From positions 32,001 to 96,000 of the forward strand of contig CAVQNT010000003.1 in the NCBI GenBank assembly GCA_963714275.1: a DNA stretch of 64,000 bases. Direction: 5' to 3'. A program made the translations under genes and the position numbers. The notes under the pieces were generated by a model. It worked only from the letters and a program-made list of their open reading frames with translations. It was not told where the DNA came from and searched no databases. This DNA is from Candidatus Bathyarchaeota archaeon. Its GTDB lineage: Archaea > Thermoproteota > Bathyarchaeia > Bathyarchaeales > DTEX01. Shown here one piece after another: positions 1 to 64,000 of the stretch; positions within the stretch are counted from its first letter, which is position 1; the number at the start of each line of letters is the position of its first letter.

Positions 1-72
1 AAACTTGGTGTCATAGAGCAAACCCATTTTGACAACATTAAAACACTCATGAAGAATTATCTAAATCTATAA
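1..72 (+). CDS. 3' end of a gene entering the window, possibly a PemK/MazF-type toxin C-terminus
   Basis: Frame 1 reads KLGVIEQTHFDNIKTLMKNYLNL*, which resembles the K-[IL]-G-x-[IL]...helix-L-x-L end of MazF/PemK proteins; only 23 aa are visible. Confidence 0.35.
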   Translation, partial: KLGVIEQTHFDNIKTLMKNYLNL

Positions 73-197
73 AGTCCAAGTTATTTAGAAAGCAAATTTG
101 TTATGGTGTCTTCAGCAGGTTAGAAGCGTTTTAGTCAGCTAACTAGTGAGCTTAACTTTATCTTCACAGACCGCTTATGTTTTAGTCTGTTAATGTC

Positions 198-348
198 TCA
201 TAAGCTGACGGATTTCGAGATGTTTGCTGCCATAATCTCCTCGTTGTTTGGCGTCTTCACGAAAGCTGGGACATTCCTCTGTTTCGTCGCCTTGTAAGAA
301 ACAAAAAGTCATTCACCAAGATCCAGACTCTGTTGTTTTATCAAGCAG
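198..348 (-). pseudogene. C-terminal stub of a HerA-like ATPase, a diverged homolog of 36395..38174
   Basis: Manual translation gives LLDKTTE[+1 nt]LDLGE*LFVSYKATKQRNVPAFVKTPNNEEIMAANISKSVSL*, versus the HerA tail LLDKTTELDIGEWLFVSYKATKQRNVPAFVKTPNNEELVTGNLLKTINL*. Confidence 0.9.
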
Positions 349-354
349 CCCGAC

Positions 355-1047
355 TTACTCTTCTATCATTTGGCAAAAATATACCCTATATCCCCTTTGC
401 TCAGATGGTGAGCTTATAAAAGAAGAGTTGTCTCGTTTTTTGTAGAAGTATAGTCCTAATGCAATTATGGTCAAGACAATTATAATGACTCCAAAGAACA
501 TGTATACAAAATACCACGGTATCGGGTCGATAATTGCGAAGGTTTCGATGCTATCCTCGAAGTTGGAAAGGAACTGCTGGTATCGAGCTGTGACAGCAGC
601 GTACGTTACAATATATATCCTCAGGTTCCTGACCATCATGACCATGTTAATCATGAGATCATACCCCCCTGTGGAGACAGCGGCAACAATCTCATAAGCG
701 TTGACACCATTGATGATCCTCTCGGACTCGGAAATGATAAAGGAACTGTTGAACATTGTTGGATACTGGTCCTTGATGGATGTAGCCAAATCTTCCAGTG
801 TTATATCAGACGAAGTGGTTTCAATATTGATCTGAATCAGTACAAGGCCTTCATCCTCCCATGTCGGCTCGAAGAAGGTTACCATAGCAGTTCCCGATGT
901 TGTCTCATTAATAGTCCATCCTGAAGGTTCCTCAATCGAAAAAAAGTTCGCATTACTTGTATAAGCATGCACGGAATCCACAGAAACATGTAACAAAAGA
1001 ATAATGACCGCAACCGTCAACGTTTTCTTTATACCTAGAACCATCAA
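355..1047 (-). CDS. Secreted, membrane-anchored PsbP/DcrB-like domain protein
   Basis: N-terminal signal peptide; FSIEEPSGW and IYIVTYAA...FEDSIETF pattern of the PsbP/Mog1 fold; C-terminal TM helix. Confidence 0.65.
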   Translation of the reverse strand: MMVLGIKKTLTVAVIILLLHVSVDSVHAYTSNANFFSIEEPSGWTINETTSGTAMVTFFEPTWEDEGLVLIQINIETTSSDITLEDLATSIKDQYPTMFNSSFIISESERIINGVNAYEIVAAVSTGGYDLMINMVMMVRNLRIYIVTYAAVTARYQQFLSNFEDSIETFAIIDPIPWYFVYMFFGVIIIVLTIIALGLYFYKKRDNSSFISSPSEQRGYRVYFCQMIEE

Positions 1048-1259
1048 ATAGCCTCATTTTCTGCATTATTCAAAAAGTGCTCTTAATAGCCTTTTGCATC
1101 ATTGTTCGAAAAAACAAAAAAACCACCAAAATGGTAACTTTTTAACATACAATGGTGACCATGTTTACAATGAAGGTAAGTATCTTAACTACAACAATCT
1201 TAATGAAAACCTAACCTAATAATGAATAGAGTATATTAATCCAAAAATAAGGAGGAAAA

Positions 1260-2634
1260 ATGATGAATAATCGAAGTAATATGTCTATTCAACTTCATCC
1301 CGATAATCTGCATTATTTCTTGTTTCGAGGCAAACCTACTATTCTCGTAACCTCAGGAGAGCACTATGGGGCGGTATTAAACCTCGATTTTGATTACACG
1401 TCGTATCTTAAAGAATTACATTCTAACGGACTTAACCACACACGTCTTTTTTCTGGCGTCTATCGTGAAGTTTCTGAGTCATTTGGTATTACGGATAATA
1501 CGCTAGCTCCATCACAAGACTGCTACATTTGCCCTTGGGTACGTAGTAGTGTATCAGGCTGCTACGATGGAGGAAATAAATTTAACTTAACCAAATGGAA
1601 TGAAGCATACTTTGAACGCTTAAGAGATTTTTTCACTCAAGCCAGCTATCTAGGCATTGTGGTGGAGATGAATCTTTTCTGTCCCTTCTATACTGAGGAA
1701 CTTTGGAACGTAAATCCTATGAACGCAACTAACAACATCAACAATGTTGGTGATTGTGATAGAACTGAGGTTTACACCCTTAAGCATAAAGACTTAACCA
1801 TGGTGCAGGAAGTCGTTACCCGAAAAATCGTTCAGGAACTCAAGGGCTTCGATAATCTTTACTACGAGGTTTGCAACGAGCCATATGCAAGCGTAGTGAC
1901 GACGGATTGGCAGCACAACATCGTCGACATAATAGTTGATGAAGAAAAGGAATTCGCAGCCAAACACCTGATTTCAATGAACATCGCTAATGGAAGGGCG
2001 AAAATTCAGAATCCTCACCCCGCAGTCTCTATTTTCAACTTCCATTACACCCACCCGCCTGACACAATCGAAATGAACTACAGAATAAACAAGGTCATAG
2101 GAGAAAATGAAACCGGCTTCCGTGGTAAAGAAGACGTACTTTACCGCACCGAAGGCTGGGACTTTCATCGCAGGCGGCGCACTTTACAATAACCTAGATT
2201 ACTCCTTCACCTGCAAACATCCAAAAGGAACATTATCAGAATATAACTCTCCCGGCGGAGGCAGCCCAAAACTGCGTCACCAACTAAAAATTCTGAAGGA
2301 CTTCATAAACAACTTCAATTTCATCAAGATGAAACCAGACAATAAGGTTATTAAAGGTGGATACGTCAGCAGTCCATTGTCTGGCACTCCAACTCAAGCT
2401 AACATTACAGCTCGTGTCTTAGTAGAAGCAGGTGAACAGTATGCGATCTACGTTAATGGTGGTACAAAGGTCGACGTAAAAATAAGCCTCCCTAAAGGTC
2501 ACTATTATGCGGAATGGGTAGACACGAAAACCGGAAGAATAGAGAAGACCGAAGAGTTTAACCATGCTAGCGGAAACAAAATACTTTTTTCGCCAGATTA
2601 TAAAGAGGATATAGCATTACGAATAATAACATAA
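1260..2634 (+). CDS. GH5-like (clan GH-A) glycoside hydrolase with a C-terminal collagen-binding-like beta domain; frameshift near 2165
   Basis: ORFs 1260..2192 and 2107..2634 join; CNEPY acid/base and ENETG nucleophile-like motifs. Confidence 0.7.
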
Positions 2635-2671
2635 AAAAAATAAGCTTGCTAGAGCGAATTAGCGCGCGCGC

Positions 2672-2761
2672 AAGAAGCCTCTGGACTCTTATGACACCGT
2701 ATTGAAAATGGAGCTAGATGGAAAACCTGAGACGGTCACTAACTTCCGACAAATACCTTAG
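2672..2761 (+). pseudogene. C-terminal stub resembling the tail of an alpha-L-fucosidase (GH29)
   Basis: Reads KKPLDSYDTVLKMELDGKPETVTNFRQIP*, matching the P-x-D-x-x-DTV-x-x-x-ELDG-x-P tail; no start, preceded by GCGCGCGCG. Confidence 0.55.
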
Positions 2762-2880
2762 ATGCCAAATTTTATTTTATATTACGATTTTCGCATAAAG
2801 GAGCTAATGGTAAACACATACACTGAAGGTATGCTAGTTAGCATAAGCTGGTGGTAGTGATTCGAGGAACCCGATTTTTC

Positions 2881-3856
2881 CTAATGTTGATAAATCTCAA
2901 GATTTAACCAGGCGCGTTCACTTTCTGTTAAAGAATGGTTAAACGCTTTGATATTATCCTCCAACTCTTGACGGTTTGCTGCGCCAACTATGGGAAACAC
3001 GTTCAACTTAGAACCAAGGATGTAGGCAAGCACAAGTTGAGGGACACTTATCCCCTTTTCTTTAGAGAGAAGTAACGTTCGTTCTAGTCTCCTGAAGTTT
3101 TGTTCATGACAATATGCCTTAAGACATGCCTCATCCAGTGTCGATTTTTGCTCCTCGAAATTGTCAGGAGTAATTCGTCCTGAAAAAAGACCACGAGCAA
3201 GACTTGAGTATGCTAAAATTGGCATCTGATTCGCTATGTACCACTCTTGTGCCTTAAGGTTCATAGGACCACTTATACTCACACAACCTCCTCCCCAAGG
3301 ATCCTCTACCTGTTCAGCCAAACTATAATTAGGGCTACTAGCAACAAAAGGGGTTAAACCATGCTTTCTAGCATATTTGTTTGCTTCAATAATGCGTTGG
3401 TGTGTCCAGTTTGATCCACCAAAGGCATGAATTATGCCCGCTTGTAAATGTTCATTCAGTATTTCCACGATCGGACCCACTGAAACTGCTGGGTCATCTC
3501 GATGAAGCATATACAAGTCAATGTAGTCAGTCTTTAACCGAGCTAGTGAGTCGTATAGGTCAGAGGTTAAGTCAAAGGGGGTCACACGTGAACGATCAGC
3601 ATTAGGATGGCATCCTTTAGAAATAATAACAACCTTGTCTCGATTTCCGCGCTTTTGCATCCACTGACCTAATCCACGTTCGCTATCACCTCCAGCATAT
3701 ACATGTGCAGTATCGAAAGCCTGTATAGCCTAACTCAAAAGCAGCATCAAGAAGCTCAAAACTCCGTCCAAGGTCTCGTACTGATATGATCATTGTTCCT
3801 AAGACTAGCCGTGAAACAGGCTTAGTAACACCAGAGATAGTTCCATTCATCAACAT
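2881..3856 (-). CDS. Aldo/keto reductase; frameshift near 3720
   Basis: N-terminus read manually as MLMNGTISGVTKPVSRLVLGTM...FDTAHVY joins ORF 2881..3660 (DYIDLYMLHRDD). Confidence 0.85.
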
Positions 3857-4845
3857 GTGTAATCCACTTTTTTCTCCATTGGGTAGGTTAACCCAATCAA
3901 AGCACGCACATGATCCATAGTCTGTACAATAGCGAGTGATTCGTCCAAAGGCATCCTCGAACTTTCAGTTTTCCCAGCTTTTAGACAAGACATAACTTCA
4001 GCTGCCTCAAAGTGGTATCCTGCTTCTCCCAAATTTTTCACCGGATCCTTACCTTCTATTTCTAAAACCGCAGAAGTAGTATGCCAGAAGCCTGGAATGT
4101 GAATAGAACCTAAAGTTCCTAAGATTCTTGCTTCCTGAGGAGTGTTTGTCCGTATTGAGCAGAATAATAATGCTAATGCTCCATCATCATAACGTAATAA
4201 CATAGCAGTCTGTTCATCTACGCCAGTCTCTCCGATATATGCATCAGCCATTACCTGCCTTGGAGAAGCATCATAGACCATGTAAGTAAGGGCAACCGTA
4301 TAAACTCCGACATCTAAAAGCGCCCCACCAGCTAGATTCGGATTTAACAATCGGTCTTGAGGATTCCATCCTGTTCGGAATCCAAAGTCGGATAATAATA
4401 TACGTACATCACCAATGGTCTTCTTCCTTAACCAATCTTTAACCTGTTGTATTACGGGAAGAAAACGGGTCCACATACCTTCCATAAGGAACAATTTTTT
4501 CTTCCGGGCCAATTCCACCATTTCACGTAATTGCCCTTCATTCATAGCCATCGGTTTCTCACAGAGAACCGCCTTATTGTTTTGTAAACATAATAATGTA
4601 TGTTCCTTGTGAAAGGTATGAGGAGTGGCTACATAAATAACATCAACATCGGGATCTGTTACTAATTTATCATAATTACCGTATGACCGTGCTATACCGA
4701 ATGTCTGGGCAAATTTATTAGCCCTTGCTTTAGAACGAGAGCCAACTGCAAGAAGATTGGCTTCCGGAAGGTTTACTAAATCAGTCGCGAATTTTGTAGC
4801 GATTCGACCAGGACCGAGGATTCCCCAGTTGATTATGCTTTTCAT
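3850..4845 (-). CDS. Gfo/Idh/MocA family oxidoreductase (D-xylose 1-dehydrogenase/dihydrodiol dehydrogenase-like)
   Basis: WGILGPGRIA, VLCEKP and GGALLDVGVY motifs. Confidence 0.9.
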   Translation of the reverse strand: MKSIINWGILGPGRIATKFATDLVNLPEANLLAVGSRSKARANKFAQTFGIARSYGNYDKLVTDPDVDVIYVATPHTFHKEHTLLCLQNNKAVLCEKPMAMNEGQLREMVELARKKKLFLMEGMWTRFLPVIQQVKDWLRKKTIGDVRILLSDFGFRTGWNPQDRLLNPNLAGGALLDVGVYTVALTYMVYDASPRQVMADAYIGETGVDEQTAMLLRYDDGALALLFCSIRTNTPQEARILGTLGSIHIPGFWHTTSAVLEIEGKDPVKNLGEAGYHFEAAEVMSCLKAGKTESSRMPLDESLAIVQTMDHVRALIGLTYPMEKKVDYTC

Positions 4846-5209
4846 TACATCCCATATTTTTCACTTAATCTATTTATAGGCAATCGTAGAAAGAGTCGAT
4901 TTAATTATCGAGGGTGTTCTATAAATCTGCGTAAAAACTTTGGTATTGAAGACTTGAACTTGGAGACTTAAACTTTAAACCACGTATAATGTTTATTATC
5001 GCCAGCAATTAGGAGGTAAAACATCAATATTTAGGGTTGTAAGAAAAATTTTGTTATGTTTAAATTTTTTTCAGAAATAGAAGAAGAATTTAAATCGTAA
5101 AGTACATTTCTAATCAGATTTCGAATAAAAAAATGTTTTGGAGAAACTGAAAAGATAAGCTTCCTCAGACTTCTGAGAATTACATAACCTTCAGTTAAGA
5201 AGAAGAACG

Positions 5210-5298
5210 GAGAAGACCGAAGAGTTTAACCATACAGGTGGAAATAAACACTTGTTTCTCCAGATTATGAAGAGGACATAGCGTTACGATTAACTAGC
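5210..5298 (+). pseudogene. C-terminal stub of a homolog of the GH5-like gene at 1260..2634
   Basis: 24 nt are identical to 2542..2565 (GAGAAGACCGAAGAGTTTAACCAT); reads EKTEEFNHTGGNK/TLVSPDYEEDIALRLTS versus EKTEEFNHASGNKILFSPDYKEDIALRIIT. Confidence 0.9.
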
Positions 5299-5382
5299 TT
5301 TTTCTGTGGTCATCATTTCTATTCAATGAGTTGAAAAGTTTTAAATTTACTTACATTTATCTTCTAGGCTAGGTTTAGCGAA

Positions 5383-6499
5383 ATGTGGGATTTAAGGTAT
5401 CAAAAACAGAGAAGAACAAAAGAGGAACTCATTAAACATCTAAACGAGTTTAACCTTGACCTTAAATTTAGTGTTGGAATTTGGTACTTTAGCTCTATGG
5501 GAAGTAGGTTTCATGAACCTTACGGAGATCCAAAAAATGTCGAAGAAAGGCTAGATATAATTAAGGAAACAGCAGAATATGGAGTCAAGGCTGTAGAGGC
5601 ACATTATCCCAGTGAAGTCAACGAGGAGAATCTTCATCAATATAAGCAACTGGAAAAAGAAACTGGGATCAAACTCGTCAACGTTGGACCTTTTGCTTTT
5701 TACAGCAGAGATTTTGAATTTGGTTCCCTTTCTAACCCTTCTGAAAAACGTCGTAGAAAGGCTCAGGAGATGCTTGTTGGCTGTTTGAGGCTTGTAAAAG
5801 ACTCCGGTGCCACTCACTGCGGTATATGGCCTGGCATCGATGGATACACTTACTCTTTTGGAACAGTTTTTTACCAGATGTGGGATTTTTTTGAAAGGGC
5901 ATTAGCTGAAGTTATGGATCAAGTTCCCGGAGTCACGGTGGCTATTGAAACCAAGCCTTATGAACCTGTGCCAAACAACATTTACAGAAATACGTCGGAT
6001 GGAATTATAGCAGTCTAGAGATATTGAAACTAGATTGAAATCGAAGACTAACCAGGACCTTCTTGAGAAAGGATACGCCTTAGTTGGGCTTCAACCTGAA
6101 ATAGGTCACATACTTATGGGTTTTGAGGATGCTGCTTATGCTTTTAGTAGAATAGCGAGAGAAGGAAGGTTGGTTCATACTCACTGGAACAGCCAACCGT
6201 CGGGCAATTATGATCAAGATCTGAATGTTGGAGTCCTAGGATGGGAGCAAGCTGAGGCAGCTTTGTATGCTTTGAAGGCAATAGGTTATCGTGGTTACTT
6301 TGGAATAGACATTAACCCGGAAAGAATGCCGCCGTTGAAAGCCATCGAGATTAACACCAAGGTGCTTAGGATAATGAACGAAAGAATCAACAATCTTCCT
6401 CACGAAGAAATTGTCGAATGCTACTATGATCCAGAAAGACATAGAGGAGATTTGGAATTAATATTAGCTGGAGCAAAAAAGAAAGGGGCAAAAAATTAA
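5383..6499 (+). CDS. xylA: Xylose isomerase-like TIM-barrel sugar isomerase; frameshift near 6015
   Basis: FSVGIW, WPGIDG, IETKPYEP, PEIGH and YDQD metal-ligand motifs; directly upstream of xylulokinase. Confidence 0.75.
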
Positions 6500-6579
6500 A
6501 TTAAAACTTACGGGTTTCCTAGAATTGAACATCTCGTGATGTTGAATATTTAAATATAGAAAACTTTCACAATTTTATA

Positions 6580-8105
6580 TTGAAAGAAATGGTTCAGTTA
6601 ATGGGAATTGATGTAGGTACATCAAGCACTAAAGTTTTAGTTGTCAACGAGAACGGAAATGTTAATGCTAATGCTTCCTGTGACTATCCTATTTCAAATC
6701 CCTCTCCAGACTGGGCTGAACAAGACCCAGAATGGTGGTGGAACGCTGTTAGAATTGGAGTTAAGAAAATTTCGAGTCTTTCCAAAGTTAAATTATCCAA
6801 TATTTCAGCTATCGGTCTTACAGGACAGATGCATGGAACTGTCTTGCTTGGAAGAGACCTCAAACCACTAAGACAATCCATAATTTGGGCGGATAAAAGA
6901 AGCATCCCTCAATGCAAGGAAATCTATGAAAGAATTGGCAAGAAAGAGATTCAAAAAACACTGTGTAACCCGATTATGCCAGGATTTATGGCTGCTTCTT
7001 TGCTTTGGATAAAGGAAAATGAACCTTCAATCTTCAAAAAGGCTTTCAAAGTTCTCCCGCCTAAAGATTATATTAGGTTCAGACTAACAGATTCCTGTAT
7101 TACGGATGTCTCTGATGCTTCAGCAACGCTTCTTTTTGATATAAAAAGAAGGAAATGGGCAAGTCAGATACTTTCAACACTTGGATTTTCGTCGGAGTTA
7201 TTTCCTGAATTCTTTGAATCTGTCAATGTAACCGGCGAAGTATCAGCTGACGCCTCCAACGAAACTGGTTTACCTAAGGGACTCCCAGTCATAGCTGGAG
7301 GAGGAGACTCTCCAGTTGGAGCAGTGGGTTGTGGAGCCATAAAAGAAGGCATAGTCTCTTCAAACATAGGCACTGGAGGACAGATTTTCACCACGCTAAA
7401 TAAGCCTGAAGCTGATCCGTTAAGTCGGATTCATACTTTCTGTCACGCTGTTCCGGGGAAATGGCATCTTCAAGGAGCAATTTTGGCAGCTGGCTTATCA
7501 TTAAGATGGTTTAAAGAAAATCTTGGTCAAATGGAACAGACCTTGGGAAATCTCTGTAACACTGATCCCTACAATCTACTTTCCAAAGAAGCTGAATTAG
7601 CAGAGCCTGGTTGTAAGGGTTTGATTTTTGTTCCTTATCTCCTTGGGGAACGTTCACCTCACATGGATCCTAACGCAAGAGGCGTTTTGTATGGTTTAAG
7701 TTTGGAACATAAAAGGTCGCACTTGGTTAGGTCAGTCATGGAAGGTGTTGTTTATGCTCTCAGGGATTCATTGGAAATCTTCAGGGAATTGGGAGTTAAA
7801 GCTGAAAAGGTTATCGCTCGAGGAGGCGGAGTGAGGAGCTCATTATGGAGGCAGATCCAGACTGATATCTTCAATATGGAAGTGATTTCTACGAATGTCA
7901 AGGAGGAAGTCGCTTATGGAGTGCGCTTCTTGCCGGAGTCGGTGTCGGCATTTATGATGATTTAGAAAAGGCATGCCAAGAAACTATTCGTACTTCTAAC
8001 AAAGAGATGCCAAATTCTAAAAGAACAAAAGTTTATGATGAATATTACAAGATTTATACTAGATTGTATTCCGCGTTAAAAAACATCAATACTATTCTAA
8101 TGTAA
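6580..8105 (+). CDS. xylB: Xylulokinase (FGGY family); frameshift near 7920
   Basis: GIDVGTSSTK, TGQMHG and PYLLGERSPH motifs; C-terminus ALLAGVGVGIY...ILM* continues in another frame to 8105. Confidence 0.9.
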
Positions 8106-8271
8106 GAAGTCTTTTGGATAGTTTTCAATATCCTATAATTTTTATTAAAGACATTTCATCCTCTCGATGTTTTACCGAGATTTAAGGTAATAAAAGTCTC
8201 TTATGAAAAAATAAATTGGATAAACAATAATTTTAAAATTGTGAATACTGAACATATTGAGAAAGAAGAAA

Positions 8272-9308
8272 ATGAATAGTCGAGAACGTGTGATAAAGGC
8301 TGTAGAATTTAAGGGACCAGACCGTGTGCCTAACGGTTGCTATTGGCTACCAGGAGCCTTTAATAAGTATGATGGAGAGTTGGAGAACCTGTTTCTCCGC
8401 TACCCAAAAGACTTTCACCAATTCGTAGTAGCTTCTCAAGATCGTGGCTACCCTATCAAGAGGGCATTAACAAAGATATCTGGGGATGTGTCTGGAAAAA
8501 CATTAAACCAGGAATTCTTGGACGCATCATTGAACATCCATTATCTGACTGGAAAAATCTAGAAAATTGTAAGCTGCCTGACCCTTCTGGACTCATCAAC
8601 TTCAACGAGACTAATAAAAAATATACGTCTAAATAAACACGAACGCTACATTTTAGGAGACTCAGAAAACTTCTTTGAACGGCTACATTGGTTACGCGGT
8701 TACGAAAAAACATTAATAGACATAACGACAGGCAGTAAAGAATTCAAAAAGTTAATTGACGCCATGTTCAATTTAAAGGTCAATTTCATTAAACGTTGGT
8801 TTGAGCTCTGACATTGATGGTCTCTACTTCTCAGACGAAAGGGGAACCATGCAAGGGCTAATGATAAATCCGAAACTTTGGCGCGCATACTTCAAGCCTT
8901 GCTACCAAAAAATGTTCGACATTGTACATAAGGCTGGAAAACACGTATTCTTTCACAGCGACGGAAAAGTCATAGACATCATACCAGACTTCATTGAAAT
9001 GGGGGTTGACGCAATAAATGTCCAAGTGAACCTCATAGGCATCGACAAAATAAGCAAAGAATTCGGCGGAAAAATTTGCATTCTCGCTGATGTTGACCGA
9101 CAATTTATTCTTCCATTCAGTACAGTGGATGGAGTAAGGGATCACATAAAAAACATAATTCAATCTTTAGCACATTTCAATGGCGGATTAATAGCATGGG
9201 GAGAAATAGGACCAGATGTCCCATTATCAAACGCAGAAGCTTATGCTACAGGCATTTGCAGAATATGGGAAATATGAAAAAGCACAACAACATAATTTCA
9301 TCAAATAA
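8272..9308 (+). CDS. Uroporphyrinogen decarboxylase/MtaA-CmuA family protein, with several frameshifts (may be a pseudogene)
   Basis: MNSRERV...PDRVP start, FFERLHWLRG, FFHSDG and DRQFILPF motifs spread over several frames. Confidence 0.75.
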
Positions 9309-9315
9309 ATTTGGT

Positions 9316-10673
9316 TTAATAGAAAGTTTTGTCCTGAATACGCCTTAGCTTCAAAAGAAAGGAATCCTCGTTCAATTCAACATCATCATAAGTCAGTACG
9401 CCATCTGATGGAACCTTTTTCGCCACATGAATGTTTTCAGCTAATCCGAGTGGCAGAAGATTTTCATTCCTGGCAACATCCGCTTTTTCTGCAAGTCCAT
9501 ACAATGTGTATCCTCCTCCGCCGTCTAAAAGGTCTCCAGGTTTTAGAGATCTCTTTGTTGCAGCTGAAAACCTCAGCTGAAGGCACAGTTGGTAGCGGAC
9601 AACCTGTAGGCTCATTATATAAAACGGCTCGAATCAGCGAGATTGAGGCTTCAAGACCTGCCCAATGATATGGGCGATAAACCAGCGCGTTTTTGCCTTT
9701 TCCGCCTCTTGGCGACTCATACGTTTTAAAGAGTCCTCTTACGTCTCTGCTGTCGCTGGTGACTACAACAAAGACTCCCCATCGGATATCGTTTTTGACC
9801 TGCGTTCCGTCCGGTCGAACACGGGTGATAACATCGATGACACCCTCGTCTTCTAGAATGCCGCCATCTTTTTTCAAGCTGAAGAAGCTTAGGTACATCC
9901 TTTATTGAGCCCAGCGGAAAATGCATACCCCTAATATCTGGCTTAAGCCCTGTTGCGTTGCAGACTGCAACCATCTCCACAGCACACTTAGTCGTGTCGA
10001 TAAAGGAATTATACATTTTAGGGTTCAGTTTCAAACGGTCAATCTCTTCTTGCGTGAACCCGAACCTTTGCAATGAGTCGGCGGGGGTCCCATGTCTCCA
10101 TTCAAGCCTTGCTGCTGTTCCTTCACCTGCAGCCACTACCTTGAACCCTGAGGAAACAGCCCAGTTGTAGAGTTCGCATATTAGAGCTGGCTGGTCTCCA
10201 TAGGCTTGGCTGTAGACGACACCTTGCTCTTTCGCTATTTTAGACAATATGGGTCCAACAACGCATTCGGCTTCCACAGTAGCCATCACAATGTTCTTTC
10301 CACTGTTTATCGCGTCATAAGCATGTTTTGCCGCAACTTCTGGCACACCCGTTGACTCAAGGATGACATCCACATCGCTTTTTATTAGCACATCACTCTT
10401 TTTTGTTATAACAGGAATCTTCTTCTCTATGTGATGGTTTGCTGAGTCAACATCGTTTACTTTTATTATTTCCCGAGGCTTTCGATGGGCAAACCTTACG
10501 AATCCACGAGTTGCCTTATCTTCGTCGATGTCGGCTATGATAGAAACTGTCATTCCCGGAATTCTGGAAACTTGCCCTATTGTTGAACAACCGAAGAATC
10601 CCGCGCCAATTACGCCTACCTTGATAGGAGTGCCACTTTTTTCAAGGTCAATTAGCTTATACCTCATAATCAT
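9316..10673 (-). CDS. NAD(P)-dependent oxidoreductase, homoserine dehydrogenase-like, with a C-terminal SAF domain; two frameshifts
   Basis: GVIGAGFFG, GDQPA, YRPYHW and SAF motifs (LDGGGGY, LLPLGLA, LTYDDV). Confidence 0.8.
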
Positions 10674-10728
10674 ACACTTAAGTAAAATATTTGAACACTC
10701 AAGAAATAAGGATTTAAAATGTTAGGTC

Positions 10729-11767
10729 GTGACACTGATGAAGGTTTTAGTTATTGGCGGTACGGGTCTAATCAGCGCAGCTGTTACTCGTTTTCTTGTT
10801 GAACATGGTGATGATGTGACTATTTATAACCGAGGGAAAAGAGTTGCAGAAGTTCCCAGCAATGTAAAGAGGGTTGTGGGTGACCGTCAAAATTACCCAT
10901 TTTTTAAAAGCCAAATAGTGAAAATGGGAAATTTTGATTGCGTCATTGACATGATCTGTTTTTTGCCTGAGGAAGCTGAAAATGCAGTCCGCATATTTAA
11001 GGGTCGAACTAAACAATACATTTTCTGTAGCACTGTAGACGTATACACTAAACCAGGTAAACAATATCCCGTAACTGAGGATGCTGAAAAGAAACCTCAA
11101 ACAACTTTTTCTTATGCCTTTAACAAGGCTGCGTGTGAAAGAATCCTTTTTGATGCAGATCGCAACAAACATTTTTCTTTGACTGTCATTAGACCAGCCT
11201 ACACTTATGGTGAAGGGGCAGGAATTCTACACACTTTTGGGTGGGGAACATATTTTCTCGACCGCATACGCAAGGGAAAATCTGTCATCGTACATGGTGA
11301 CGGAACCTCTTTTTGGGTAGCCTGCCATCGGGATGATGTGGCTCGAGCGTTTGTTGGGGCAGTGGGCAACGAAAGTGCATTTGGGAAGTCTTATCACGTG
11401 ACTGGCGAAGAATGGATGACGTGGAACAGTTATCATCAAAAGGTTGCTGAAGCCTTGAATGCACCGCTACCTATACTTGTTCATATTCCTACTGATTTTC
11501 TGCGAAAAATTGCGCCAAAACAGGCTGAATTGTGTGCAGAGAACTTTATGTTCAACAACATCTTCGACAACAAAGCAGTCGAAGTCTGACTTAAGCTTTA
11601 GATATACTGTTCCTTGGGTTGAAGGAGTCAGGCGAGTTGTAAGTTGGTTGGAGAACCATGGAGGATTAGAAAACAGCGACGACTTCCTGTTTTATGACCA
11701 AATTTTAGAAGCTTGGCAACGACTCAGTGAAAACATGAAGACCCAGTTGTCAGGCATAATTCTTTAG
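10729..11767 (+). CDS. NAD-dependent epimerase/dehydratase; frameshift near 11580
   Basis: GGTGLIS, STVDVY and YxxxK (YAFNK) motifs. Confidence 0.85.
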
Positions 11768-11901
11768 CCCAATTAATAATCATTTTTGCATAATACTCTA
11801 GAGGCAAATGGAAAACATGGCTTCCTATTTGCCTTCTATTTAATAAACCATTTATAGTAAAAGGAAAACAAAATCTTTCTAATTGTAAACACACTCTGAT
11901 T

Positions 11902-12975
11902 GTGACCATTATGGCGACTTTGGATAATGCGTTTAGTTCGTCTTTGCCGCTGATTCCAAAACCAAAAATTGATTTGTCGAAGGTGCCTAGACTCGTTATG
12001 GCATTTTATCATGATTGGTACGGAAACGTTTCTGGTCCATCTGGCCAATGGGCTCATTGGGATCATCCGATTTGGGTTACGAGTACTGGGCAGGAAGTTG
12101 GAAGGCATAATCCGAACAATTATGTTAATTCCAAGCGGAGAGACATTGGGGCAACTAACTATCCACTAAAAGGCCCTTACGATAGCAGAGATCAAGAGAT
12201 AATTAAATGGCACATTAAGTCAGCTCACGAAGCAGGCATAGACGTCTTTGCCATTGATTGGTGGGGAGATACGAGTAACAAAGAATTTACAGATGCGACC
12301 ATGAAGATCCTTATGGACCTAAATGAAGAAGAGGATCTGGGAATGAAGTTTTGCATCCTTTTTGATGGGCTTTGGGGTCATCCGCAGCCACCATTACTCG
12401 ATATAACAATTACAAGGTTGAAGTATGCGATTAAGAAGTACGGAAATAGAACATCTTACCTTAAAGTGGAAGGTTTACCTGTCTTCTTCATTTATGCGAC
12501 AGAGGTTTATGCCGTCAACACGTGGAGCGACATAATATCTACAATTAGGCACGACGGTTATTCTGCACTTTTCTTCAGTGATGCTTTCAAAGAAGAATAC
12601 GCTGAAGTGTTTGATGGATTACAAAATTATGCACCTCCCGGATTGTTTGTTCCAAAACAAAATTTCACGAAAGCTTACCTTAACATAGCGCAATTAGCAA
12701 AAAAACGAAGTGAACCTTACGGATTTGCTGTAATTCCTGGATACAATGACACTAAGGTTAGACAGCCCGGCATGATAGTCTCCCGAGAAAACGGCGCGAC
12801 ATATGAAAAGACATGGAAAGCTGTCCTCTCCAGTGGCTGCCAATGGGCTCTAATCACTAGCTGGAATGAGTGGCATGAAGGAACAGAAATTGAACCAAGT
12901 ATAGAATATGGACATCAATATCTAGAGATGACAAAAAATTACTCAAAAATTTTTAAAACTGAAAGGAACCCATAA
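11902..12975 (+). CDS. Glycoside hydrolase family 99-like (endo-alpha-mannosidase/mannanase-like)
   Basis: AFYHDWY, GPYDS, PGYND and ITSWNEWHEGTEIEP motifs. Confidence 0.85.
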   Translation: MTIMATLDNAFSSSLPLIPKPKIDLSKVPRLVMAFYHDWYGNVSGPSGQWAHWDHPIWVTSTGQEVGRHNPNNYVNSKRRDIGATNYPLKGPYDSRDQEIIKWHIKSAHEAGIDVFAIDWWGDTSNKEFTDATMKILMDLNEEEDLGMKFCILFDGLWGHPQPPLLDITITRLKYAIKKYGNRTSYLKVEGLPVFFIYATEVYAVNTWSDIISTIRHDGYSALFFSDAFKEEYAEVFDGLQNYAPPGLFVPKQNFTKAYLNIAQLAKKRSEPYGFAVIPGYNDTKVRQPGMIVSRENGATYEKTWKAVLSSGCQWALITSWNEWHEGTEIEPSIEYGHQYLEMTKNYSKIFKTERNP

Positions 12976-12980
12976 ATTAG

Positions 12981-13070
12981 CCGCGTTCTTCAAGCGATGA
13001 CCTTTTCAGCCTTAACTCCCAATTCCTTAAAGATCTCCAGTGAATCTCTAAGCATAAACAACACCCCTTC
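12981..13070 (-). pseudogene. Internal stub of a xylulokinase homolog
   Basis: Reverse complement aligns with xylB 7741..7830 (EGVVYALRDSLEIF[K/R]ELGVKAEKVIA) with small indels and CGA>TGA. Confidence 0.9.
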
Positions 13071-13147
13071 AAGCTAGTAATATATATCAAAAGTTGAGAA
13101 TACATAACTCAGGATATTAGTGAGCTAGTAAATGAGTGTTTGAAGAT

Positions 13148-14660
13148 ATGCGCCATAATAAAAATTTGAAAACTCATTTACGCATGTTTCTCATGACTTT
13201 GTTGATGATTTGCCTTATTCTGCCATCTTCCTTTCATTCGTCCTTAGGAAACCCGGCTTAATACTTATTATGGTGTTGTGCCCTCAAAAATTTTCTTATA
13301 TTTACTTAATGATGCGAACAATTTTACTTCAGGCTGGGTACTGGGCAGTAATTCTTCTCGTACAGGTTCTCCTGGTCTTAATGGTAAAACCGTTGCGACG
13401 AAAGCTTTACTTGCGATTGTTGCTGCAGAGAACGACACAAACGTTAAGGTTTACGATCTGACGTTGAACAGCCTGATCTCACAGGATCATATAGATAGTA
13501 TGGAGAAGCACCTTGTTTTATTGGCTAATGGCACCGTATTCAAGGTTGTTTCAGATAAGCAAGTTTCTGTTTTGTTGCTCAACTATCAAAATATGCCTGT
13601 TGGCGCCGTTACAGAAGGACCACTGCCCTATACATTCTACACTGATGTTCATGGCTTGTATGTCGGCAAAAAATTCGTTCTCATGGCTTCTGAGCAAATA
13701 TTTTATTCGGAAAATAAATTTTACACATTACTAGCCTTGGAAAAATCCAAAGTCACTGTGACCAGAGATGATAGTCAACAAAACGAATATTCTCTTGATG
13801 CAAACTCATACACAACCATGTTGCTTGATATCTTCAGAGTCTACAAAATCGAATCAACAGGCAACATAATGGTGCAATCAAGCACAACTTGGGCTGATAT
13901 AGGAAGCGGCCTTTCTCCGCTCCGTTATAAAGCATCTTATCCGGTTCCTTGTGCCACAGGAGGCTTTGTTGGGCAGTTCTTCGTGGTAAAAGCGAGGAAA
14001 GGATGGGACCCCGATACAGATTACGGGTTTCGAATATCAGCTTCAGAAGATACGAAAGTGAAAGTTTTTGATCTCTCAACAAAGCAAGTGGTAAATGATT
14101 TATCAGTGAAAGGAGGAACCGGAATTGGGTTCCAACCGTCAGCGGATGCAATAGGCATGCAGAGCGATAAACCGATCACATTATTATACTTTAACAATGG
14201 CACCCTCGGCACGTCAAGAACTGCACAAATTGGTGTAGGAGTAATGTTCATGGGCATTCAACCTAACCAAAACACTCCAATCTACTTACCCACTGATACC
14301 AATGTCGAGGTATACTTCTTCGTAAACGAAGAAACAGAACTGATGGTTGATGGTTCCAGTCAAACAATCCAGCCTGATCAGCCAAAATTGTATATCCTAT
14401 TAGGAACTCACACGATACAAGCCGACCACAACGTTATCCTCCAAGTCAACTTCTGGCCCAACGAACCCGAATATCAGGGATTATGGTTCCCAGGAGCAGC
14501 AATACCATGCATAGAAACGGTTGCTAACAACCCAACTGTCACATTGACCCCTCTCGGAGAAGGCTTCCCGATGATGTACATAATAGCTGGAGCAGGCGCC
14601 GCAGTCGCTGTCATTGTCGTTGTCTTAGTGATGAGAAGACGGGGCGGTAAACCAAGCTAG
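13148..14660 (+). CDS. Secreted beta-rich surface protein with IgGFc-binding N-terminal-like repeats and a C-terminal TM anchor; frameshift near 13248
   Basis: Signal peptide MRHNKNL...MFLMTLLMICLILP; repeated A-x-E-D-T-x-V and SDKP motifs; GEGFP + TM + RRR tail; paralog of 31477..32969. Confidence 0.65.
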
Positions 14661-14763
14661 AACGCCCCAAAAATTCGCAGTTAAGGCAAAAATTCCTCCC
14701 TTCATTTTTACTCAGAGATCTACTTTTAAACCTTGATTCTTGGCGTTTTACTAAATAATTATA

Positions 14764-14779
14764 TAGCTAGCTAGCTAGC
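14764..14779. repeat. (TAGC)4 intergenic tetramer repeat
   Basis: TAGCTAGCTAGCTAGC. Confidence 0.8.
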
Positions 14780-14823
14780 AAAACAATTAAGGGTAGAAAA
14801 GAGACAACAAATGGGATAGAATC

Positions 14824-15822
14824 TTGAACTCCAGAGAGAGATTTGCTGCTTCGCTCCGCTTTCAACAACCAGATAGGATACCATTCTATGACGAGGAGAT
14901 TCGTGAAGAAACCTTAGCACGCTGGTATGAGCAAGGATTGCCAAAAGGTAGGGATCCGAGGGAGCTTTTTAGGTTAGAAAAGTGGGATATTGTGCCAGTC
15001 AACTTGGAAATGATCCCAGAATTTCAAGGACGATTCAGGTCTAGGAAGGATTCCGAGAGACTTAAAAAATCATTCAATCCAGACGAATCATCAAGGTATC
15101 CCACCAATTGGGAGAACCTCGTTGGTCGATGGGAGGATCGCGACTATCCACTCGGAATATCGGTTTGGGAAGGATTCTTTCAACCATTCAATTCTGGAAG
15201 TGTACCAGATACAGTGTATCATTCGCTCACGGATATTGTCCGAATGATATACTCAAATCCTGAACTCTTGGTAGAGACGGTCAACTTCATCGCCGAATTC
15301 GTTATCAGAACGATGAGCAAAACGCTCGATGAAGTGAAGATTGATTATGCTATCATATGGGAACCCATTGCAGAAAACAAAGGTCCTGCAATTTCACCTC
15401 CAAGTTTTCAAGATTTAGTGATCCCATGCTACAAGAGAATTATAGAAACCCTCAACAGTCACGGAATTGACATAATCATTCTCAGCACCTTTGGAAACGT
15501 GAAAGAACTGATTCCTCTATGCCTTGATGTAGGGATTAACGTATTATGGTGTAGAGGAACCAAACCTGCAGGAGTAGACTATGTCGCCCTAAGGAAGAAG
15601 TACGGGCAAAAGCTAGCTCTAATAGGTGGCATAGACATAGGATGTTTGACTGAAGACAAAGAGGCAATCAAAGCTGAAATATACTCTAAGGTTCCACCAC
15701 TCCTCTCTTCAGGAGGATACATTCCCATGTTGGACGGAAGAGTACGTGAAAATATACCCTTTGAAAATTATGCCTACTATAGGAGACTCATTGAAGAAAT
15801 AGCCTGCAAGAAAATGGAATGA
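14824..15822 (+). CDS. Uroporphyrinogen decarboxylase/MtaA-CmuA family protein
   Basis: MNSRERF...PDRIP, ISPPSF, LIGGID and GGYIP motifs. Confidence 0.85.
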   Translation: MNSRERFAASLRFQQPDRIPFYDEEIREETLARWYEQGLPKGRDPRELFRLEKWDIVPVNLEMIPEFQGRFRSRKDSERLKKSFNPDESSRYPTNWENLVGRWEDRDYPLGISVWEGFFQPFNSGSVPDTVYHSLTDIVRMIYSNPELLVETVNFIAEFVIRTMSKTLDEVKIDYAIIWEPIAENKGPAISPPSFQDLVIPCYKRIIETLNSHGIDIIILSTFGNVKELIPLCLDVGINVLWCRGTKPAGVDYVALRKKYGQKLALIGGIDIGCLTEDKEAIKAEIYSKVPPLLSSGGYIPMLDGRVRENIPFENYAYYRRLIEEIACKKME

Positions 15823-15891
15823 TTAAAAACCATAGCTAGCTCACTTAAATTCTAACAAGCGAGCTGGCCAGAGACTGAGTTCAAACACGCG

Positions 15892-16159
15892 TTATTTAGG
15901 ATTTAGCCACACTCTCAACATGAAGCCTAGTTTATTCAGATCAAATGCCCAAATTACTTCCCAAGGTATGGTTATGCGTCCACCGCGTAGAAGTTTAGCG
16001 ACAAAATCTTCGCTACCAAGTTTGCCAATTGGTTGAATTCTTACCTTTAATAGTTCTCCAGGTTCCAGTTTATAGCGCCCCCTAACCTCTACAGGTATCT
16101 GGACACGATTCAACTTCTGCATCTTCACTAAAAACATAACAGTTTCAGTTAAAGGCATG
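15892..16159 (-). CDS. Tandem AbrB/MazE/SpoVT DNA-binding protein
   Basis: Two swapped-hairpin repeats (NRVQIPVEVR..YKLEPGE; GRITIPWEV); likely start MPLTETV after a GGTGGA RBS. Confidence 0.8.
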
Positions 16160-16451
16160 CTTCCACCAGACACGTATAGTTCCAGCTTCATGAACCCTAT
16201 TTGGCTTAGTCACTGTTAGTTATGATGCATCTATGTCAATTCATGACAAAGTATGGATTTTTTTTCAATTCCAATCTCAGCAAAAAATTCTACGTTTGCT
16301 AGCCTAGCCCAAAAATAGTCCTTCTTAATCATGCATAGTTCATTCAAATTCCTGTGCAAAGAAGAGTGCTTCTCCGAATCTTTTACATTTTTCGTTAATC
16401 CTTTTTAAATGCTTTCGTTTTTTGATCGTTTGAGAACTGTGTGACGAGCCT

Positions 16452-17988
16452 TCAGGAGCTACCCGGATAATCTAGGGAGTAGTGGATTCCACGGGTCTCT
16501 TTTCGTCGCATGGCTGAGTTGATAATTAGGTCAGCTGCCAAAGCCATGTTACGGAGTTCTACGAGGTCTTCGGTTATTAAGAAGTCCCAGTAATATTGGT
16601 CGATTTCTCGCCTGAGGAGGGTTATGCGGTCTTTAACTCGGGCTAATCGCTTGTTGGAACGTACGATTCCCACATAATTCCACAGCAGACGACGTATTTC
16701 ATCCCGATTGTGGGTGACAACCACCATCTCGTCACTGTCTACAGCTTCACCGGGTTCCCAAGGTGAAAAAGGCTGAAGGGAGATCCTTTTTTTCAAGAGT
16801 TTTTTGCATCTTTCAGCCTGTGTATTTTCCACAGACAAGCCCTTCTATGATAGAGTTGCTTGCTAACCTGTTTGCTCCATGGAGCCCTGTACAGGCAACT
16901 TCACCTATGGCGTATAGTTTTTCAACGTCGGTTTCGCCCTCTACAGTTGCTTTTACGCCTCCGCAACAATAATGGGCGGCGGGAACTACTGGGATCGGCT
17001 CCTTAGTGATGTCAATTCCGAAAAGGAGGCATTGTTCATAAATCTCAGGAAAGCGGGATTGAATGAAGTCAGGATCCTTCATCGAGATATCGAGTAAGAC
17101 ATAATTTTCACCGCTCATCTTTAATTCGTTATCTATTGCTCGTGCCACATTGTCTCTTGGAGCGAACTCCATCATGGGATGATAGTCGCTCATGAACCGA
17201 AGTCCTCTTTTATTCGTAAGGATTGCTCCCTCACCCCTAAGAGACTCTGATATCAAAAAGGACTCTGCTAGTGGATGATACAGCGTCGTCGGATGAAACT
17301 GGGTGAATTCCATGTCCATTATGGCTGCTCCAGCCCTGTAAGCCATAGCTATCCCATCTCCTGTGGCAACAGCTGGATTTGTGGTATGAATGAAAATCCT
17401 GCCAATGCCTCCTGTTGCCAATATGGTCAATTTGGATACGAAACTGCGGATCGTAGAGCTCTTTCTATCCAGAACATAACAGCCTACACATAGATTATTC
17501 TTAACAACTAAGTTGACTGCAATCTGGTTCTCAAGTATAGTGATGGAAGGATGCTCTGAAGCGGCTTTTAACAGGACCCGCTCAACCTCCCTACCTGTGA
17601 GGTCGTTAGCGTGAACTATGCGACGTTTAGAGTGTCCTCCCTCAATGCCTAGGTCGAAATCGCCAGTTTCTGTCCTGTCGAAATCTGCACCCATCTCTTC
17701 AAGTTCTTTGATGCATGCGGGTGCAGTTCGAATGATTTTTTCAACGACATTCCTGTCACATAGCCCATCACCACAAACTAACGTATCATTGATGTGGCTT
17801 TCAAAGGAATCATCTGGAGACAAAACTGCAGCCAATCCTCCCTGAGCATAATTCGTGTTTGACTCAGCCTTTTCCTTTTTAGTGATCATAAGTACATGCG
17901 CAGAATCAGCAATTCTCAATGCAAAAGACAATCCTGCTACTCCGCTTCCAATCACCAAAACATCTGAGGACATGTCTGCGTGTTCCAT
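16452..17988 (-). CDS. nadB: L-aspartate oxidase; frameshift near 16825
   Basis: [38 protein letters not shown] and ETRGIHY motifs. Confidence 0.93.
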
Positions 17989-18132
17989 TCAGTTCACGCC
18001 TTCCTAATCAGACCTTAAGCCTATATTAATAGAAATACTAAAGAAACTGAAGAGCTTTCTCGACCTTCCGGTAGCATCATTCTTTTTACATCTAGAATTA
18101 AAGAGAGAATATGAACAAAACTAAAATAATAT

Positions 18133-19018
18133 TTAACTCAAGTATTTTTTCAAAAACGTCACAACTCGACTAAAAGCATCAGCCACTGCCGGATCCCTAA
18201 AGTCCTTATCAAAACCATGCTCGCCATCATGGATGGTAATCAGTTCATGCTTTACGCCAACGTGCGCAAGTTCGTTTGCCATCATTAATGATTGGCTGTA
18301 AGGCACGTCTGTGTCTTTGTCACCATGCAAAAGCATTGTCGGTGGATATTCTTTTGTTATGTTACGGATTGGGCAAAATGAATCAAATACTTTGGGCTCT
18401 GTATTCGGATCATGCCCCGACATTTCCTTGGGCCAAAGACCATGTTGGCGACAGTAAAGGTAAAATCGTCCTCGATTAGGTTGACTTAGGGCTTCCGAAA
18501 TTACTGGTCCGCCTACAGATGCATATGCTTCTTCTTTTGGAACAAGGGACTGCTTACAATAAAAAGGATCAGGTTTGCTGTACCAGTCTCCAGTGATATC
18601 GCCATAGCCATAAAACGAAATGAGTGCTTTTGGGCGTGGATTAACACAAAATCCCGCCATTAATGTCAAATATCCTCCAGCAGAATGACCAATTATAGAC
18701 TATGCGATTTGGATCAAGATTTAAAAGATGAGAACTTTCTTCACGAATCCATTTATAAGTATCTTGGATATCCTCAATAATTGCTTTCAATTTAGTTTCC
18801 GGGGCTAAACGATAGTCAATTGAAATTAAAGTATATCCTGCCTTAACATATAGTCCAATCTGATCAGGGTTGATGTTTTCCCTGTGGCCCGTAATTAATG
18901 CGCCACCATGTATCCACATTACTACTGGACGATTAACATCATCCGAAACCGTATATACATCTGCCTTAATCTCACATCTTTCAACAATCTTGTAAGTGAA
19001 ACTTTGTTTATCAATCAT
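18133..19018 (-). CDS. Alpha/beta hydrolase (HSL-like esterase); frameshift near 18695
   Basis: HGGAL, DYRLAPE, GHSAGG (restored across the shift), HGDKDTDVP and HGF motifs. Confidence 0.85.
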
Positions 19019-19066
19019 TATTGAACACTTTTAATTAATTATCAAATACGAATCAGTATAAAATTT

Positions 19067-20416
19067 TTAACCTAGACTAGTAAATCCTCTGAGGTTGTCA
19101 AGGACAATCCTTAAGGGCTCTTCCTTTTCCTTAATTTTCAAGGAGAAGTTCAAGTTCTCTGGTTTAGTTTTAGCTGGGATGGGGACTAGAAGACGCCGGT
19201 TGGCCCAGTAATGTAGAAGAAAGGTTTTTTGGGTTATGGGCTTATGGTCTACCTCAACCGTTACATCGATTTCGACCTCACGTTTGCTGTGGCTGATGGC
19301 GTCAAGGGCGATGTGGGTGATTGGGTGGCTTTCCTCAGGTTTTAGGGGTCTGCTTAAGACTGCCTCTCCCTTCCCGGTCGGGATTTTCCAGAGCGCGGAA
19401 CCTATGCCCTCTGTTACACCTTCTGGATAGGCTACTTTTTCAAGGTTGCCGTTTATCCATATACCTCGGCTCTTATAGGATGTGAGGATTCCCCGGCTGA
19501 CACTCCAAGAGCTCAGATCCTTACCTTCGAAGCTACCAAGCAATACGCCGGGTGTGTATGGCCATAAAGCATCTTCAGAAACGGGCATCCATGAGCTTTC
19601 TGCGTCGAAATCTTCTTTATACATCTTCATCAAAATGTTCATGTCCACTGGAATAATATAGACCTCGCTTTTGAAGTGTGGAAAATTTCTCCTAGTATCC
19701 GTTTCAGTGGCCACATCACTGTGTAGACATGGCCCCCATCGGATACCAATATGATAGGCATTCTCGCTAGCCACTGTTATCATATAAGAATTGTCATTTG
19801 CTACCCATCCCACTAGCGGGGAAACTACCACACTCTTTGAAGTAGACCAGCTGAGGGCAGTTTGCGCAAATTTTCTCGTCTTGAACAGCTGAATCCAAGG
19901 GCCTCCATCATCGCTTCCTATATGATACTCGGACCGGCCACGTTCAGCATCCGAAATCCAGCCAAACCCTCTACCCTCAAAGAATGCGAAAGACTTTCGT
20001 GCCATCTCAAAGGGAGGGTGATTCTCATCGGAGAACAGGTGACTCGAGAAGCAGGTGTTGAAGGCAGTTAATTTTACCCCTGATGGCAATTCTAACATCT
20101 CGCCTTCAACCTTTACCCGAAAAGATTCAGCTGAGAATTTCAGCCTAAGTAGGTAAGGTAGTTCATCCAACCCGTCAAGATTTCCGTGCAGCATAAGTTC
20201 TAGGCTGTTCTCAGATTTCTTTTCCTCAATCTTCCTTACGTTGCAATAGGGATGGGCGCCTCGGTCTTCCAAGGAACTTATACTGACTTGTTCCATATTA
20301 AAGGTAAGTTCTGGCTTGGAAGGAAACATCCTAGACATCATTTTTACAGAGCATGTCTGATTTTCCTTATGTTCTATAAGTAGTAACTTTATTGAACGGT
20401 CTTTTTTTCGAGGCAT
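19067..20416 (-). CDS. Hypothetical beta-rich protein with a C-terminal CBM-like segment
   Basis: 449-aa intact ORF; SFEG...GVTEG.GS...VLDNLR resembles jelly-roll carbohydrate-binding modules. Confidence 0.5.
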   Translation of the reverse strand: MPRKKDRSIKLLLIEHKENQTCSVKMMSRMFPSKPELTFNMEQVSISSLEDRGAHPYCNVRKIEEKKSENSLELMLHGNLDGLDELPYLLRLKFSAESFRVKVEGEMLELPSGVKLTAFNTCFSSHLFSDENHPPFEMARKSFAFFEGRGFGWISDAERGRSEYHIGSDDGGPWIQLFKTRKFAQTALSWSTSKSVVVSPLVGWVANDNSYMITVASENAYHIGIRWGPCLHSDVATETDTRRNFPHFKSEVYIIPVDMNILMKMYKEDFDAESSWMPVSEDALWPYTPGVLLGSFEGKDLSSWSVSRGILTSYKSRGIWINGNLEKVAYPEGVTEGIGSALWKIPTGKGEAVLSRPLKPEESHPITHIALDAISHSKREVEIDVTVEVDHKPITQKTFLLHYWANRRLLVPIPAKTKPENLNFSLKIKEKEEPLRIVLDNLRGFTSLG

Positions 20417-20543
20417 AAAACTTTCTTCACTATTCCAGTTGAGTTAACTAATTACGAACATTATTACTCAATTAATCAAGTAATGTGTTTATTAGTACAG
20501 TTGCTTTATATGAAAAAATGTCTCGTTCAGGAGAATTTGAGAT

Positions 20544-22419
20544 TTGACTGGGACAGAGCGTGGCTTATTTATTGTGGTTGCATTTCTTTCACTTTTGCTT
20601 ATTGGCACTCTTGTTAGGCTTGTCTATGTTTCAGACGAAATTGCAGTCATTAATGCGCTTTTGCGCAATCAAACACTCCAGATAGAATATCTAAATAGGG
20701 TAAACGCTCAACTACAAGAGTTGGTGGACATGATGAGAAGAGATATAGGAGTTCAAAGGCTTGCGCCTGACACATTGAACTTAGCTGACAATACCCTACT
20801 GGGCGTCGGCTTCATAATAAACAATCTGGGTCCACAAGGCCCCTATTGGGGAGCTCACCTTCTAGGTCCTGCGCCATATCTGGAACTGACGACATATGTA
20901 GATTGGGGTGGCTTTGAAATGCCAATAGAGGCGAGTGTGAGTAATTCGCTTTTAGCGTTGATTCTTCAACGCCACATGTTGGGTGGCAATTATGGTGAGG
21001 AGACTGAGAATGCATACAAAAACCTTGTGTTTGAATCTGTCGATAAATTGGGAGCACTTGGGTTTGTGAATACTGCTGGAGGAGAAGGATTTCATTTATT
21101 GGTGGCATGGTACGCCCTGACTGAAGATGGAAGAATAAAAGGGATCATAGAAAGTGCAGTCCAGGATTTGGGAAACAATGTGATCCTGCATCATGATTCT
21201 GAAATGAACCACGATTACGTTACAATTGGGGGTACTGATCCCGTTGCACAATGGGCAGCGTCGGGCGCATTTACCCAAATCGAGCCTCTCGTAAGATGGT
21301 ATGAAATCAGTGGAGATGCGTCTGCGTTAAACTTAGCCGGAAACATGACTAACTGGTTCCTGTATCACTCAACCTTTGTTAACTATGATGGAAGCTTCGA
21401 CCTGTCGGAAGAAGGGAAGGGAGTTTTTACAGACCATGTTTACCACCGTATGGCAGCTGTCGCAGGCGTCATTAAGTACGGTATTGTGACGGGAAAACAT
21501 GATCTTGCGGAGTGGGGTAAGCGAATCTTCGACTACGTATGGGGCTTCAGCGGAGGAATAGGCTTCATCCCCGAGAGACTTAAGCAGCCTTACGGATCAG
21601 AAACTTGTGCCATAAGGGCTATGGTTGTTTCTGCTATACTCCTTGCGAAGGCTGGATATCCGGAATATTGGAACATTGTTGAACGTATGGCTAGGAATCA
21701 GATGGTTGAGAATCAGTGTACTGGATGTGAGCTGGATAAAGCAGCCTGCTCAGGAATTGAGTGACACTGAAACGAGGTCTTACTATAATGTAGCCAATCG
21801 AATACTCGGGTCATGGTCTGGTTGGAGTGACCCTAACGACTGGGTTAGTTTAAGGACGAGGGGAACGGATTCATCTCAAACCCAGAACTGTTGCTACAGA
21901 GGAGGCGAGATGTTATACGTTGTTTGGCATAACATCGTGACTACAAATGAATCAGGAGTCAATGTCAACCTTTCCTTGAATAGAGATTCAAAATGGGTTC
22001 TAATAAGGAGTTACATGCCCTATGAAGGTAAAGTTGAGATCTTGGTTCACGACGCACCAACCCTTTATGTGCGGGTTCCAGACTGGGTTGAAAGAACACG
22101 AGTAAACGTCACGGTAGACGGTAATCCACGAACCTTCGAGTGGAATGGCGAATATGTTAAGCTCATAGGTCTCAGATTCAACGAGAATGTTACGGTGACA
22201 TATCCTCTGAGAGAATTGAAGGAGACGGTGCGGATTGGAGGAGCCGTCGACATTACTCCGCCAGAATACACCTTGACATGGCGCGGAGACACCGTGGTCG
22301 AGATATCTCCAAAAGGAACGATCTGTCCCCTCTACCAGAGAGAACACTTCAAACAGGAAAAGGCACCTATGAAGATAACCACGTTCTATTTTCCCGAGGA
22401 AGAACTATCCTTCCCGTAA
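20544..22419 (+). CDS. Membrane-anchored GH127/GH146-like (beta-L-arabinofuranosidase-like) glycoside hydrolase; frameshift near 21720
   Basis: N-terminal TM plus coiled coil; ETC and NCC Zn/Cys motifs; PYEGKV and RVPDW C-terminal beta domains. Confidence 0.7.
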
Positions 22420-22566
22420 ACCTCTACAACACTTCCTTGCCACGTGAGCACAGATAATTCTCCATAGTAGATAGCTAACAGGTCTTACCATAACACTTTA
22501 TATGAGATTAGCAAAAGGTGAATTATGAGTGGTTGAAGAATCTGAAACTTTGAAGCTGAGACCTTT

Positions 22567-23918
22567 ATGAATTCCGCTGAGCAAAAGCGATTTGTTGGGA
22601 TGAAGGGGTTCACTGTTATTTGGATAGGTCAGCTGTTCTCTTTACTCGGTACTTCCATGACTGCATTTTCACTTACAATTTGGGCTTGGCAACTAACGGG
22701 TAAAGCAACCGCGTTAGCTTTAGTGGCTTTTTTTAATTTTGTTCCTTTATTGTTGACAACACCCTTTGCAGGGGCTATTGTAGACCAGTCAAACCGAAAA
22801 AGAGTGATGATTAGTGCTGATCTAGCTGCGGGTTTACCTACTGTGGGTATGCTATTGCTTAATACTGCTGGCAATTTGCAGATTTGGCATGTATATATTG
22901 CTACGGGTATCGCTGGTGTATTTCAAGCATTTCATTTTCCAGCTTATTCAGCAGCTGTGACAATGATGGTGCATAAAGAACAATATGGTCGTGCCAGCGG
23001 AATGCTTTCAGCAGCAGAATTTGCTTCAGGAATTTTTGCCCCAGTTGTTGCTGCCATAATGATGAATATTGTGGGTCTTAATGGCGTAATGACCATAGAC
23101 ATAATTACTTTTATTTTTGCCATTTTTTTATTGATGCTCATTAATATTCCGCAGCCTTTAGTCACGGACGAAAGACATGATGAAGCCAGAAACATTAGGA
23201 AGCAATTATTATTTGGATTTAGTACATTTTTAAAAGACCTAGCTTGTTAGGGCTTCAGCTAGTTTTGTTTTCGAGCAATTTGCTATCGAGCTTTGGCAAC
23301 ACTGTTGTGTCTCCAATGATTCTAGCCCGCACTAATAATAATTCGATTTTGTTAGGGAGCGTTATGTCTGCTGCCGGAATCGGGGGAGTTGTAGGTGGTG
23401 CAGTGTTATCAATCTGGGGTGGACCAAAACGTAAAATCCACGGCGTACTTATGGGAAATATATTAATGAACTTGCTTGGTTGGTTTTTTGTGGGGCTAGG
23501 ACAAAATTGGATTATATGGACTTTAGCAGCGTTCATAGGCGTCTTTTTCCTTCCGATACTAAACGGTTCAAATCAAGCCATTTGGCAAGTTAAAGTTCCC
23601 CCTACAATGCAAGGGCGTGTTTTTGCTGCTAGGCGTTTTATAGCACAAATGGGAATGCCGCTTGGTATGCTTCTCGCGGGTTCTTTAGCTGATGGTTTTT
23701 TTGAACCAGCTATGACGTCGAATGGTAATCTTGCAGCAATTTTCGGAAACTTAGTTGGCACAGGACCAGGATCTGGCATGTCACTCATGCTTATTATCGC
23801 TGGTTTATTTGGAACAATTGCAGGTATAGGTGCGTATAGATTTCGTGCAATACGAGACGCTGAAGATATCCTGCCAGATTATGACGTATCCCAGAAGGAT
23901 CTGACTCACAGCGTATAA
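22567..23918 (+). CDS. MFS transporter (MefA/DHA3-like); frameshift near 23230
   Basis: WIGQLFSLLG, D-x-x-NRK-x-VMI and QGRVFA motifs; about 12 TM helices. Confidence 0.88.
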
Positions 23919-23967
23919 GTCCCCCACACAACACAACAAGCTCAAAACGAAAACGCACTTAATTTCC

Positions 23968-24000
23968 ATGACAGTTTCAGTTACAAGCATGCTTCACCAG
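23968..24000 (-). pseudogene. 5' stub (RBS plus first codons) of an AbrB-family homolog
   Basis: CTGGTGAAGC-ATGCTTGTAACTGAAACTGTCAT versus the abrB start CTGGTGGAAGC-ATGCCTTTAACTGAAACTGTTAT (MLVTETVM versus MPLTETVM); similarity stops abruptly. Confidence 0.7.
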
Positions 24001-24050
24001 CCTTCCCTGTACTTCAAACACCTTTTGTAACCTTCTGCAGCCTTCTGTAA
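23991..24050. repeat. Six degenerate 10-bp units with phased CTT
   Basis: GCTTCACCAG CCTTCCCTGT ACTTCAAACA CCTTTTGTAA CCTTCTGCAG CCTTCTGTAA. Confidence 0.55.
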
Positions 24051-24166
24051 ACGTGAGATAAGCCAAATTTAAACCCTGTTTTATAAAAACAGACTGAAAC
24101 AGACTTATCATAAAGCTGCATTCTGCACTGTCCTACAATTGAAGGAAGAGAAATCATATGAATTAG

Positions 24167-24466
24167 TTATTTGTTGGGCACAACCTCGCTATAACGGTCA
24201 AGTTGACTCTTGATGGCTTGCATTTTTGTTAACTCTTTCTCCGCCAGCTCCAAGTAACTGCGATGAAAAGCCAGCTTCTCTTCTAAACGTTGGATCCTCT
24301 TTTTATGATACTCGATGAAACTGCGCAAAACAGCCTCATCATAGAAGGGTCCAATGTAAACAGATGAAACCTTCTTCCCAATCCTCGCAACCTGATAAAC
24401 ATACTTCTTCTTACCTCGAGTCTTGATGACAAACGCACCCGCACGGATATCTTTCGGTCTAGGCAT
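24167..24466 (-). CDS. Small basic protein resembling the SSV1 integrase N-terminal (ORF D-335-like) domain, followed by a coiled coil
   Basis: FVIKTRGKKKYVY...GKKVSSVYIGP resembles YILRERKGRYYVY...GEVKERYVGP. Confidence 0.55.
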   Translation of the reverse strand: MPRPKDIRAGAFVIKTRGKKKYVYQVARIGKKVSSVYIGPFYDEAVLRSFIEYHKKRIQRLEEKLAFHRSYLELAEKELTKMQAIKSQLDRYSEVVPNK

Positions 24467-24640
24467 AAAATCCCTCCACAGTCATGCCTTCAGATAGTAC
24501 TAATCATTAGTTTAAATATGCTAGCTGATCATCTTGCTAGCTCAGCTAAGTAAAATGAGTAGTTATCTATCTAAGAGTAAAATATATTAATGGTAAAAAG
24601 TGAAGTCCTAATTGCTTCCCTAAATGATTGAGGTTTCAGT

Positions 24641-25093
24641 ATGGAAAGGGACAGAACTCGCAAACGATATCTCTCAGGAGTCATTTGGGACGTCTACTTA
24701 TTTATTTTAACATCTAACGAGCCGGTGGGTGTTCGAGACGTCTGGAGAGGTCTCAAACTGTCTAGTCCCAGCCTCGCCCAATATCATATCAATAACCTTC
24801 TAGAAATGAAACTTATAGGCCAAGCAGAAGACGGAAGATATAAAGCAGAAGAAAAGAGCAGTTTAGAAGTCCTCAGAAACTTTGTCCTCCTTAGAGGTCG
24901 ACTGATTTCAAGAATGATTTTCTACGCAGCCTTTATTCTTGGCTTACTATTAGTGTACTTATTATTTGAACCTAAAAAATGGGACTTCAGGGACCTTCTA
25001 GTAGTCGCCATAGGACTATTCAGCCTCATTGTCTTCTCATACGAGGCTTTCATGCAACATAGAGGAATAAAGACCGGTGTTCAAAAGCTTTGA
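24641..25093 (+). CDS. Winged-helix DNA-binding protein with two C-terminal TM helices
   Basis: VGVRDVWRGLKLSSPSLAQYHINNL wHTH followed by two hydrophobic segments. Confidence 0.75.
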   Translation: MERDRTRKRYLSGVIWDVYLFILTSNEPVGVRDVWRGLKLSSPSLAQYHINNLLEMKLIGQAEDGRYKAEEKSSLEVLRNFVLLRGRLISRMIFYAAFILGLLLVYLLFEPKKWDFRDLLVVAIGLFSLIVFSYEAFMQHRGIKTGVQKL

Positions 25094-25127
25094 ATGGTTT
25101 TTACTAAAGGTTTGAACACATGTTCTA

Positions 25128-27186
25128 ATGTCTAGTATTAAGAGAAGCCCAGTCTTTATAATAGTTAGTGACAACAAAATGATTGGACACTCTGTATATC
25201 CAAACTACGGAAAAAAACTGTTATTGAAAACCTCTGCAGCGCTACTTCTAGGAATAACTTTGGGAACAATGCTGTTTAGCCTAGGCGGATTATTATCGCC
25301 AATCATCCCTGGACCAATAGTGTTCTCAGGCGCGTCGCCCATGGTGAGGTTCTCATCATACGGCGAACTTAAGACATTTGTCAACAAAACTGGATCAATA
25401 TCTGGGCCATGGAGGTACTTCCTTGACAGCGCCAAAGCAGGAACCGCAACGAATGCACCGGCAGCAGCGGCCGCAGAAGGCGCTTATTCAGCGCCCCGTT
25501 ACTCCCAAACTAATGTTCAAGTTGAGGGAGTAGATGAGGCCGACATAGTGAAGACAGACGGGCAGTACATTTACCTTGTATCAAATGGGAAGGTCTTGAT
25601 TATAGAAGCATATCCAGCTGAAAATGCCAGAGTTGTCGCTGAAATACCGTGGAACGGAACGATTTTCGGATTATACGTCAATGGAGACAGGCTTGTCTTC
25701 TTCGGAGATCAAGGCAGATATTTCATTAGACCAATGCTCGATTTTGCAGCGCCTTGGTACTACGGAGGCTTCGAAACATACATTCAGGTGTATGACATCT
25801 CGGATAGAACAAATCCTGTCCTAGGCTAGGAACGTTACTGTTGATGGTGGTTACACAAACTCCAGAATGATTGGCGACTACGTGTATGTTCTATTGAACT
25901 CACCGGTCTACGTGAAGGAAGACAATGAAGTTTTCCTTCCATCAATAAGCGACAACAGCAAAGTCGAATCCGTCGATGCTACAGACATATACCACTCAAA
26001 CGTTACTGACTACTATTACTCGCTGACAATGATTCTCGCTCTGAATGTCCAGAACGACCAAGAACCAATAGCTCAAGATAATTTTATGCTGGGGTACGCA
26101 AGTTCAATCTTTGTCTCCCTGACCAATATTTATGTTGCAATACCAAAGTATGAGCAAGATGGAACACAGAAAACTGAGGTTCACAAGATACATGTAGACA
26201 ACAGCAAAATAACTTACGAAGCTGCCGGCAAAGTGCCTGGGTACATTTTAAACCAGTTCTCCATGGACGAATACAATGGCTACTTTAGAATAGCGACAAC
26301 AGAATACAATTATGGAGTAGTCTATGAAGATACAAAGAACGGAACAGTAACAGTTACCAAAATCGAAGAACCTACAATCGTGAATAACGTGTACGTTCTA
26401 AACCAGAGCATGGCAACTGTTGGAAGCCTTGAGGGACTTGCTCCAGGAGAAAGAATATACTCTGCACGGTTCATAGGAGCCCGATGCTACTTGGTCACAT
26501 ACGTCCAAGTTGACCCGCTTTTCGTAATAGACCTCAAAAACCCAGAAGACCCCAAAGTGCTAGGCGAACTAGTGATGCCGGGATACTCAAATTACCTACA
26601 TCCGTACGACGAGAACATATTGATCGGCATAGGCAAGAACTCCACTGAAGTACAAGGAGAATGGTGGGGAGCCTATTATCTAGGCGTCAAAATCTCACTG
26701 TACGACGTCAGCGACGTTGAACATCCAAGGATAATAAAGGACCTCATGATCGGTGACAGAGGAACAGACTCAACCGCTTTAACAGACCATAAAGCTTTCC
26801 TGTTCGACAAGGAACTGAACCTTCTTGCAATACCTATCCTGCTTGCAGAGATAGATGAATCAAAATATCCTGATGGAGTCCCATCAACCGCCTATGGCGA
26901 ATACGTGTGGCAAGGACTTTACGTCATGGACATAACCGCGAATGACCTTACACTCAGAGGCACAATCACCCACATAGACAACTTACAAGATGGCTACATA
27001 CTTTGGGAATACCAAATAGAGAGATCTCTGTACATCGAAAACATGCTTTACACCATATCGAACATGAAGATCAAAATAAGTGACCTGACGACCCTTAAAA
27101 CAGTAAACGAAATTATCATTAACAACAGTAGTAGCAATGGCAGTAGCGATGGAAGTAGCAGTGGAAGTAACGGTGGAAGAGAATAA
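25128..27186 (+). CDS. Secreted beta-propeller domain protein (Beta_propel family); frameshift near 25825
   Basis: YSQTNVQVEGVDEADIVKTDG, LNQFSMDEYNGYFRIATT, GERIYSARF and VDPLFVIDL motifs. Confidence 0.9.
27130..27177 (+). repeat. Four 12-nt coding tandem repeats encoding a Ser/Gly tail
   Basis: AGTAGCAATGGC AGTAGCGATGGA AGTAGCAGTGGA AGTAACGGTGGA. Confidence 0.7.
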
Positions 27187-27342
27187 ACTACCTAAAACGT
27201 TTATAGCCCCTTTTTCTATTTTTTTTAATCCTTAACATGCTTATGAATTGGCAATATGGACTATAGGCACACATTTTTTTATATGATAGGTTCATAAAAA
27301 AGGGAAGGAGTGCCTAGATCATCCTGAGAAGCTAGCTACTTA

Positions 27343-27567
27343 ATTTTAGGTTTATCAACCTTCTATCAGACACCTGAAGAATTGATTTTAGCAAAGTTAC
27401 GCATGATAAAGGCTACGATCCCTAAAGAAAGATCTCTAAAAGACGAAGACGATGTGAAAGCAATCATGAAATTTACCAAAGTAGACATAAATGCCATTAA
27501 GAAAAAGGCAAAAAGAAACAAAACACTAACAATATTAGAAACCATGATGCCTCAATCAATCAGCTAA
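27343..27567 (+). pseudogene. C-terminal stub of a nucleotidyltransferase (AbiEii/DUF6036-like) protein
   Basis: Reads ILGLSTFYQTPEELILAKL...KDEDDVKAI, the C-terminal half of MNT/AbiEii-like NTases; the N-terminal catalytic half is absent. Confidence 0.6.
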
Positions 27568-27748
27568 TAAAAGTCAGCTAGTCGAGTACTGAACCGAGTA
27601 TTGATCTGAAACCATGTAAAATAGATCATATTGAGAATTCTCTCTGCACTATGGCTGCCCTATGCGCATTATCAACCAGTACGACATAAAGCTTAAAAAC
27701 ACTCAGATTACTCTTTGAAACGACCGAAACAAAGGTGATGAAGAAAAT

Positions 27749-29713
27749 ATGGCCACTTGTCAAAATATTCCTCTCATACCTCGGAAAGTGCTTTTCGGTA
27801 ACCCAGACAAAGCCTCGCCCCAACTTAGCTACGACGGGAAGAGGCTAGCATTCCTGGCGCCTGTGAAAGGCGTACTCAACGTCTGGGTTGGTTCTGTCGA
27901 CGACCTTGCAGCAGCCAAACCCGTCACAAAAGACACGTACCGCGGGATACGCATTTACCTCTGGGCTTACACAAACAGGCACATACTTTACCTTCAGGAC
28001 AAGGCTGGCGACGAGAACTGGCGGATCTACGCCACTAGCCTAGACACAGGCGAGACGAAAGACCTCACCCCCTTTGAGGAAGTCCAAGCCAGAATTCAAC
28101 ATTGTAGCCCAAAGTTCCCTGAAAAGATCCTCGTTGGGCTAAACAACCGCGTTCCTCAGTTCCACGACATTCACCAAATAAACATCCTCACAGGTGAAAT
28201 GTCGCTCGTTCAAAAGAACCCAGACTTCTCCGACTTTGTTACAGATGACAATTATAACGTCAGATTTGCATCGCGGTTCACGCCTGACGGTGGAAACGAA
28301 CTTTTCAAGCCGACGGATGATGGCAGTTGGAAGCCGTTTATGAAGATCTCTATGGAGGACTCGCTAACCACAGGTGCTGTAGGGTTTGACAAAACGGGTA
28401 TGATCCTCTACATGGTCGACAGCCGCGACCGAGATACCTCAGCCCTGACAACTCTCAACCTCGAAACAGGCGACGAGACTATGCTGGCTGAGAACCCAAG
28501 TGTAGATGTCAGCAACGTGATGATGCACCCGACAGAGAAGCATGTTCAAGCAGTTTCTTTCAATTACAAACGGGAGAGCTGGCAAGTCCTTGATAACTCC
28601 ATTGAGGGCGACTTTTCGTACCTTATCAAAGTTGCACAAGGCGACATGAACCCCATTAGCCGTACGCTTGACGATAAACACTGGATCGTCATGTACATAG
28701 TGGACAACGGGCCAGTGCACTACTACTACTATGACCGTGCGAAGAAGAAGGCGCAATTCCTTTTTACGAACCGTAAAGAACTGGAAGGCTTGCCCTTAGC
28801 GAAGATGCATCCTGTCATCATCAAGTCTCGGGACGAGCTTGACCTAGTTAACTACTTGACAACTCCTCTAGAAGCAGACTCCGAAGACGATGATATTCCT
28901 GATAAGCCCTTGCCCTTGGTGCTGGTCGTCCATGGCGGGCCATGGGGACGTGACACTTGGGGCTACGACTCTATGCACCAGTGGCTGGCCAACCGAGGAT
29001 ATGCAGTATTGAGCGTCAATTTCCGAGGGTCAACTGGGTTTGGTAAGAAGTTCATTAATGCCGGCAACATGGAATGGGCTGGCAAGATGCACGATGACTT
29101 AATCGACGCCGTGCAGTGGGCCTTCGAGAAAAAGATAGCTGAACCTAAACGCGTCGCAATCATTGGTGGAAGCTTCGGGGGATACGCTACCCTTGTGGGA
29201 CTAACATTCACACCTGAAACATTCGCATGCGGAGTGGACATAGTGGGCCCTTCGAACTTGGTGACACTGCTTAAATCGATCCCGCCTTATTGGGCGCCAC
29301 AGGTCGAATTGTTTAAAAAACGTGTCGGAGACCACACAACGGAAGAAGGCAAAGCGTTCCTTAGAAAACGTTCCCCACTAACCTATGCAAAACGCATCAA
29401 AAGACCACTTCTAATCGGGCAAGGCGCAAACGACCCACGCGTAAAGCAGGCTGAGTCAGACCAAATCGTCAACACAATGCAGAAAAAGGGAATCCCAGTC
29501 ACTTATGTGCTTTATCCGGATGAGGGACATGGGTTCGCAAGACCAGAAAACAGGCTTTCATTTTTCGCTGTCGCTGAAGCATTCCTCGCTAAGTGTCTGG
29601 ATGGAAGATTCGAGCCAGTCGGGAATGACCTCAAAGACTCAACCATCACCGTTCCGGTTGGAACCGAGCACATCTCTGGGCTTTCATCCCTCCTGCCACA
29701 GAATCCTCCGTAA
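27749..29713 (+). CDS. S9 family peptidase (acylaminoacyl/dipeptidyl peptidase)
   Basis: HGGPW, GGSFGG, NDPRV and DEGHGF catalytic triad motifs. Confidence 0.95.
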   Translation: MATCQNIPLIPRKVLFGNPDKASPQLSYDGKRLAFLAPVKGVLNVWVGSVDDLAAAKPVTKDTYRGIRIYLWAYTNRHILYLQDKAGDENWRIYATSLDTGETKDLTPFEEVQARIQHCSPKFPEKILVGLNNRVPQFHDIHQINILTGEMSLVQKNPDFSDFVTDDNYNVRFASRFTPDGGNELFKPTDDGSWKPFMKISMEDSLTTGAVGFDKTGMILYMVDSRDRDTSALTTLNLETGDETMLAENPSVDVSNVMMHPTEKHVQAVSFNYKRESWQVLDNSIEGDFSYLIKVAQGDMNPISRTLDDKHWIVMYIVDNGPVHYYYYDRAKKKAQFLFTNRKELEGLPLAKMHPVIIKSRDELDLVNYLTTPLEADSEDDDIPDKPLPLVLVVHGGPWGRDTWGYDSMHQWLANRGYAVLSVNFRGSTGFGKKFINAGNMEWAGKMHDDLIDAVQWAFEKKIAEPKRVAIIGGSFGGYATLVGLTFTPETFACGVDIVGPSNLVTLLKSIPPYWAPQVELFKKRVGDHTTEEGKAFLRKRSPLTYAKRIKRPLLIGQGANDPRVKQAESDQIVNTMQKKGIPVTYVLYPDEGHGFARPENRLSFFAVAEAFLAKCLDGRFEPVGNDLKDSTITVPVGTEHISGLSSLLPQNPP

Positions 29714-29808
29714 AATAGCGCGCGCTGTCATGAAACGTTCTAGGTTATTGTCAATTTTTCGTTATGTCTTGGCAAAGAATATAAAGCATTATACGATATT
29801 CATGGTTA

Positions 29809-30658
29809 GTGATGTTCTTGGTTTTTTGTATAAAATGTGGAGCAGAAATAGACGAAAACGCGAAGTTTTGTCCTAAATGTGGCGCAAGTGTATCTGCCAT
29901 TGAGACGCAGAGCGCGTCCATAAAATACGAAATTAAGTATCGACCATCGTATTCTCTTCTCGAGGTTCAGCTACCGAACAACGGTTTCATCACGGCTGAA
30001 GCTGGCGCCATGGTTTACATGAGCAGCAATGTTGAAGTAAAAACCCACACGAGGGTTGAGCGGTCAGGACTTTTAGGCACACTCAAGGTTTCAGTGCTTG
30101 GCGGAGAAACGCTGTTTATCAATGACTTCTTTGCCCGTGGCGGAGATGCCAAAGTCGGGTTCGTTTCAGCTCCGCTTGGCGACATTACACGATTAGAGAT
30201 TAACCAAAACAAGGGATACATCATTCAAAGATCCGCTTACATTGCCTCCACGCCAAATGTTAAACTGGACACTCAGTGGCAAGGTTTCACGAAGGGGTTG
30301 TTTGGTCAGAACCTGTTCATGATTAAGACCCTGGGCGATGGAGACGTTTTCGTGAACACTTTCGGAGCTATAGACAAGCATGATTTGGGACCTGGAGAAA
30401 AGTTGATTGTGGACAACTACCATTTAGCCTGCCCTGAGCACGACTTGCCAGTATCAAGTGCGTATGTTCGGAGGACTCAAGTCCACATTGTTGAGCGGAG
30501 AAGGGCTCATTACGGAAGTGACTGGACCCGGAGAAATCTACGTTCAAACCAAGAACCCTCGCGAATTTGCAGACTGGCTCTGGAGATACATAGGTCCAAA
30601 GGTTCACGGTGCTAGCGCTATTAGCAGTCATGGATATACGCATAAAATACCTCATTGA
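29809..30658 (+). CDS. Zinc-ribbon plus TIGR00266/AIM24 family protein; frameshift near 30430
   Basis: CxxC..CxxC N-terminus; AEAGAMV, GGETLF and SGEGL..GPG.IYVQT motifs. Confidence 0.88.
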
Positions 30659-30791
30659 TTCTTGCATTCTGCACGTCCACTTTGCTCATTGCTTTTCAAT
30701 ACATTCAATGCAGCAATATCAACGTAGAATTCAAAGCTCTGAATCAATTAGGTGGTGGTGGATTATATTTTAATCAACTAACCAAAACCTA

Positions 30792-30959
30792 TCATAGTTC
30801 TATTCCGAACTTTTCCTTTAATTCTTTTCTACCTTGTTCAGATAGATACCATTTGGTTCCTCTTCCACCTGAACCCTGTTGCTTTAACCAACCTTGTTTT
30901 ACACAGTACTCAAGAAACTTGGCTCCTAACCAAAAGGGATTAATTAGTTTTTCAAACAT
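30792..30959 (-). CDS. Small 55-aa protein with a wHTH wing-like segment (below the ORF-track cutoff)
   Basis: Manual translation MFEKLINPFWLGAKFLEYCVKQGWLKQQGSGGRGTKWYLSEQGRKELKEKFGIEL*; AT-rich TATA-like upstream region. Confidence 0.65.
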   Translation of the reverse strand: MFEKLINPFWLGAKFLEYCVKQGWLKQQGSGGRGTKWYLSEQGRKELKEKFGIEL

Positions 30960-31061
30960 TTTCCCACTTGAATGACCTATCGTTTTTTTATTAAAGGGGT
31001 ATATATCTAAATGATATAAAATTTCATATACCTATAAAAAATTATTAAATTTTACAAATTA

Positions 31062-31115
31062 GATCTGGATGGAAGCTTTAAATAAGATACTGCCCACGAT
31101 GTTTCCATCCAGATC
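31062..31115. repeat. 13-bp perfect inverted repeat (hairpin)
   Basis: GATCTGGATGGAA-N28-TTCCATCCAGATC. Confidence 0.7.
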
Positions 31116-31476
31116 ACCTAATGCATAACAAAAGAATTTCAGAGAACATGATAAATTATTGACTGTTAATATGCACGCTAGATTTTTTTCTTTTTCTTTT
31201 CTCTCTGATATCAATTTCAACAGCTGAGCTAGATAACTAACTGTAGTGCAGATAGCTCGCAGTAAAAATTCATTTTTGTTTCAAATGAGGAAATGATTTG
31301 AAGTCGACTTTTTGTAAAGTTTTGGTAATTCGTCTTGTTATACTGTCATTAATCTTTTTTGTTTATTCATAAATTGTGAAAAGATATTTAAAAAAAACAG
31401 CGCTGTTAACAAAAATTTTTTATAGATATAATGACTAACAATTATCATAATCTTATTAAATAAGAAGGAATCAGAG

Positions 31477-32969
31477 ATGAAAGTAAAAACTAGTATCATG
31501 AAGGAATTTTATACAGCAGCAATCATAATCCTCTTGATATGTAATTTTTCTCTTTTTTTCTTCCTCACAAACGTCTATGAGGTGTATGCGCAGGAAAAAT
31601 ATGATTATTACGGTTATGTTCCAGCGAAAATGTGGCGGTACAATTTGACTGACGAAAATAATCTTACTTCAGGCTGGAGGTTAGCCACAAATTCGACGAG
31701 GACATCTGGGATTACGACAGCTGGGTTGGTGGCAGTCGTGGGTATAGTTAACAGCACTCACGTAAAAGTCTACAGTATGGATAATGGCTCATTGGTTTCC
31801 CAAACAACAATAGACAGCATGCAGAAATATTACGCTGTCTTCAAGAATGGAACCCTTTTTAGAGTTGAAACAGACAAGTTAGCAAACGTTTATCTCCTTA
31901 ATTACGGGTCAGTTCCCGCTTGGAACGCAACTAATGCAGCTGCCGATTCGTTTTATCAGTCAACCAGCGGAACTTACGTTGGGAAAGAGTTTATTTTGTT
32001 AGGATCTGGAAACGGTTACACCATAGGACACGCAATCTTTGCTTTGGAGAATGCTGAGGTTACTGTGACAAGAAATGACAGTATACAAGAACAATACAAG
32101 ATTCCAGTGAACACATGGAAAGAGATATTGTGGCAACCTTTCAGAACATATAAAATTGTTTCAACAGGTTACATAATGATCCAGTCAGGAAGACCTGTGG
32201 ATATTTGGGGATATGCTCGTTCGTTCTTTTTGCCTTCTACTGAAGGAGGGTTTATGGGCAATACCTTCTATTCGTGGTTCAACCTAGCTGGGACCCTATC
32301 GAAGCCTATGGGTTCAGAGCGTCATCTGCCCAGGACGCGAAGATCACGGTTTTTAACCTTGAAACCAAACAACAAATACTGACAACAAACATACAAGCAG
32401 GAAGCGGGTTCAGCTTTAAGCCTTCAGCAAACGCAATTGTCGTACAAAGCGACAAGCCAATCACGCTTCAATATCTCCACAACGGCTCAATTACTAATTC
32501 ACAATATTCAACGGGACCCGGAATTTATGGTGCTTATGGATCAGGCGTTGCATACTTAGGTGTCAAGCCCAACGAGGATACTACGTTCTATCTTTCAGTG
32601 GATTCGTATGTTGAAGCCTACATTTTCGCGTCCGAAGACACGGACATCACGTTAGATGGCAACAACGAGCCCATCAAAGCAGGCACCTACTTTTCGCTGT
32701 CGACGCCTGGAACACATACAATAAGGGCAAACAAAAACGTAGTCGTTGAGACACTGAATTGGCCAAACACGCCAGAAAATCAAGGACTCGCATATGATGG
32801 AGTCCAGATACCCAGCGTTCAAACAGTGGACATGGTTGTTGACGTAACATTGACTCCTCTTGGAGAAGGGTTCCCAATAATGTACGTGGTCATAGGAGCT
32901 GCAGCTGCTGGAATATGCGTAATCGTGGCTTTTATTTTCATGAGAGGTCGAGGCAAAAAAATAGCGTAA
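31477..32969 (+). CDS. Secreted beta-rich surface protein, paralog of 13148..14660; frameshift near 32280
   Basis: Colinear similarity (YYG.VP, TSGW.L, YVGK.F, QSDKPITL, TLTPLGEGFP + TM). Confidence 0.7.
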
Positions 32970-33124
32970 ATTCCAAAAAAATAAGGGCTTTTTATAAGAA
33001 ACAGTGTGTGTATTTATTGTGGAGACTGCAATTTTTAGGGTTTTACTATCTAGCTCGATTATGTTCAAAAGAATAGTAAATGCACGATGATTGATTCGTT
33101 CAGACTATAAGAGAAGCAAAAAAT

Positions 33125-33929
33125 TCAATGTTTAGCAGAGTGCCACCAGAAGGATTCGGGTTTAACCTTATTTTTTAACTCGTCTTCTTCCCTTCTTTCT
33201 TTGTCTGTTAGAGAATAGTCTTTAAGATGTCCGACGAGACAGTCTTCTTCTAATTGCTCTAATGTTGTCACTCCCGGTACCACCGTAGCGTATTGGCTGA
33301 TTGAGAAGCCATTTTAACGCCAGTCTTGCTGGCAAAGCTCCCCAAGCAACGGGCTTCATAATAGTTATTCCAACCCCTTTGCTATTGCAAAGCGGGATAA
33401 GTTTTTTCAGCGGTTCACGCTCAACAACATTCATTGGTACTAAAATGATTTCAAAATTAAATCGCTCAAGCGCCATAATCAAGAGGCAGTCTTGATGACT
33501 AGTGCATCCAATATGCCTAATTAAGCCTTGATCACGCGCTTCTATAAGCGCTTCAAGCGCGCCTCCAGAGCCAAGTCGCACATCAATGTCTCGTTTGTCT
33601 TCTAGACAATGAAGATGATAATTATCTATGTAATCTGTCTGCAAACGTTCAAGAGACTCATGAATGCTCTTCCATGCTTCTTCTTTAGTCTTAGCACCAG
33701 TCTTGGAGGAGATGTAAATCCTTTTTCGATCATCCCCTAAACCTTGACCTAGATTAATTTCGCTATTAGTATAAGCATGTGCAGTATCAAAATAATTAAC
33801 GCCATAATCTAATGATTTTCGAATAATTTCATCCGGTTGCTTTGTTTTTGAAGTATCACCCAACCAGCCGCAGCCAAAACCAATGACTGAAACTTTAAGA
33901 CCTGTGTTCCCTAACTCTCGATATTGCAA
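33125..33929 (-). CDS. Aldo/keto reductase; frameshift near 33290
   Basis: YRELGNTGLKVS, FDTAHAY and DYIDNYHLH motifs; C-terminus ATVVPGVTTLEQLEED continues in another frame. Confidence 0.88.
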
Positions 33930-34027
33930 TAAAACACCTCATTCAGCCAGTATTTCACTTTCCTCTCACAGCGTCTAACAAATTCACTACATCCTCTTCT
34001 ATTAGCCCCATATGTTTAATATTTACC

Positions 34028-34063
34028 ATATTAGTGAGCTTAACTATAGTTAGTGAGCTAATT
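34028..34063. repeat. Representative copy of the dispersed intergenic TAGT/TGAG/CTAG/TAAC motif
   Basis: TAGTGAGCTTAACT is identical at 144..157 and 34032..34045; ATATTAGTGAGCT is identical at 13114..13126 and 34028..34040. Confidence 0.7.
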
Positions 34064-34167
34064 CGATCGACTTGGCTTTGTTTAGATAATGACAGATGCA
34101 TTTAAAAAAAATTTATGTAATTGTTGTTATCTTTGTTTATTAGAATTCAACGTTTGGAGACAATGAC

Positions 34168-35235
34168 ATGATCAGACTTGGCATAATAGGCACGGGTGGC
34201 ATGGGTAATCACCATGCTAGCCAATTCAGCAGCATTGAAGGAGTAAAGATCGTAGCCTGCTGCGACATTTCTGAACAGCGACGAAAGGCGTTTGCTAAAA
34301 AGTGGAAGGTTCCAGCTATGTATGAAGACTATCACGAAATGTTAGAAAGAGAGGAGATAGATGGCGTTGCCAATGTGACACTCGACGCGATGCACGCGCC
34401 GATCTCAATTGCTGCGATAGAGAAAGGTATCCCGATTCTGTGCGAAAAGCCCATGGCAACCAATGTTAATGAGGCTAGGCAGATGCTTGAAGCAGCAACC
34501 AAACACAAGGTTATCAACATGGTCAACTTCTCTTACCGTAGTTCAAGCGGACTGCAGGCAGCGGCAAAGGTAATCCGTCAAGGCAAGATCGGCAATATTA
34601 GGCATGTTGAGTCCAGCTATCTGCAAAGCTGGCTTGTAAATCGAGCATGGGGAGATTGGCGAAAATCAGAAGGTTTACTGTGGCGGCTATCAACGAAACA
34701 CGGAAGTACAGGCACCTTAGGAGACCTTGGAGTCCACATATATGATCTTACCAGCCTCCTATGCGGCGATTTTGCACAAATTCACTGCAAGCTAAAAAGT
34801 TTCGATAAAGGAGTTCTAGGAAACCAAATCGGCGAGTACGTTTTGGATGCCAACGACAGCTTCATCTCGGCTGTGATATTCAAGAATGGCGCCCTTGGAA
34901 CGATTACTGGGTCACGATGGGCAGTTGGGCAGATCAACAGCTTACAGGCCCATGTTTATGGGGACAAAGGTGCAGTTAAGATCGATTTGGACAAAGCATA
35001 TGATGAATACCGAATTTGCGTGGGTCAGAGAAATACTGACAAGGCCGTGTGGAAAACAGTAAAATGCCCTCCTACGCCAAATAATTATGAAAGATTCATC
35101 AATGCCATCAAAACTGGTATAAATGACCCGTCCGACTTCGCTAATGGCGTGAAGATCCAGGCTTTTCTCGAATGCAGCTTTGAGTCTGATCGTCTGGGCA
35201 GATGGGTCAGCATCGAATCTTATAAAAATGGCTAA
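34168..35235 (+). CDS. Gfo/Idh/MocA family oxidoreductase
   Basis: GIIGTGGMG, LCEKP and GTLGDLGVH motifs. Confidence 0.9.
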   Translation: MIRLGIIGTGGMGNHHASQFSSIEGVKIVACCDISEQRRKAFAKKWKVPAMYEDYHEMLEREEIDGVANVTLDAMHAPISIAAIEKGIPILCEKPMATNVNEARQMLEAATKHKVINMVNFSYRSSSGLQAAAKVIRQGKIGNIRHVESSYLQSWLVNRAWGDWRKSEGLLWRLSTKHGSTGTLGDLGVHIYDLTSLLCGDFAQIHCKLKSFDKGVLGNQIGEYVLDANDSFISAVIFKNGALGTITGSRWAVGQINSLQAHVYGDKGAVKIDLDKAYDEYRICVGQRNTDKAVWKTVKCPPTPNNYERFINAIKTGINDPSDFANGVKIQAFLECSFESDRLGRWVSIESYKNG

Positions 35236-35263
35236 TAGGAGCGAAATAGAAGAGGTTAACTAG

Positions 35264-36241
35264 TCAGCCAGCCAGCTTTAGTTTTTTAACTGCTTTTTTC
35301 GCCCAGTTTGAATCATTAAAAAGTGCTCTGCCTACTGCTACCAAATCCACCTTTCCTTCCTTTATGATTTTATCTGCATATTCTGGTTCAGTGATTCCTC
35401 CAACGCCGATAATTGGAATCTTAACGACTTTTTTTATTTTATGGGCAATGGGGATAAAATAGCCCTGTCCAGTTTGAAGAGATTCTGGACTTGATCCACA
35501 GAAACCTCCTGAAACATGAATTACGTCGACACCAGCCTCTTCCATTTTAACAACAAATTTCTTAGAATCCTTAATATCGACACCAGCTGGGTCAAGGTCA
35601 ACTGCGCCCAGACGGTAAGACAGAATTTTCCCACTAAGTTTTTCTCTAACTCTTTCAACAACCTCTAAAGGAAAACGCATACGATTTTCCAAAGAGCCGC
35701 CGTAATTGTCAGTGCGTCTGTTCACAAGTGGCGAGAAAAACTGGTTCAGCAGATAACCGTGGGCACCGTGCAACTCAACTCCGTCGAAATCCGCTTTCAC
35801 AGCCCTCTCAGTAGCTAAAGCGAAGGCTTCAGTCACAGCCTCGATTTCTTTAACTTCCAGTTGCCTAGAACCCCCAAAAGGTGAAGGAGCAACTGGCTGC
35901 GTTCCAGTTATTTCAGCATTTGCCGATTTCCCAGCATGGTTAATCTGTATAATAACAGATGTACCTTTTTTGTGGATGCTGTGTGCAAGTTCCTTCAACC
36001 CAGAAACTAAGTTATCGCCGTATATGCCCAGCCGGTTTTGGCTGACCCTTCCTTCAATTGTTACGTAACTATGTTCAACAATTACTAAACCCAACGCTTC
36101 TGACCTTTGAACATAATGTTCAATCAACGAGTCGGTTACAGCTCCATTATTAGTAGCAAGGCCAGTATGCATGGGAGGCATTACAAATCGGTTTCTAAGC
36201 GTCAACCCTCGTATATTCAAAGGGTCAAGAATGCCAACCAA
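35264..36241 (-). CDS. NADH:flavin oxidoreductase (old yellow enzyme family)
   Basis: NRFVMPPM, HGAHGYLLNQFFSP, RTDNYGGS and DLVAVGRA motifs. Confidence 0.92.
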   Translation of the reverse strand: MVGILDPLNIRGLTLRNRFVMPPMHTGLATNNGAVTDSLIEHYVQRSEALGLVIVEHSYVTIEGRVSQNRLGIYGDNLVSGLKELAHSIHKKGTSVIIQINHAGKSANAEITGTQPVAPSPFGGSRQLEVKEIEAVTEAFALATERAVKADFDGVELHGAHGYLLNQFFSPLVNRRTDNYGGSLENRMRFPLEVVERVREKLSGKILSYRLGAVDLDPAGVDIKDSKKFVVKMEEAGVDVIHVSGGFCGSSPESLQTGQGYFIPIAHKIKKVVKIPIIGVGGITEPEYADKIIKEGKVDLVAVGRALFNDSNWAKKAVKKLKLAG

Positions 36242-36394
36242 TTTTAATCTCCTTCATTTTTCATTGAATTAAGATCGTTATAAACATTCAGTTCACACCA
36301 TTACAAAATGGAGCTTTCTGTAGAAAGCCATGACCAAATTGTGGAAGTAGATGATAGAAAAACATGAATTCTCAGTTGAAAGCATTAAAGTGCA

Positions 36395-38174
36395 TTAGAG
36401 ATTAATGGTTTTCAATAGATTTCCTGTCACAAGCTCTTCATTATTAGGTGTCTTCACGAAAGCAGGGACGTTCCTTTGTTTTGTTGCCTTATATGATACG
36501 AAGAGCCATTCTCCGATGTCTAGCTCGGTTGTTTTGTCAAGCAGGTCGTAGCTTAGACTGAAAGCGTCTGCAATGACCATTCTGTCATAGAACCGTGGAA
36601 GCACACTGACAAAGTAGCTATGCAATTGCTGTAGGGCGTTCACGTTGAGGTGGGCTACACGCTGACTGCATATCCAGCAGTTCGCACGGTACTTTCTCCC
36701 CTGACGCAAAAGTGCCTCAACAGCTGTGTTTGATTGTTCTGTGAAATCCTCTCTTCTTGTTCTGTCAGGGATGAACTCTTGAGCCTCATCTAGGACTGTC
36801 AGCACCGTTCTTCCAACACCTCTTGTTTTCTTCAGCCACAATAAGCGATTTATGAAGCGGCTAACGACCTGTCGGGCAATGTCAGGTTCTGGAGTGTAAA
36901 CAATGCTTATGCCTGAAAAGTCTTCAGTTGCAACTTTGGCAGCTAGCCATTCAGCATTTCTGATAACCCCTTTTCCCTGCTTTTCCTTGGTGGGGGCTTC
37001 TCCATCTAAGACCTTGATTATGGCTTGAATGTCTTTTACAGTGCCAGACATATGATGAATAGAAGATTCGAACTCTTGCAGTATTGCTTTGAGCTCTTCT
37101 TTTGCTATATTATCCTTGGTAATATCTTCTAATAGGGTTTCGTCGCTGTATCCTCTTTCCAAGGTGAAGGCGTTCAGATTGTCAAGTGCTATTGTTGCTT
37201 GAATTACTTCTTTCTCTTTCCCTCGTGCTATTCCACCGACGAGTTCCAGTATGAGCCCCATAGTGAGAGGGATTGATTCTAGCGGGTAAGAAAGTGACAG
37301 CCTCTGAACCTTTCCGTCATCAACCAATTTCTTAATCGCCTGGGCAATAAGGTGCTTGTCGAGCTTCATTTCAAGTGTTTCCGGAATGGCTTGCGAATCC
37401 ATGATTCTATCAATGTCTTTACCAAAGTCTTCTGTCGAGAACAATTTTGGAGCAAGATCCAAGAGGTGTATAAGGTATTCTCCAGCAACATCGAAAACTA
37501 CAACAGATAGATTAGGTATACTTGCCAACGATTTCCTTAGAAGAATAGAGCTTAGATTTGACTTTCCGCAGCCGGTGAAGCCAAATATTCCAGTGTGGTA
37601 ACGAACCATCTCAGACATTTTTACCGTAAGTGGGAGATCAAAACCGATAAGTGTTCCAACTTCTACCCCGCCTGCTATGCACAGAAAATCATTAACAATC
37701 TGTCTAGAAAGAATATTAGCTTCGCTTCCTACTAACGGCGTTAAATTTGACCTTTCAAAAGCAAGCCTATCATCATGAATGTTCATTCTATAATTTGTGG
37801 GGACAGCAACCACATCAATCCATGTTTCCTCACTAGCCTTCCAGCTGCTGTCAATAGTTTCCAAGAACTCCTTCCGAATCACCTTTGGCACAGAAATGTC
37901 CATGCCAAGCATTTGATAATGCATCGGACGGACACCCACAACCTCATAAATAATAAAAGTCTCGCCACCACCTGTTGGCCTTTTAAAAGTCTATAAAATT
38001 TGGCTCATGCAGTTTGTCCAAGACTTCAAGACTGAACTTTGCTTCAGCCACAGCAACCTGGCTTGTTACAGTTACCTCACCCTCCCTCATCCTGGAGGTT
38101 CTAGTCGATATCCTGTGGGCTCTCAAACGTGCAGAAAACCCGCCGTTCATTTCATCAAACACTTCATACAACAC
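36395..38174 (-). CDS. herA: HerA/FtsK-like ATPase with an N-terminal HAS-barrel-like region; frameshift near 37985
   Basis: Walker A GFTGCGKS, Walker B VLDEAQ and R-x-GRKY...SQR motifs; ORFs 37983..38174 and 36395..37939 join; coupled to nurA. Confidence 0.85.
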
Positions 38175-39976
38175 TATATCTCCATTAACGCTGCTTTTTC
38201 ACGCGCTCCCTCAGTCTCTCTCCTAATATCCCTAAATCTACGGGCTATAGTGAATATCTTTTGCTTCCTAGAGAGACTTCCTAACTCAAGATCAGCTACG
38301 CCTCTAAGCATACCCTTCATCATCTTCACCTCATTTTTGACAGCTTTGTCAGCTAAGTACAACAACTGGTTATGACCTATTGCTTCGATAACTTCGGGAT
38401 TGTCACACTTCGAAAGAAGACAGAGAATAAAGGTGTCAAGGGGATTCTCTTTCTTGCCTTCCCAAAAGGGATGAATCAAAGCTTTTCTTCCCCTTTCAAA
38501 AACTTCAATGTCCGCACCATAAGCATTGTCGATTTTAGGCACATAAAACCTGTCATAAAGAAACGTGGGAGATCGGACTTCAAAATCTGACTTGAACTCT
38601 CTGAGCTGAAAATAGCCCTTGACAAACTGTCTCTCCATAGAAACTACTTGTCTAGCAGCTCTCATCGGAACATCTCCTTCCCCTTCAATAAGAGTCGTGA
38701 AACAAGAATCATAGCTAAGTGTGCGCCAAGGAACCCTGAAAAGGCCAGGATTAGTACTACTGAGTATGGTTAAAAATGCGCGGTCATGCCTAAGATTAGG
38801 AAGCTTCTCCTCTTTGGGTATCAAGCCCTCAATTCTGGCATAGGGAATGGCTGCACGTATGTAATCTGAGGCAGAGGTGTCCTTAGCTATCCCGACAACA
38901 AGAACATTACTGGTCAGAGCCTTCTCCCTAAGCATTTGAATTAACATGACATTAACAGCGTTCATGTCAAGAACGGTTAACCAAGATTCGCCTTTCCCCA
39001 ACATCAACGGATGCTCAGAAGAATTGAAGACTGTCTCCACAACTTGTGTAGTAGTGTCCTTAACTCTTAACCAATAGTCTTTCACGTGACCCTTGAGTCT
39101 AATAACGGGATTCTCACGTTCTAAGTCGATGTCTTCAGCAAGAAGCCCATTATCCGAAGACTTATGCATCTTAACAAGCCTTTTAAGAAGCCTTTTGCCA
39201 GCCTTATCAGAAATCCCCAATCTTACCGACAATTCCTGTGCTGAGAGCTCACCAACCTGCAACAATTTTTGAACAGCAACAAAAGGAAGATACTGGCTCC
39301 TATCTGACACCCAATTCATTCCAGAACCAAGAACAGACGCTAAACTTAAGTCAAGAAGTGTAAGGGGACCATGAACAGTCTCTTTTCCGAAAAGAACCGA
39401 TCTCCTAATCCTCAGAAGCAGCCGAAGGTCTCTGGCTAAAGGTCCATGTGTACCATACAATGGCCTATCGAGAAATAGAAGCCGAACTCTGTCATCCTCA
39501 ATGGCCTTCAACGCTAGAGACAGCTCTGCCATCGTCATCAAGGCAAACGGTATACGTTCAGCAGACCTCGCTAAATCCTGCTCAGTAGAACCTTGCTCAT
39601 CAGTAACAAAGAAAAGGTCCTCAGTCCACAAAGGAACCGAAGCTGAAGCCGCAAGCCTCTCATCTCTGGAGACATTGTCTAGACTGAAATGAATCTCCTT
39701 GCCCACAGAAAAATCGCAGCGGAAACCAGAGGCACAGACATAAAAAAGAAGCATTTCGAGAAGTTCATCAAACTCCATGGAACCGTCGATGCCAACCGCC
39801 ACATAATTGCCTGGCTCCAAGAAAGCAGCCTGAACATCAGAGGACTTAGGACACCTAATACAGGGACTCAGCCTTTCCCTGTTCCTTAGCTCTTGTATCC
39901 TGCTGGTAAGTAAATCAGCCAACTCTGAAGTCTGCTTCCTAAGTCTCTCCGCAAGAAGAACCATTTTAGACCCCAA
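38174..39976 (-). CDS. nurA: NurA-family nuclease, long form with an inserted wHTH
   Basis: GIDGS, FLDRPL and VGIAKD motifs and a GHNQLLYLADK C-terminal motif; inserted LSAQELSVRLGIS HTH. Confidence 0.8.
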   Translation of the reverse strand: MGSKMVLLAERLRKQTSELADLLTSRIQELRNRERLSPCIRCPKSSDVQAAFLEPGNYVAVGIDGSMEFDELLEMLLFYVCASGFRCDFSVGKEIHFSLDNVSRDERLAASASVPLWTEDLFFVTDEQGSTEQDLARSAERIPFALMTMAELSLALKAIEDDRVRLLFLDRPLYGTHGPLARDLRLLLRIRRSVLFGKETVHGPLTLLDLSLASVLGSGMNWVSDRSQYLPFVAVQKLLQVGELSAQELSVRLGISDKAGKRLLKRLVKMHKSSDNGLLAEDIDLERENPVIRLKGHVKDYWLRVKDTTTQVVETVFNSSEHPLMLGKGESWLTVLDMNAVNVMLIQMLREKALTSNVLVVGIAKDTSASDYIRAAIPYARIEGLIPKEEKLPNLRHDRAFLTILSSTNPGLFRVPWRTLSYDSCFTTLIEGEGDVPMRAARQVVSMERQFVKGYFQLREFKSDFEVRSPTFLYDRFYVPKIDNAYGADIEVFERGRKALIHPFWEGKKENPLDTFILCLLSKCDNPEVIEAIGHNQLLYLADKAVKNEVKMMKGMLRGVADLELGSLSRKQKIFTIARRFRDIRRETEGAREKAALMEI

Positions 39977-40269
39977 ACAGTATCAATTGTTCCAAAATTT
40001 ATCTTTTTTCTAAAGTGGCTAAACTCTTATCTTTCAATGACGCTCCAAACAACATTAATCTTGTTAGGGTAATGGTTGACATCCAAATTTTTTCCCCAGC
40101 CTTTGTGAATGTGAACGGAAAGCGCTAGGTCTTCCCTGTATGGTTATTGCACACAGGTTGAGGATCTCGTGAAGATAGCTGCTAATAAAATAAAATTCCA
40201 ACATGTTCATAAAGTTGACAGAGTAAATACTTAACCAAAAAGTTACAGTAACTCTAGAAGAAGTATCAT

Positions 40270-42931
40270 ATGAATAAAAATGGTGAATGGAAGACAATTC
40301 AGGGCGATCATTGCAGAACTGGACGCGTAGAGATGCCGGGTAATATTAAAAGCCCAAAGATTGTCTGGAACCTAGATACATCTGCCAACGAAATATACTT
40401 CCTTGTCAATGCGGACAAAATGGGCTGGCAGAGCCACACCATCAAACTGACTGATGTACCAAAATGGAACAGTGAGATGGAAGAGCATTGGGGTTTACGA
40501 ACTACAAAAGTGGATGTAAGCGGGGACGGAATGTTACATGATATCTTTGAAACGCCTCCGCTCGAAGTGTGGGGAAAATTTTTGCCGGAGGTGCCAGGCT
40601 ACCAGAAGATACGTTTCACGAATACCTGGACTGGTCCTGGACAAGCCAACTTGCAGCTACTTTCATATGAGAATGGTATCGATAAGCCCAGAATAGTGTG
40701 GGACATAAAGTTCGAACCCAAAGCGGAAGCTCCAATGTTAATTGTTGTTGATGTAGACGGAGACGGCCGGTTGGAGATCGCTGTGTCCCACTGGTACGGC
40801 GTAACCGTCTACGACCTGTATACTGGGGCAATGAAGTATCAAAAATTTTATCGTGGAAGCGATTTCGGCCGTCAGTATGGCCATTTCAGTGCAGTCATGT
40901 TTCCAGACGGCAGGGTGGCTCTTCTAGTAGTTGGCGATTTTTCGCCACATATTAGTGTGCTGATGGTTCGGGATGGTAAACTTGAAGTGCTCTGGTACCT
41001 CACATTCGAGAATGACCGCAATCAAGGTATCGATCGGCGGGTGACTATCAACCGTGTGGGTCCCGACCCTGCCGACGACTATGACGGCGACGGCCAAGTT
41101 GAGGTCATGATGAACTTCTTCAACGGCGCGGGTGATGACCGCTGGCACCTCATCGGATATGACGCCCTAACCGGTCGGGTGAAATATGATATTGGGGATT
41201 TTTACTTGGATGGCACCGTTGATGTTGACGGTGATGGTCGAAAAGAATGGGTTGGACGCCGTTATGGTGGTCGAGCTCTTAATACCTATGCACCTTTGCT
41301 CATTCTAAAACCTACTAATGGAAGTAAGACATGTGAAATCTGGAGTTTCCCGCGGGGCCACTGGTCGCTACGCCGGATTCTGCCAAGGCTGACAGTCCAA
41401 ACCTTTCAGTCAATAGGCACAAGGGTGCTCGAACTGGTGTCACACGGAAATGAGCAAGGAACGGGAGCCATCCTTTTCTTTACTGAACCGGTAAGCGACA
41501 CAAATATTGAGAAGCTTTCAGCCTTGAAATTTGAAATTGGCAAGCCGATTATTTTATGGGCTGTTGAAGGTTCATCCTATGGCAGATTGAATGCTCTCTC
41601 AGTCCGCGACGAAGGTGTGCTCGTTCGGCTTGAGCAACCTCATAGTCGTTTCGCAGAGATGCGTGCTGAAAATGCCAGCCTTGAAGCCATAGGCTTGGGA
41701 TGCTTGGTTTACTTTGCACCGCAGCCACTGGTTCTCAAAGATGGTAATAAAGCCCATATCATTGTGGCCACATCAGCCTGGCAGATTTGCTGTTTCCAGT
41801 CTCAAGGTCAGCGGGAGCCTAAGATGCTCTGGGCTTACCCGGGGAGACCGATGTCGACCAGTCGGTCCTCTCGTGATTCATGGTTTGGTCTGGAAGCTGG
41901 CGACATAGACGGTGATGGCGTCTCTGAGGTTCTTTACGTGACTGAGAATCCTGGGGGTGGAGCTCGCGTCTTTGCTAGGGATTTGGATGGCACGATTCGT
42001 TGGCAGTATGATTTTCCAGGGTTTTGTGGTTATGTTGCCGAATGGGGTGACTGCATGACGACCTTTTGGACTGCTGGTCGTTTCATCAGGGCTGATCGTT
42101 TTGACGTTTTTGTCAGCAACCGCCGTTCGACTATGCATAGTGATGAGTCTGTGGTAATCGATACACAGAAGAACAGCATAGTTTGGCAAAAGGATACGCT
42201 TGAAGTACGCGAACCATGGACGAGTGCATATCAACACACACGTGGGTATGGGGGCTCACTACCAGCACTTGCCGATTTTGACAATGATTGCCTAGATGAC
42301 ATTGTGCTCACATATCCTTGTGAACTCTCGATCGTGAAGGGTAAAGATGGTAGTCGAGCTCTTCGTTGAAAACATGGGTCCCGTGGCAGGTACACACTCG
42401 ATCGACCGACCGGATCAATCAGGCTTCTGGCTAATAGGCGGAAAAATACTCGTTGCAGATCTTGATGACGACGGAGTGAAGGAAACTTTGGTGACGCATC
42501 CCGGAATGCTTATAGTTTTTAAGCACAATGATCAGCGTAGCTGGATAGTTTGGCGAACCGAGCCTGGAGATGGTATTACCATTCTGCCTGCCATAGCGGA
42601 CACTGATGGTGATGGCGTTTTTGAACTTGGCCTGCCAGGGTGCCGCGATGGCTTTCGATGTGTTGACCCTAAGACAGGCAGAGTTCTCTGGAATATGGTG
42701 GGAAGCGCCTCTTCCAACTGTGTGGCATGCGATATTGATAGTGACGGACGAGAGGAATTTCTCTATGCTGATGGCGAATTACTCAGAGCGGTCAGAAACG
42801 GAAATGTTGTATGGGAGGCAAAATTACCAGCCAACATTACACAACTGGCTATCGCAGATGTAGACGGTGATGGCACCTCAGAAATTCTAACTGGCGCTGA
42901 AGATGGAAAAATGTATTGCATAGATGGATAG
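40270..42931 (+). CDS. FG-GAP/VCBS repeat beta-propeller protein; frameshift near 42350
   Basis: About ten D-x-D-G-D-G-x-x-E calcium-blade motifs. Confidence 0.8.
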
Positions 42932-43108
42932 ATGATGGTTCGTGGAAAATATTCAATTTGCTTATTATAATGGTAATGTTTACTCTTTTGTTTCTGACAT
43001 AAATGCATAAAATTATCTGGGATAAATGAGTTCGAAGTTTTCACAGATCACCAAAAGGTCTTCTTTCATCACGAATCCCAGTTTCTGACCTACTCGGGTC
43101 CAATACTT

Positions 43109-43237
43109 TCAGTGTTCTCTCCTCCAAGATTCAAGGACGGGCTGACGTTGATTTTTCTGACATATTTCTTTGATCAGACACCTTTCGCACCATCTCTTTG
43201 AACACAACTTAGATCCTATTGACCATGAGAGTAGTAA
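43109..43237 (-). pseudogene. C-terminal stub of an endonuclease III/HhH-GPD-type Fe-S cluster protein
   Basis: Reads LSWSIGSKLCSKRWCERCLIKEICQK..., a W-x-I-G-x3-C-x4-C-x2-C-x5-C cluster loop; no upstream coding region. Confidence 0.65.
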
Positions 43238-43579
43238 TTTAAGTGTTCAAAAATCTGAACTGCAGTTCAAAAAAAATGCTAGGAACTCCTGAATATGTAT
43301 GTGGGAGAGCGAGAGTAAGAACGTAAACAAATTTCAGAGAGAGAAAAAGATTAAAAATTAATTCCCAAACTTAAACTAACTATCTACCAAGGGCGCGTAT
43401 TAAATAATATGAAAGTAATAAAAAACAAGGGACCTTAAATCATGTGCGTTTCTTTTTCTGTTTTGATGAGGTATAAATAAAGAAATTTATGAAAACAAGT
43501 CTAAGGAACAATTCTATCTAATGGCTTTTGGGTCAATGAAACAAATATTTTATTTAGTGATTAAAGGAAATATGTTTTC

Positions 43580-44509
43580 ATGAAGTATGGACTGTTGATT
43601 AGAAGATATTCTTATCGAGAGATACTTGACCAAGCTCTTCTTGCAGAAAAATATGGTTTTGATTCGGTGCACATTGATGACCACTTTTACAGTTTTGAAC
43701 CGGATAGTAAACAACCCTATTTTGATGCGCTTGTTGTGATGTCAGCCATTGCAGTGGAAACTTCGCGTGTAAAGTTGGGATATAGTGTGCTATGTAACTC
43801 ATACAGAAATCCCGCGTTACTAGCCAAAATGATAACTTCGATAGACCACATATCTCAAGGTCGTGCTCTTTTATGGATTGGAGCAGGATGGCGCCAAGAA
43901 GAATACAAAGCCTACGGCTATCCTTTTCCCACTGCTAAAGAACGTGTTGACCAATACGAAGAAGCAATAACAATTTTTAAGAAACTCTTTACCGAAGAAG
44001 TTACGAATTTTGAAGGGAAATTTTGGAGATTAGAGAAATGCATAAATTTCCCTAAACCCGTCCAGAAGCCCTATCCTCAAATTATTGTTGGTTCTCAAGG
44101 TAATCGAATGCAGACTATTGCGTGCCGAGAGGCTGATGGGATAAACATGTTTGAAAAAGAAGAAGAAGCTCTCAAAGAAAGTGTAAGATTCATCAACAAG
44201 AAATTGAAGAAATTTGGTAGAGATCCATCAAAGTTTGAAATCTCATTACAAAACTCTGTTACTCTGGTTAAAAACGAAGACGAAAAAGACAAAATAGTCG
44301 ATGAAATCCTCAAACAGACTAAAGACGAAAAATTAACAAAGGAAAAAATATTGGAAAACCGACTCATTGGAACTACGGATGAAGTAAGGGGAAGAATGCG
44401 AACCTTAGAGCAAATAGGAGTGAAAAAACTAGTGACACATGTTAGGGGAAGCCCGTCAATCAAAGACCCTCTAAAACTTTTTTACAAAGAAATAATGACT
44501 AATCATTAA
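43580..44509 (+). CDS. LLM-class flavin/F420-dependent oxidoreductase
   Basis: DDHF, YRNPALLAKM..SIDHIS.GR, GAGW..EY and PKPVQKP motifs. Confidence 0.9.
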   Translation: MKYGLLIRRYSYREILDQALLAEKYGFDSVHIDDHFYSFEPDSKQPYFDALVVMSAIAVETSRVKLGYSVLCNSYRNPALLAKMITSIDHISQGRALLWIGAGWRQEEYKAYGYPFPTAKERVDQYEEAITIFKKLFTEEVTNFEGKFWRLEKCINFPKPVQKPYPQIIVGSQGNRMQTIACREADGINMFEKEEEALKESVRFINKKLKKFGRDPSKFEISLQNSVTLVKNEDEKDKIVDEILKQTKDEKLTKEKILENRLIGTTDEVRGRMRTLEQIGVKKLVTHVRGSPSIKDPLKLFYKEIMTNH

Positions 44510-44694
44510 ACAAAGTTAAAACAAATTTTTAAAAGCTCAGCTAGTCATCCATCTCAGACACTCAGTTAGTCACTGATATTTCTACGTAAAGAATATTTTT
44601 GGGTTTGGGGATTAAATTTTAATGCATACACACATTTTACGATTGAATATTTAAGCGAAGAAGAAAAAGACGAGTTAAAGTCTATAACGGCTTA

Positions 44695-44874
44695 ATGTAC
44701 CATTACGAAGTTTCACCCTTACTTGATCCTGAAACGATACAGCCAATAATTTTCTCAAAAAAGGAAATTCGCGGAATTGTAAACGAATATTTCAACCTTA
44801 TGAAAAAGTATCATCAGCCAGTTTTCGAGGTCCCATTTTACTTTCTGAAACATCAACAATTGTGTCTAATGTGA
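44695..44874 (+). other. 59-aa ORF just inside the left TIR, possibly a truncated transposase N-terminus
   Basis: MYHYEVSPLLDPETIQPIIFSKKEIRGIVNEYFNLMKKYHQPVFEVPFYFLKHQQLCLM*; supported by position only, no motif recognised. Confidence 0.3.
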
Positions 44875-44878
44875 GTTA

Positions 44879-45766
44879 TTAGGGTTTCAGTCCCGCCAAT
44901 ATCGCCTGAAAAATGTATTTCGCAGTAGGTCGGTTTTGATAGAGCACCCTCTTCACAAGTCCCACTTGGAGGAATTTCTTCCTAAGCACTGGGCTTGCTC
45001 GCATTAGTTTAAGCAGAACTTTCGTAATTTTGAAGAGATTTTTCCAACCTCCCACATTTTTAATCTTTTCATGAAAATTCGGTTCAGAAAATTGTTCAGC
45101 TACATGAACGTGCTCAAACCCCGCTTGTGTCAACCATTCGACATAGTCAGTAATCAAGGGAATGTGAAATTTATATCCCAATACGGCGGAATATATTTGT
45201 TCTGCTGCTAGAATTTTTGCATCCGCTCTAGCATTTACCTTCGGATCTTTCATGAGTTCCGCCAATGCAATTTGTCCACCAGATTTTAATGCCGAAAAAA
45301 AACCCTCAAATGCACTCTGTTGCAGGAAAAACGCCATAAATTCAGTAATAACCACATCAAAAGTATTGGGTGGAAAGGATAATGCATGTGCATCCCCTAT
45401 TTGGAAATGTAATTTTTCATGGGCTGGCGACTTTGATGCAAGGGTATTGGCAGTGCGTATCGATTCTGGCGATATGTCAATTCCATACACCATTGCTCCT
45501 GTAGTCTCTGCCAAGTGCACGGAAGTACCACCCGCCCCACACCCAACTATTAATACCGTACTGGAATCTGTAATTCGGGCTAATTTGGCGATGAGTTCAA
45601 TCGGTTTATTCCCTTGAGAGTTAAATGATAGCAGCCCCAATTTACTGATTATTTCATACCAAGAAAGACCTTCAAGGTTCTTTGACGTGGCTGCCAAAAA
45701 TTTATCGATCTCTAACATGCCCAATACCTCAATATCGTGGAAAATGATAACAATGTATTGAAACAT
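44879..45766 (-). CDS. Class I SAM-dependent methyltransferase
   Basis: VLIVGCGAGG, GIDIS, GDAHALSF..NTFDVV and LKSGG motifs; the true start may be MLEIDK (45718). Confidence 0.9.
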   Translation of the reverse strand: MFQYIVIIFHDIEVLGMLEIDKFLAATSKNLEGLSWYEIISKLGLLSFNSQGNKPIELIAKLARITDSSTVLIVGCGAGGTSVHLAETTGAMVYGIDISPESIRTANTLASKSPAHEKLHFQIGDAHALSFPPNTFDVVITEFMAFFLQQSAFEGFFSALKSGGQIALAELMKDPKVNARADAKILAAEQIYSAVLGYKFHIPLITDYVEWLTQAGFEHVHVAEQFSEPNFHEKIKNVGGWKNLFKITKVLLKLMRASPVLRKKFLQVGLVKRVLYQNRPTAKYIFQAILAGLKP

Positions 45767-45873
45767 TGATTTTTCCCTTAATAATGGTCACTACCTCCCT
45801 TTCAATTTCTAGCTATCAACATGCATTACAATCGACATTCAATCGTAAAATGTGTGTGTGCATTAAATTTTAA

Positions 45874-46929
45874 TTAAAACTTGCCGTATTTCCACGCTTC
45901 ATCATACATGGCGATGATGTTTTTCACTGATGTAACGGGCTGGATGTTGTGACAAGGAGCTAAGATGTATCCTGTTTTGTCGCTGGCAAGTGCATTAATG
46001 CAGTGCCTGACCTCCGTACGCACCTCCTCCGACGTCCCAAATGGTAGAACTCGCTGATTGTCCACGCCACCGTGAAAACAGAAACTTGCACCAAACTCCT
46101 TTTTCAAGCCTTCGAGGTCCATTCCTGGGCAGGTCCACTGCAGCGGGTTCAAGATGTCTATGCCCATCTCTATGATGTCTGGTATGAAGAGGCGGATGGC
46201 GCCGTCATCGTGGTGGAATACCTTGATCCCGAAGCTGTGCGCCAGGTCGATGAACCTTTGCATGATCGGTCTGTAGAACTCGCGGAAGACTTTCAAGCTG
46301 ATCATAGGTCCTGCCTGGGTGCCAAAGTCGTCTGTCACTTGGGTGACATCGATCAGTCCGTCACATGCCTCAAACATGCGCCGATGCTGTTCATACAAGA
46401 AATTGGCTATTTCCTCCAGCAGTCGACGCGTGAACTCAGGGCGGACAAACGGATCGACCAGAGACGTCTTCAGACCACGAAGCTTGTTATGCTGGAAGAA
46501 AATCGCCATATAACCACACATGACAACCTGCTTTTCGCAACCGGCTTTGGCAGCTGCACGCATCTCCGAGTAATTAAACCAGTCTGCCCTTGGCCATGTG
46601 TATTTCTCCAAATCCTCGATGGTACGGGCATCTGACAGAGGATTATGTGTCATCTCGTCGTATACGCCCATTGCGTAGCTGACCTTCTTTGTGCGGATTC
46701 CCCAATAGTCAATAGTCTCGTCTTCAGCGACCATGGGCAGCTTCGGACCAACATAATTAGGTTCGACACTTGCCATTCCGTCAATATGCAGCTTGGCACG
46801 GACATCTGCTTCCTTGCCGAAATATGCCTTCAGCCTACCCCACACCTCTGGTGTGGTCCAGATATCCGTGGGGATGTGATCCAGCCTTTCATGGTTGAAG
46901 GCTGCAAGCACTCGTTCCCTTGAGTTCAT
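45874..46929 (-). CDS. Uroporphyrinogen decarboxylase/MtaA-CmuA family protein
   Basis: MNSRERV, DDFGTQ, HHDDG, GGVDNQ..LPFGT and LAPCHNIQ motifs. Confidence 0.9.
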   Translation of the reverse strand: MNSRERVLAAFNHERLDHIPTDIWTTPEVWGRLKAYFGKEADVRAKLHIDGMASVEPNYVGPKLPMVAEDETIDYWGIRTKKVSYAMGVYDEMTHNPLSDARTIEDLEKYTWPRADWFNYSEMRAAAKAGCEKQVVMCGYMAIFFQHNKLRGLKTSLVDPFVRPEFTRRLLEEIANFLYEQHRRMFEACDGLIDVTQVTDDFGTQAGPMISLKVFREFYRPIMQRFIDLAHSFGIKVFHHDDGAIRLFIPDIIEMGIDILNPLQWTCPGMDLEGLKKEFGASFCFHGGVDNQRVLPFGTSEEVRTEVRHCINALASDKTGYILAPCHNIQPVTSVKNIIAMYDEAWKYGKF

Positions 46930-47011
46930 AATTGTTCCTCAGCGTCCACCATAATAAATAACTGTTGTCTTAGTGAATAGTAAGATCAAGAAACTAAAAG
47001 TGGTCTAGACA

Positions 47012-48097
47012 TTGAATATTAAGGAAAGAGCGATGGCAGTCTACCATAACGATGAGCCTGACAAGATACCTTGGTTGATCTATGAGGAACTATTCCCTAG
47101 AGGCTACATGGATCGACAACTAAGAAACAAAGGTTTAGGTCTAAAGGTTTCAGCAGTCGTTTTTAGAGAAGAAACCCCACATGTACGCGTTGAAACCAGA
47201 ACGGTCGGTGATTATACCTATCGGACCTTCCACACCCCCGTCGGTGATCTAACAACGAAGGAACGAATAGGACTAGCTGAAGGAGCCGGCGCCTCCTGGC
47301 TTATAGAGCATCCTGTAAAGGATGTTTCGGATTTCGCGGTAGCTGAGTACATGATAGAAGACACCGTTTATGTGCCCGATAATGATCTGTTCCTGAAAGC
47401 TGAACGGAACATCGGTGATGACGGAATAGTCTTCGTCTGGGCTGGACGTTCCCCTCTGCAAAAGATGCAGGTCGAGTTAATGGGGTACAGAACCTTTGCC
47501 ATCGCAATGTACCAGTTTCGGAAAGAATTCCAAAGCCTTCATAGAGTGTTAGAGAAGAAAGCAAACGAACGGTACAAGCTAATTTCTGAGTCTCCGGCTA
47601 AGATTATTAACGGAGGGGACAACATAAACAGCGAGATCGTGAACCCACGACTCTTCGACCAGTACATCGTCCCATTCTATGAGAGACAAGCTAGCCTCCT
47701 CCACAAGAAGGACAAGATCCTCGAAGATCACATGGACGGCAAGCTGAGGCATCTGAAAGACGCAATCGCCAAAATGGACTTGGACGCAATCGAGGCGTTC
47801 ACTCCACCGCCGATGGGAGACCTCCCACTAGTCGAAGCCAGATCAGCATGGAAAGGAAAGATCGTAAGCCTCAACTTTCCCGAATCTGTCTTCCTAGAAG
47901 GCGCCACCGCAGTCAAGAAGCAAACACTGAAGGTGCTGAATGAAGCCGCACCAGGCGACAACTTCATCATTACAGTCACAGAGGACATTCCGTCGGACCA
48001 TCGTTGGACCGGATTGTCAACAGTCACAACAACATTGCGGAAATATGGAGCATATCCATTAACTCATCTTCCACACAGCAGTAGCAGGTCCAATTGA
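47012..48097 (+). CDS. URO-D-like (MtaA/CmuA superfamily) protein
   Basis: KERAMA...PDKIP, HMDG and IEAFTPPPMGD motifs. Confidence 0.75.
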   Translation: MNIKERAMAVYHNDEPDKIPWLIYEELFPRGYMDRQLRNKGLGLKVSAVVFREETPHVRVETRTVGDYTYRTFHTPVGDLTTKERIGLAEGAGASWLIEHPVKDVSDFAVAEYMIEDTVYVPDNDLFLKAERNIGDDGIVFVWAGRSPLQKMQVELMGYRTFAIAMYQFRKEFQSLHRVLEKKANERYKLISESPAKIINGGDNINSEIVNPRLFDQYIVPFYERQASLLHKKDKILEDHMDGKLRHLKDAIAKMDLDAIEAFTPPPMGDLPLVEARSAWKGKIVSLNFPESVFLEGATAVKKQTLKVLNEAAPGDNFIITVTEDIPSDHRWTGLSTVTTTLRKYGAYPLTHLPHSSSRSN

Positions 48098-48189
48098 GGA
48101 TTTAGCTGACTAGCGTTGTTTTCAAGTATCAACAAAATTTTATATATTATGAATACATGTGCCTTCATGAGCAAAAAGGAGGATAAAAG

Positions 48190-49402
48190 ATGGGTATGGA
48201 GCAACCAGTTTTTCCATTGAAGGTTAGTAAGAACGGAAGGTTTTTTGTAGATCAGAAAAATAATCCCTTCTTCTGGTTAGGAACTACACAATGGCAAATT
48301 TTTAGGGAGTACACTCTGGACGAAGCAAAGATTACTCTTGAAAAAGTAAAAAGCAAGGGATTCAGCGTCGTTCAAGCGATGCTCTTAGGCGTAAATGGTC
48401 CAATTTACCCCAACGTGTATGGTGAAATGCCTTGGTTAGATAATAATCCTACCTCACCGAACGAGGCATATTTCAAGAATGTGGATTCTAGTTGTAGAAA
48501 TGGCCCGTGAAAAAGGCTTGGTCATTTCGATGACACTTTATCATCAGAGATTCGGAGACTACATGAATCCCAAGAATGCCCGACCATGGGCTAAATGGGT
48601 TGCTCAGCGATACAAGAACGTACCCAACATTATCTGGTCGATGACACCTAAGGCTAATCAAGAGTATGTTCCAATACTTAGGGAGCTGGCAGCGGGTCTT
48701 CAAGAAGGAGATAGCGGTTTCCATATTATTTACTTTAAACCGGATCCTGCACCATTCTCTTCCAGCTTCATCCACAACGAAAGCTGGCTTGCCTTTAACT
48801 CTCTACAGACATGGAAGGATGTTGAATTAATCTACCCAATGGTGACCAACGATTACAACCTTAAGCCTGTGAAGCCCGTGGTCATGGCTGAAGGCGCCTA
48901 TGAAGCAGGCACAGAATATGGGTTTGACGTAACTCCGTTATGGATTCGAAGACAAGCTTATTACTCATACTTGGCTGGAGGCCATCACAGCTACGGGCAC
49001 AACGACAGTTGGCGTGTACTCCCCACATGGAAAAAATCTCTGGACGCGCCAGGCGCCTTCCAGATGAGTATACTACGAAAAATATTTCTGGACCGAGAAG
49101 AATGGTGGAATCTCGTTCCGGATCAATCAGTTTTCGCAAGCGAAGGACAAACCAAGGGAGACATACTGAATCTAGCTGCCCGTCACGAAAAAGGCAAATG
49201 GATTATAACATACTTTGGCAGTAGCACAACTGTTTCCATCAAGATGGATAAAATAACTGCAAGTAACACGGTCAAAGGATCATGGATCGACCCTTCGACT
49301 GGAGAAACTATTTCAATCGGCAATTTTTCAAATAAAGGAGTACAATCCTTTACAACTCCTGATGGATGGGAAGACGCTTTATTGATACTTGAGGCTCTTT
49401 GA
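48190..49402 (+). CDS. DUF4038 (apiosidase/GH140-like) glycoside hydrolase with a collagen-binding-like domain; frameshift near 48490
   Basis: LKVSKNGRFFVD...PFFWLGTT.W, KPVVMAEGAYE, H.YGHN and WIDPSTG motifs. Confidence 0.82.
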
Positions 49403-49431
49403 ATGTGTAATTAATCTCAAATGGCTGTTAG

Positions 49432-52400
49432 TCATTTTAAGAAGTAGTCTTCCAGAATCTTGTATTGTCTGTAGGCGTCTGGTTTTTCGGACAAGACTAA
49501 ATATGATAATAGTTCCAGCGGGTTCTCCGGATCGACCACTACATCTGTATCGGTGGAAAGGTTTATTCCGAGCATCCCCCAGTCCTGCATTACTGGTCTG
49601 CTTCTCTCAGTGACTGTTGAGATCATAACCAAAGAGTCTCCTGTTTTCTCGTTTGTTGCTTGGAGCCAACTTTCATCTGGTACTATCCAAGCTATTGTCT
49701 GAGTTCTCTTTCTTTTCAAGATCTTTCTGTCTTTACGCAAGTAGGCAACGTTATTTTCTATAGTGCCGCCTGCTTTAACAAAAGTGTCCTGAGTTATTTT
49801 GAAATATAGTCTCGCTGAAGTTAAGTTTGTTATACGAAGTATTCGTGCGATTATTTTGCTTTCTGGTTTGGTTAAGTAGTAGCCCTCTATAGTGATGCCT
49901 TTCAGGTCTATGACGTGTTTTTCCGGTCTTGAGGTGATCTTTACGCCTATCCACCCGTTTCTTTCGGCTTTTTCGCATTGAAACTCCTCATCATACAGTT
50001 TATCGTATCTGTTGTCCCTCCAGGCGGAGAATCTGACGCCACCGAACCATGGGTTTTGAAAACTGTACGGTTTCCGCTCGGGGAAGGCGGATAGAAGATG
50101 GTCAGTCCCTGTTTTTTTGTCGACTAACGAGTAAACGGAGCCCGCTAGGTCGGGGCAGATCTTTATCTGAAGTCTGCCATTGTCTATACAGAAAACCTGT
50201 TTTCCTTGTTCCGTCAACTTTTCAACTTTGACGGTTCCTTTTTGTCCTATGGCAAGCAGGTGGAAAGGAGTCTCGATTGTGGTTAAGTTGCTTTCTATTT
50301 TAATGCTGCCTTCGTAAACTCTTGGGCTGGACAATTTTGGAGTGACAAGAACAGGTTTCTCATAGGGTTTATCCAGCTTTACGTTTTTAATTTTAAATGT
50401 TCTAGGTTTGATTGACAGGCTTGTTGGAGACTTTAAGGTTACATCTCCGCTGAGAGGTTTTTCTCTATTATTGAAAACCGTAACCTTTGCTTGAAAACTT
50501 TCCAGGTCCTCTATTATGGAAGGTTCAATTTTAGCTTCCACAAGCGGCTTTTCCTTTACCTTTTGATACGTGATTTCCTTATTGCCCTGACCTTTAATTA
50601 GAAGTCGCCAGAGTTGACTGACCTTTTGCCAGGTTCCGAACCCTCCGACTAGGTATATGGGTTTAAGTGTGACAGTGGACTGGGGTTCTACAGCTTCAGG
50701 TTTGAATGTAAGTTCAGCAACTCCCATCTTATTCGACACCATGTTCTCTGGATGCCAAAGGATTCCAGAAATTTCACCCGTCTTAGGATATTCAAGACAG
50801 AACCAAGTTTCGGAAAGGCTTTCAGGCTTCTCTGGTATATCAACGGCCCAATATGGAAAGTCTCCGTCAGCCATCGAGGAAAGGATTCCTTGCTTTAACG
50901 GTATCACTAATTTAGCTTCGCTTGTGTTTCCGTAAGTGCCCAATCTAAATTGGAAGTCATGCCTTTTAGTGGATGAAGAGTTCACAAATGAGTATTGAAC
51001 CTTCATAAGTTCTGTGGAAGGGAAAAGCGTCACATCTTTTATAATCCTTAACCCTTCATAGGTTTCTAAATCCGCGTAGAGCCTAGCACGGAGTGCGCCT
51101 TCTTCTTTTAGGATTTCGTAGTGGAAGTCCTTTATCGCTATCTCTGTCGGCCAGAATGGGGGACCTAATGAATCGTTTAACGACGTGGCGTAGAACGTAT
51201 CAAGTAGCTTACCATGAAATGAGTGAAGCCTTCCGCCTCTGTGAAGCCCTATGACGATTCGGGAAACCTCGTTTTCAAGAGTTAGAATCTGTCCGTCATC
51301 CTCAATTGCAGCTAAGACTCCTCCCGGAGCAAAGGATTTAATTTGATAGACTTTCTCTTCGGTTTTAACCTCTTCTTCCCCTGCCTTTAATGTGGCGTAG
51401 AACCGAAGCGGTAAGACTAAGGTTCCCACATTATCGGGTATCCTAATCTTGAACGTTGCACCTGCGTATCCCTCCTTCTCTGTTTCGAAGGGTCGGTTAA
51501 TAGGAGAAATTTGGACAGACGGATGAGGGACCACATGAAGGTTTCCTTTGATGGCTTGTTTAACGTTGCTTTTGATGGTTACTCTCAGTTCGCCTTCGCA
51601 GCCAGAATAGCTAGAGAAGTATTCTGGATCGAAATTCAAGTCAACTGGCTGCTTTACTCTCACGCCGAAGGCAAGCGGAATCATGGTTTCGTTCATGAAA
51701 AGTTTTGTCTCAACTTTGTGTGCGGGATCATCATCGTCTTTCTTTCTAGGCTTCGCATCGATCTTTACTTCGCCTTTCAATGTCACTGTCTTAAAGGGCT
51801 CAACTGTGAAGGTTTCTTGAGGCTTTCGAATGATTTGTAGGTCTTCTTCACAGGACACTAACATTGAGCATTTGATTGGTTCTCCGGTTTTGTTTTTTAT
51901 TTCCCACTCAACTTTCTGTCGGAAGCCTGCTGGAGCTTCATGCTCCGTCGGTCGGCACATAACTGAGATTCGGTTATCTTCTATTCCTGCTATGGCGAAG
52001 ACTTCACGGTCCACTGTTACTTTAAGGATGTCATTGTCTTTCCGCCATTCATAGTAAAAAATTTTCATTCCTTTGTCTTCTAGGTTGTCTTCCTCAACTT
52101 TTAGGTTTCTTTGCATGTTGTTGTACCATTCTGGATGTTTATTGAAGAACTCCTTGGCAACTGGATATCTAAGGATGGCTGGGACATAGTTCTGCATGAA
52201 GACACGGGTTCCAGGCACCCAGAAGAAGCCCATCTTCTTATACAGTGGAACTGCCTTCAGATTTCCCGGCCACGTGTTTATATCTAAACGTTCGAAACCC
52301 AAATTAATGACGTGTTTTACGCATTCGTACAGCAGCCTTCTACCAAAGCCTTGACCGTGATATTTAGGATGAAGGTTCAGAAAAGAAACATATGTAGCAT

Positions 52401-52680
52401 TCTTATCCTTTCGGTGGATACTAACAGTACAAATTCCTATAATACGTCGATTGAAGAAAATTAGTAGCTGAACTAAGGCGTTCTCTCTTTCTAGTTGTTC
52501 CCGCACCCTTTCTGCAGTGAAGGGAACACCTCGAGTTAAGCCTCCAGGGAAATTGTTATCGCTTTCGTTGTAAAGCCTAGCTACGCCCTTAGCGTCACTA
52601 TTTTTGAACGGTCGAATAACTATCTTATCATTGCCAATTTCTTCTTCGTAGCAGGATTTACTCAAACCTTTTTCCTCCAC
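49432..52680 (-). CDS. Large multidomain GNAT N-acetyltransferase (1082 aa)
   Basis: N-terminal GNAT (HPKYHGQGFG, AVPLYKKMGF) followed by long beta-sandwich regions. Confidence 0.8.
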   Translation of the reverse strand: MEEKGLSKSCYEEEIGNDKIVIRPFKNSDAKGVARLYNESDNNFPGGLTRGVPFTAERVREQLERENALVQLLIFFNRRIIGICTVSIHRKDKNATYVSFLNLHPKYHGQGFGRRLLYECVKHVINLGFERLDINTWPGNLKAVPLYKKMGFFWVPGTRVFMQNYVPAILRYPVAKEFFNKHPEWYNNMQRNLKVEEDNLEDKGMKIFYYEWRKDNDILKVTVDREVFAIAGIEDNRISVMCRPTEHEAPAGFRQKVEWEIKNKTGEPIKCSMLVSCEEDLQIIRKPQETFTVEPFKTVTLKGEVKIDAKPRKKDDDDPAHKVETKLFMNETMIPLAFGVRVKQPVDLNFDPEYFSSYSGCEGELRVTIKSNVKQAIKGNLHVVPHPSVQISPINRPFETEKEGYAGATFKIRIPDNVGTLVLPLRFYATLKAGEEEVKTEEKVYQIKSFAPGGVLAAIEDDGQILTLENEVSRIVIGLHRGGRLHSFHGKLLDTFYATSLNDSLGPPFWPTEIAIKDFHYEILKEEGALRARLYADLETYEGLRIIKDVTLFPSTELMKVQYSFVNSSSTKRHDFQFRLGTYGNTSEAKLVIPLKQGILSSMADGDFPYWAVDIPEKPESLSETWFCLEYPKTGEISGILWHPENMVSNKMGVAELTFKPEAVEPQSTVTLKPIYLVGGFGTWQKVSQLWRLLIKGQGNKEITYQKVKEKPLVEAKIEPSIIEDLESFQAKVTVFNNREKPLSGDVTLKSPTSLSIKPRTFKIKNVKLDKPYEKPVLVTPKLSSPRVYEGSIKIESNLTTIETPFHLLAIGQKGTVKVEKLTEQGKQVFCIDNGRLQIKICPDLAGSVYSLVDKKTGTDHLLSAFPERKPYSFQNPWFGGVRFSAWRDNRYDKLYDEEFQCEKAERNGWIGVKITSRPEKHVIDLKGITIEGYYLTKPESKIIARILRITNLTSARLYFKITQDTFVKAGGTIENNVAYLRKDRKILKRKRTQTIAWIVPDESWLQATNEKTGDSLVMISTVTERSRPVMQDWGMLGINLSTDTDVVVDPENPLELLSYLVLSEKPDAYRQYKILEDYFLK

Positions 52681-52852
52681 ATACTTTTATGAATTCGTCT
52701 GAAGGATAGTTCCTTTTTTTGCTTCTTTAAAACCTCTATGACATCGCATTATTTGTTCTTTCCTCTTTAACAAGTCTGCGAAAAGGAAGAGAGATAGAAA
52801 AAACTTAAGGTTCAAGTATTATGCGGATCACGGGTTCCAGCTAGTAAATGAA

Positions 52853-54250
52853 TTATAGGTTATACTCTTCCATGTATGTTGGGGCGCTCACTTCCCATCC
52901 GCCCTTAGACTGGAGGTAGCTCTCTAAGGCCAAAATTGGTCCTTCTTCGCCGTGGGTCAGAAAAACATGTTTTGGCGGAGATTTAAAGTTGTTGAGCCAG
53001 CGGTGCAGGTCGTTCATGCCAGCGTGGGCGGAAAAGGCGTCGATCTTTTCGATCTTCATCCTCACTGGAAAGTATTGTCCGAAGATTCTAACTGGGGAAA
53101 CATTATTCAAAATTTGGCGTCCAAGTGTCCCCACTGCCTGGTATCCCACGAAGAGAAGTGTGGATTCTGGACGAGTAATATTCATGGTTAGGTGATGTTT
53201 AATGCGTCCTCCTGTGATCATCCCTGAACCGGCCATGATAATAGTTGATCCTTTTATAAGGTTAATCGCCTTGGACGCTTCAACAGATTCGACGAGCTTC
53301 AATCCCGGAAAATCGAAGGGAGACTGACCATCTTTGAAGAGTCCAAGCGTCTCATTGTTAAGATATTTTTTACATCGTTCAAAGACCTTCGTGACTTCAA
53401 CAGCCATAGGACTGTCGAGAAAAGTCATAATATAAGGGATCCTTTTCTCACGCGCTAAACGGTCTAAATGATAAAGAAGTTCTTGAGCACGCTCGATGGC
53501 GAAGGTTGGGATGAGAAGATTTCCACCCGTCCGCACTGTACTGTTTATGATCGTGCATAGTTGTTCTTCAATGTCTCGGGATATACCATGGTCGCTATCT
53601 CCATAAGTGGACTCCATAACCACGTAATCCGCCCGGTCAAAAACAGAAGGATTGCCGAGCAGAGGCTTGTCCCACTGCCCAATGTCACCAGAAAAAATGA
53701 TGTTTCGTGAACCATTCTCATCTTGGACTACAATCTCAATCATAGCAGAGCCAAGGATGTGACCAGCATCATGGAAACAAACTTTAACTCGGTCATTTAA
53801 CTGTAGATAGTGCTCGTAGGGAACGTCTTTTAGTAAAGGAAAACAGTTCTTGGCATCCTGAACTGTATATAGAGGAATTTCTGGGTAAGGTCCCTTTCGG
53901 CCTTCCTTATCATGCCTTTTTTTCTTGAAAGCAGCATCTTCCTCTTGCATCTTGGCAGAATCCAAAATTACAATCGGAAAAAGCTCTTTTGACGCAGGGG
54001 TCAGCAGGATATCTCCGGTGAATCCTTCCTTGACAAGCTTTGGAATAAGCCCAGAGTGGTCTATATGAACATGGGTGAGAAGAAGATACTGAATCTGGTT
54101 TGGGGGAACAGGGAATTCCTTCCAGTTTCTGTTGGAATAGTCCCGCTCCTGAAACAGTCCACAATCGACAAGGATCTTCAGTCCACCAATATCAAGAAAG
54201 TAGCTTGATCCCGTCACTTGATGCGTTGCGCCTAAGAATTTTATTTTCAT
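52853..54250 (-). CDS. MBL-fold metallo-hydrolase, beta-CASP RNase family
   Basis: THVHIDHSG, AGHILGS, FSGDIG, MESTYG, FSAHA and THGE motifs. Confidence 0.92.
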   Translation of the reverse strand: MKIKFLGATHQVTGSSYFLDIGGLKILVDCGLFQERDYSNRNWKEFPVPPNQIQYLLLTHVHIDHSGLIPKLVKEGFTGDILLTPASKELFPIVILDSAKMQEEDAAFKKKRHDKEGRKGPYPEIPLYTVQDAKNCFPLLKDVPYEHYLQLNDRVKVCFHDAGHILGSAMIEIVVQDENGSRNIIFSGDIGQWDKPLLGNPSVFDRADYVVMESTYGDSDHGISRDIEEQLCTIINSTVRTGGNLLIPTFAIERAQELLYHLDRLAREKRIPYIMTFLDSPMAVEVTKVFERCKKYLNNETLGLFKDGQSPFDFPGLKLVESVEASKAINLIKGSTIIMAGSGMITGGRIKHHLTMNITRPESTLLFVGYQAVGTLGRQILNNVSPVRIFGQYFPVRMKIEKIDAFSAHAGMNDLHRWLNNFKSPPKHVFLTHGEEGPILALESYLQSKGGWEVSAPTYMEEYNL

Positions 54251-54483
54251 GAGCTTTTCCCCTTGCATCGACATTGTTTATTTAACGGTTCTTCTAAGCA
54301 TGCTGTCCACTTCATAGTATCATCACAAAGAAGCATTTAAGAAATACACTGATCTTTTAAGCACACTCACTAAGAAAAGCCATGTTGACATTACGAATTG
54401 CCCAAAAGACTAACATCGCCATAAGACTAAATATAAAGTTGACAGATTCCATGTTAAGAACCCCTTTCCTAGAAGGTGACCTT

Positions 54484-55056
54484 ATGAAAAAATATAAGTC
54501 AATAGCATTTTTAGGCGGAGCCGACATCAAGCCGGAAGACCAAACCTACAAAGATGCCTATATGACGGCGAAGTATCTGGCTCAACTGGGCTTAACAATC
54601 TACAACGGCGGAGGACCAGGCGTGATGAGAGCATCAACCGAAGGCGCCAAATCAGCTGGAGGAAAAGTCATTGGAGTAACATATTACCCCAATGTGCCTC
54701 ATTCGAATTTTGAAGGAAAGGATCCCCAAAACGCCTTCGACGAGGAGATCAAGACATCAGATTATTTTGAACGAATAAAACAACTGCTAGTATTAAGTGA
54801 CATCCACATCGTCTTCAGAGGAGGAACCGGAACAATATCTGAGTTTGGCATGGCTTGGGCTGCCTCTAGGATTCGTGCTGGTCAAGAAAGACCCATTATC
54901 CTTTTTGGAGGGTTCTGGAAAACCATCATTGAGAACTTTAAGAGATACATGTACATGCGACCCGGCGAATTTCGACTGTATAAAATAGTAGAGTCTGTGG
55001 ATGAGGCTGTAGATGAAGTAAAACATCTTATCAGTTCAAAGGAAGAGGACGTATGA
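54484..55056 (+). CDS. LOG family protein (SLOG nucleotide-binding)
   Basis: GGGPGVM.A..EGA, ER...L and GG.GT..E motifs. Confidence 0.88.
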   Translation: MKKYKSIAFLGGADIKPEDQTYKDAYMTAKYLAQLGLTIYNGGGPGVMRASTEGAKSAGGKVIGVTYYPNVPHSNFEGKDPQNAFDEEIKTSDYFERIKQLLVLSDIHIVFRGGTGTISEFGMAWAASRIRAGQERPIILFGGFWKTIIENFKRYMYMRPGEFRLYKIVESVDEAVDEVKHLISSKEEDV

Positions 55057-55154
55057 AGATGAACTGTACCTAGGAACTAACTAGCTAGTGATGTAGGATA
55101 AAAATATAAAGTCTAAATTACATATTAGAACATGCATAACAGTGTGAGAGATGA

Positions 55155-57130
55155 TTGTTTATGCCAAAAAAAACAGCCTTAACAACCTCATTGGTAATGA
55201 TACTCTTATTGACCTCAACGCCTTTTCTGTTTAAGCTTCCCATCGTACGTGCTCAGACTACTGAGATACCCAGAGAAGAAGCATTGTATATGGAATCTTG
55301 GGAAGATCCCACAGCCTTCAACCCATTCATTCCAAACATACCAGCTTTCCGCCCATTCCTTGAACCTTTATTCGTCTTCGATGCCTGGCACTTTAAACTT
55401 GTCCCTTGGCTTGCTGAAAGCAGCGAATGGATTAACGACCTAACCTTAAGGATTAAGCTCCACGACGGCACAAAGTGGAATGATGGCCAAAGCTTAACCT
55501 CAGCTGATATCAATTACACCTTCTGTTTGCCAATAAGGAAATCCGAAATTACAGGCGTCATCGCTGATTTGTGGACTTACCTAGACTCTATCACAGTTGT
55601 AAATTCCACAACAATAGATTTTGTTCTTAAAGCGGAAAATCCAAACAAATACATCTTGACACAAGCCCTAACCCAAATAGAGATTCTTCCAATGCACATA
55701 TGGACAGTAGCTGAAACACAGTATGCAAGCCTACTTGACTTTACGTATCTCGATAATCCAGTAGGATCCGGACCATACAAACTAATGTATTCATCTGCAT
55801 CTGAGCACAGAACCGTTTGGGTCAGGGACGACAATTATTGGGGTGAACAATACTTTGGCCTGCCACAACCAAAATACATAGTCAACATAGTTATCTCAAG
55901 TAATGAAATTGGGAACATGATGCTTGAAAAGGGAGAAATAGACTGGTCAGAATGCTTCATGCCGAATATTTGGGAACTTTGGGAAACTAAACATCTTGCC
56001 AGAGGATCATGGAGCACAGATCAACCATACTACATGCCTGTGCCATACATGACAGGACTTGTAATTTTTAATCACCTAAAGATTACGAATGACGACGCCC
56101 TTGCAAACCCAGAAGCTAGAAGGGCTATAGCTTTCGCTGTAGACTGGAATAAAGTATGCGACTTAGCATTCGCTAAGCTCACAACTCCAGCAAATCCGTC
56201 GATGCTGCCTGAGAATGTTCCAGAACTTGCTCAGTTCATAAATTCCACTGCCGTCGAAAAATATGGGTGGACCTTCAATGTTACAAGGGCTAATGAGATT
56301 CTTGATAGTCTAGGATATTCTATGGGAACAGATGGTTGGAGACATTATGCTAATGGCACGAAGATTGGGCCATATGAGCTGCTTATAGTTGAAGGTTGGA
56401 CCGATTGGGAGGGAGTGCAGAAATTTTCAAGGAGAACCTTATCAACGTAGGATTGGACATAACAGTGAAGTGAGTTGAAGACACCGCCTTTTTTGAGGAC
56501 ATTCAGAGTGGCGAATTCACCTTAACCTTTGATCAACCGTCAACATGGACTCCTGCAACGCCTTGGTACACTTACTACATAAACTTTGTTTCAAGAGCTT
56601 CACCAGCAGCTGGTAAACCAGCCTATGGAAACTGGGGAAGCTATAACAATACAAGGGTTGATGCTTTACTTGACGAAATTGCTAGGACAAATCCAGAAGA
56701 CGTGGAGACGTTAACTAACCTATATGGCGAACTGCAGTCAATAATATTAAAGGAACTTCCATACATAACTGGATGGTTCTATGGACCATTTTACATGTAT
56801 TCAGAAACCTACTGGACAAACTTCCCAAATAAAGACAACTCATATGCAGGCGCAGTTCCGTATTGGGATGGCTCTCACGGATCCTACCTGATGCTCTTCC
56901 GCCTGAAATCAACCATTACCCCCGCACCTCCCGTGATTCCAACGGAAATCATACAGGCTCTCAACCAAAGCATATTAGGACTCCAAGAAGATGTAGCGTC
57001 TCTCCAAGGGGATTTGACAACTCTACAAACCAATATGACTAATTTAGTCTACGGATCAATAGCCGTATCTGTCATTTCGGTGGTAATAGTGATAGTAGCT
57101 GTCATAAGATCCCGACGGGTTGAAGATTGA
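55155..57130 (+). CDS. ABC transporter substrate-binding protein, family 5 (likely oligosaccharide), C-terminally anchored; frameshifts at 56415-56475
   Basis: Signal peptide, PWLAE, WNDG..LTS.D, PVGSGPY and GWTDW motifs; C-terminal coiled coil plus TM. Confidence 0.88.
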
Positions 57131-58168
57131 CAAAAAAACGCGCAATTCCCCCTTTTTATTTATACTTAATCAAAAAAATAGTATTCTACATCATCACATA
57201 TTTCGTAGCCTTAACGATTACATTCATGATAGTCAGGCTCATGCCTGGAAACCCCATACAACAGCTCGTAAGTAGATTGGTAGCTGGAAGACAAAGGGGG
57301 ACAATTTACGGAGTCGACAAATTATATCTTCTTTTTATGGATAAATTCGGGCTTGATAAGCCATTAGATGAACAATTTATTCTATACATGCAGAACATGC
57401 TTACGTTCAACTTTGGATCAAGCATAATGTATTACCCAAGCACAGTATCTGACATAATTGAGGGTAGCCTACCATGGAGCCTCCTTATTCTTCTACCATC
57501 AATTATTGTAGGATTTGTCGTTGGGAATCAACTTGGCGCTATTGCTGCTCACAAGAAGAAATGGATGGATAACATCGTTTTTAACATCTCATTATTATTT
57601 TCCAATATTCCATATTACTGTTTGGCTTTGGTTCTTCTCTACTTGTTCGCATTCATATGGCCCATCTTTCCAATAGGAGGTGGCTATCCGTTTGGCAGAA
57701 CTGGCTTCTCCTTAACATTTGAATGGATCGCTGGTTATCTTTACCATTACATTCTGCCCTTCCTTTCTTTGGTTTTAATAAACATTGGGGGGCAAGCAAT
57801 CGGCATGAGAGTTATGATGATATATGAGTCTAACTCTGACTACTTTTTTTACTCTAAACAGCTGAGGTCTAGGCGAAAAAAAGCTTGTAAACTACGCTTA
57901 TAGAAACGCCATTCTCCCCCAGATTACTGGATTAGCCCTATCTTTTGGCTCAATTTTTAGCGGATCTTTAGTTACCGAGATAGTTTTCAATTATCCGGGC
58001 GTTGGTCTCGGATTGTACAATGCGATTCTAAGAGAGGACTATCCCTTAATTCAGGGTTACTTCGCTGTTATAACACTTACAACATTACTTGCCAACTTCA
58101 TTATGGATTTGCTCTACATGGTCATCGACCCAAGAATCAGATCTACCTATGCAGGAGAAAAAACATGA
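57127..58168 (+). CDS. ABC transporter permease (DppB-like); frameshift near 57870
   Basis: RLMPGNP, YRNAILPQ, E.VFNYPGVG and DPRIR motifs. Confidence 0.9.
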
Positions 58169-58998
58169 AACTCAATCACCCTTTGTTAAGGTCAAAAAAG
58201 TTTCTTGTTGGAATAGGTACTTTTCTATTTTTCATCATCTTAGCGGCAGTTGGATCATGGCTTATGCCTAACCCAAAAGCTATGATAGACTTGCCTTGGA
58301 AACCTCCGTCATTCGAAAGAATTTTAGGAACTGATCTTTTTGGTAGAGACGTCTTCTCCTTATTTGCACATGGTTTGGATATGTCTATAAGAATAGGCGT
58401 CATTTCTGGCATCGGAGTTACATTACTTGGGGTCATAATTGGAGCCGTAGCTGGCTATAAAGGTGGATGGGTCGACGACTTACTAATGAGCATAACGAAT
58501 ATAATGCTCGTAATACCTAGTTTGGCCTTGCTTATTGTGATAGACTGCTTTTCTTAAGATAAGAAACGAAATGTTCTTGGCATTCATGATTGCGATTTTT
58601 TCATGGCCATGGACAGCAAGGTCCATAAGATCTCAGACTTTATCTCTAAAAGCAAGGGAATTTGTTGACCTACCTCGAATTCGGGGTTGTCAGAATTTGA
58701 GATAATAATCCAAGACATATTGCCAAACATGCTTTCCTATGTTTTCATGTGTTTTGTTCTTCAGATGGCAAGCGGAATACTTTCAGAAACAGGCTTAAGC
58801 ATGATAGGCTTAGGACCAACGGACATCGTTTCTCTTGGGATGATACTGAGATGGGCTCTTCTTTGGGAATCTGTAAGATTAGGAAAATGGTGGGTCTTCA
58901 TTCCTCCCACAATAGCCATAACCCTATTGACAACATCTCTTCTTCTCATAAATACTGCGATGGACGAAGTTTTTAACCCAAGAATGAGAAAAATGTAA
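58165..58998 (+). CDS. ABC transporter permease (DppC-like); frameshift near 58550
   Basis: LGTDLFGRD, ILPNM, WW.F.PP and NPR motifs. Confidence 0.9.
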
Positions 58999-59013
58999 TG
59001 ACGAGGGGAGATA

Positions 59014-59982
59014 ATGTCAATATTAACGGCTGAGAACCTAAAAGTCTATTATAAACTTTTAGATGGCGATGTCAAAGCAGTTGAGGATGCGACGTTCACA
59101 TTAATGAACGGGGAAATTCTGGGAATAGCAGGAGAATCAGGATGCGGAAAATCAACACTGGCTGCAACGCTTTCATTAATTATACTTCCACCTCTTCAAT
59201 TAATTAATGGAAAACTTTACACCGAAGATGGAAAAGACATATTCAAGCTTTCAGAAAGAACACTTAGAAGAGACATACGCGGAAAGTACATAACTTTGAT
59301 TCCTCAAAGCGCCATGAACGCTTTGAATCCTACAAAAAAGATAAAGGACCTTGTCATCGACGCTATTATTGCCCATTATCCAAGGATGCACAAGGAGGAA
59401 ATTCTAAACACATCTAAAAAACGATTTGAAGAAATGGGTTTACCAGTTAGGGTTTTGGAGTCGTATTCTTTTGAGCTTAGCGGAGGAATGAAGCAGAGAA
59501 CAATCATAGCCATTTCTTCTCTCCTTAATCCTAAAGTGCTTATAGCAGATGAACCAACTTCAGCACTTGACGTTTCAACCCAAAAAACCGTTCTCACCCT
59601 TTTATTAAAATTGAAGAAGAGTAAGGCTGTTCAAAGCATAGTATTCATCACTCATGATATTGCTGTACTAAGACAAATTGCCGAGAGAGTGATGATAATG
59701 TATGCCGGAGTAATAGTTGAGATAGGCAACGTCGACGATGTTATTTTTAATCCACTTCACCCTTACTCTAAAGGGCTCATGCCAACTGTGATTGTGCCTG
59801 AACCAGAAATCAAAAAAAGAGTGTCAGCTGGAATTCCAGGAGCGCCACCAAACCTTAAAGATCCCCCAACAGGCTGTAGATTCCATCCAAGATGTACTCA
59901 GGTTATGCCAAAATGCAAACTAGAAACCCCAACACCATCAATAGTAGATGGTAGAACCATTAGGTGTTGGCTTTACAATTAG
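59014..59982 (+). CDS. ABC transporter ATP-binding protein (DppD-like)
   Basis: GESGCGKS, LSGGMKQR, DEPT and GCRFHPRC motifs. Confidence 0.95.
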   Translation: MSILTAENLKVYYKLLDGDVKAVEDATFTLMNGEILGIAGESGCGKSTLAATLSLIILPPLQLINGKLYTEDGKDIFKLSERTLRRDIRGKYITLIPQSAMNALNPTKKIKDLVIDAIIAHYPRMHKEEILNTSKKRFEEMGLPVRVLESYSFELSGGMKQRTIIAISSLLNPKVLIADEPTSALDVSTQKTVLTLLLKLKKSKAVQSIVFITHDIAVLRQIAERVMIMYAGVIVEIGNVDDVIFNPLHPYSKGLMPTVIVPEPEIKKRVSAGIPGAPPNLKDPPTGCRFHPRCTQVMPKCKLETPTPSIVDGRTIRCWLYN

Positions 59983-59990
59983 GTGATTCA

Positions 59991-60800
59991 ATGACAAACG
60001 AGATTGTTCTAGAAACACAGAAACTAACTAAGATATATGAGTCAGGGCTATTTAGAAAAAGATCCATCATCGCTCTCGACAACGTATCATTTCAGCTTAG
60101 CAAGAGAGAAGTAATTTCTTTAGTGGGTGAAAGCGGTAGTGGCAAGACCACTGTAGCAAAAATAATACTTAAATTACTTCGACCAACTAACGGTAAAGTC
60201 CTCTATAGAAATAAAGACATATCAGAATTCAAAAAAAAGAGCGAACATACAGAATATTGGCGGCATGTGCAGGGCATTTTCCAAGACCCATATGCCTCGT
60301 TCAACCTCTTCTATAAGGTTGACAGAGTCCTCAACATGATTTTTAAACTATTTGACAAGCTCCCTAACAAAGATGAAAGAAATACAATGGTAAGATCCTC
60401 ATTAAAAATGGTCGGCTTAAACGCTGACGAAATACTAGGAAAATATCCGCATCAACTGAGTGGCGGACAACGACAACGTGTGCTAATAGCTCGAAGCCTG
60501 ATAGTCAACCCCGAAATCTTAATAGCTGATGAACCTACAAGTATGATTGACGCCTCAACAAGGGTCGATATTCTTAAAGCATTTCTTGATCTCAAAGAAA
60601 AAAATGGATTATCTATTATATTCATTACACATGACCTAGGTTTAGCCTACTACATAAGCGACAGAATTATCGTCATGCAAACAGGCCATATAGTAGAAGA
60701 AGGAAAAGCTGATGACATAATAAATAATCCAAGACATGACTACACAAAAAATCTCTTATCATCCATACCAACCCTAAGCAAGAAATGGGAAGAGGTTTAA
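59991..60800 (+). CDS. ABC transporter ATP-binding protein (DppF-like)
   Basis: GESGSGKT, LSGGQRQR and DEPT motifs; GGTGA RBS upstream of MTNEIV. Confidence 0.95.
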   Translation: MTNEIVLETQKLTKIYESGLFRKRSIIALDNVSFQLSKREVISLVGESGSGKTTVAKIILKLLRPTNGKVLYRNKDISEFKKKSEHTEYWRHVQGIFQDPYASFNLFYKVDRVLNMIFKLFDKLPNKDERNTMVRSSLKMVGLNADEILGKYPHQLSGGQRQRVLIARSLIVNPEILIADEPTSMIDASTRVDILKAFLDLKEKNGLSIIFITHDLGLAYYISDRIIVMQTGHIVEEGKADDIINNPRHDYTKNLLSSIPTLSKKWEEV

Positions 60801-60801
60801 C

Positions 60802-62742
60802 ATGAACCCTATAGAGTTAGGTAAAGACTACTTCATAAAAGGGAAGCGATGTTTCTTTTTAGTCGGTACAAATTATATGCCGAGGAAATCCTTCTATCGT
60901 ATGTGGGAAGAATGGGAACCATCTCAAATTGAAGAAGACTTTAAACAGTTAAAGGATCTAGGAGTTGAAGCTTTAAGGATTCCGCTTTTTTGGAGTTCCG
61001 TTGAACCTGAAGAAGGCGTTATAAGCCCCACATTTTTAGAAAGATTCGACAAATTCCTTGAAATAGCATGCAAATACGGCGTGTACGTTATGCCCTTCCT
61101 CTTTGTAGGTGTATGTGTTGATTTATGGGACATTCCGTGGAGACAGAGTAGAAACATATACAAAGACCCTGAAATGATGAGACTCGAATGCAAACAGGCT
61201 GAAATTTTAGCATCTAGATATGCCAATAATCACACTATAATTGCCTGGGACATAAGTGACGAACCATACTATTATGCAGGAGTCACAGACACAGAAACAG
61301 CGACTAATTGGGTCTCAAGTATTTATAAAGCAATAAAGTCTTGCGACAAAAACCATCCAGTCACTCTTGGATTCGATAACAACCACATAGTAGAAGATAC
61401 AGGATTTCAAATTGAAAAACTGGCTCCATACCAAGACTTCTTCTCCTTATGCGCATACCCAATATATGGTTTAAAAACGCCTGAAGCTCACACTTCAACT
61501 CGGTCAACCTACTTTACTTCCTTCTTCATAAAATTCAGTGATGTTGGGAAACCGGTTTTACTTTCGGAAGGTCCAAGTACAACAACAGTGTGGACTTCAC
61601 TTGAAAGAGCTGGCAACTATTACAAAGTGGTCATGTATTCAAGTTTCATAAACAACTCAATAGGCGTAATGCCTTGGATACTTTATGACTACAGTACTGA
61701 TCATCATAACAAATTTCCTCTCGATGACAAACCATTCGAAACCTCCTTTGGGATACTGACAAGCTCAGGAGAGAAAAAGCCTCCCGCAGAAGAGTTAAAA
61801 AAAATTTGCTCAAGTAATAAAAAAAATTGACCTTGAAAAATTTCATTTCAGAAAACCTGAGGCAGGATTGTTAATACCTAAAGATTACTACAAACATGTA
61901 AAAACAGTCTGGCCAAGACTTTTTGAAGCCTATATCCTGGCTAAGGAAGCCCATATTGAACTGGACCTAATACGTGAAGGAGTAGACCTCACAAGTTATA
62001 AGCTCATTATTATTCCCAGCAGCCTCGTTCTGAGAACCTCATCATGGTATGCCCTTAAAAGATATGTGGAACAAAATGGAAACCTCTACTTTTCTTATGG
62101 TGGCTCATGGATTGGCTCTCCAAATCCTCTTGGCCCATTCTTCAATGAAATATTCGGTGTTCAACTTCAAGACAGAATCAGCTCCTATGCCATCTGAGCC
62201 ATTATTGTTCACGAAAGACTGGATGAGTTAAAGGGGAATAAGTTTGAGTATCCAAAAACTGATGGAGCATCCTGTTTAGAGGTAGAACCCAATAAAGGGC
62301 GCGTAATCGCATACGACAGCCATAAAAATCCCGCCATAATAGTCAACAAGCAGAAAGGAAAGGGTACAACCATGTTGGTTTCGCACCCAATTGAATCCTA
62401 TCTCAGCGTTCTCCCGGATGCTTACTTATCGGATAAAACATTTTTGATTTATGAAGCCTTGAAGAAGGCGGCTAAGTCTCTTGTCCTATTACATGCTATA
62501 ATCCTTTCATTGAGGCAGGCTGGATGGAGACTGATGACAAAGATGAAGCTGTCATTATCCTGATTAACCATGAAAGAGTCAAAATAAAAACATCTATTTT
62601 ATTGAATCAAGTCTGGCAACTTACATCCTTTCTCAATGGTAAAGGTTTCAAAGTCGGTGCCAAAGAAAATAAGACATTAATGAGATTGAGTTTTTCCCCC
62701 AGCGAAGTAAAAATTTTCCAAGCAATTCGTCGAGACACTTAA
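60802..62742 (+). CDS. GH5-like exo-glycosidase with a GH42-type trimerisation domain; several frameshifts
   Basis: GTNY.PR, WDISDEP and PVLLSE motifs; YKLIIIPS...YVEQNGNL trimerisation domain. Confidence 0.75.
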
Positions 62743-62760
62743 TTTTGAATTGACATCAAA

Positions 62761-63826
62761 TTGGTGAACATAACTATGAAAACTCCTTTTCAAAGTGAGA
62801 TTGATGAACAAGGAGAAGCCTTACGAAGAATGATTACATTCTACGGGCAAGAAGGCACCAGACTGCTAAAGAAATGGAAGAAACTGTTAAGTAAAATGGA
62901 TGGTAACTTACTTTTCGCTGGCATGGGGACATCATTTTTTTCGCCTTTTGTGATCAAACCGTTGCTCGCATCGAAAGGTATTATGGCTTCTATTTATGAG
63001 GCTGGTGAGCTTCTCCATTATGAACTGAAAGCTGTTCACAAAAATGACTTAATTGTGCTGATTTCACAATCAGGAGAAAGCATTGAAACATGTAAGGTGG
63101 CAGAACAACTGAATAACACCTGCCCAATAGTAGCGATTGTAAATAATGAGAATAGTACATTAGCCAGACATGGAGATCTAGTGCTACCCTTGGTGGCTGG
63201 AGAAGAGAAGAGCATTACAACAAAAACTTACACCAACACCCTTGGACTCCTAAATATGATGGGAGTGACTGCTGTTTCTGGTGACCTAGAAAAGGAACTG
63301 AACTCCTTAACAGAGGCTTCATTTCACATGGACAGACTTTCTTGAAAGTCGAGCTGAAGAAGTAACGCTTGCAGCAAAGAGACTTGAAAATGCTAATGTT
63401 ATCCATTTTCTTTCGCGAGGTCCATCTATGGCTGGGGCTTTTCAAGGAGCTTTGACATTCATGGAGGGAGCTCGTATGACAGCTTTAGCTATGCCCTGTG
63501 GCAGTTTTCGTCATGGCCCCTTTGAACTTGTTCGTGAAGGGCACCACGCAATTGTTTATGTTCCATCTTCCCAGAATGGAAGGCTAATCATAAAAATGGT
63601 TTCTGAGATGGCTGATAAAGGCAGTCGTATAGTGGCTTTTTCTGCTAACACTAAAAGGATAAAAAGGACTGAAGTTTTTGAGATAACTTTCCAAAACATT
63701 GATGATAGACACCTTTCTATTGCCGCAGCCACTCCGCAAGAGCTCCTATTGGATAAGATTGCCTCTCTTCGGGGCTTAACCTGTGGAGTGTTTGAGCACG
63801 GATCAAAAATAACAATGGTGGAATGA
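62761..63826 (+). CDS. SIS-domain protein (GlmD/FrlB-like sugar-amine-phosphate deaminase/isomerase); frameshift near 63340
   Basis: EIDEQ, GMGTS, ISQSGES.ET and FRHGP.E motifs. Confidence 0.85.
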
Positions 63827-63830
63827 AAGC

Positions 63831-64000
63831 TTGTACAATCTAGGAATTGATTTAGGAGGCACCAAAATAGCAGCAGGAGTTGTGAAAGGCAAATTTAAAC
63901 TTTTAAGTTTTGTTGAGTGTCCTACGGACGCCTTCTCCTCAAGAGACATAATTCTCAATAACATAGAAAAAACAGCAAGAATTGCAGTTGAAAAGGCTTA
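63831..64000 (+). CDS. ROK family sugar kinase, 5' part only (runs off the window)
   Basis: TTG start, LGIDLGGTKIAAG motif. Confidence 0.85.
   Translation, partial: MYNLGIDLGGTKIAAGVVKGKFKLLSFVECPTDAFSSRDIILNNIEKTARIAVEKA

Follow-up and report, generated by a model that had tools for sequence, protein, structure and literature searches.

Two exact word families, the palindrome AGCTAG and a related 11-base box, are truly over-represented between the genes of the window, the 64-kb (64,000 nucleotides) stretch of DNA from a Bathyarchaeia-like archaeon that was analysed here. We propose, with a probability of roughly 0.35, that these sites are recognition words of a sequence-specific protein acting on duplex DNA. 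The strict double-stranded word would be the palindrome AGCTAG(CT), in which AGCT and CTAG overlap, together with the box TAGTSAGCTWA. What is observed is an excess found only in spacers, a strict word, close pairing of the sites, no single-strand structure and one site retained upstream of an orthologue. Observations that count against protein recognition include the following: there is no cognate gene in the window, the distance to start codons and TATA-like boxes is not constant, the density is even across spacer classes and the spacing within pairs is irregular.

Words in excess between genes

The earlier note had described 16 stretches built from period-4 units, several of them linked by long exact matches. 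All 16 are present in the sequence as described, and the five matches were confirmed: TAGTGAGCTTAACT at 144 and 34032, ATATTAGTGAGCT at 13114 and 34028, AGCTAGTAAATGA at 13123 and 52839, AGCTGAGCTAG at 31222 and in reverse at 24537, and TTAGTCACTG at 16206 and 44566. Long exact matches alone are little proof because repeated 13-mers and 14-mers are frequent throughout the window (164 and 56 distinct ones, compared with 104 and 30 after shuffling). The spacer set consisted of 52 segments totalling 10,327 nt, in which all 5-, 6- and 7-mers were ranked against 300 dinucleotide shuffles and individual words were tested against 1000 shuffles. In this unbiased ranking, AGCTAG-type words were at or near the top. 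CTAGC was found 38 times in spacers compared with 13.2 in the 300 shuffles, GCTAGC 9 times compared with 1.2, and AGCTAGC 11 times compared with 0.9; for AGCTAG the count was 22 and the shuffled value about 4.5-4.7. The expectation that the motif would be more frequent than in shuffled spacers was borne out by the exact words: AGCTAG/CTAGCT had 22 matches in 14 clusters and 12 segments (4.7, 4.3 and 4.1 expected) and TAGTSAGCT had 6 (0.17 expected), none of the 1000 shuffles being as high in either case, and the same was true of TSAGCTA (12 compared with 2.8; 0/1000). Shuffling of the whole window gave similar results for AGCTAGC (16 compared with 4.9) and for TAGTSAGCTWA with at most one mismatch (11 compared with 4.1), with 0/100 shuffles as high for both. 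In coding DNA, compared with synonymous-codon shuffles, neither AGCTAG (20 versus 17.5) nor GCTAGC (7 versus 6.3) was in excess, and the TAGTSAGCT family showed no enrichment there either.

The enrichment belongs to the exact words. The 18 one-mismatch neighbours of AGCTAG sum to 98 in spacers compared with 83.6, while AGCTAG itself is 4.8-fold up, and an exact-word excess with weak neighbours points to an enzyme-like strictness. The palindromes AGCTAGCT (4 versus 0.13) and CTAGCTAG (3 versus 0.12) are over-represented in spacers, and the other 6-mer palindromes show no enrichment (89 versus 78.9). The excess of 4-mers in spacers is small (CTAG, 42 versus 32.5; AGCT, 56 versus 44.7). A simple CTAG or AGCT methylase alone would not predict the excess at the 6-8-mer level. 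Both points count against protein recognition. The motif was thus rightly taken as non-random, with its excess only in spacers, although the loose "period-4" form in which it had been described is not significant and the two exact families are. YTAR-YTAR arrays are not enriched in spacers (10 versus 6.5; 131/1000 shuffles as high), and three stop codons spaced with period 4 are hardly more frequent on the + strand than expected (7 versus 2.9; 37/1000 as high).

Closely spaced copies are in excess as well. CTAG-N0/1-CTAG pairs were found 8 times compared with 1.2, at spacings of 4 nt (3 versus 0.61) and 5 nt (5 versus 0.58). Tetranucleotide tandem loci of the AGCT class number 4 compared with 0.39, the remaining classes together giving 37 compared with 36.0. 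Similarly, local direct repeats of at least 7 nt occur at 4 loci (8 rows) when they contain AGCT or CTAG, compared with 0.33 expected, and those lacking both tetranucleotides are near expectation (17 versus a shuffle total of 14.3). There is no general tetranucleotide slippage in the window, the excess being limited to the AGCT class. These counts bear on the reading that no specific element exists and that the sites reflect simple-sequence slippage (cryptic simplicity) or the picking of similar low-complexity strings by a reader. The abundance of repeated 13-mers and 14-mers, the 2 of 16 sites that have no enriched word and a 7-nt difference at the orthologous site of another genome, which could consist of a 4-nt unit and 3 further nucleotides, are in its favour. 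However, the same words head the unbiased ranking, and neither the non-AGCT tandem loci nor the repeats without AGCT or CTAG depart from expectation. This reading is improbable and is largely refuted within the window.

Position of the sites relative to genes

The sites had been placed in spacers or at gene ends, and 15 of the 16 indeed lie wholly outside ORFs of at least 70 aa; the exception, 35255-35276, overlaps the 3' end of ORF 35264-36241(-) by 13 nt. An enriched word is present in 14 of the 16. The other two, 35255-35276 and 16206-16222, have neither word and are weak members. Three spacer AGCTAG sites had been overlooked: 2712-2717, in a spacer or pseudogene tail; 5292-5299 (AGCTAG at 5294), where AACTAGCT is at the end of a paralogue stub and the start at 5383 follows 89 nt downstream; and 45809-45814, a CTAGCT that precedes the start of the methyltransferase gene, at 45766(-), by 43 nt.

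Exact boxes are found at some of the sites. At 131-157(+), two tandem boxes of 11-13 nt, TAGTCAGCTAA and TAGTGAGCTTA, include exact TAGTSAGCTWA matches at 132 and 144 (TRF period 12, 2.1 copies); a HerA-like C-terminal stub lies about 45 nt away. The divergent spacer at 34028-34063(+) has two exact boxes, TAGTGAGCTTA and TAGTGAGCTAA, 19 nt apart, and 48102-48114(-) is an exact box, TAGTCAGCTAA, with no AGCTAG, 5 nt past the stop at 48097. At 13114-13135(+), ATATTAGTGAGCTAGTAAATGA follows a TATA-like box and precedes the ATG at about 13147, and its last part, 13123-13135, recurs at 52839-52851, abutting the stop of 52853-54274(-). Two copies of GCTAGCTSA lie 16 nt apart in a divergent spacer at 24520-24551, next to a TATA-like box that belongs to the small gene 24167-24466(-), and two copies of TCAGCTA lie 14 nt apart at 27561-27583, where they overlap the stop of a nucleotidyltransferase stub. 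The sites at 31221-31243 (CAGCTGAGCTAG and AACTAACT) are 250 nt upstream of 31477. Spacing inside pairs is therefore variable (12, 14, 16 and 19 nt). The small gene 24167-24466(-) has a weak match to PF07935, which was not taken for a recombinase; it encodes a stand-alone protein of 99 aa, and the nearest Atlas cluster is a Bathyarchaeota family of 97 aa.

Three sites stop all six frames: the (TAGC)4 tandem array at 14764-14779, preceded by a TATA-like box and followed by the start at 14824; 44534-44576, AGCTCAGCTAGTCA ... TTAGTCACTGA in a convergent spacer; and 55076-55091, ACTAACTAGCTAGTGA, which follows the stop at 55056 by 20 nt and precedes a TATA-like box by about 10 nt. The earlier note had suggested, among other options, that the motif might act as an all-frame, both-strand stop cassette insulating newly joined DNA. 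Such a cassette would be a translational insulator at gene borders. TAG, TAA and TGA are abundant in the words, and of the 14 AGCTAG clusters in spacers 4 are within 30 nt past a stop codon, as is the 48102 box. However, six-frame stopping is true of only 3 of the 16 sites, the strongest sites (24520 and 34028) are in divergent spacers, which ribosomes do not reach, and the excess is tied to one word and not to stop-rich words generally, other multi-frame stop words, like the generic stop-N and YTAR arrays above, showing little or no enrichment within the window. An insulating role is not supported and is most improbable.

Cluster density is alike in divergent (2 in 1825 nt), convergent (3 in 1973 nt) and tandem spacers (9 in 6001 nt), and the equal density in convergent spacers disfavours a plain promoter operator. 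The sites have no constant distance to TATA-like boxes or start codons, the latter lying 24 to 250 nt away. The fixed promoter position of a transcription-factor operator was thus not found with an ORF map that is mechanical, and unannotated transcripts could change this outcome. Folding of 15 sites gave no better hairpin potential than shuffles in any of them (z -1.9 to +1.1), and there was no Rfam match; both results indicate that the word is read as duplex DNA.

Gene junctions and possible recombination or insertion

Two gene stubs begin at the motif, as had been stated. The xylB-like fragment at 12993-13073(-), which matches residues 387-413 of the kinase at 6580-7965 with 81% identity, begins immediately past CTAGCT; the site, AGCTAGTAA at 13072-13080, is directly 5' of a TATA-like box. 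The AbiEii-like nucleotidyltransferase C-terminal stub at 27343-27567(+), with 74 residues compared with 162-184 aa in its relatives, starts at 27343 directly after AGCTAGCTACTTA, its 5' truncation point being at the site 27330-27343 (AGCTAGCTACTTAA). The broader claim that the motif marks junctions between gene modules fared less well, since of 5 truncation breakpoints only these 2 are adjacent to the word and GC3 does not jump significantly more at spacers with the motif (median 0.079 versus 0.047, one-sided p = 0.16). The link of the word to gene junctions is thin, and the even cluster density across spacer classes also speaks against a role at junctions.

The sole block shared with another genome, the Bathyarchaeia MAG L001, is window 13078-14663 (82% identity), whose left edge is at the xylB-like breakpoint. 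It is bordered at both ends by CAAGCTAG in the window and by AGTTAGA in L001. Its gene, 13147-14660, keeps in the L001 orthologue both AGYTAG words around the TATA-like box (AGTTAG and AGCTAG), and the L001 counterpart of the 13114 site, ATATTAGCTAGTTGAG, is 7 nt shorter. This conservation is weak evidence because identity across the region is about 80% in any case, and about 2.9 kb of L001 spacer contains 1 AGCTAG, where the density in the window would predict about 3.9 clusters. The following gene, 14824-15822, has ATAGCTAGCT on each flank, at 14762-14771 and within TAGCTAGCTCACTTAA (15833-15848), 11 nt past its stop.

Such single-gene units with the word on either side (13072 to 14660 and 14762 to 15841) are what an integron-like cassette array with non-attC sites and a site-specific recombinase would contain, and Ghaly et al. 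2022 reportedly described integrons in archaeal MAGs. An attC site is an imperfect inverted repeat of 60-140 nt that folds single-stranded, and integron cassettes are co-oriented and mostly promoterless. The window sites border single-gene units as attC sites do, but they are 6-13 nt long, none of the 15 that were folded has imperfect-palindrome structure, and the genes are on both strands with their own TATA-like boxes inside the units. A search of 64/64 ORFs and follow-up scans detected no tyrosine or serine recombinase, Phage_integrase (hence no IntI) or transposase (DDE, HUH or Y1). The integron-like proposal of the earlier note is consequently not supported, and its probability is very low.

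Footprints of IS insertion and excision had also been considered. IS elements that target CTAG include IS630 (CTAG), the IS5 group (YTAR) and IS481 (NCTAGN); the words of the window are likewise CTAG-centred, and the tandem CTAG(N)CTAG pairs resemble retained target duplications. In contrast to such elements, the window has no transposase, a repeat search found no IS-like inverted ends at the sites, YTAR is not enriched, and one pair consists of native Leu-Ala-Arg codons plus one base. IS footprints are not supported, and the counts of units that might be retained target duplications point in different directions, YTAR arrays showing no excess and CTAG-N0/1-CTAG pairs being the only ones that do.

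A looser form of these two proposals is the main rival of protein recognition. AGCT/CTAG palindromes would be points at which a restriction-type nuclease, or a transposase that targets CTAG and is encoded elsewhere, cuts the DNA. Repair with short fill-in duplications or joining to foreign DNA would follow, the words being scars that multiply in unconstrained spacers, some of them at cassette borders. Such a break-and-rejoin or insertion hot spot accounts more directly than protein recognition for the 2 of 5 breakpoints that abut the word, for each of which the accidental chance is about 3%, as estimated from 14 clusters in 10.3 kb. The borders of the block shared with L001, the excess of CTAG-CTAG spacings of 4 and 5 nt and of AGCT-class tandem loci, and the mosaic nature of the window, with several stubs and with split genes whose ORF fragments meet at 14 junctions, agree with it. 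The strictness of the word and its even density across spacer classes fit a mutational origin, and flanking direct repeats of at least 8 nt that contain the motif are present around 2/47 genes compared with 5/2070 mismatched gene pairs. Nevertheless, such repeats overall are not in excess (6/47 genes versus 11.3% for unrelated gene pairs), the word is absent at 3 of 5 breakpoints, YTAR arrays and GC3 jumps give no support, and transposase, recombinase, nuclease and IS ends are all absent from the 64 kb. The two frameshifts that could be placed by comparison with relatives, a +1 G within a native CTA GCT AGG stretch coding Leu-Ala-Arg and a -1 located 17 nt from the word, do not fit unit insertions, and simple duplication would not produce the box TAGTSAGCTWA. 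To our knowledge, scars multiplying in this way have no well-documented precedent in prokaryotes, which also counts against a hot spot. We regard it as a doubtful but serious possibility.

Possible protein recognition and known systems

The preferred reading, recognition by a protein, has several known counterparts. MetJ met-boxes are arrays of tandem palindromic operator boxes with AGACGTCT repeats. The window resembles them in its head-to-tail 8-nt palindromes, (TAGC)4 being two AGCTAGCT boxes, and in its box pairs near promoters; it differs in that no cognate repressor is known for its words, the spacing is irregular and convergent spacers are included. HIP1 of cyanobacteria, GCGATCGC, is also an octamer-size palindrome over-represented in one lineage; its function is unknown, and it has been linked in the literature to methyltransferase targets. 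Unlike the words of the window, HIP1 also abounds in coding DNA, and it is far denser. Intergenic enrichment is also a property of the GATC and GANTC clusters of bacteria.

REP/BIME elements are hairpin-forming palindromes of 20-40 nt with a GTAG or CGTC tag and RAYT transposases (PMC2817692, PMC3733652). As species-specific short extragenic repeats, often clustered and variably spaced, they are like the window sites, which, however, do not fold, have no GTAG/CGTC tag and are accompanied by no Y1 transposase within the window. In Halobacteria, CTAG is the target of an orphan m4C methyltransferase and forms local clusters upstream of orc genes, and Methanoculleus is listed with AGCT (m4C) enzymes (PMC10609329). 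Like such methylation targets, the window word is a strict short palindrome with CTAG and AGCT, clustered in spacers and at times beside promoters, and it is relatively enriched between genes (22 versus 4.5, with coding DNA at expectation). The differences are that the excess in the window concerns 6-8-mers (AGCTAG, GCTAGC) and not 4-mers, and that the 64-kb window encodes no DNA methyltransferase, restriction enzyme, nuclease or classical regulator, its only methyltransferase (44879-45766) being of the small-molecule type.

Candidates for the protein that would read the word are a DNA methyltransferase, whether orphan or linked to restriction, and a regulator or architectural protein that acts as a dimer. 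Sites grouped in clusters of 2-4 beside core promoters and gene ends would offer this protein several adjacent targets. The sites at rearrangement junctions would be secondary, either because the word lies at the edges of promoter units or because it is a fragile point. Binding or methylation at the word may then affect transcription or mark the DNA.

Gene content and relatives of the window

The window has a G+C content of 42.1%, and its genes, with GC3 values from 0.30 to 0.61, encode mainly sugar and oxidoreductase enzymes, glycoside hydrolases and several URO-D-like proteins, together with an oligopeptide-type ABC transporter and a HerA/NurA-like pair. A tRNA scan of the window returned no genes. 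The ORFs were assigned mechanically and without overlap: 64 ORFs of at least 70 aa cover 83.8% of the window and the 52 remaining segments of at least 20 nt (10,327 nt in total) were taken as spacers, a map in which unannotated small genes or RNAs might shift the spacer classes. Gene fragmentation is common, and 14 junctions between ORF fragments were examined; the split genes reflect either genuine decay or indels introduced by long-read assembly. A search of the genome collection identified a sole related locus, on a contig from the MAG of an uncultured Candidatus Bathyarchaeia (L001), with 81% protein identity. The nearest proteins of three further genes were named Bathyarchaeia or Bathyarchaeota wherever a name was given, and relatives 88-94% identical to window proteins are found on JGI and ENA metagenome contigs. 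Since these relatives are of the Bathyarchaeia type, spacers were read with archaeal promoters in mind (TATA-like box, no sigma-70).

Several other features were recorded. The HerA-like ATPase (514 aa) adjoins a protein of 600 aa that weakly matches NurA (36395-39976), and a 48-residue C-terminal stub of a HerA-like paralogue, with 69% identity, is located at 201-344(-). Four URO-D-like genes or fragments (8801-9277, 14824-15822, 45874-46929 and 47012-48097) belong to an old, expanded family in the region, with only 20-25% identity to 8801-9277. A 38-nt inverted repeat (44611-44648 and 45837-45874, 95% complementary) brackets a small-molecule-type methyltransferase gene at 44879-45766(-), and the arm on the right extends into the 3′ end of URO-D-like 45874-46929(-). 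The 99 aa ORF at 15892-16191(-) has a weak PHROG antitoxin match (E = 9e-4); this ORF and a nucleotidyltransferase stub at 27343-27567(+) may be what is left of toxin-antitoxin modules. Short tandem 10-mer arrays, ACCTTCTGTA (3.1 copies) and AAACAGACTG (1.9 copies), occupy 24020-24105 within the spacer 23919-24166. Runs of (GC)4-5 are found shortly past two gene ends (AGCGCGCGCGC at about 2660-2675 and AGCGCGCGCT at 29716-29726), and GCGCGC occurs in spacers 5 times vs. 0.5. GGCC is strongly depleted window-wide (61 vs. 158.7 expected, ratio 0.38), a pattern to be expected if a restriction system specific for GGCC were at work. As a class, palindromic 6-mers are depleted in coding DNA (495 vs. 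595).

A palindromic word enriched in spacer DNA

All 5-, 6- and 7-mers in spacer DNA were submitted to an unbiased ranking against dinucleotide-preserving shuffles, and CTAGC, AGCTAG, GCTAGC and AGCTAGC were at or near the top. With overlaps collapsed, the word AGCTAG or CTAGCT forms 14 clusters in 12 spacers, compared to 4.3 and 4.1 expected (0 of 1000 shuffles), and the notion that the motif is non-random is thus borne out for this word, against composition-matched shuffles, within the window spacers. TAGTSAGCT (6 vs. 0.17 expected) and TSAGCTA (12 vs. 2.8 expected) are also enriched in spacers, and independent shuffles made by the motif search agree on the enrichment. In coding DNA, none of the enriched words is in excess over synonymous-codon shuffles. 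Approximate-match counts of 10-14-mers in spacers gave only A/T-rich low-complexity words and were dropped. The statistical signal is thus genuine, though modest and confined to a single window of 64 kb; chance or general simple sequence as its origin is largely excluded within the window.

The earlier note had listed 16 sites, short clusters of period-4 units linked by exact matches, and every stretch and match was found where it had been placed. Long exact matches are by themselves weak evidence, since repeated words abound window-wide (164 distinct 13-mers vs. 104 in shuffles, and 56 vs. 30 for 14-mers). The broad class used to define the sites, a period-4 stop codon plus one base or YTAR units, did not stand out, as YTARYTAR occurs 10 times vs. 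6.5 and 131 of 1000 shuffles reach that count. Fourteen of the 16 sites carry an enriched word, those at 16206 and 35255 carry neither the word nor the related box, and the spacer sites at 2712, 5294 and 45809 had been missed.

The core of the sites is the palindrome AGCTAG(CT), with AGCTAGCT present four times in spacers vs. 0.13 and CTAGCTAG three times vs. 0.12. The word is strict: the exact form is found 22 times vs. 4.5 expected, and its 18 one-mismatch neighbours sum to 98 vs. 83.6. A general excess of palindromes was rejected as those lacking AGCT or CTAG show no enrichment. The related 11-base box, TAGTSAGCTWA, is not palindromic and occurs exactly five times, spread over three loci (132, 144, 34032, 34051 and, on the minus strand, 48102); these and a one-mismatch copy at 13118 are all in spacers, and five other one-mismatch matches fall in ORFs. 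The sites tend to be closely paired (4, 12-13, 14, 16 and 19 nt apart). Local direct repeats containing AGCT or CTAG are found at 4 loci vs. 0.33, and local repeats of other sequence are at no excess. General slippage or cryptic simplicity was discarded: tandem tetranucleotides of the AGCT class were counted at 4 loci vs. 0.39, and those of all other classes at 37 vs. 36.0.

Folding of 15 sites yielded none with a structure better than shuffles, and an Rfam scan of the window gave no matches. The density of clusters per kb is similar in divergent (1.1), convergent (1.5) and tandem (1.5) spacers, which argues against an exclusive tie of the word to either promoters or 3′ ends. A VSP-like conversion bias, which predicts depleted T-neighbours, was rejected because AGTTAG (9 vs. 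6.1) and GTTAGC (4 vs. 3.5) are not depleted. Fill-in junctions of the AAGCTAGCTT type can be left by Hi-C or cloning; such an artefactual origin is unlikely here because L001, an independent MAG, has AGCTAG at the orthologous place.

Truncated, flanked and frameshifted genes

Two gene stubs had been said to begin exactly at the motif, and comparison with their homologues confirmed it. Homology of the xylB-like stub (12993-13073(-)) starts directly past CTAGCT; the segment 12987-13070 is an inverted 84-nt copy of part of the kinase gene 6580-7965, and the stub as protein corresponds to residues 387-413 of the kinase (81% identity). Homology of the nucleotidyltransferase stub begins at 27343, directly past AGCTAGCTACTTA, and the open frame 27328-27567 represents the last 74 residues of 162-184 aa proteins (88-92% identity), one of them named by its source an AbiEii/AbiGii-family nucleotidyltransferase. 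The breakpoints at the 5′ end of the HerA-like stub, the 5′ end of a paralogue stub (~5195) and the opposite end of the xylB-like stub have no word. Two of five truncation breakpoints therefore abut the motif; we put the likelihood of this by accident at ~1%, with the caveat that the cases were picked after the fact. GC3 does not jump significantly more at spacers with the motif (n = 16, median 0.079) than at the remaining spacers (n = 30, 0.047; p = 0.16).

The window and L001 have in common only 13078-14663 (82.4% over 1587 nt), a block composed of a TATA-like box, 5′ region and gene that ends 3 nt past the stop codon. Its borders carry CAAGCTAG in the window (13070 and 14653) and AGTTAGA on both sides in L001. 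Upstream of this gene (13147-14660), one word stands directly 5′ of the TATA-like box and another between the box and the ATG. Both places are retained in L001, as AGTTAG and as an AGCTAG version shortened by 7 nt, which lends weak support to constraint, weak because the region is ~80% identical overall. The ~2.9 kb of L001 spacer contain one AGCTAG vs. roughly 3.9 expected at window density, a shortfall that is not decisive. Relative to L001, the gene is shifted in its signal-peptide region (13255-13270). A paralogue (31477-32969, 40-44% identity) is frameshifted near 32256-32290, where a CTAGCT sits. Plasmid and phage collections searched with 13000-15900 gave no match.

ATAGCTAGCT stands on either side of the following gene (14762 and 15832). 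Flanking repeats of at least 8 nt that contain the motif surround 2 of 47 genes vs. 5 of 2070 mismatched pairs, and flanking repeats of any sequence show no excess (6 of 47 genes vs. 11.3%). Both ends of the unit 13072-14660 differ together between the window (CAAGCTAG) and L001 (AGTTAGA), so both would have changed jointly, as expected if each insertion generates the two of them from a single target or core site. This joint change, the neighbouring unit between the ATAGCTAGCT copies and the two truncated genes ending exactly at the word could be taken to mean that an undescribed archaeal system uses AGCTAG(CT) as its core site to mobilise individual units of promoter plus gene, with its enzyme encoded elsewhere in the genome; we regard this as quite improbable.

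The permissible intervals at the 14 ORF-fragment junctions included GCTAG (5 nt), CAGTCTAG (8 nt) and two with CTAGCT. Comparison with relatives placed the -1 shift of an MFS gene at 23218-23222, away from the word, and identified the shift of a beta-propeller gene (25821-25830) as one extra G inside a native CTA GCT AGG. These placements left a link between frameshifts and motif with one, perhaps two, of the 14 junctions, and it was dropped. CTAGNCTAG occurs five times vs. 0.58 expected (5364, 16299, 19072, 25821 and 28035), the copy at 25821 being the beta-propeller frameshift site; perfect tandem duplications of 5 nt account for three of them (CTAGGCTAGG at 5364 and 25821, CTAGCCTAGC once). 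The main rival to a protein recognition site takes these palindromes for points of breakage, fill-in or insertion, with scars piling up where selection allows. Such events would explain the flanking repeats, why two breakpoints abut the word and why CTAG pairs recur in tandem at 4-5 nt (8 vs. 1.2). The window contains no enzyme for such a role and the two frameshifts placed against relatives give no support. We rate the probability of this origin as low, somewhat below that of a recognition site.

A putative protein recognition site

The earlier note had also considered an integron-like region and six-frame stop cassettes. No recombinase or transposase was found in the 64 kb window, and three defining features of the integron-like model are absent. 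Divergent from, and adjoining, the paired GCTAGCTSA words of the strongest site is 24167-24466(-). Its 99 aa product resembles, at a borderline level (E = 1.2e-4), the N-terminal SSV1 integrase family PF07935 and continues into a coiled-coil-like tail. The Atlas cluster closest to it is a Bathyarchaeota family of 97 aa; the product was rejected as an integrase fragment because it is a stand-alone small-protein family, and it is possibly a DNA-binding protein. All six frames are stopped at only 3 of the 16 sites, which speaks against stop cassettes, and a role as downstream back-up stops was discarded as there was no consistent pattern at the 64 gene ends. A BRE-like placement, with the word directly 5′ of a TATA-like box, fits a correctly directed gene at 5-6 of about 15 sites, as judged by eye.

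A word that is strict, palindromic, read as duplex, restricted to spacers and present in close pairs would be best accounted for as the recognition site of a sequence-specific DNA-binding or DNA-modifying protein, a tentative reading with a probability of about 0.35. Halobacteria have a conserved orphan m4C methyltransferase for CTAG, a sequence that is under-represented in their DNA but forms clusters upstream of orc genes, and Methanoculleus is listed with enzymes for AGCT (m4C) (PMC10609329). The two cases provide a precedent for palindrome clusters as targets of archaeal DNA-modifying enzymes. A literature search retrieved no publication describing a motif of this kind from Bathyarchaeia.

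Although members of the Bathyarchaeia are abundant, they are uncultured and, to our knowledge, hardly anything has been learned of the regulatory or epigenetic signals in their DNA or the movement of their accessory genes. If the word is a methylation or binding target, this strict spacer-only palindrome would be a candidate global signal in the lineage and a handle for methylome and DAP-seq work. If it marks insertion borders instead, it would indicate a new way of single-gene shuffling in archaea.

Follow-up and report, generated by a model that had tools for sequence, protein, structure and literature searches.

Five short stretches in the spacers of a 64,000-nt piece of Candidatus Bathyarchaeota archaeon DNA, the window of this study, are truncated pieces of protein-coding genes. 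With a probability of roughly 55% we consider them coding-gene relics, derived from diverged alleles and located at the junctions of past insertions, replacements and deletions in a region of high turnover. The stubs are non-functional, i.e. ordinary debris of recombination and deletion and not a new kind of element, and the region is a high-turnover accessory region comprising genes for sugar use, oxidoreductases and toxin-antitoxin genes, with a GC3 spanning 0.30 to 0.61 among neighbouring genes.

Results

Five truncated genes in the spacers

A preliminary description of positions 198-43237 had listed seven stubs. Five of them are homologous to a portion of a known protein-coding gene, four having a homologue in the window as identified by self-blastn and tblastn (198-348, 5202-5293, 12987-13073 and 23967-24000) and only one being recognised by a database match (27343-27567), whereas 43109-43237 lacks such homology. 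All five are truncated, comprising 8-74 codons out of genes of 99-514 codons. They consist of three 3' tails, one internal segment and one 5' head, and the statement that most stubs are 3' tails is not established by this verified set; the impression that the spacers are filled with stubs was overstated: summed over the gap list for positions 1-43,237, verified stubs alone account for ~590 of ~6,840 nt of spacer DNA, roughly 9%. The stubs, their partners and the related pieces are as follows:

198-348, minus strand: herA relic, a 3' tail of 50 codons and a stop (self-blastn, tblastn)
2107-2634, plus strand: g03, resident partner of the g03-type stub (tail 2534-2626), weak Pfam match to Collagen_bind_2
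2672-2761, plus strand: 32-aa open stretch claimed as 'GH29-like tail', no match
5202-5293, plus strand: g03-type relic comprising the final ~30 codons (self-blastn; tblastn, two segments in different frames)
6580-8102, plus strand: resident xylulokinase gene xylB (TIGR01312), split by a 1-nt deletion near 7922
8257-9277, plus strand: URO-D-like pseudogene in which the frame changes at least three times (1>0>1>2), colinear with its paralogue g47
12987-13073, minus strand: xylB relic, an internal piece of 27 codons (residues 387-413; self-blastn, tblastn)
15892-16191, minus strand: g17, AbrB/SpoVT-like small protein (PHROG antitoxin family, E 9e-4)
23967-24000, minus strand: abrB-like 5' head, ~9 nt of leader and the first 8 codons (MLVTETVM) (self-blastn)
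27343-27567, plus strand: AbiEii-like nucleotidyltransferase of ~162 aa, C-terminal half only, 74 codons and a stop (protein search)
36395-37939, minus strand: resident herA (Pfam DUF87/HerA), 514 aa, forming a conserved pair with nurA
43109-43237, minus strand: Cys-rich 45-aa open stretch claimed as 'EndoIII-like Fe-S tail', no detectable relatives

Partnered stubs diverge mainly at third codon positions

The herA stub begins 6 nt past the stop of g01 (PsbP-like, 355-1047), and its positions 210-348 align with the tail of the resident gene (36407-36544) over 139 nt with 76% identity (self-blastn, E 8e-21). It reads LLDKTTE (348-328), followed by an extra T at 327 and a TGG to TGA nonsense change at 311-309, and its own stop is retained at 200-198. 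The first 37 codons differ from the resident in two residues, yet they carry both disabling lesions, the nonsense change and the 1-nt insertion. Stub and resident differ at 8, 4 and 27 first, second and third codon positions, respectively (chi-square p 9e-6), and over the 50 codons 23 synonymous codon differences stand against 11 non-synonymous ones.

The g03-type stub matches 2534-2626 over 93 nt (84% identical, E 3e-20, one 1-nt gap), carries a 1-nt deletion and is located 90 nt upstream of g06; codon positions differ in the pattern 7/2/9. The product of the g03-type gene is a glycoside-hydrolase-associated C-terminal domain, and g03 probably represents the 3' portion of a gene that a frameshift has divided into g02 and g03, the two reading frames overlapping.

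The xylB stub (12987-13065, minus strand) corresponds to 7744-7824 of xylB (81 nt, 85% identical, E 4e-18) with codon-position differences of 4/3/11. It is an internal piece rather than a tail, as it covers residues 387-413 of a true 505 aa, and it is damaged by a 2-nt deletion and, at its end, by a CGA to TGA change creating a stop. Its orientation is opposite to that of the resident xylB, and it follows the stop of the GH99 gene g14 at a distance of 12 nt. The resident XylB passes the TIGR01312 XylB model (476 bits, cut-off 380.25), and its 1-nt break is evident from the alignment with the 505-aa protein P0123, residues 1-448 of which align to 6589-7932 and residues 445-505 to 7920-8102. We also asked which allele the xylB stub is closest to, but this was uninformative, with 22/27 aa shared with the resident and 23/27 with P0125.

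The abrB-like head aligns with 16135-16169, the probable start region of g17, over 35 nt (89% identical); with E 5e-4 we call this match marginal. The head is located 7.8 kb upstream of g17 on the same strand. The translation of g17 contains two 'IP.E.R' repeats, which we take to be AbrB-like.

Pooled over the three stubs with codon-position counts, the differences amount to 19/9/47. The proposal that amino acids are conserved while third codon positions differ is thus borne out for herA, xylB and the g03 tail, and the third-position bias together with the excess of synonymous changes in herA identifies the stubs as pieces of alleles that diverged under purifying selection and not as recent copies of the residents. 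The counterparts had been described as four intact genes; all four homologues are in the window, but xylB and g02/g03 are frameshifted in the assembly.

The herA stub and the alleles of relatives

The resident herA scores below the cut-offs of the NCBIfam HerA models and is 81% identical at the amino acid level both to L001, the herA allele of another species, and to L002. Within its conserved core of 113 nt the stub agrees with L001 at 99 of 112 sites (88%) as compared to 88 of 112 (79%) for the resident and 88 of 112 for L002. At 14 core sites stub and L001 share a state against the resident, and at 3 sites stub and resident share one against L001 (p 0.013). Over the full length of the stub this affinity fades (19 vs 14 sites, not significant) because the C-terminus of L001 is an outlier. 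The core is nearer to L001, but in a tree the maximum likelihood bootstrap support is only 43%. The stub also appears mosaic, the core being L001-like and the end resident-like (Fisher p 0.005); we rejected this pattern as evidence for a crossover as the L001 C-terminus is an outlier to all sequences. The tail of the resident herA is 81% identical to relatives, the same as the preceding 300 nt, and in the absence of a drop in similarity no hybrid gene is visible.

We compared the locus with 13 herA loci of related MAGs. Since each locus sits in a different MAG, none of them shows a second herA copy (0/13), which is weak evidence as the MAGs are incomplete. nurA lies upstream of herA in all 11 loci having upstream sequence, and the downstream flank of herA differs in every Bathyarchaeia relative examined, in agreement with a high rate of turnover in which breaks fall at or inside genes. 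Positions 1-197 of the window did not match the sequence downstream of herA in the 13 loci, of which L001 offers 141 nt. The distance between AIM24 and herA is ~1.4-1.5 kb in L007 and L013 and 5.8 kb in the window, with g33-g38 in between. This synteny suggests that part of the 36 kb between the two herA copies is not foreign.

Taken together, the synonymous-biased divergence (76-85% nucleotide identity to the residents) and the very small number of lesions indicate that both copies of each pair were under selection until recently, the partnered stubs thus having been in working alleles until fairly recently; these were probably alleles of other lineages of the same clade. The same data bear on a purely local origin, in which old resident paralogues arose by duplication, became pseudogenes and were deleted piece by piece, with no transfer from relatives. 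The window is indeed rich in clustered paralogues, comprising five URO-D-like genes, two aldo-keto reductases, three GFO/IDH/MocA genes and g15 vs g34/35. Moreover, intermediate states of decay are seen in the URO-D pseudogene and in 5'- and 3'-truncated aldo-keto reductases, and tandem duplication would also yield direct orientation. The divergence pattern, the herA stub core, which resembles the orthologue of another species more than the resident gene, and, to a lesser extent, the lack of a second herA copy in the MAGs speak against local decay, which we regard as unlikely, though to be reckoned with. The URO-D pseudogene, the C-terminal part of which matches positions 209-338 of the Pfam URO-D profile, is a larger relic of the same kind that had been overlooked in the preliminary description.

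The nucleotidyltransferase half and two unconfirmed pieces

The nucleotidyltransferase tail proved to be real. Positions 27343-27564 correspond to residues 89-162 of the 162-aa P0001, a metagenomic protein, with 92% identity over 74 aa. The protein search yielded 424 candidates, of which 331 had an E of at most 0.01, and among the best 120 matches listed, proteins of 140-193 aa, the identity to the stub is 63-92%; in this set P0096 alone carries PF08843 and an AbiEii/AbiGii toxin family name. The stub has no internal lesion. The N-terminal catalytic half is missing and was not found in any frame, nor is there an intact copy within 27 kb upstream. On its own the stub gave no Pfam, NCBIfam or PHROG match, and a phmmer search of the PDB returned noise only.

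The 'EndoIII-like Fe-S tail' (43109-43237) could not be substantiated. Pfam yielded no match, the PDB gave RING/TRAF noise only (E above 0.6), and phmmer, run exhaustively against 1.84 billion representatives, returned two weak matches to Cys-repeat proteins, none at E 1e-10 or better; an HhH-GPD match was found in none of the three. The Cys spacing of the translation is C-X4-C-X2-C-X5-C, the canonical Endonuclease III Fe-S loop having the spacing Cys-X6-Cys-X2-Cys-X5-Cys. The piece is probably not a gene relic. The 'GH29-like tail' (2672-2761), a short query of 32 aa, had no match in Pfam, the Atlas or in-window tblastn.

Scans for mobility, RNA and shared flanks

We searched 200 stop-to-stop pieces of at least 25 aa overlapping spacers against Pfam. 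None of the seven stubs had a family match, and the real matches were all continuations of frameshifted neighbours. Neither Rfam families nor tRNAs were detected anywhere in the window. A comparison of all spacers for motifs or repeats shared by their flanks revealed no att-like consensus and, as its sole repeat, a 38-nt inverted pair at 44611/45837. Promoter and terminator scans of positions 1-14000 with bacterial-type patterns performed no better than shuffles. A spacer ORF used as control (44647-44871, 75 aa) had no homologues in a word-based search, which is weak evidence.

These scans bear on the idea that stubs are selected as functional non-coding elements, either as antisense RNAs against the resident gene or as recombination anchors, and the earlier speculation that they are retained as anchors or as guide- or antisense-like RNAs found no support. 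A positional argument alone can be made for an antisense role, as the xylB stub is on the strand opposite to g14 and read-through from g14 would include ~80 nt antisense to xylB with 85% identity. However, there is no Rfam match, no tRNA, no structure or motif common to the stubs and no shared flank motif, and lesions and divergence pattern are those of dead coding sequence, making such a function extremely improbable.

The pairs could alternatively be attachment-site duplications generated by site-specific integrative elements that target the 3' ends of genes and carry a replacement tail, as direct repeats enclose 36 kb in the case of the herA tail and 2.6 kb in that of the g03 tail. Furthermore, g27 (24167-24466, 99 aa) has a borderline Pfam match to SSV1_ORF_D-335 (E 1.2e-4, 22.7 bits vs a cut-off of 22), which we take to be the SSV1 integrase. 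Apart from this match, domain searches with the ORFs of the window turned up neither an integrase nor a recombinase; the window also has no tRNA gene, and no motif is common to the flanks of different stubs. The longest identical runs within pairs are 13-24 nt (herA 14, g03 tail 24), the 2.6-kb 'insert' consists of two oxidoreductase genes only, and the 36-kb span includes AIM24, an ancestral neighbour of herA. We therefore consider attachment-site duplication very improbable.

Frame breaks in the assembly

The window contains 17 single-base frame breaks in 64 kb, several of them at CTAG or AGCT, and these frameshifts suggest long-read assembly errors. Two other explanations for the split genes were rejected. 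Programmed +1 frameshifting at stop codons does not fit as g49/g50 shift ~5 codons before the stop, as AGNCT pentamers occupy different codon phases and as the xylB break is a mid-gene 1-nt deletion; stop-codon reassignment does not fit as all split pairs are in different frames. Such a number of breaks would mislead gene calling and pseudogene counts.

An error-prone assembly raises the question if the stubs themselves are pieces of co-occurring related strains or species mis-stitched into the consensus. Close relatives do co-exist in public metagenomes, where one XylB is 97% identical to that of the window over the whole protein and two further ones are 87% identical over the searched C-terminal region. 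The junctions, however, do not coincide with conserved sequence, the herA tail, for example, beginning 6 nt beyond the stop of an unrelated gene, and the stubs of 35-225 nt have nonsense changes and indels of their own. When long reads are assembled into a consensus, such inserts are normally not retained, and we judge an artefact to be very improbable.

Discussion

The layout of the pairs may reflect insertion. For an insert anchored in a 3' end the stub is expected distal to the intact gene, for a 5' anchor proximal. In three of the four pairs, those of herA, the g03 tail and the abrB head, stub and intact gene are oriented as direct repeats and are separated by the insert in this way; from the pair coordinates the chance of at least three of four pairs showing this layout is ~0.05, with four pairs only. 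The xylB stub, being internal and inverted, breaks the layout. In the mechanism that we propose, a short stretch of a common gene would serve as the anchor for recombination with incoming DNA of relatives, the other end joining illegitimately, or a circular piece would integrate via a single crossover. Either route would duplicate or displace the anchor, one copy remaining in the working gene and the other being stranded as a stub beyond the insert. Inserts anchored in a 3' tail or a 5' head would leave the gene intact and would persist for this reason. Stubs without a well-placed partner would be plain remnants of truncation or deletion, such as the nucleotidyltransferase half, the inverted xylB piece, the truncated aldo-keto reductases and the URO-D pseudogene. 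The putative insertion junctions are deduced from layout, the sequences compared including neither a donor nor a pre-insertion state.

Gene remnants in prokaryotic intergenic DNA have been described for decaying genomes such as those of Rickettsia and Mycobacterium leprae. The stubs resemble these in being short, truncated, lesion-bearing gene fragments between working genes and in forming a continuum from frameshifted genes to small stubs. In contrast to those remnants they match diverged alleles with 76-88% nucleotide identity and synonymous bias and have at most one or two lesions, which argues that they were truncated not long ago and come from alleles that were functional until recently and are probably foreign, not from residents that eroded slowly. 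Displaced 'orphan' C-terminal modules are also found downstream of rhs and cdiA genes, where, as here, a 3' tail fragment is stranded downstream of a full-length gene after recombinational tail replacement. The genes of the window, however, encode a helicase, a glycoside-hydrolase-associated domain and a small regulator instead of polymorphic toxins, and there are neither immunity genes nor arrays of successive tails.

Homology-facilitated illegitimate recombination, in which a homologous anchor and an illegitimate join insert foreign DNA, is known from bacteria, as outlined in PMC3240628. Going by that outline, this process, like Campbell-type insertion, can duplicate or displace a piece of the anchor gene, corresponding to the layout in three of our four pairs, whereas in the present archaeon it is deduced from layout. 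In Group II Clostridium botulinum, islands at topB and rarA split the host gene and supply a replacement copy (PMC3673618). Compared with the islands as summarised there, the herA locus likewise consists of a stretch of different DNA with an intact gene at one end and what is left of a second allele at the other, but the remnant is a 50-codon tail only, with no 5' remnant, and the 36-kb block holds ancestral herA neighbours and no mobility genes were found.

A broader reading, which we put forward tentatively and hold to be rather unlikely, is that accessory regions of Bathyarchaeia are built by repeated capture of DNA from related species via anchors of 35-150 nt in the 3' tail or 5' head of a common gene, each event stranding a copy of its anchor. 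The insertions may then be nested, with a herA-anchored block of 36 kb holding a g03-anchored insert of 2.6 kb and an abrB-anchored insert of 7.8 kb. If this were true, stub pairs could reveal the order of insertions and their donors. The practical value of the analysis is to tell which of the flagged stubs are real, and that those are dead fragments of diverged alleles. If such relics mark recombination junctions, they would offer a cheap way, requiring nothing but sequence, to trace the exchange of carbohydrate-utilisation genes in uncultured Bathyarchaeia and the partners involved.

Gene fragments in the intergenic spacers

The preliminary description reported seven short gene fragments (stubs) in the spacers. 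Those with a full-length counterpart in the window (resident gene) were checked by comparing the window with itself; these four and a fifth, partnerless stub are:

210-348: herA tail, matching 36407-36544 (139 nt, 76% identical, E 8e-21)
5202-5293: tail of a gene of the g03 type, matching 2534-2626 (93 nt, 84% identical, E 3e-20)
12987-13065, inverted: xylB piece, matching 7744-7824 (81 nt, 85% identical, E 4e-18)
23967-24000: abrB-like head, matching 16135-16169 (35 nt, 89% identical, E 5e-4, marginal)
27343-27564: NTase (nucleotidyltransferase) tail, aligning to residues 89-162 of 162-aa proteins (up to 92% identity)

The herA and g03-type tails are thus matched by resident genes. The xylB stub, an antisense piece located downstream of g14, is real, but it is internal (residues 387-413) rather than a tail, and the proposed abrB start is a 5' head comprising the leader and the eight initial codons, albeit with a marginal match. 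For the NTase stub, 331 of 424 candidates reached an E value of 0.01 or better, and one of these carries PF08843 and an AbiEii/AbiGii family annotation. In no frame does the window contain the N-terminal half of the gene. Searches of Pfam and PDB and an exhaustive phmmer search of 1.84 billion representatives with the supposed EndoIII-like Fe-S tail (43109-43237) returned only two weak matches to Cys-repeat proteins. The 32-aa GH29 piece, a very short query whose extension is interrupted by a stop, had no Pfam or Atlas match. The original observation therefore largely stands, with five real stubs and no support for the EndoIII one. The verified stubs occupy ~590 of the ~6,840 nt of spacer within 1-43,237, as summed from the gap list.

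The abrB-like head adjoins g27 (24167-24466, -, 99 aa), an ORF with a borderline Pfam match to SSV1_ORF_D-335 (E 1.2e-4). Beyond this match no integrase-like sequence was found in the window.

The stubs as pieces of diverged alleles

If one extra T at position 327 is allowed for, the herA stub translates as LLDKTTE-LDLGE*LFVSYKATKQRNVPAFVKTPNNEE... when aligned to the resident tail. The extra T and a TGG>TGA nonsense codon are its only two lesions. Of the 39 nt at which it differs from the resident gene, 8 fall at first, 4 at second and 27 at third codon positions (chi-square p 9e-6), and its 50 codons contain 23 synonymous and 11 non-synonymous differences. The same bias was observed for the xylB stub (4/3/11) and the g03-type tail (7/2/9), in agreement with the earlier claim that many third positions differ. 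This bias indicates that most of the divergence arose with both copies under purifying selection and that truncation is comparatively recent.

We then compared the herA stub with relatives. A HerA scan over 185,579 species genomes yielded 13 loci (L001-L013), all in MAGs of Bathyarchaeia or other Thermoproteota, with a best match of 81% amino acid identity, which places the source of the window within Bathyarchaeia; none of these MAGs shows a second herA locus. In a conserved core of 113 nt the stub is identical to L001 herA at 99 of 112 positions, and to the resident gene and L002 at 88 of 112 each, the resident, L001 and L002 genes being identical to one another at 91 of 112. Within this core the stub agrees with L001 against the resident gene at 14 sites and with the resident gene against L001 at 3 (p 0.013). 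Over the full length of the stub the affinity to L001 is lost (19 versus 14 sites), as the last 39 nt of L001 are an outlier to all sequences, and the grouping of stub and L001 has a maximum likelihood bootstrap of 43%. The safe statement, judged from these alignments, is that the herA stub is a separate allele inside the resident/L001/L002 clade that does not derive from the resident gene. Third-position bias, the small number of lesions and the herA comparison together support the proposal that the stubs are pieces of diverged alleles.

A region of variable gene content

The window has a G+C content of ~40% and 65 modelled ORFs, with spacers totalling 9,824 nt (15%). It encodes glycoside hydrolases, sugar kinases and isomerases, oxidoreductases, five URO-D-like proteins, an ABC peptide/sugar transporter and the nurA-herA pair. 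Its composition is mosaic, GC3 among adjacent genes ranging from 0.30 (g21 and g33) to 0.57 (g31) and 0.61 (g47). Two larger relics and a second truncated aldo-keto reductase were identified:

8257-9277, +: URO-D-like pseudogene, colinear with paralogue g47; frames 1>0>1>2, at least three frame changes
2881-3729, -: aldo-keto reductase g04, 5'-truncated, first ~32 profile positions absent
33222-33929, -: aldo-keto reductase, 3'-truncated, last ~90 profile positions absent

The missing parts of both reductase paralogues were not found nearby in other frames. With at least three lesions per 1 kb the pseudogene lies well above the general frame-break rate of the window.

In relatives, nurA is located upstream of herA wherever the contig reaches that far (11 of 11 loci). 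Downstream of herA, the genes are different in every Bathyarchaeia relative:

L002: ThiF, MoaE, ThiS, GH5 cellulase
L004: ECF transporter component, amidohydrolases
L005: Cas6, PIN, DUF4143
L008: class I (Glu/Gln-type) aminoacyl-tRNA synthetase

The contigs of L001, L002 and L005 stop close to the nurA-herA pair. In the more distant L006, L007 and L013, herA has Hjc and NUDIX genes on its downstream side. An AIM24 gene comes next in L007 and L013, ~1.4-1.5 kb from herA; the L006 contig stops before this point. The window retains AIM24 (g32), but g33-g38 separate it from herA by 5.8 kb (span 29809-37939); these genes include a frameshifted paralogue of g15 and the 3'-truncated aldo-keto reductase. 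The variable herA flanks, the spread in GC3 and the larger relics fit a region of high gene turnover.

Between nurA and herA lies a 71-aa ORF (37986-38198, -) that has 84.5% amino acid identity in L001, is detectable in L001-L011 and matches no Pfam, NCBIfam or PHROG family. Elsewhere, a 38-nt inverted repeat (44611-44648, +, and 45837-45874, inverted; 94.7% identical, E 2e-9) brackets a single methyltransferase gene, g46 (44879-45766), around which GC3 steps sharply (g45 0.33, g46 0.38, g47 0.61); gene and repeats could be a small cassette, or the repeat a common regulatory or terminator sequence. The g15-g16 spacer contains a palindromic (TAGC)n run, TAGCTAGCTAGCTAGC, at 14764-14779, overlapping CTAG and AGCT motifs.

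Arrangement of stubs and resident genes

Three of the four partnered pairs are direct repeats, with the stub separated from the intact gene by a block of other DNA:

herA: tail, 36 kb, stub
g03: tail, 2.6 kb, stub
abrB-like: head stub, 7.8 kb, gene

The probability that at least three of four pairs fit this layout by chance is ~0.05, so that it is only suggestive of anchored insertion. The layout is expected if a circular piece integrates by a single crossover within a short shared segment, or if recombination is anchored in the gene body, with an illegitimate join inside the recipient's own tail that displaces this tail. Anchors at gene ends would spare a working gene and internal ones destroy it, which would account for the persistence of tails and heads. 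We infer the insertion step; neither a donor nor an empty site was seen. Site-specific integration is unlikely, as the window showed neither an integrase nor a tRNA, and the stubs neither a motif common to their flanks nor a long identical core. The layout does not extend to the xylB piece, which is inverted and internal, or to the nucleotidyltransferase half, which has no partner; both are better read as truncation and deletion remnants.

Frame breaks and probable assembly error

Adjacent same-strand ORFs are joined in different frames at 16 junctions, at 13 of which Pfam or a paralogue marks both pieces as consecutive parts of one family, g02/g03, g25/g26 and g43/g44 being uncertain. A seventeenth break lies in xylB, where the 97%-identical database protein P0123 is intact (505 aa) and the window is one base short near 7922, the base lost being the C of an AGCT implied by the homologue. 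Altogether, 17 single-base breaks affect about 16 genes (e.g. at 6011-6018, 25825-25829, 48488-48495, about 7922 and 16813-16844), and 13 of the 17 are mended by removing one base. All three +1 breaks pinned by a narrow interval or profile coordinates (g06/g07, g29/g30, g49/g50) lie at CTAG, a motif whose methylation occurs in archaea. In post hoc tests, +1 break intervals contained 7 CTAG versus 2.0 expected (P 0.005) and 11 AGNCT versus 4.0 expected (P 0.003). The affected genes each carry a single clean lesion in otherwise conserved flanking sequence. The likely cause is that basecalling of long reads goes systematically wrong where such motifs are methylated; PMC8011154 describes residual errors of this kind. 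A mutational hotspot is a less likely alternative.

If the breaks are basecalling errors, the region is not genuinely pseudogene-rich. Even then the multi-lesion relics and the stubs stay real. The phenomenon is an ordinary one, the debris of recombination and deletion in a variable region.
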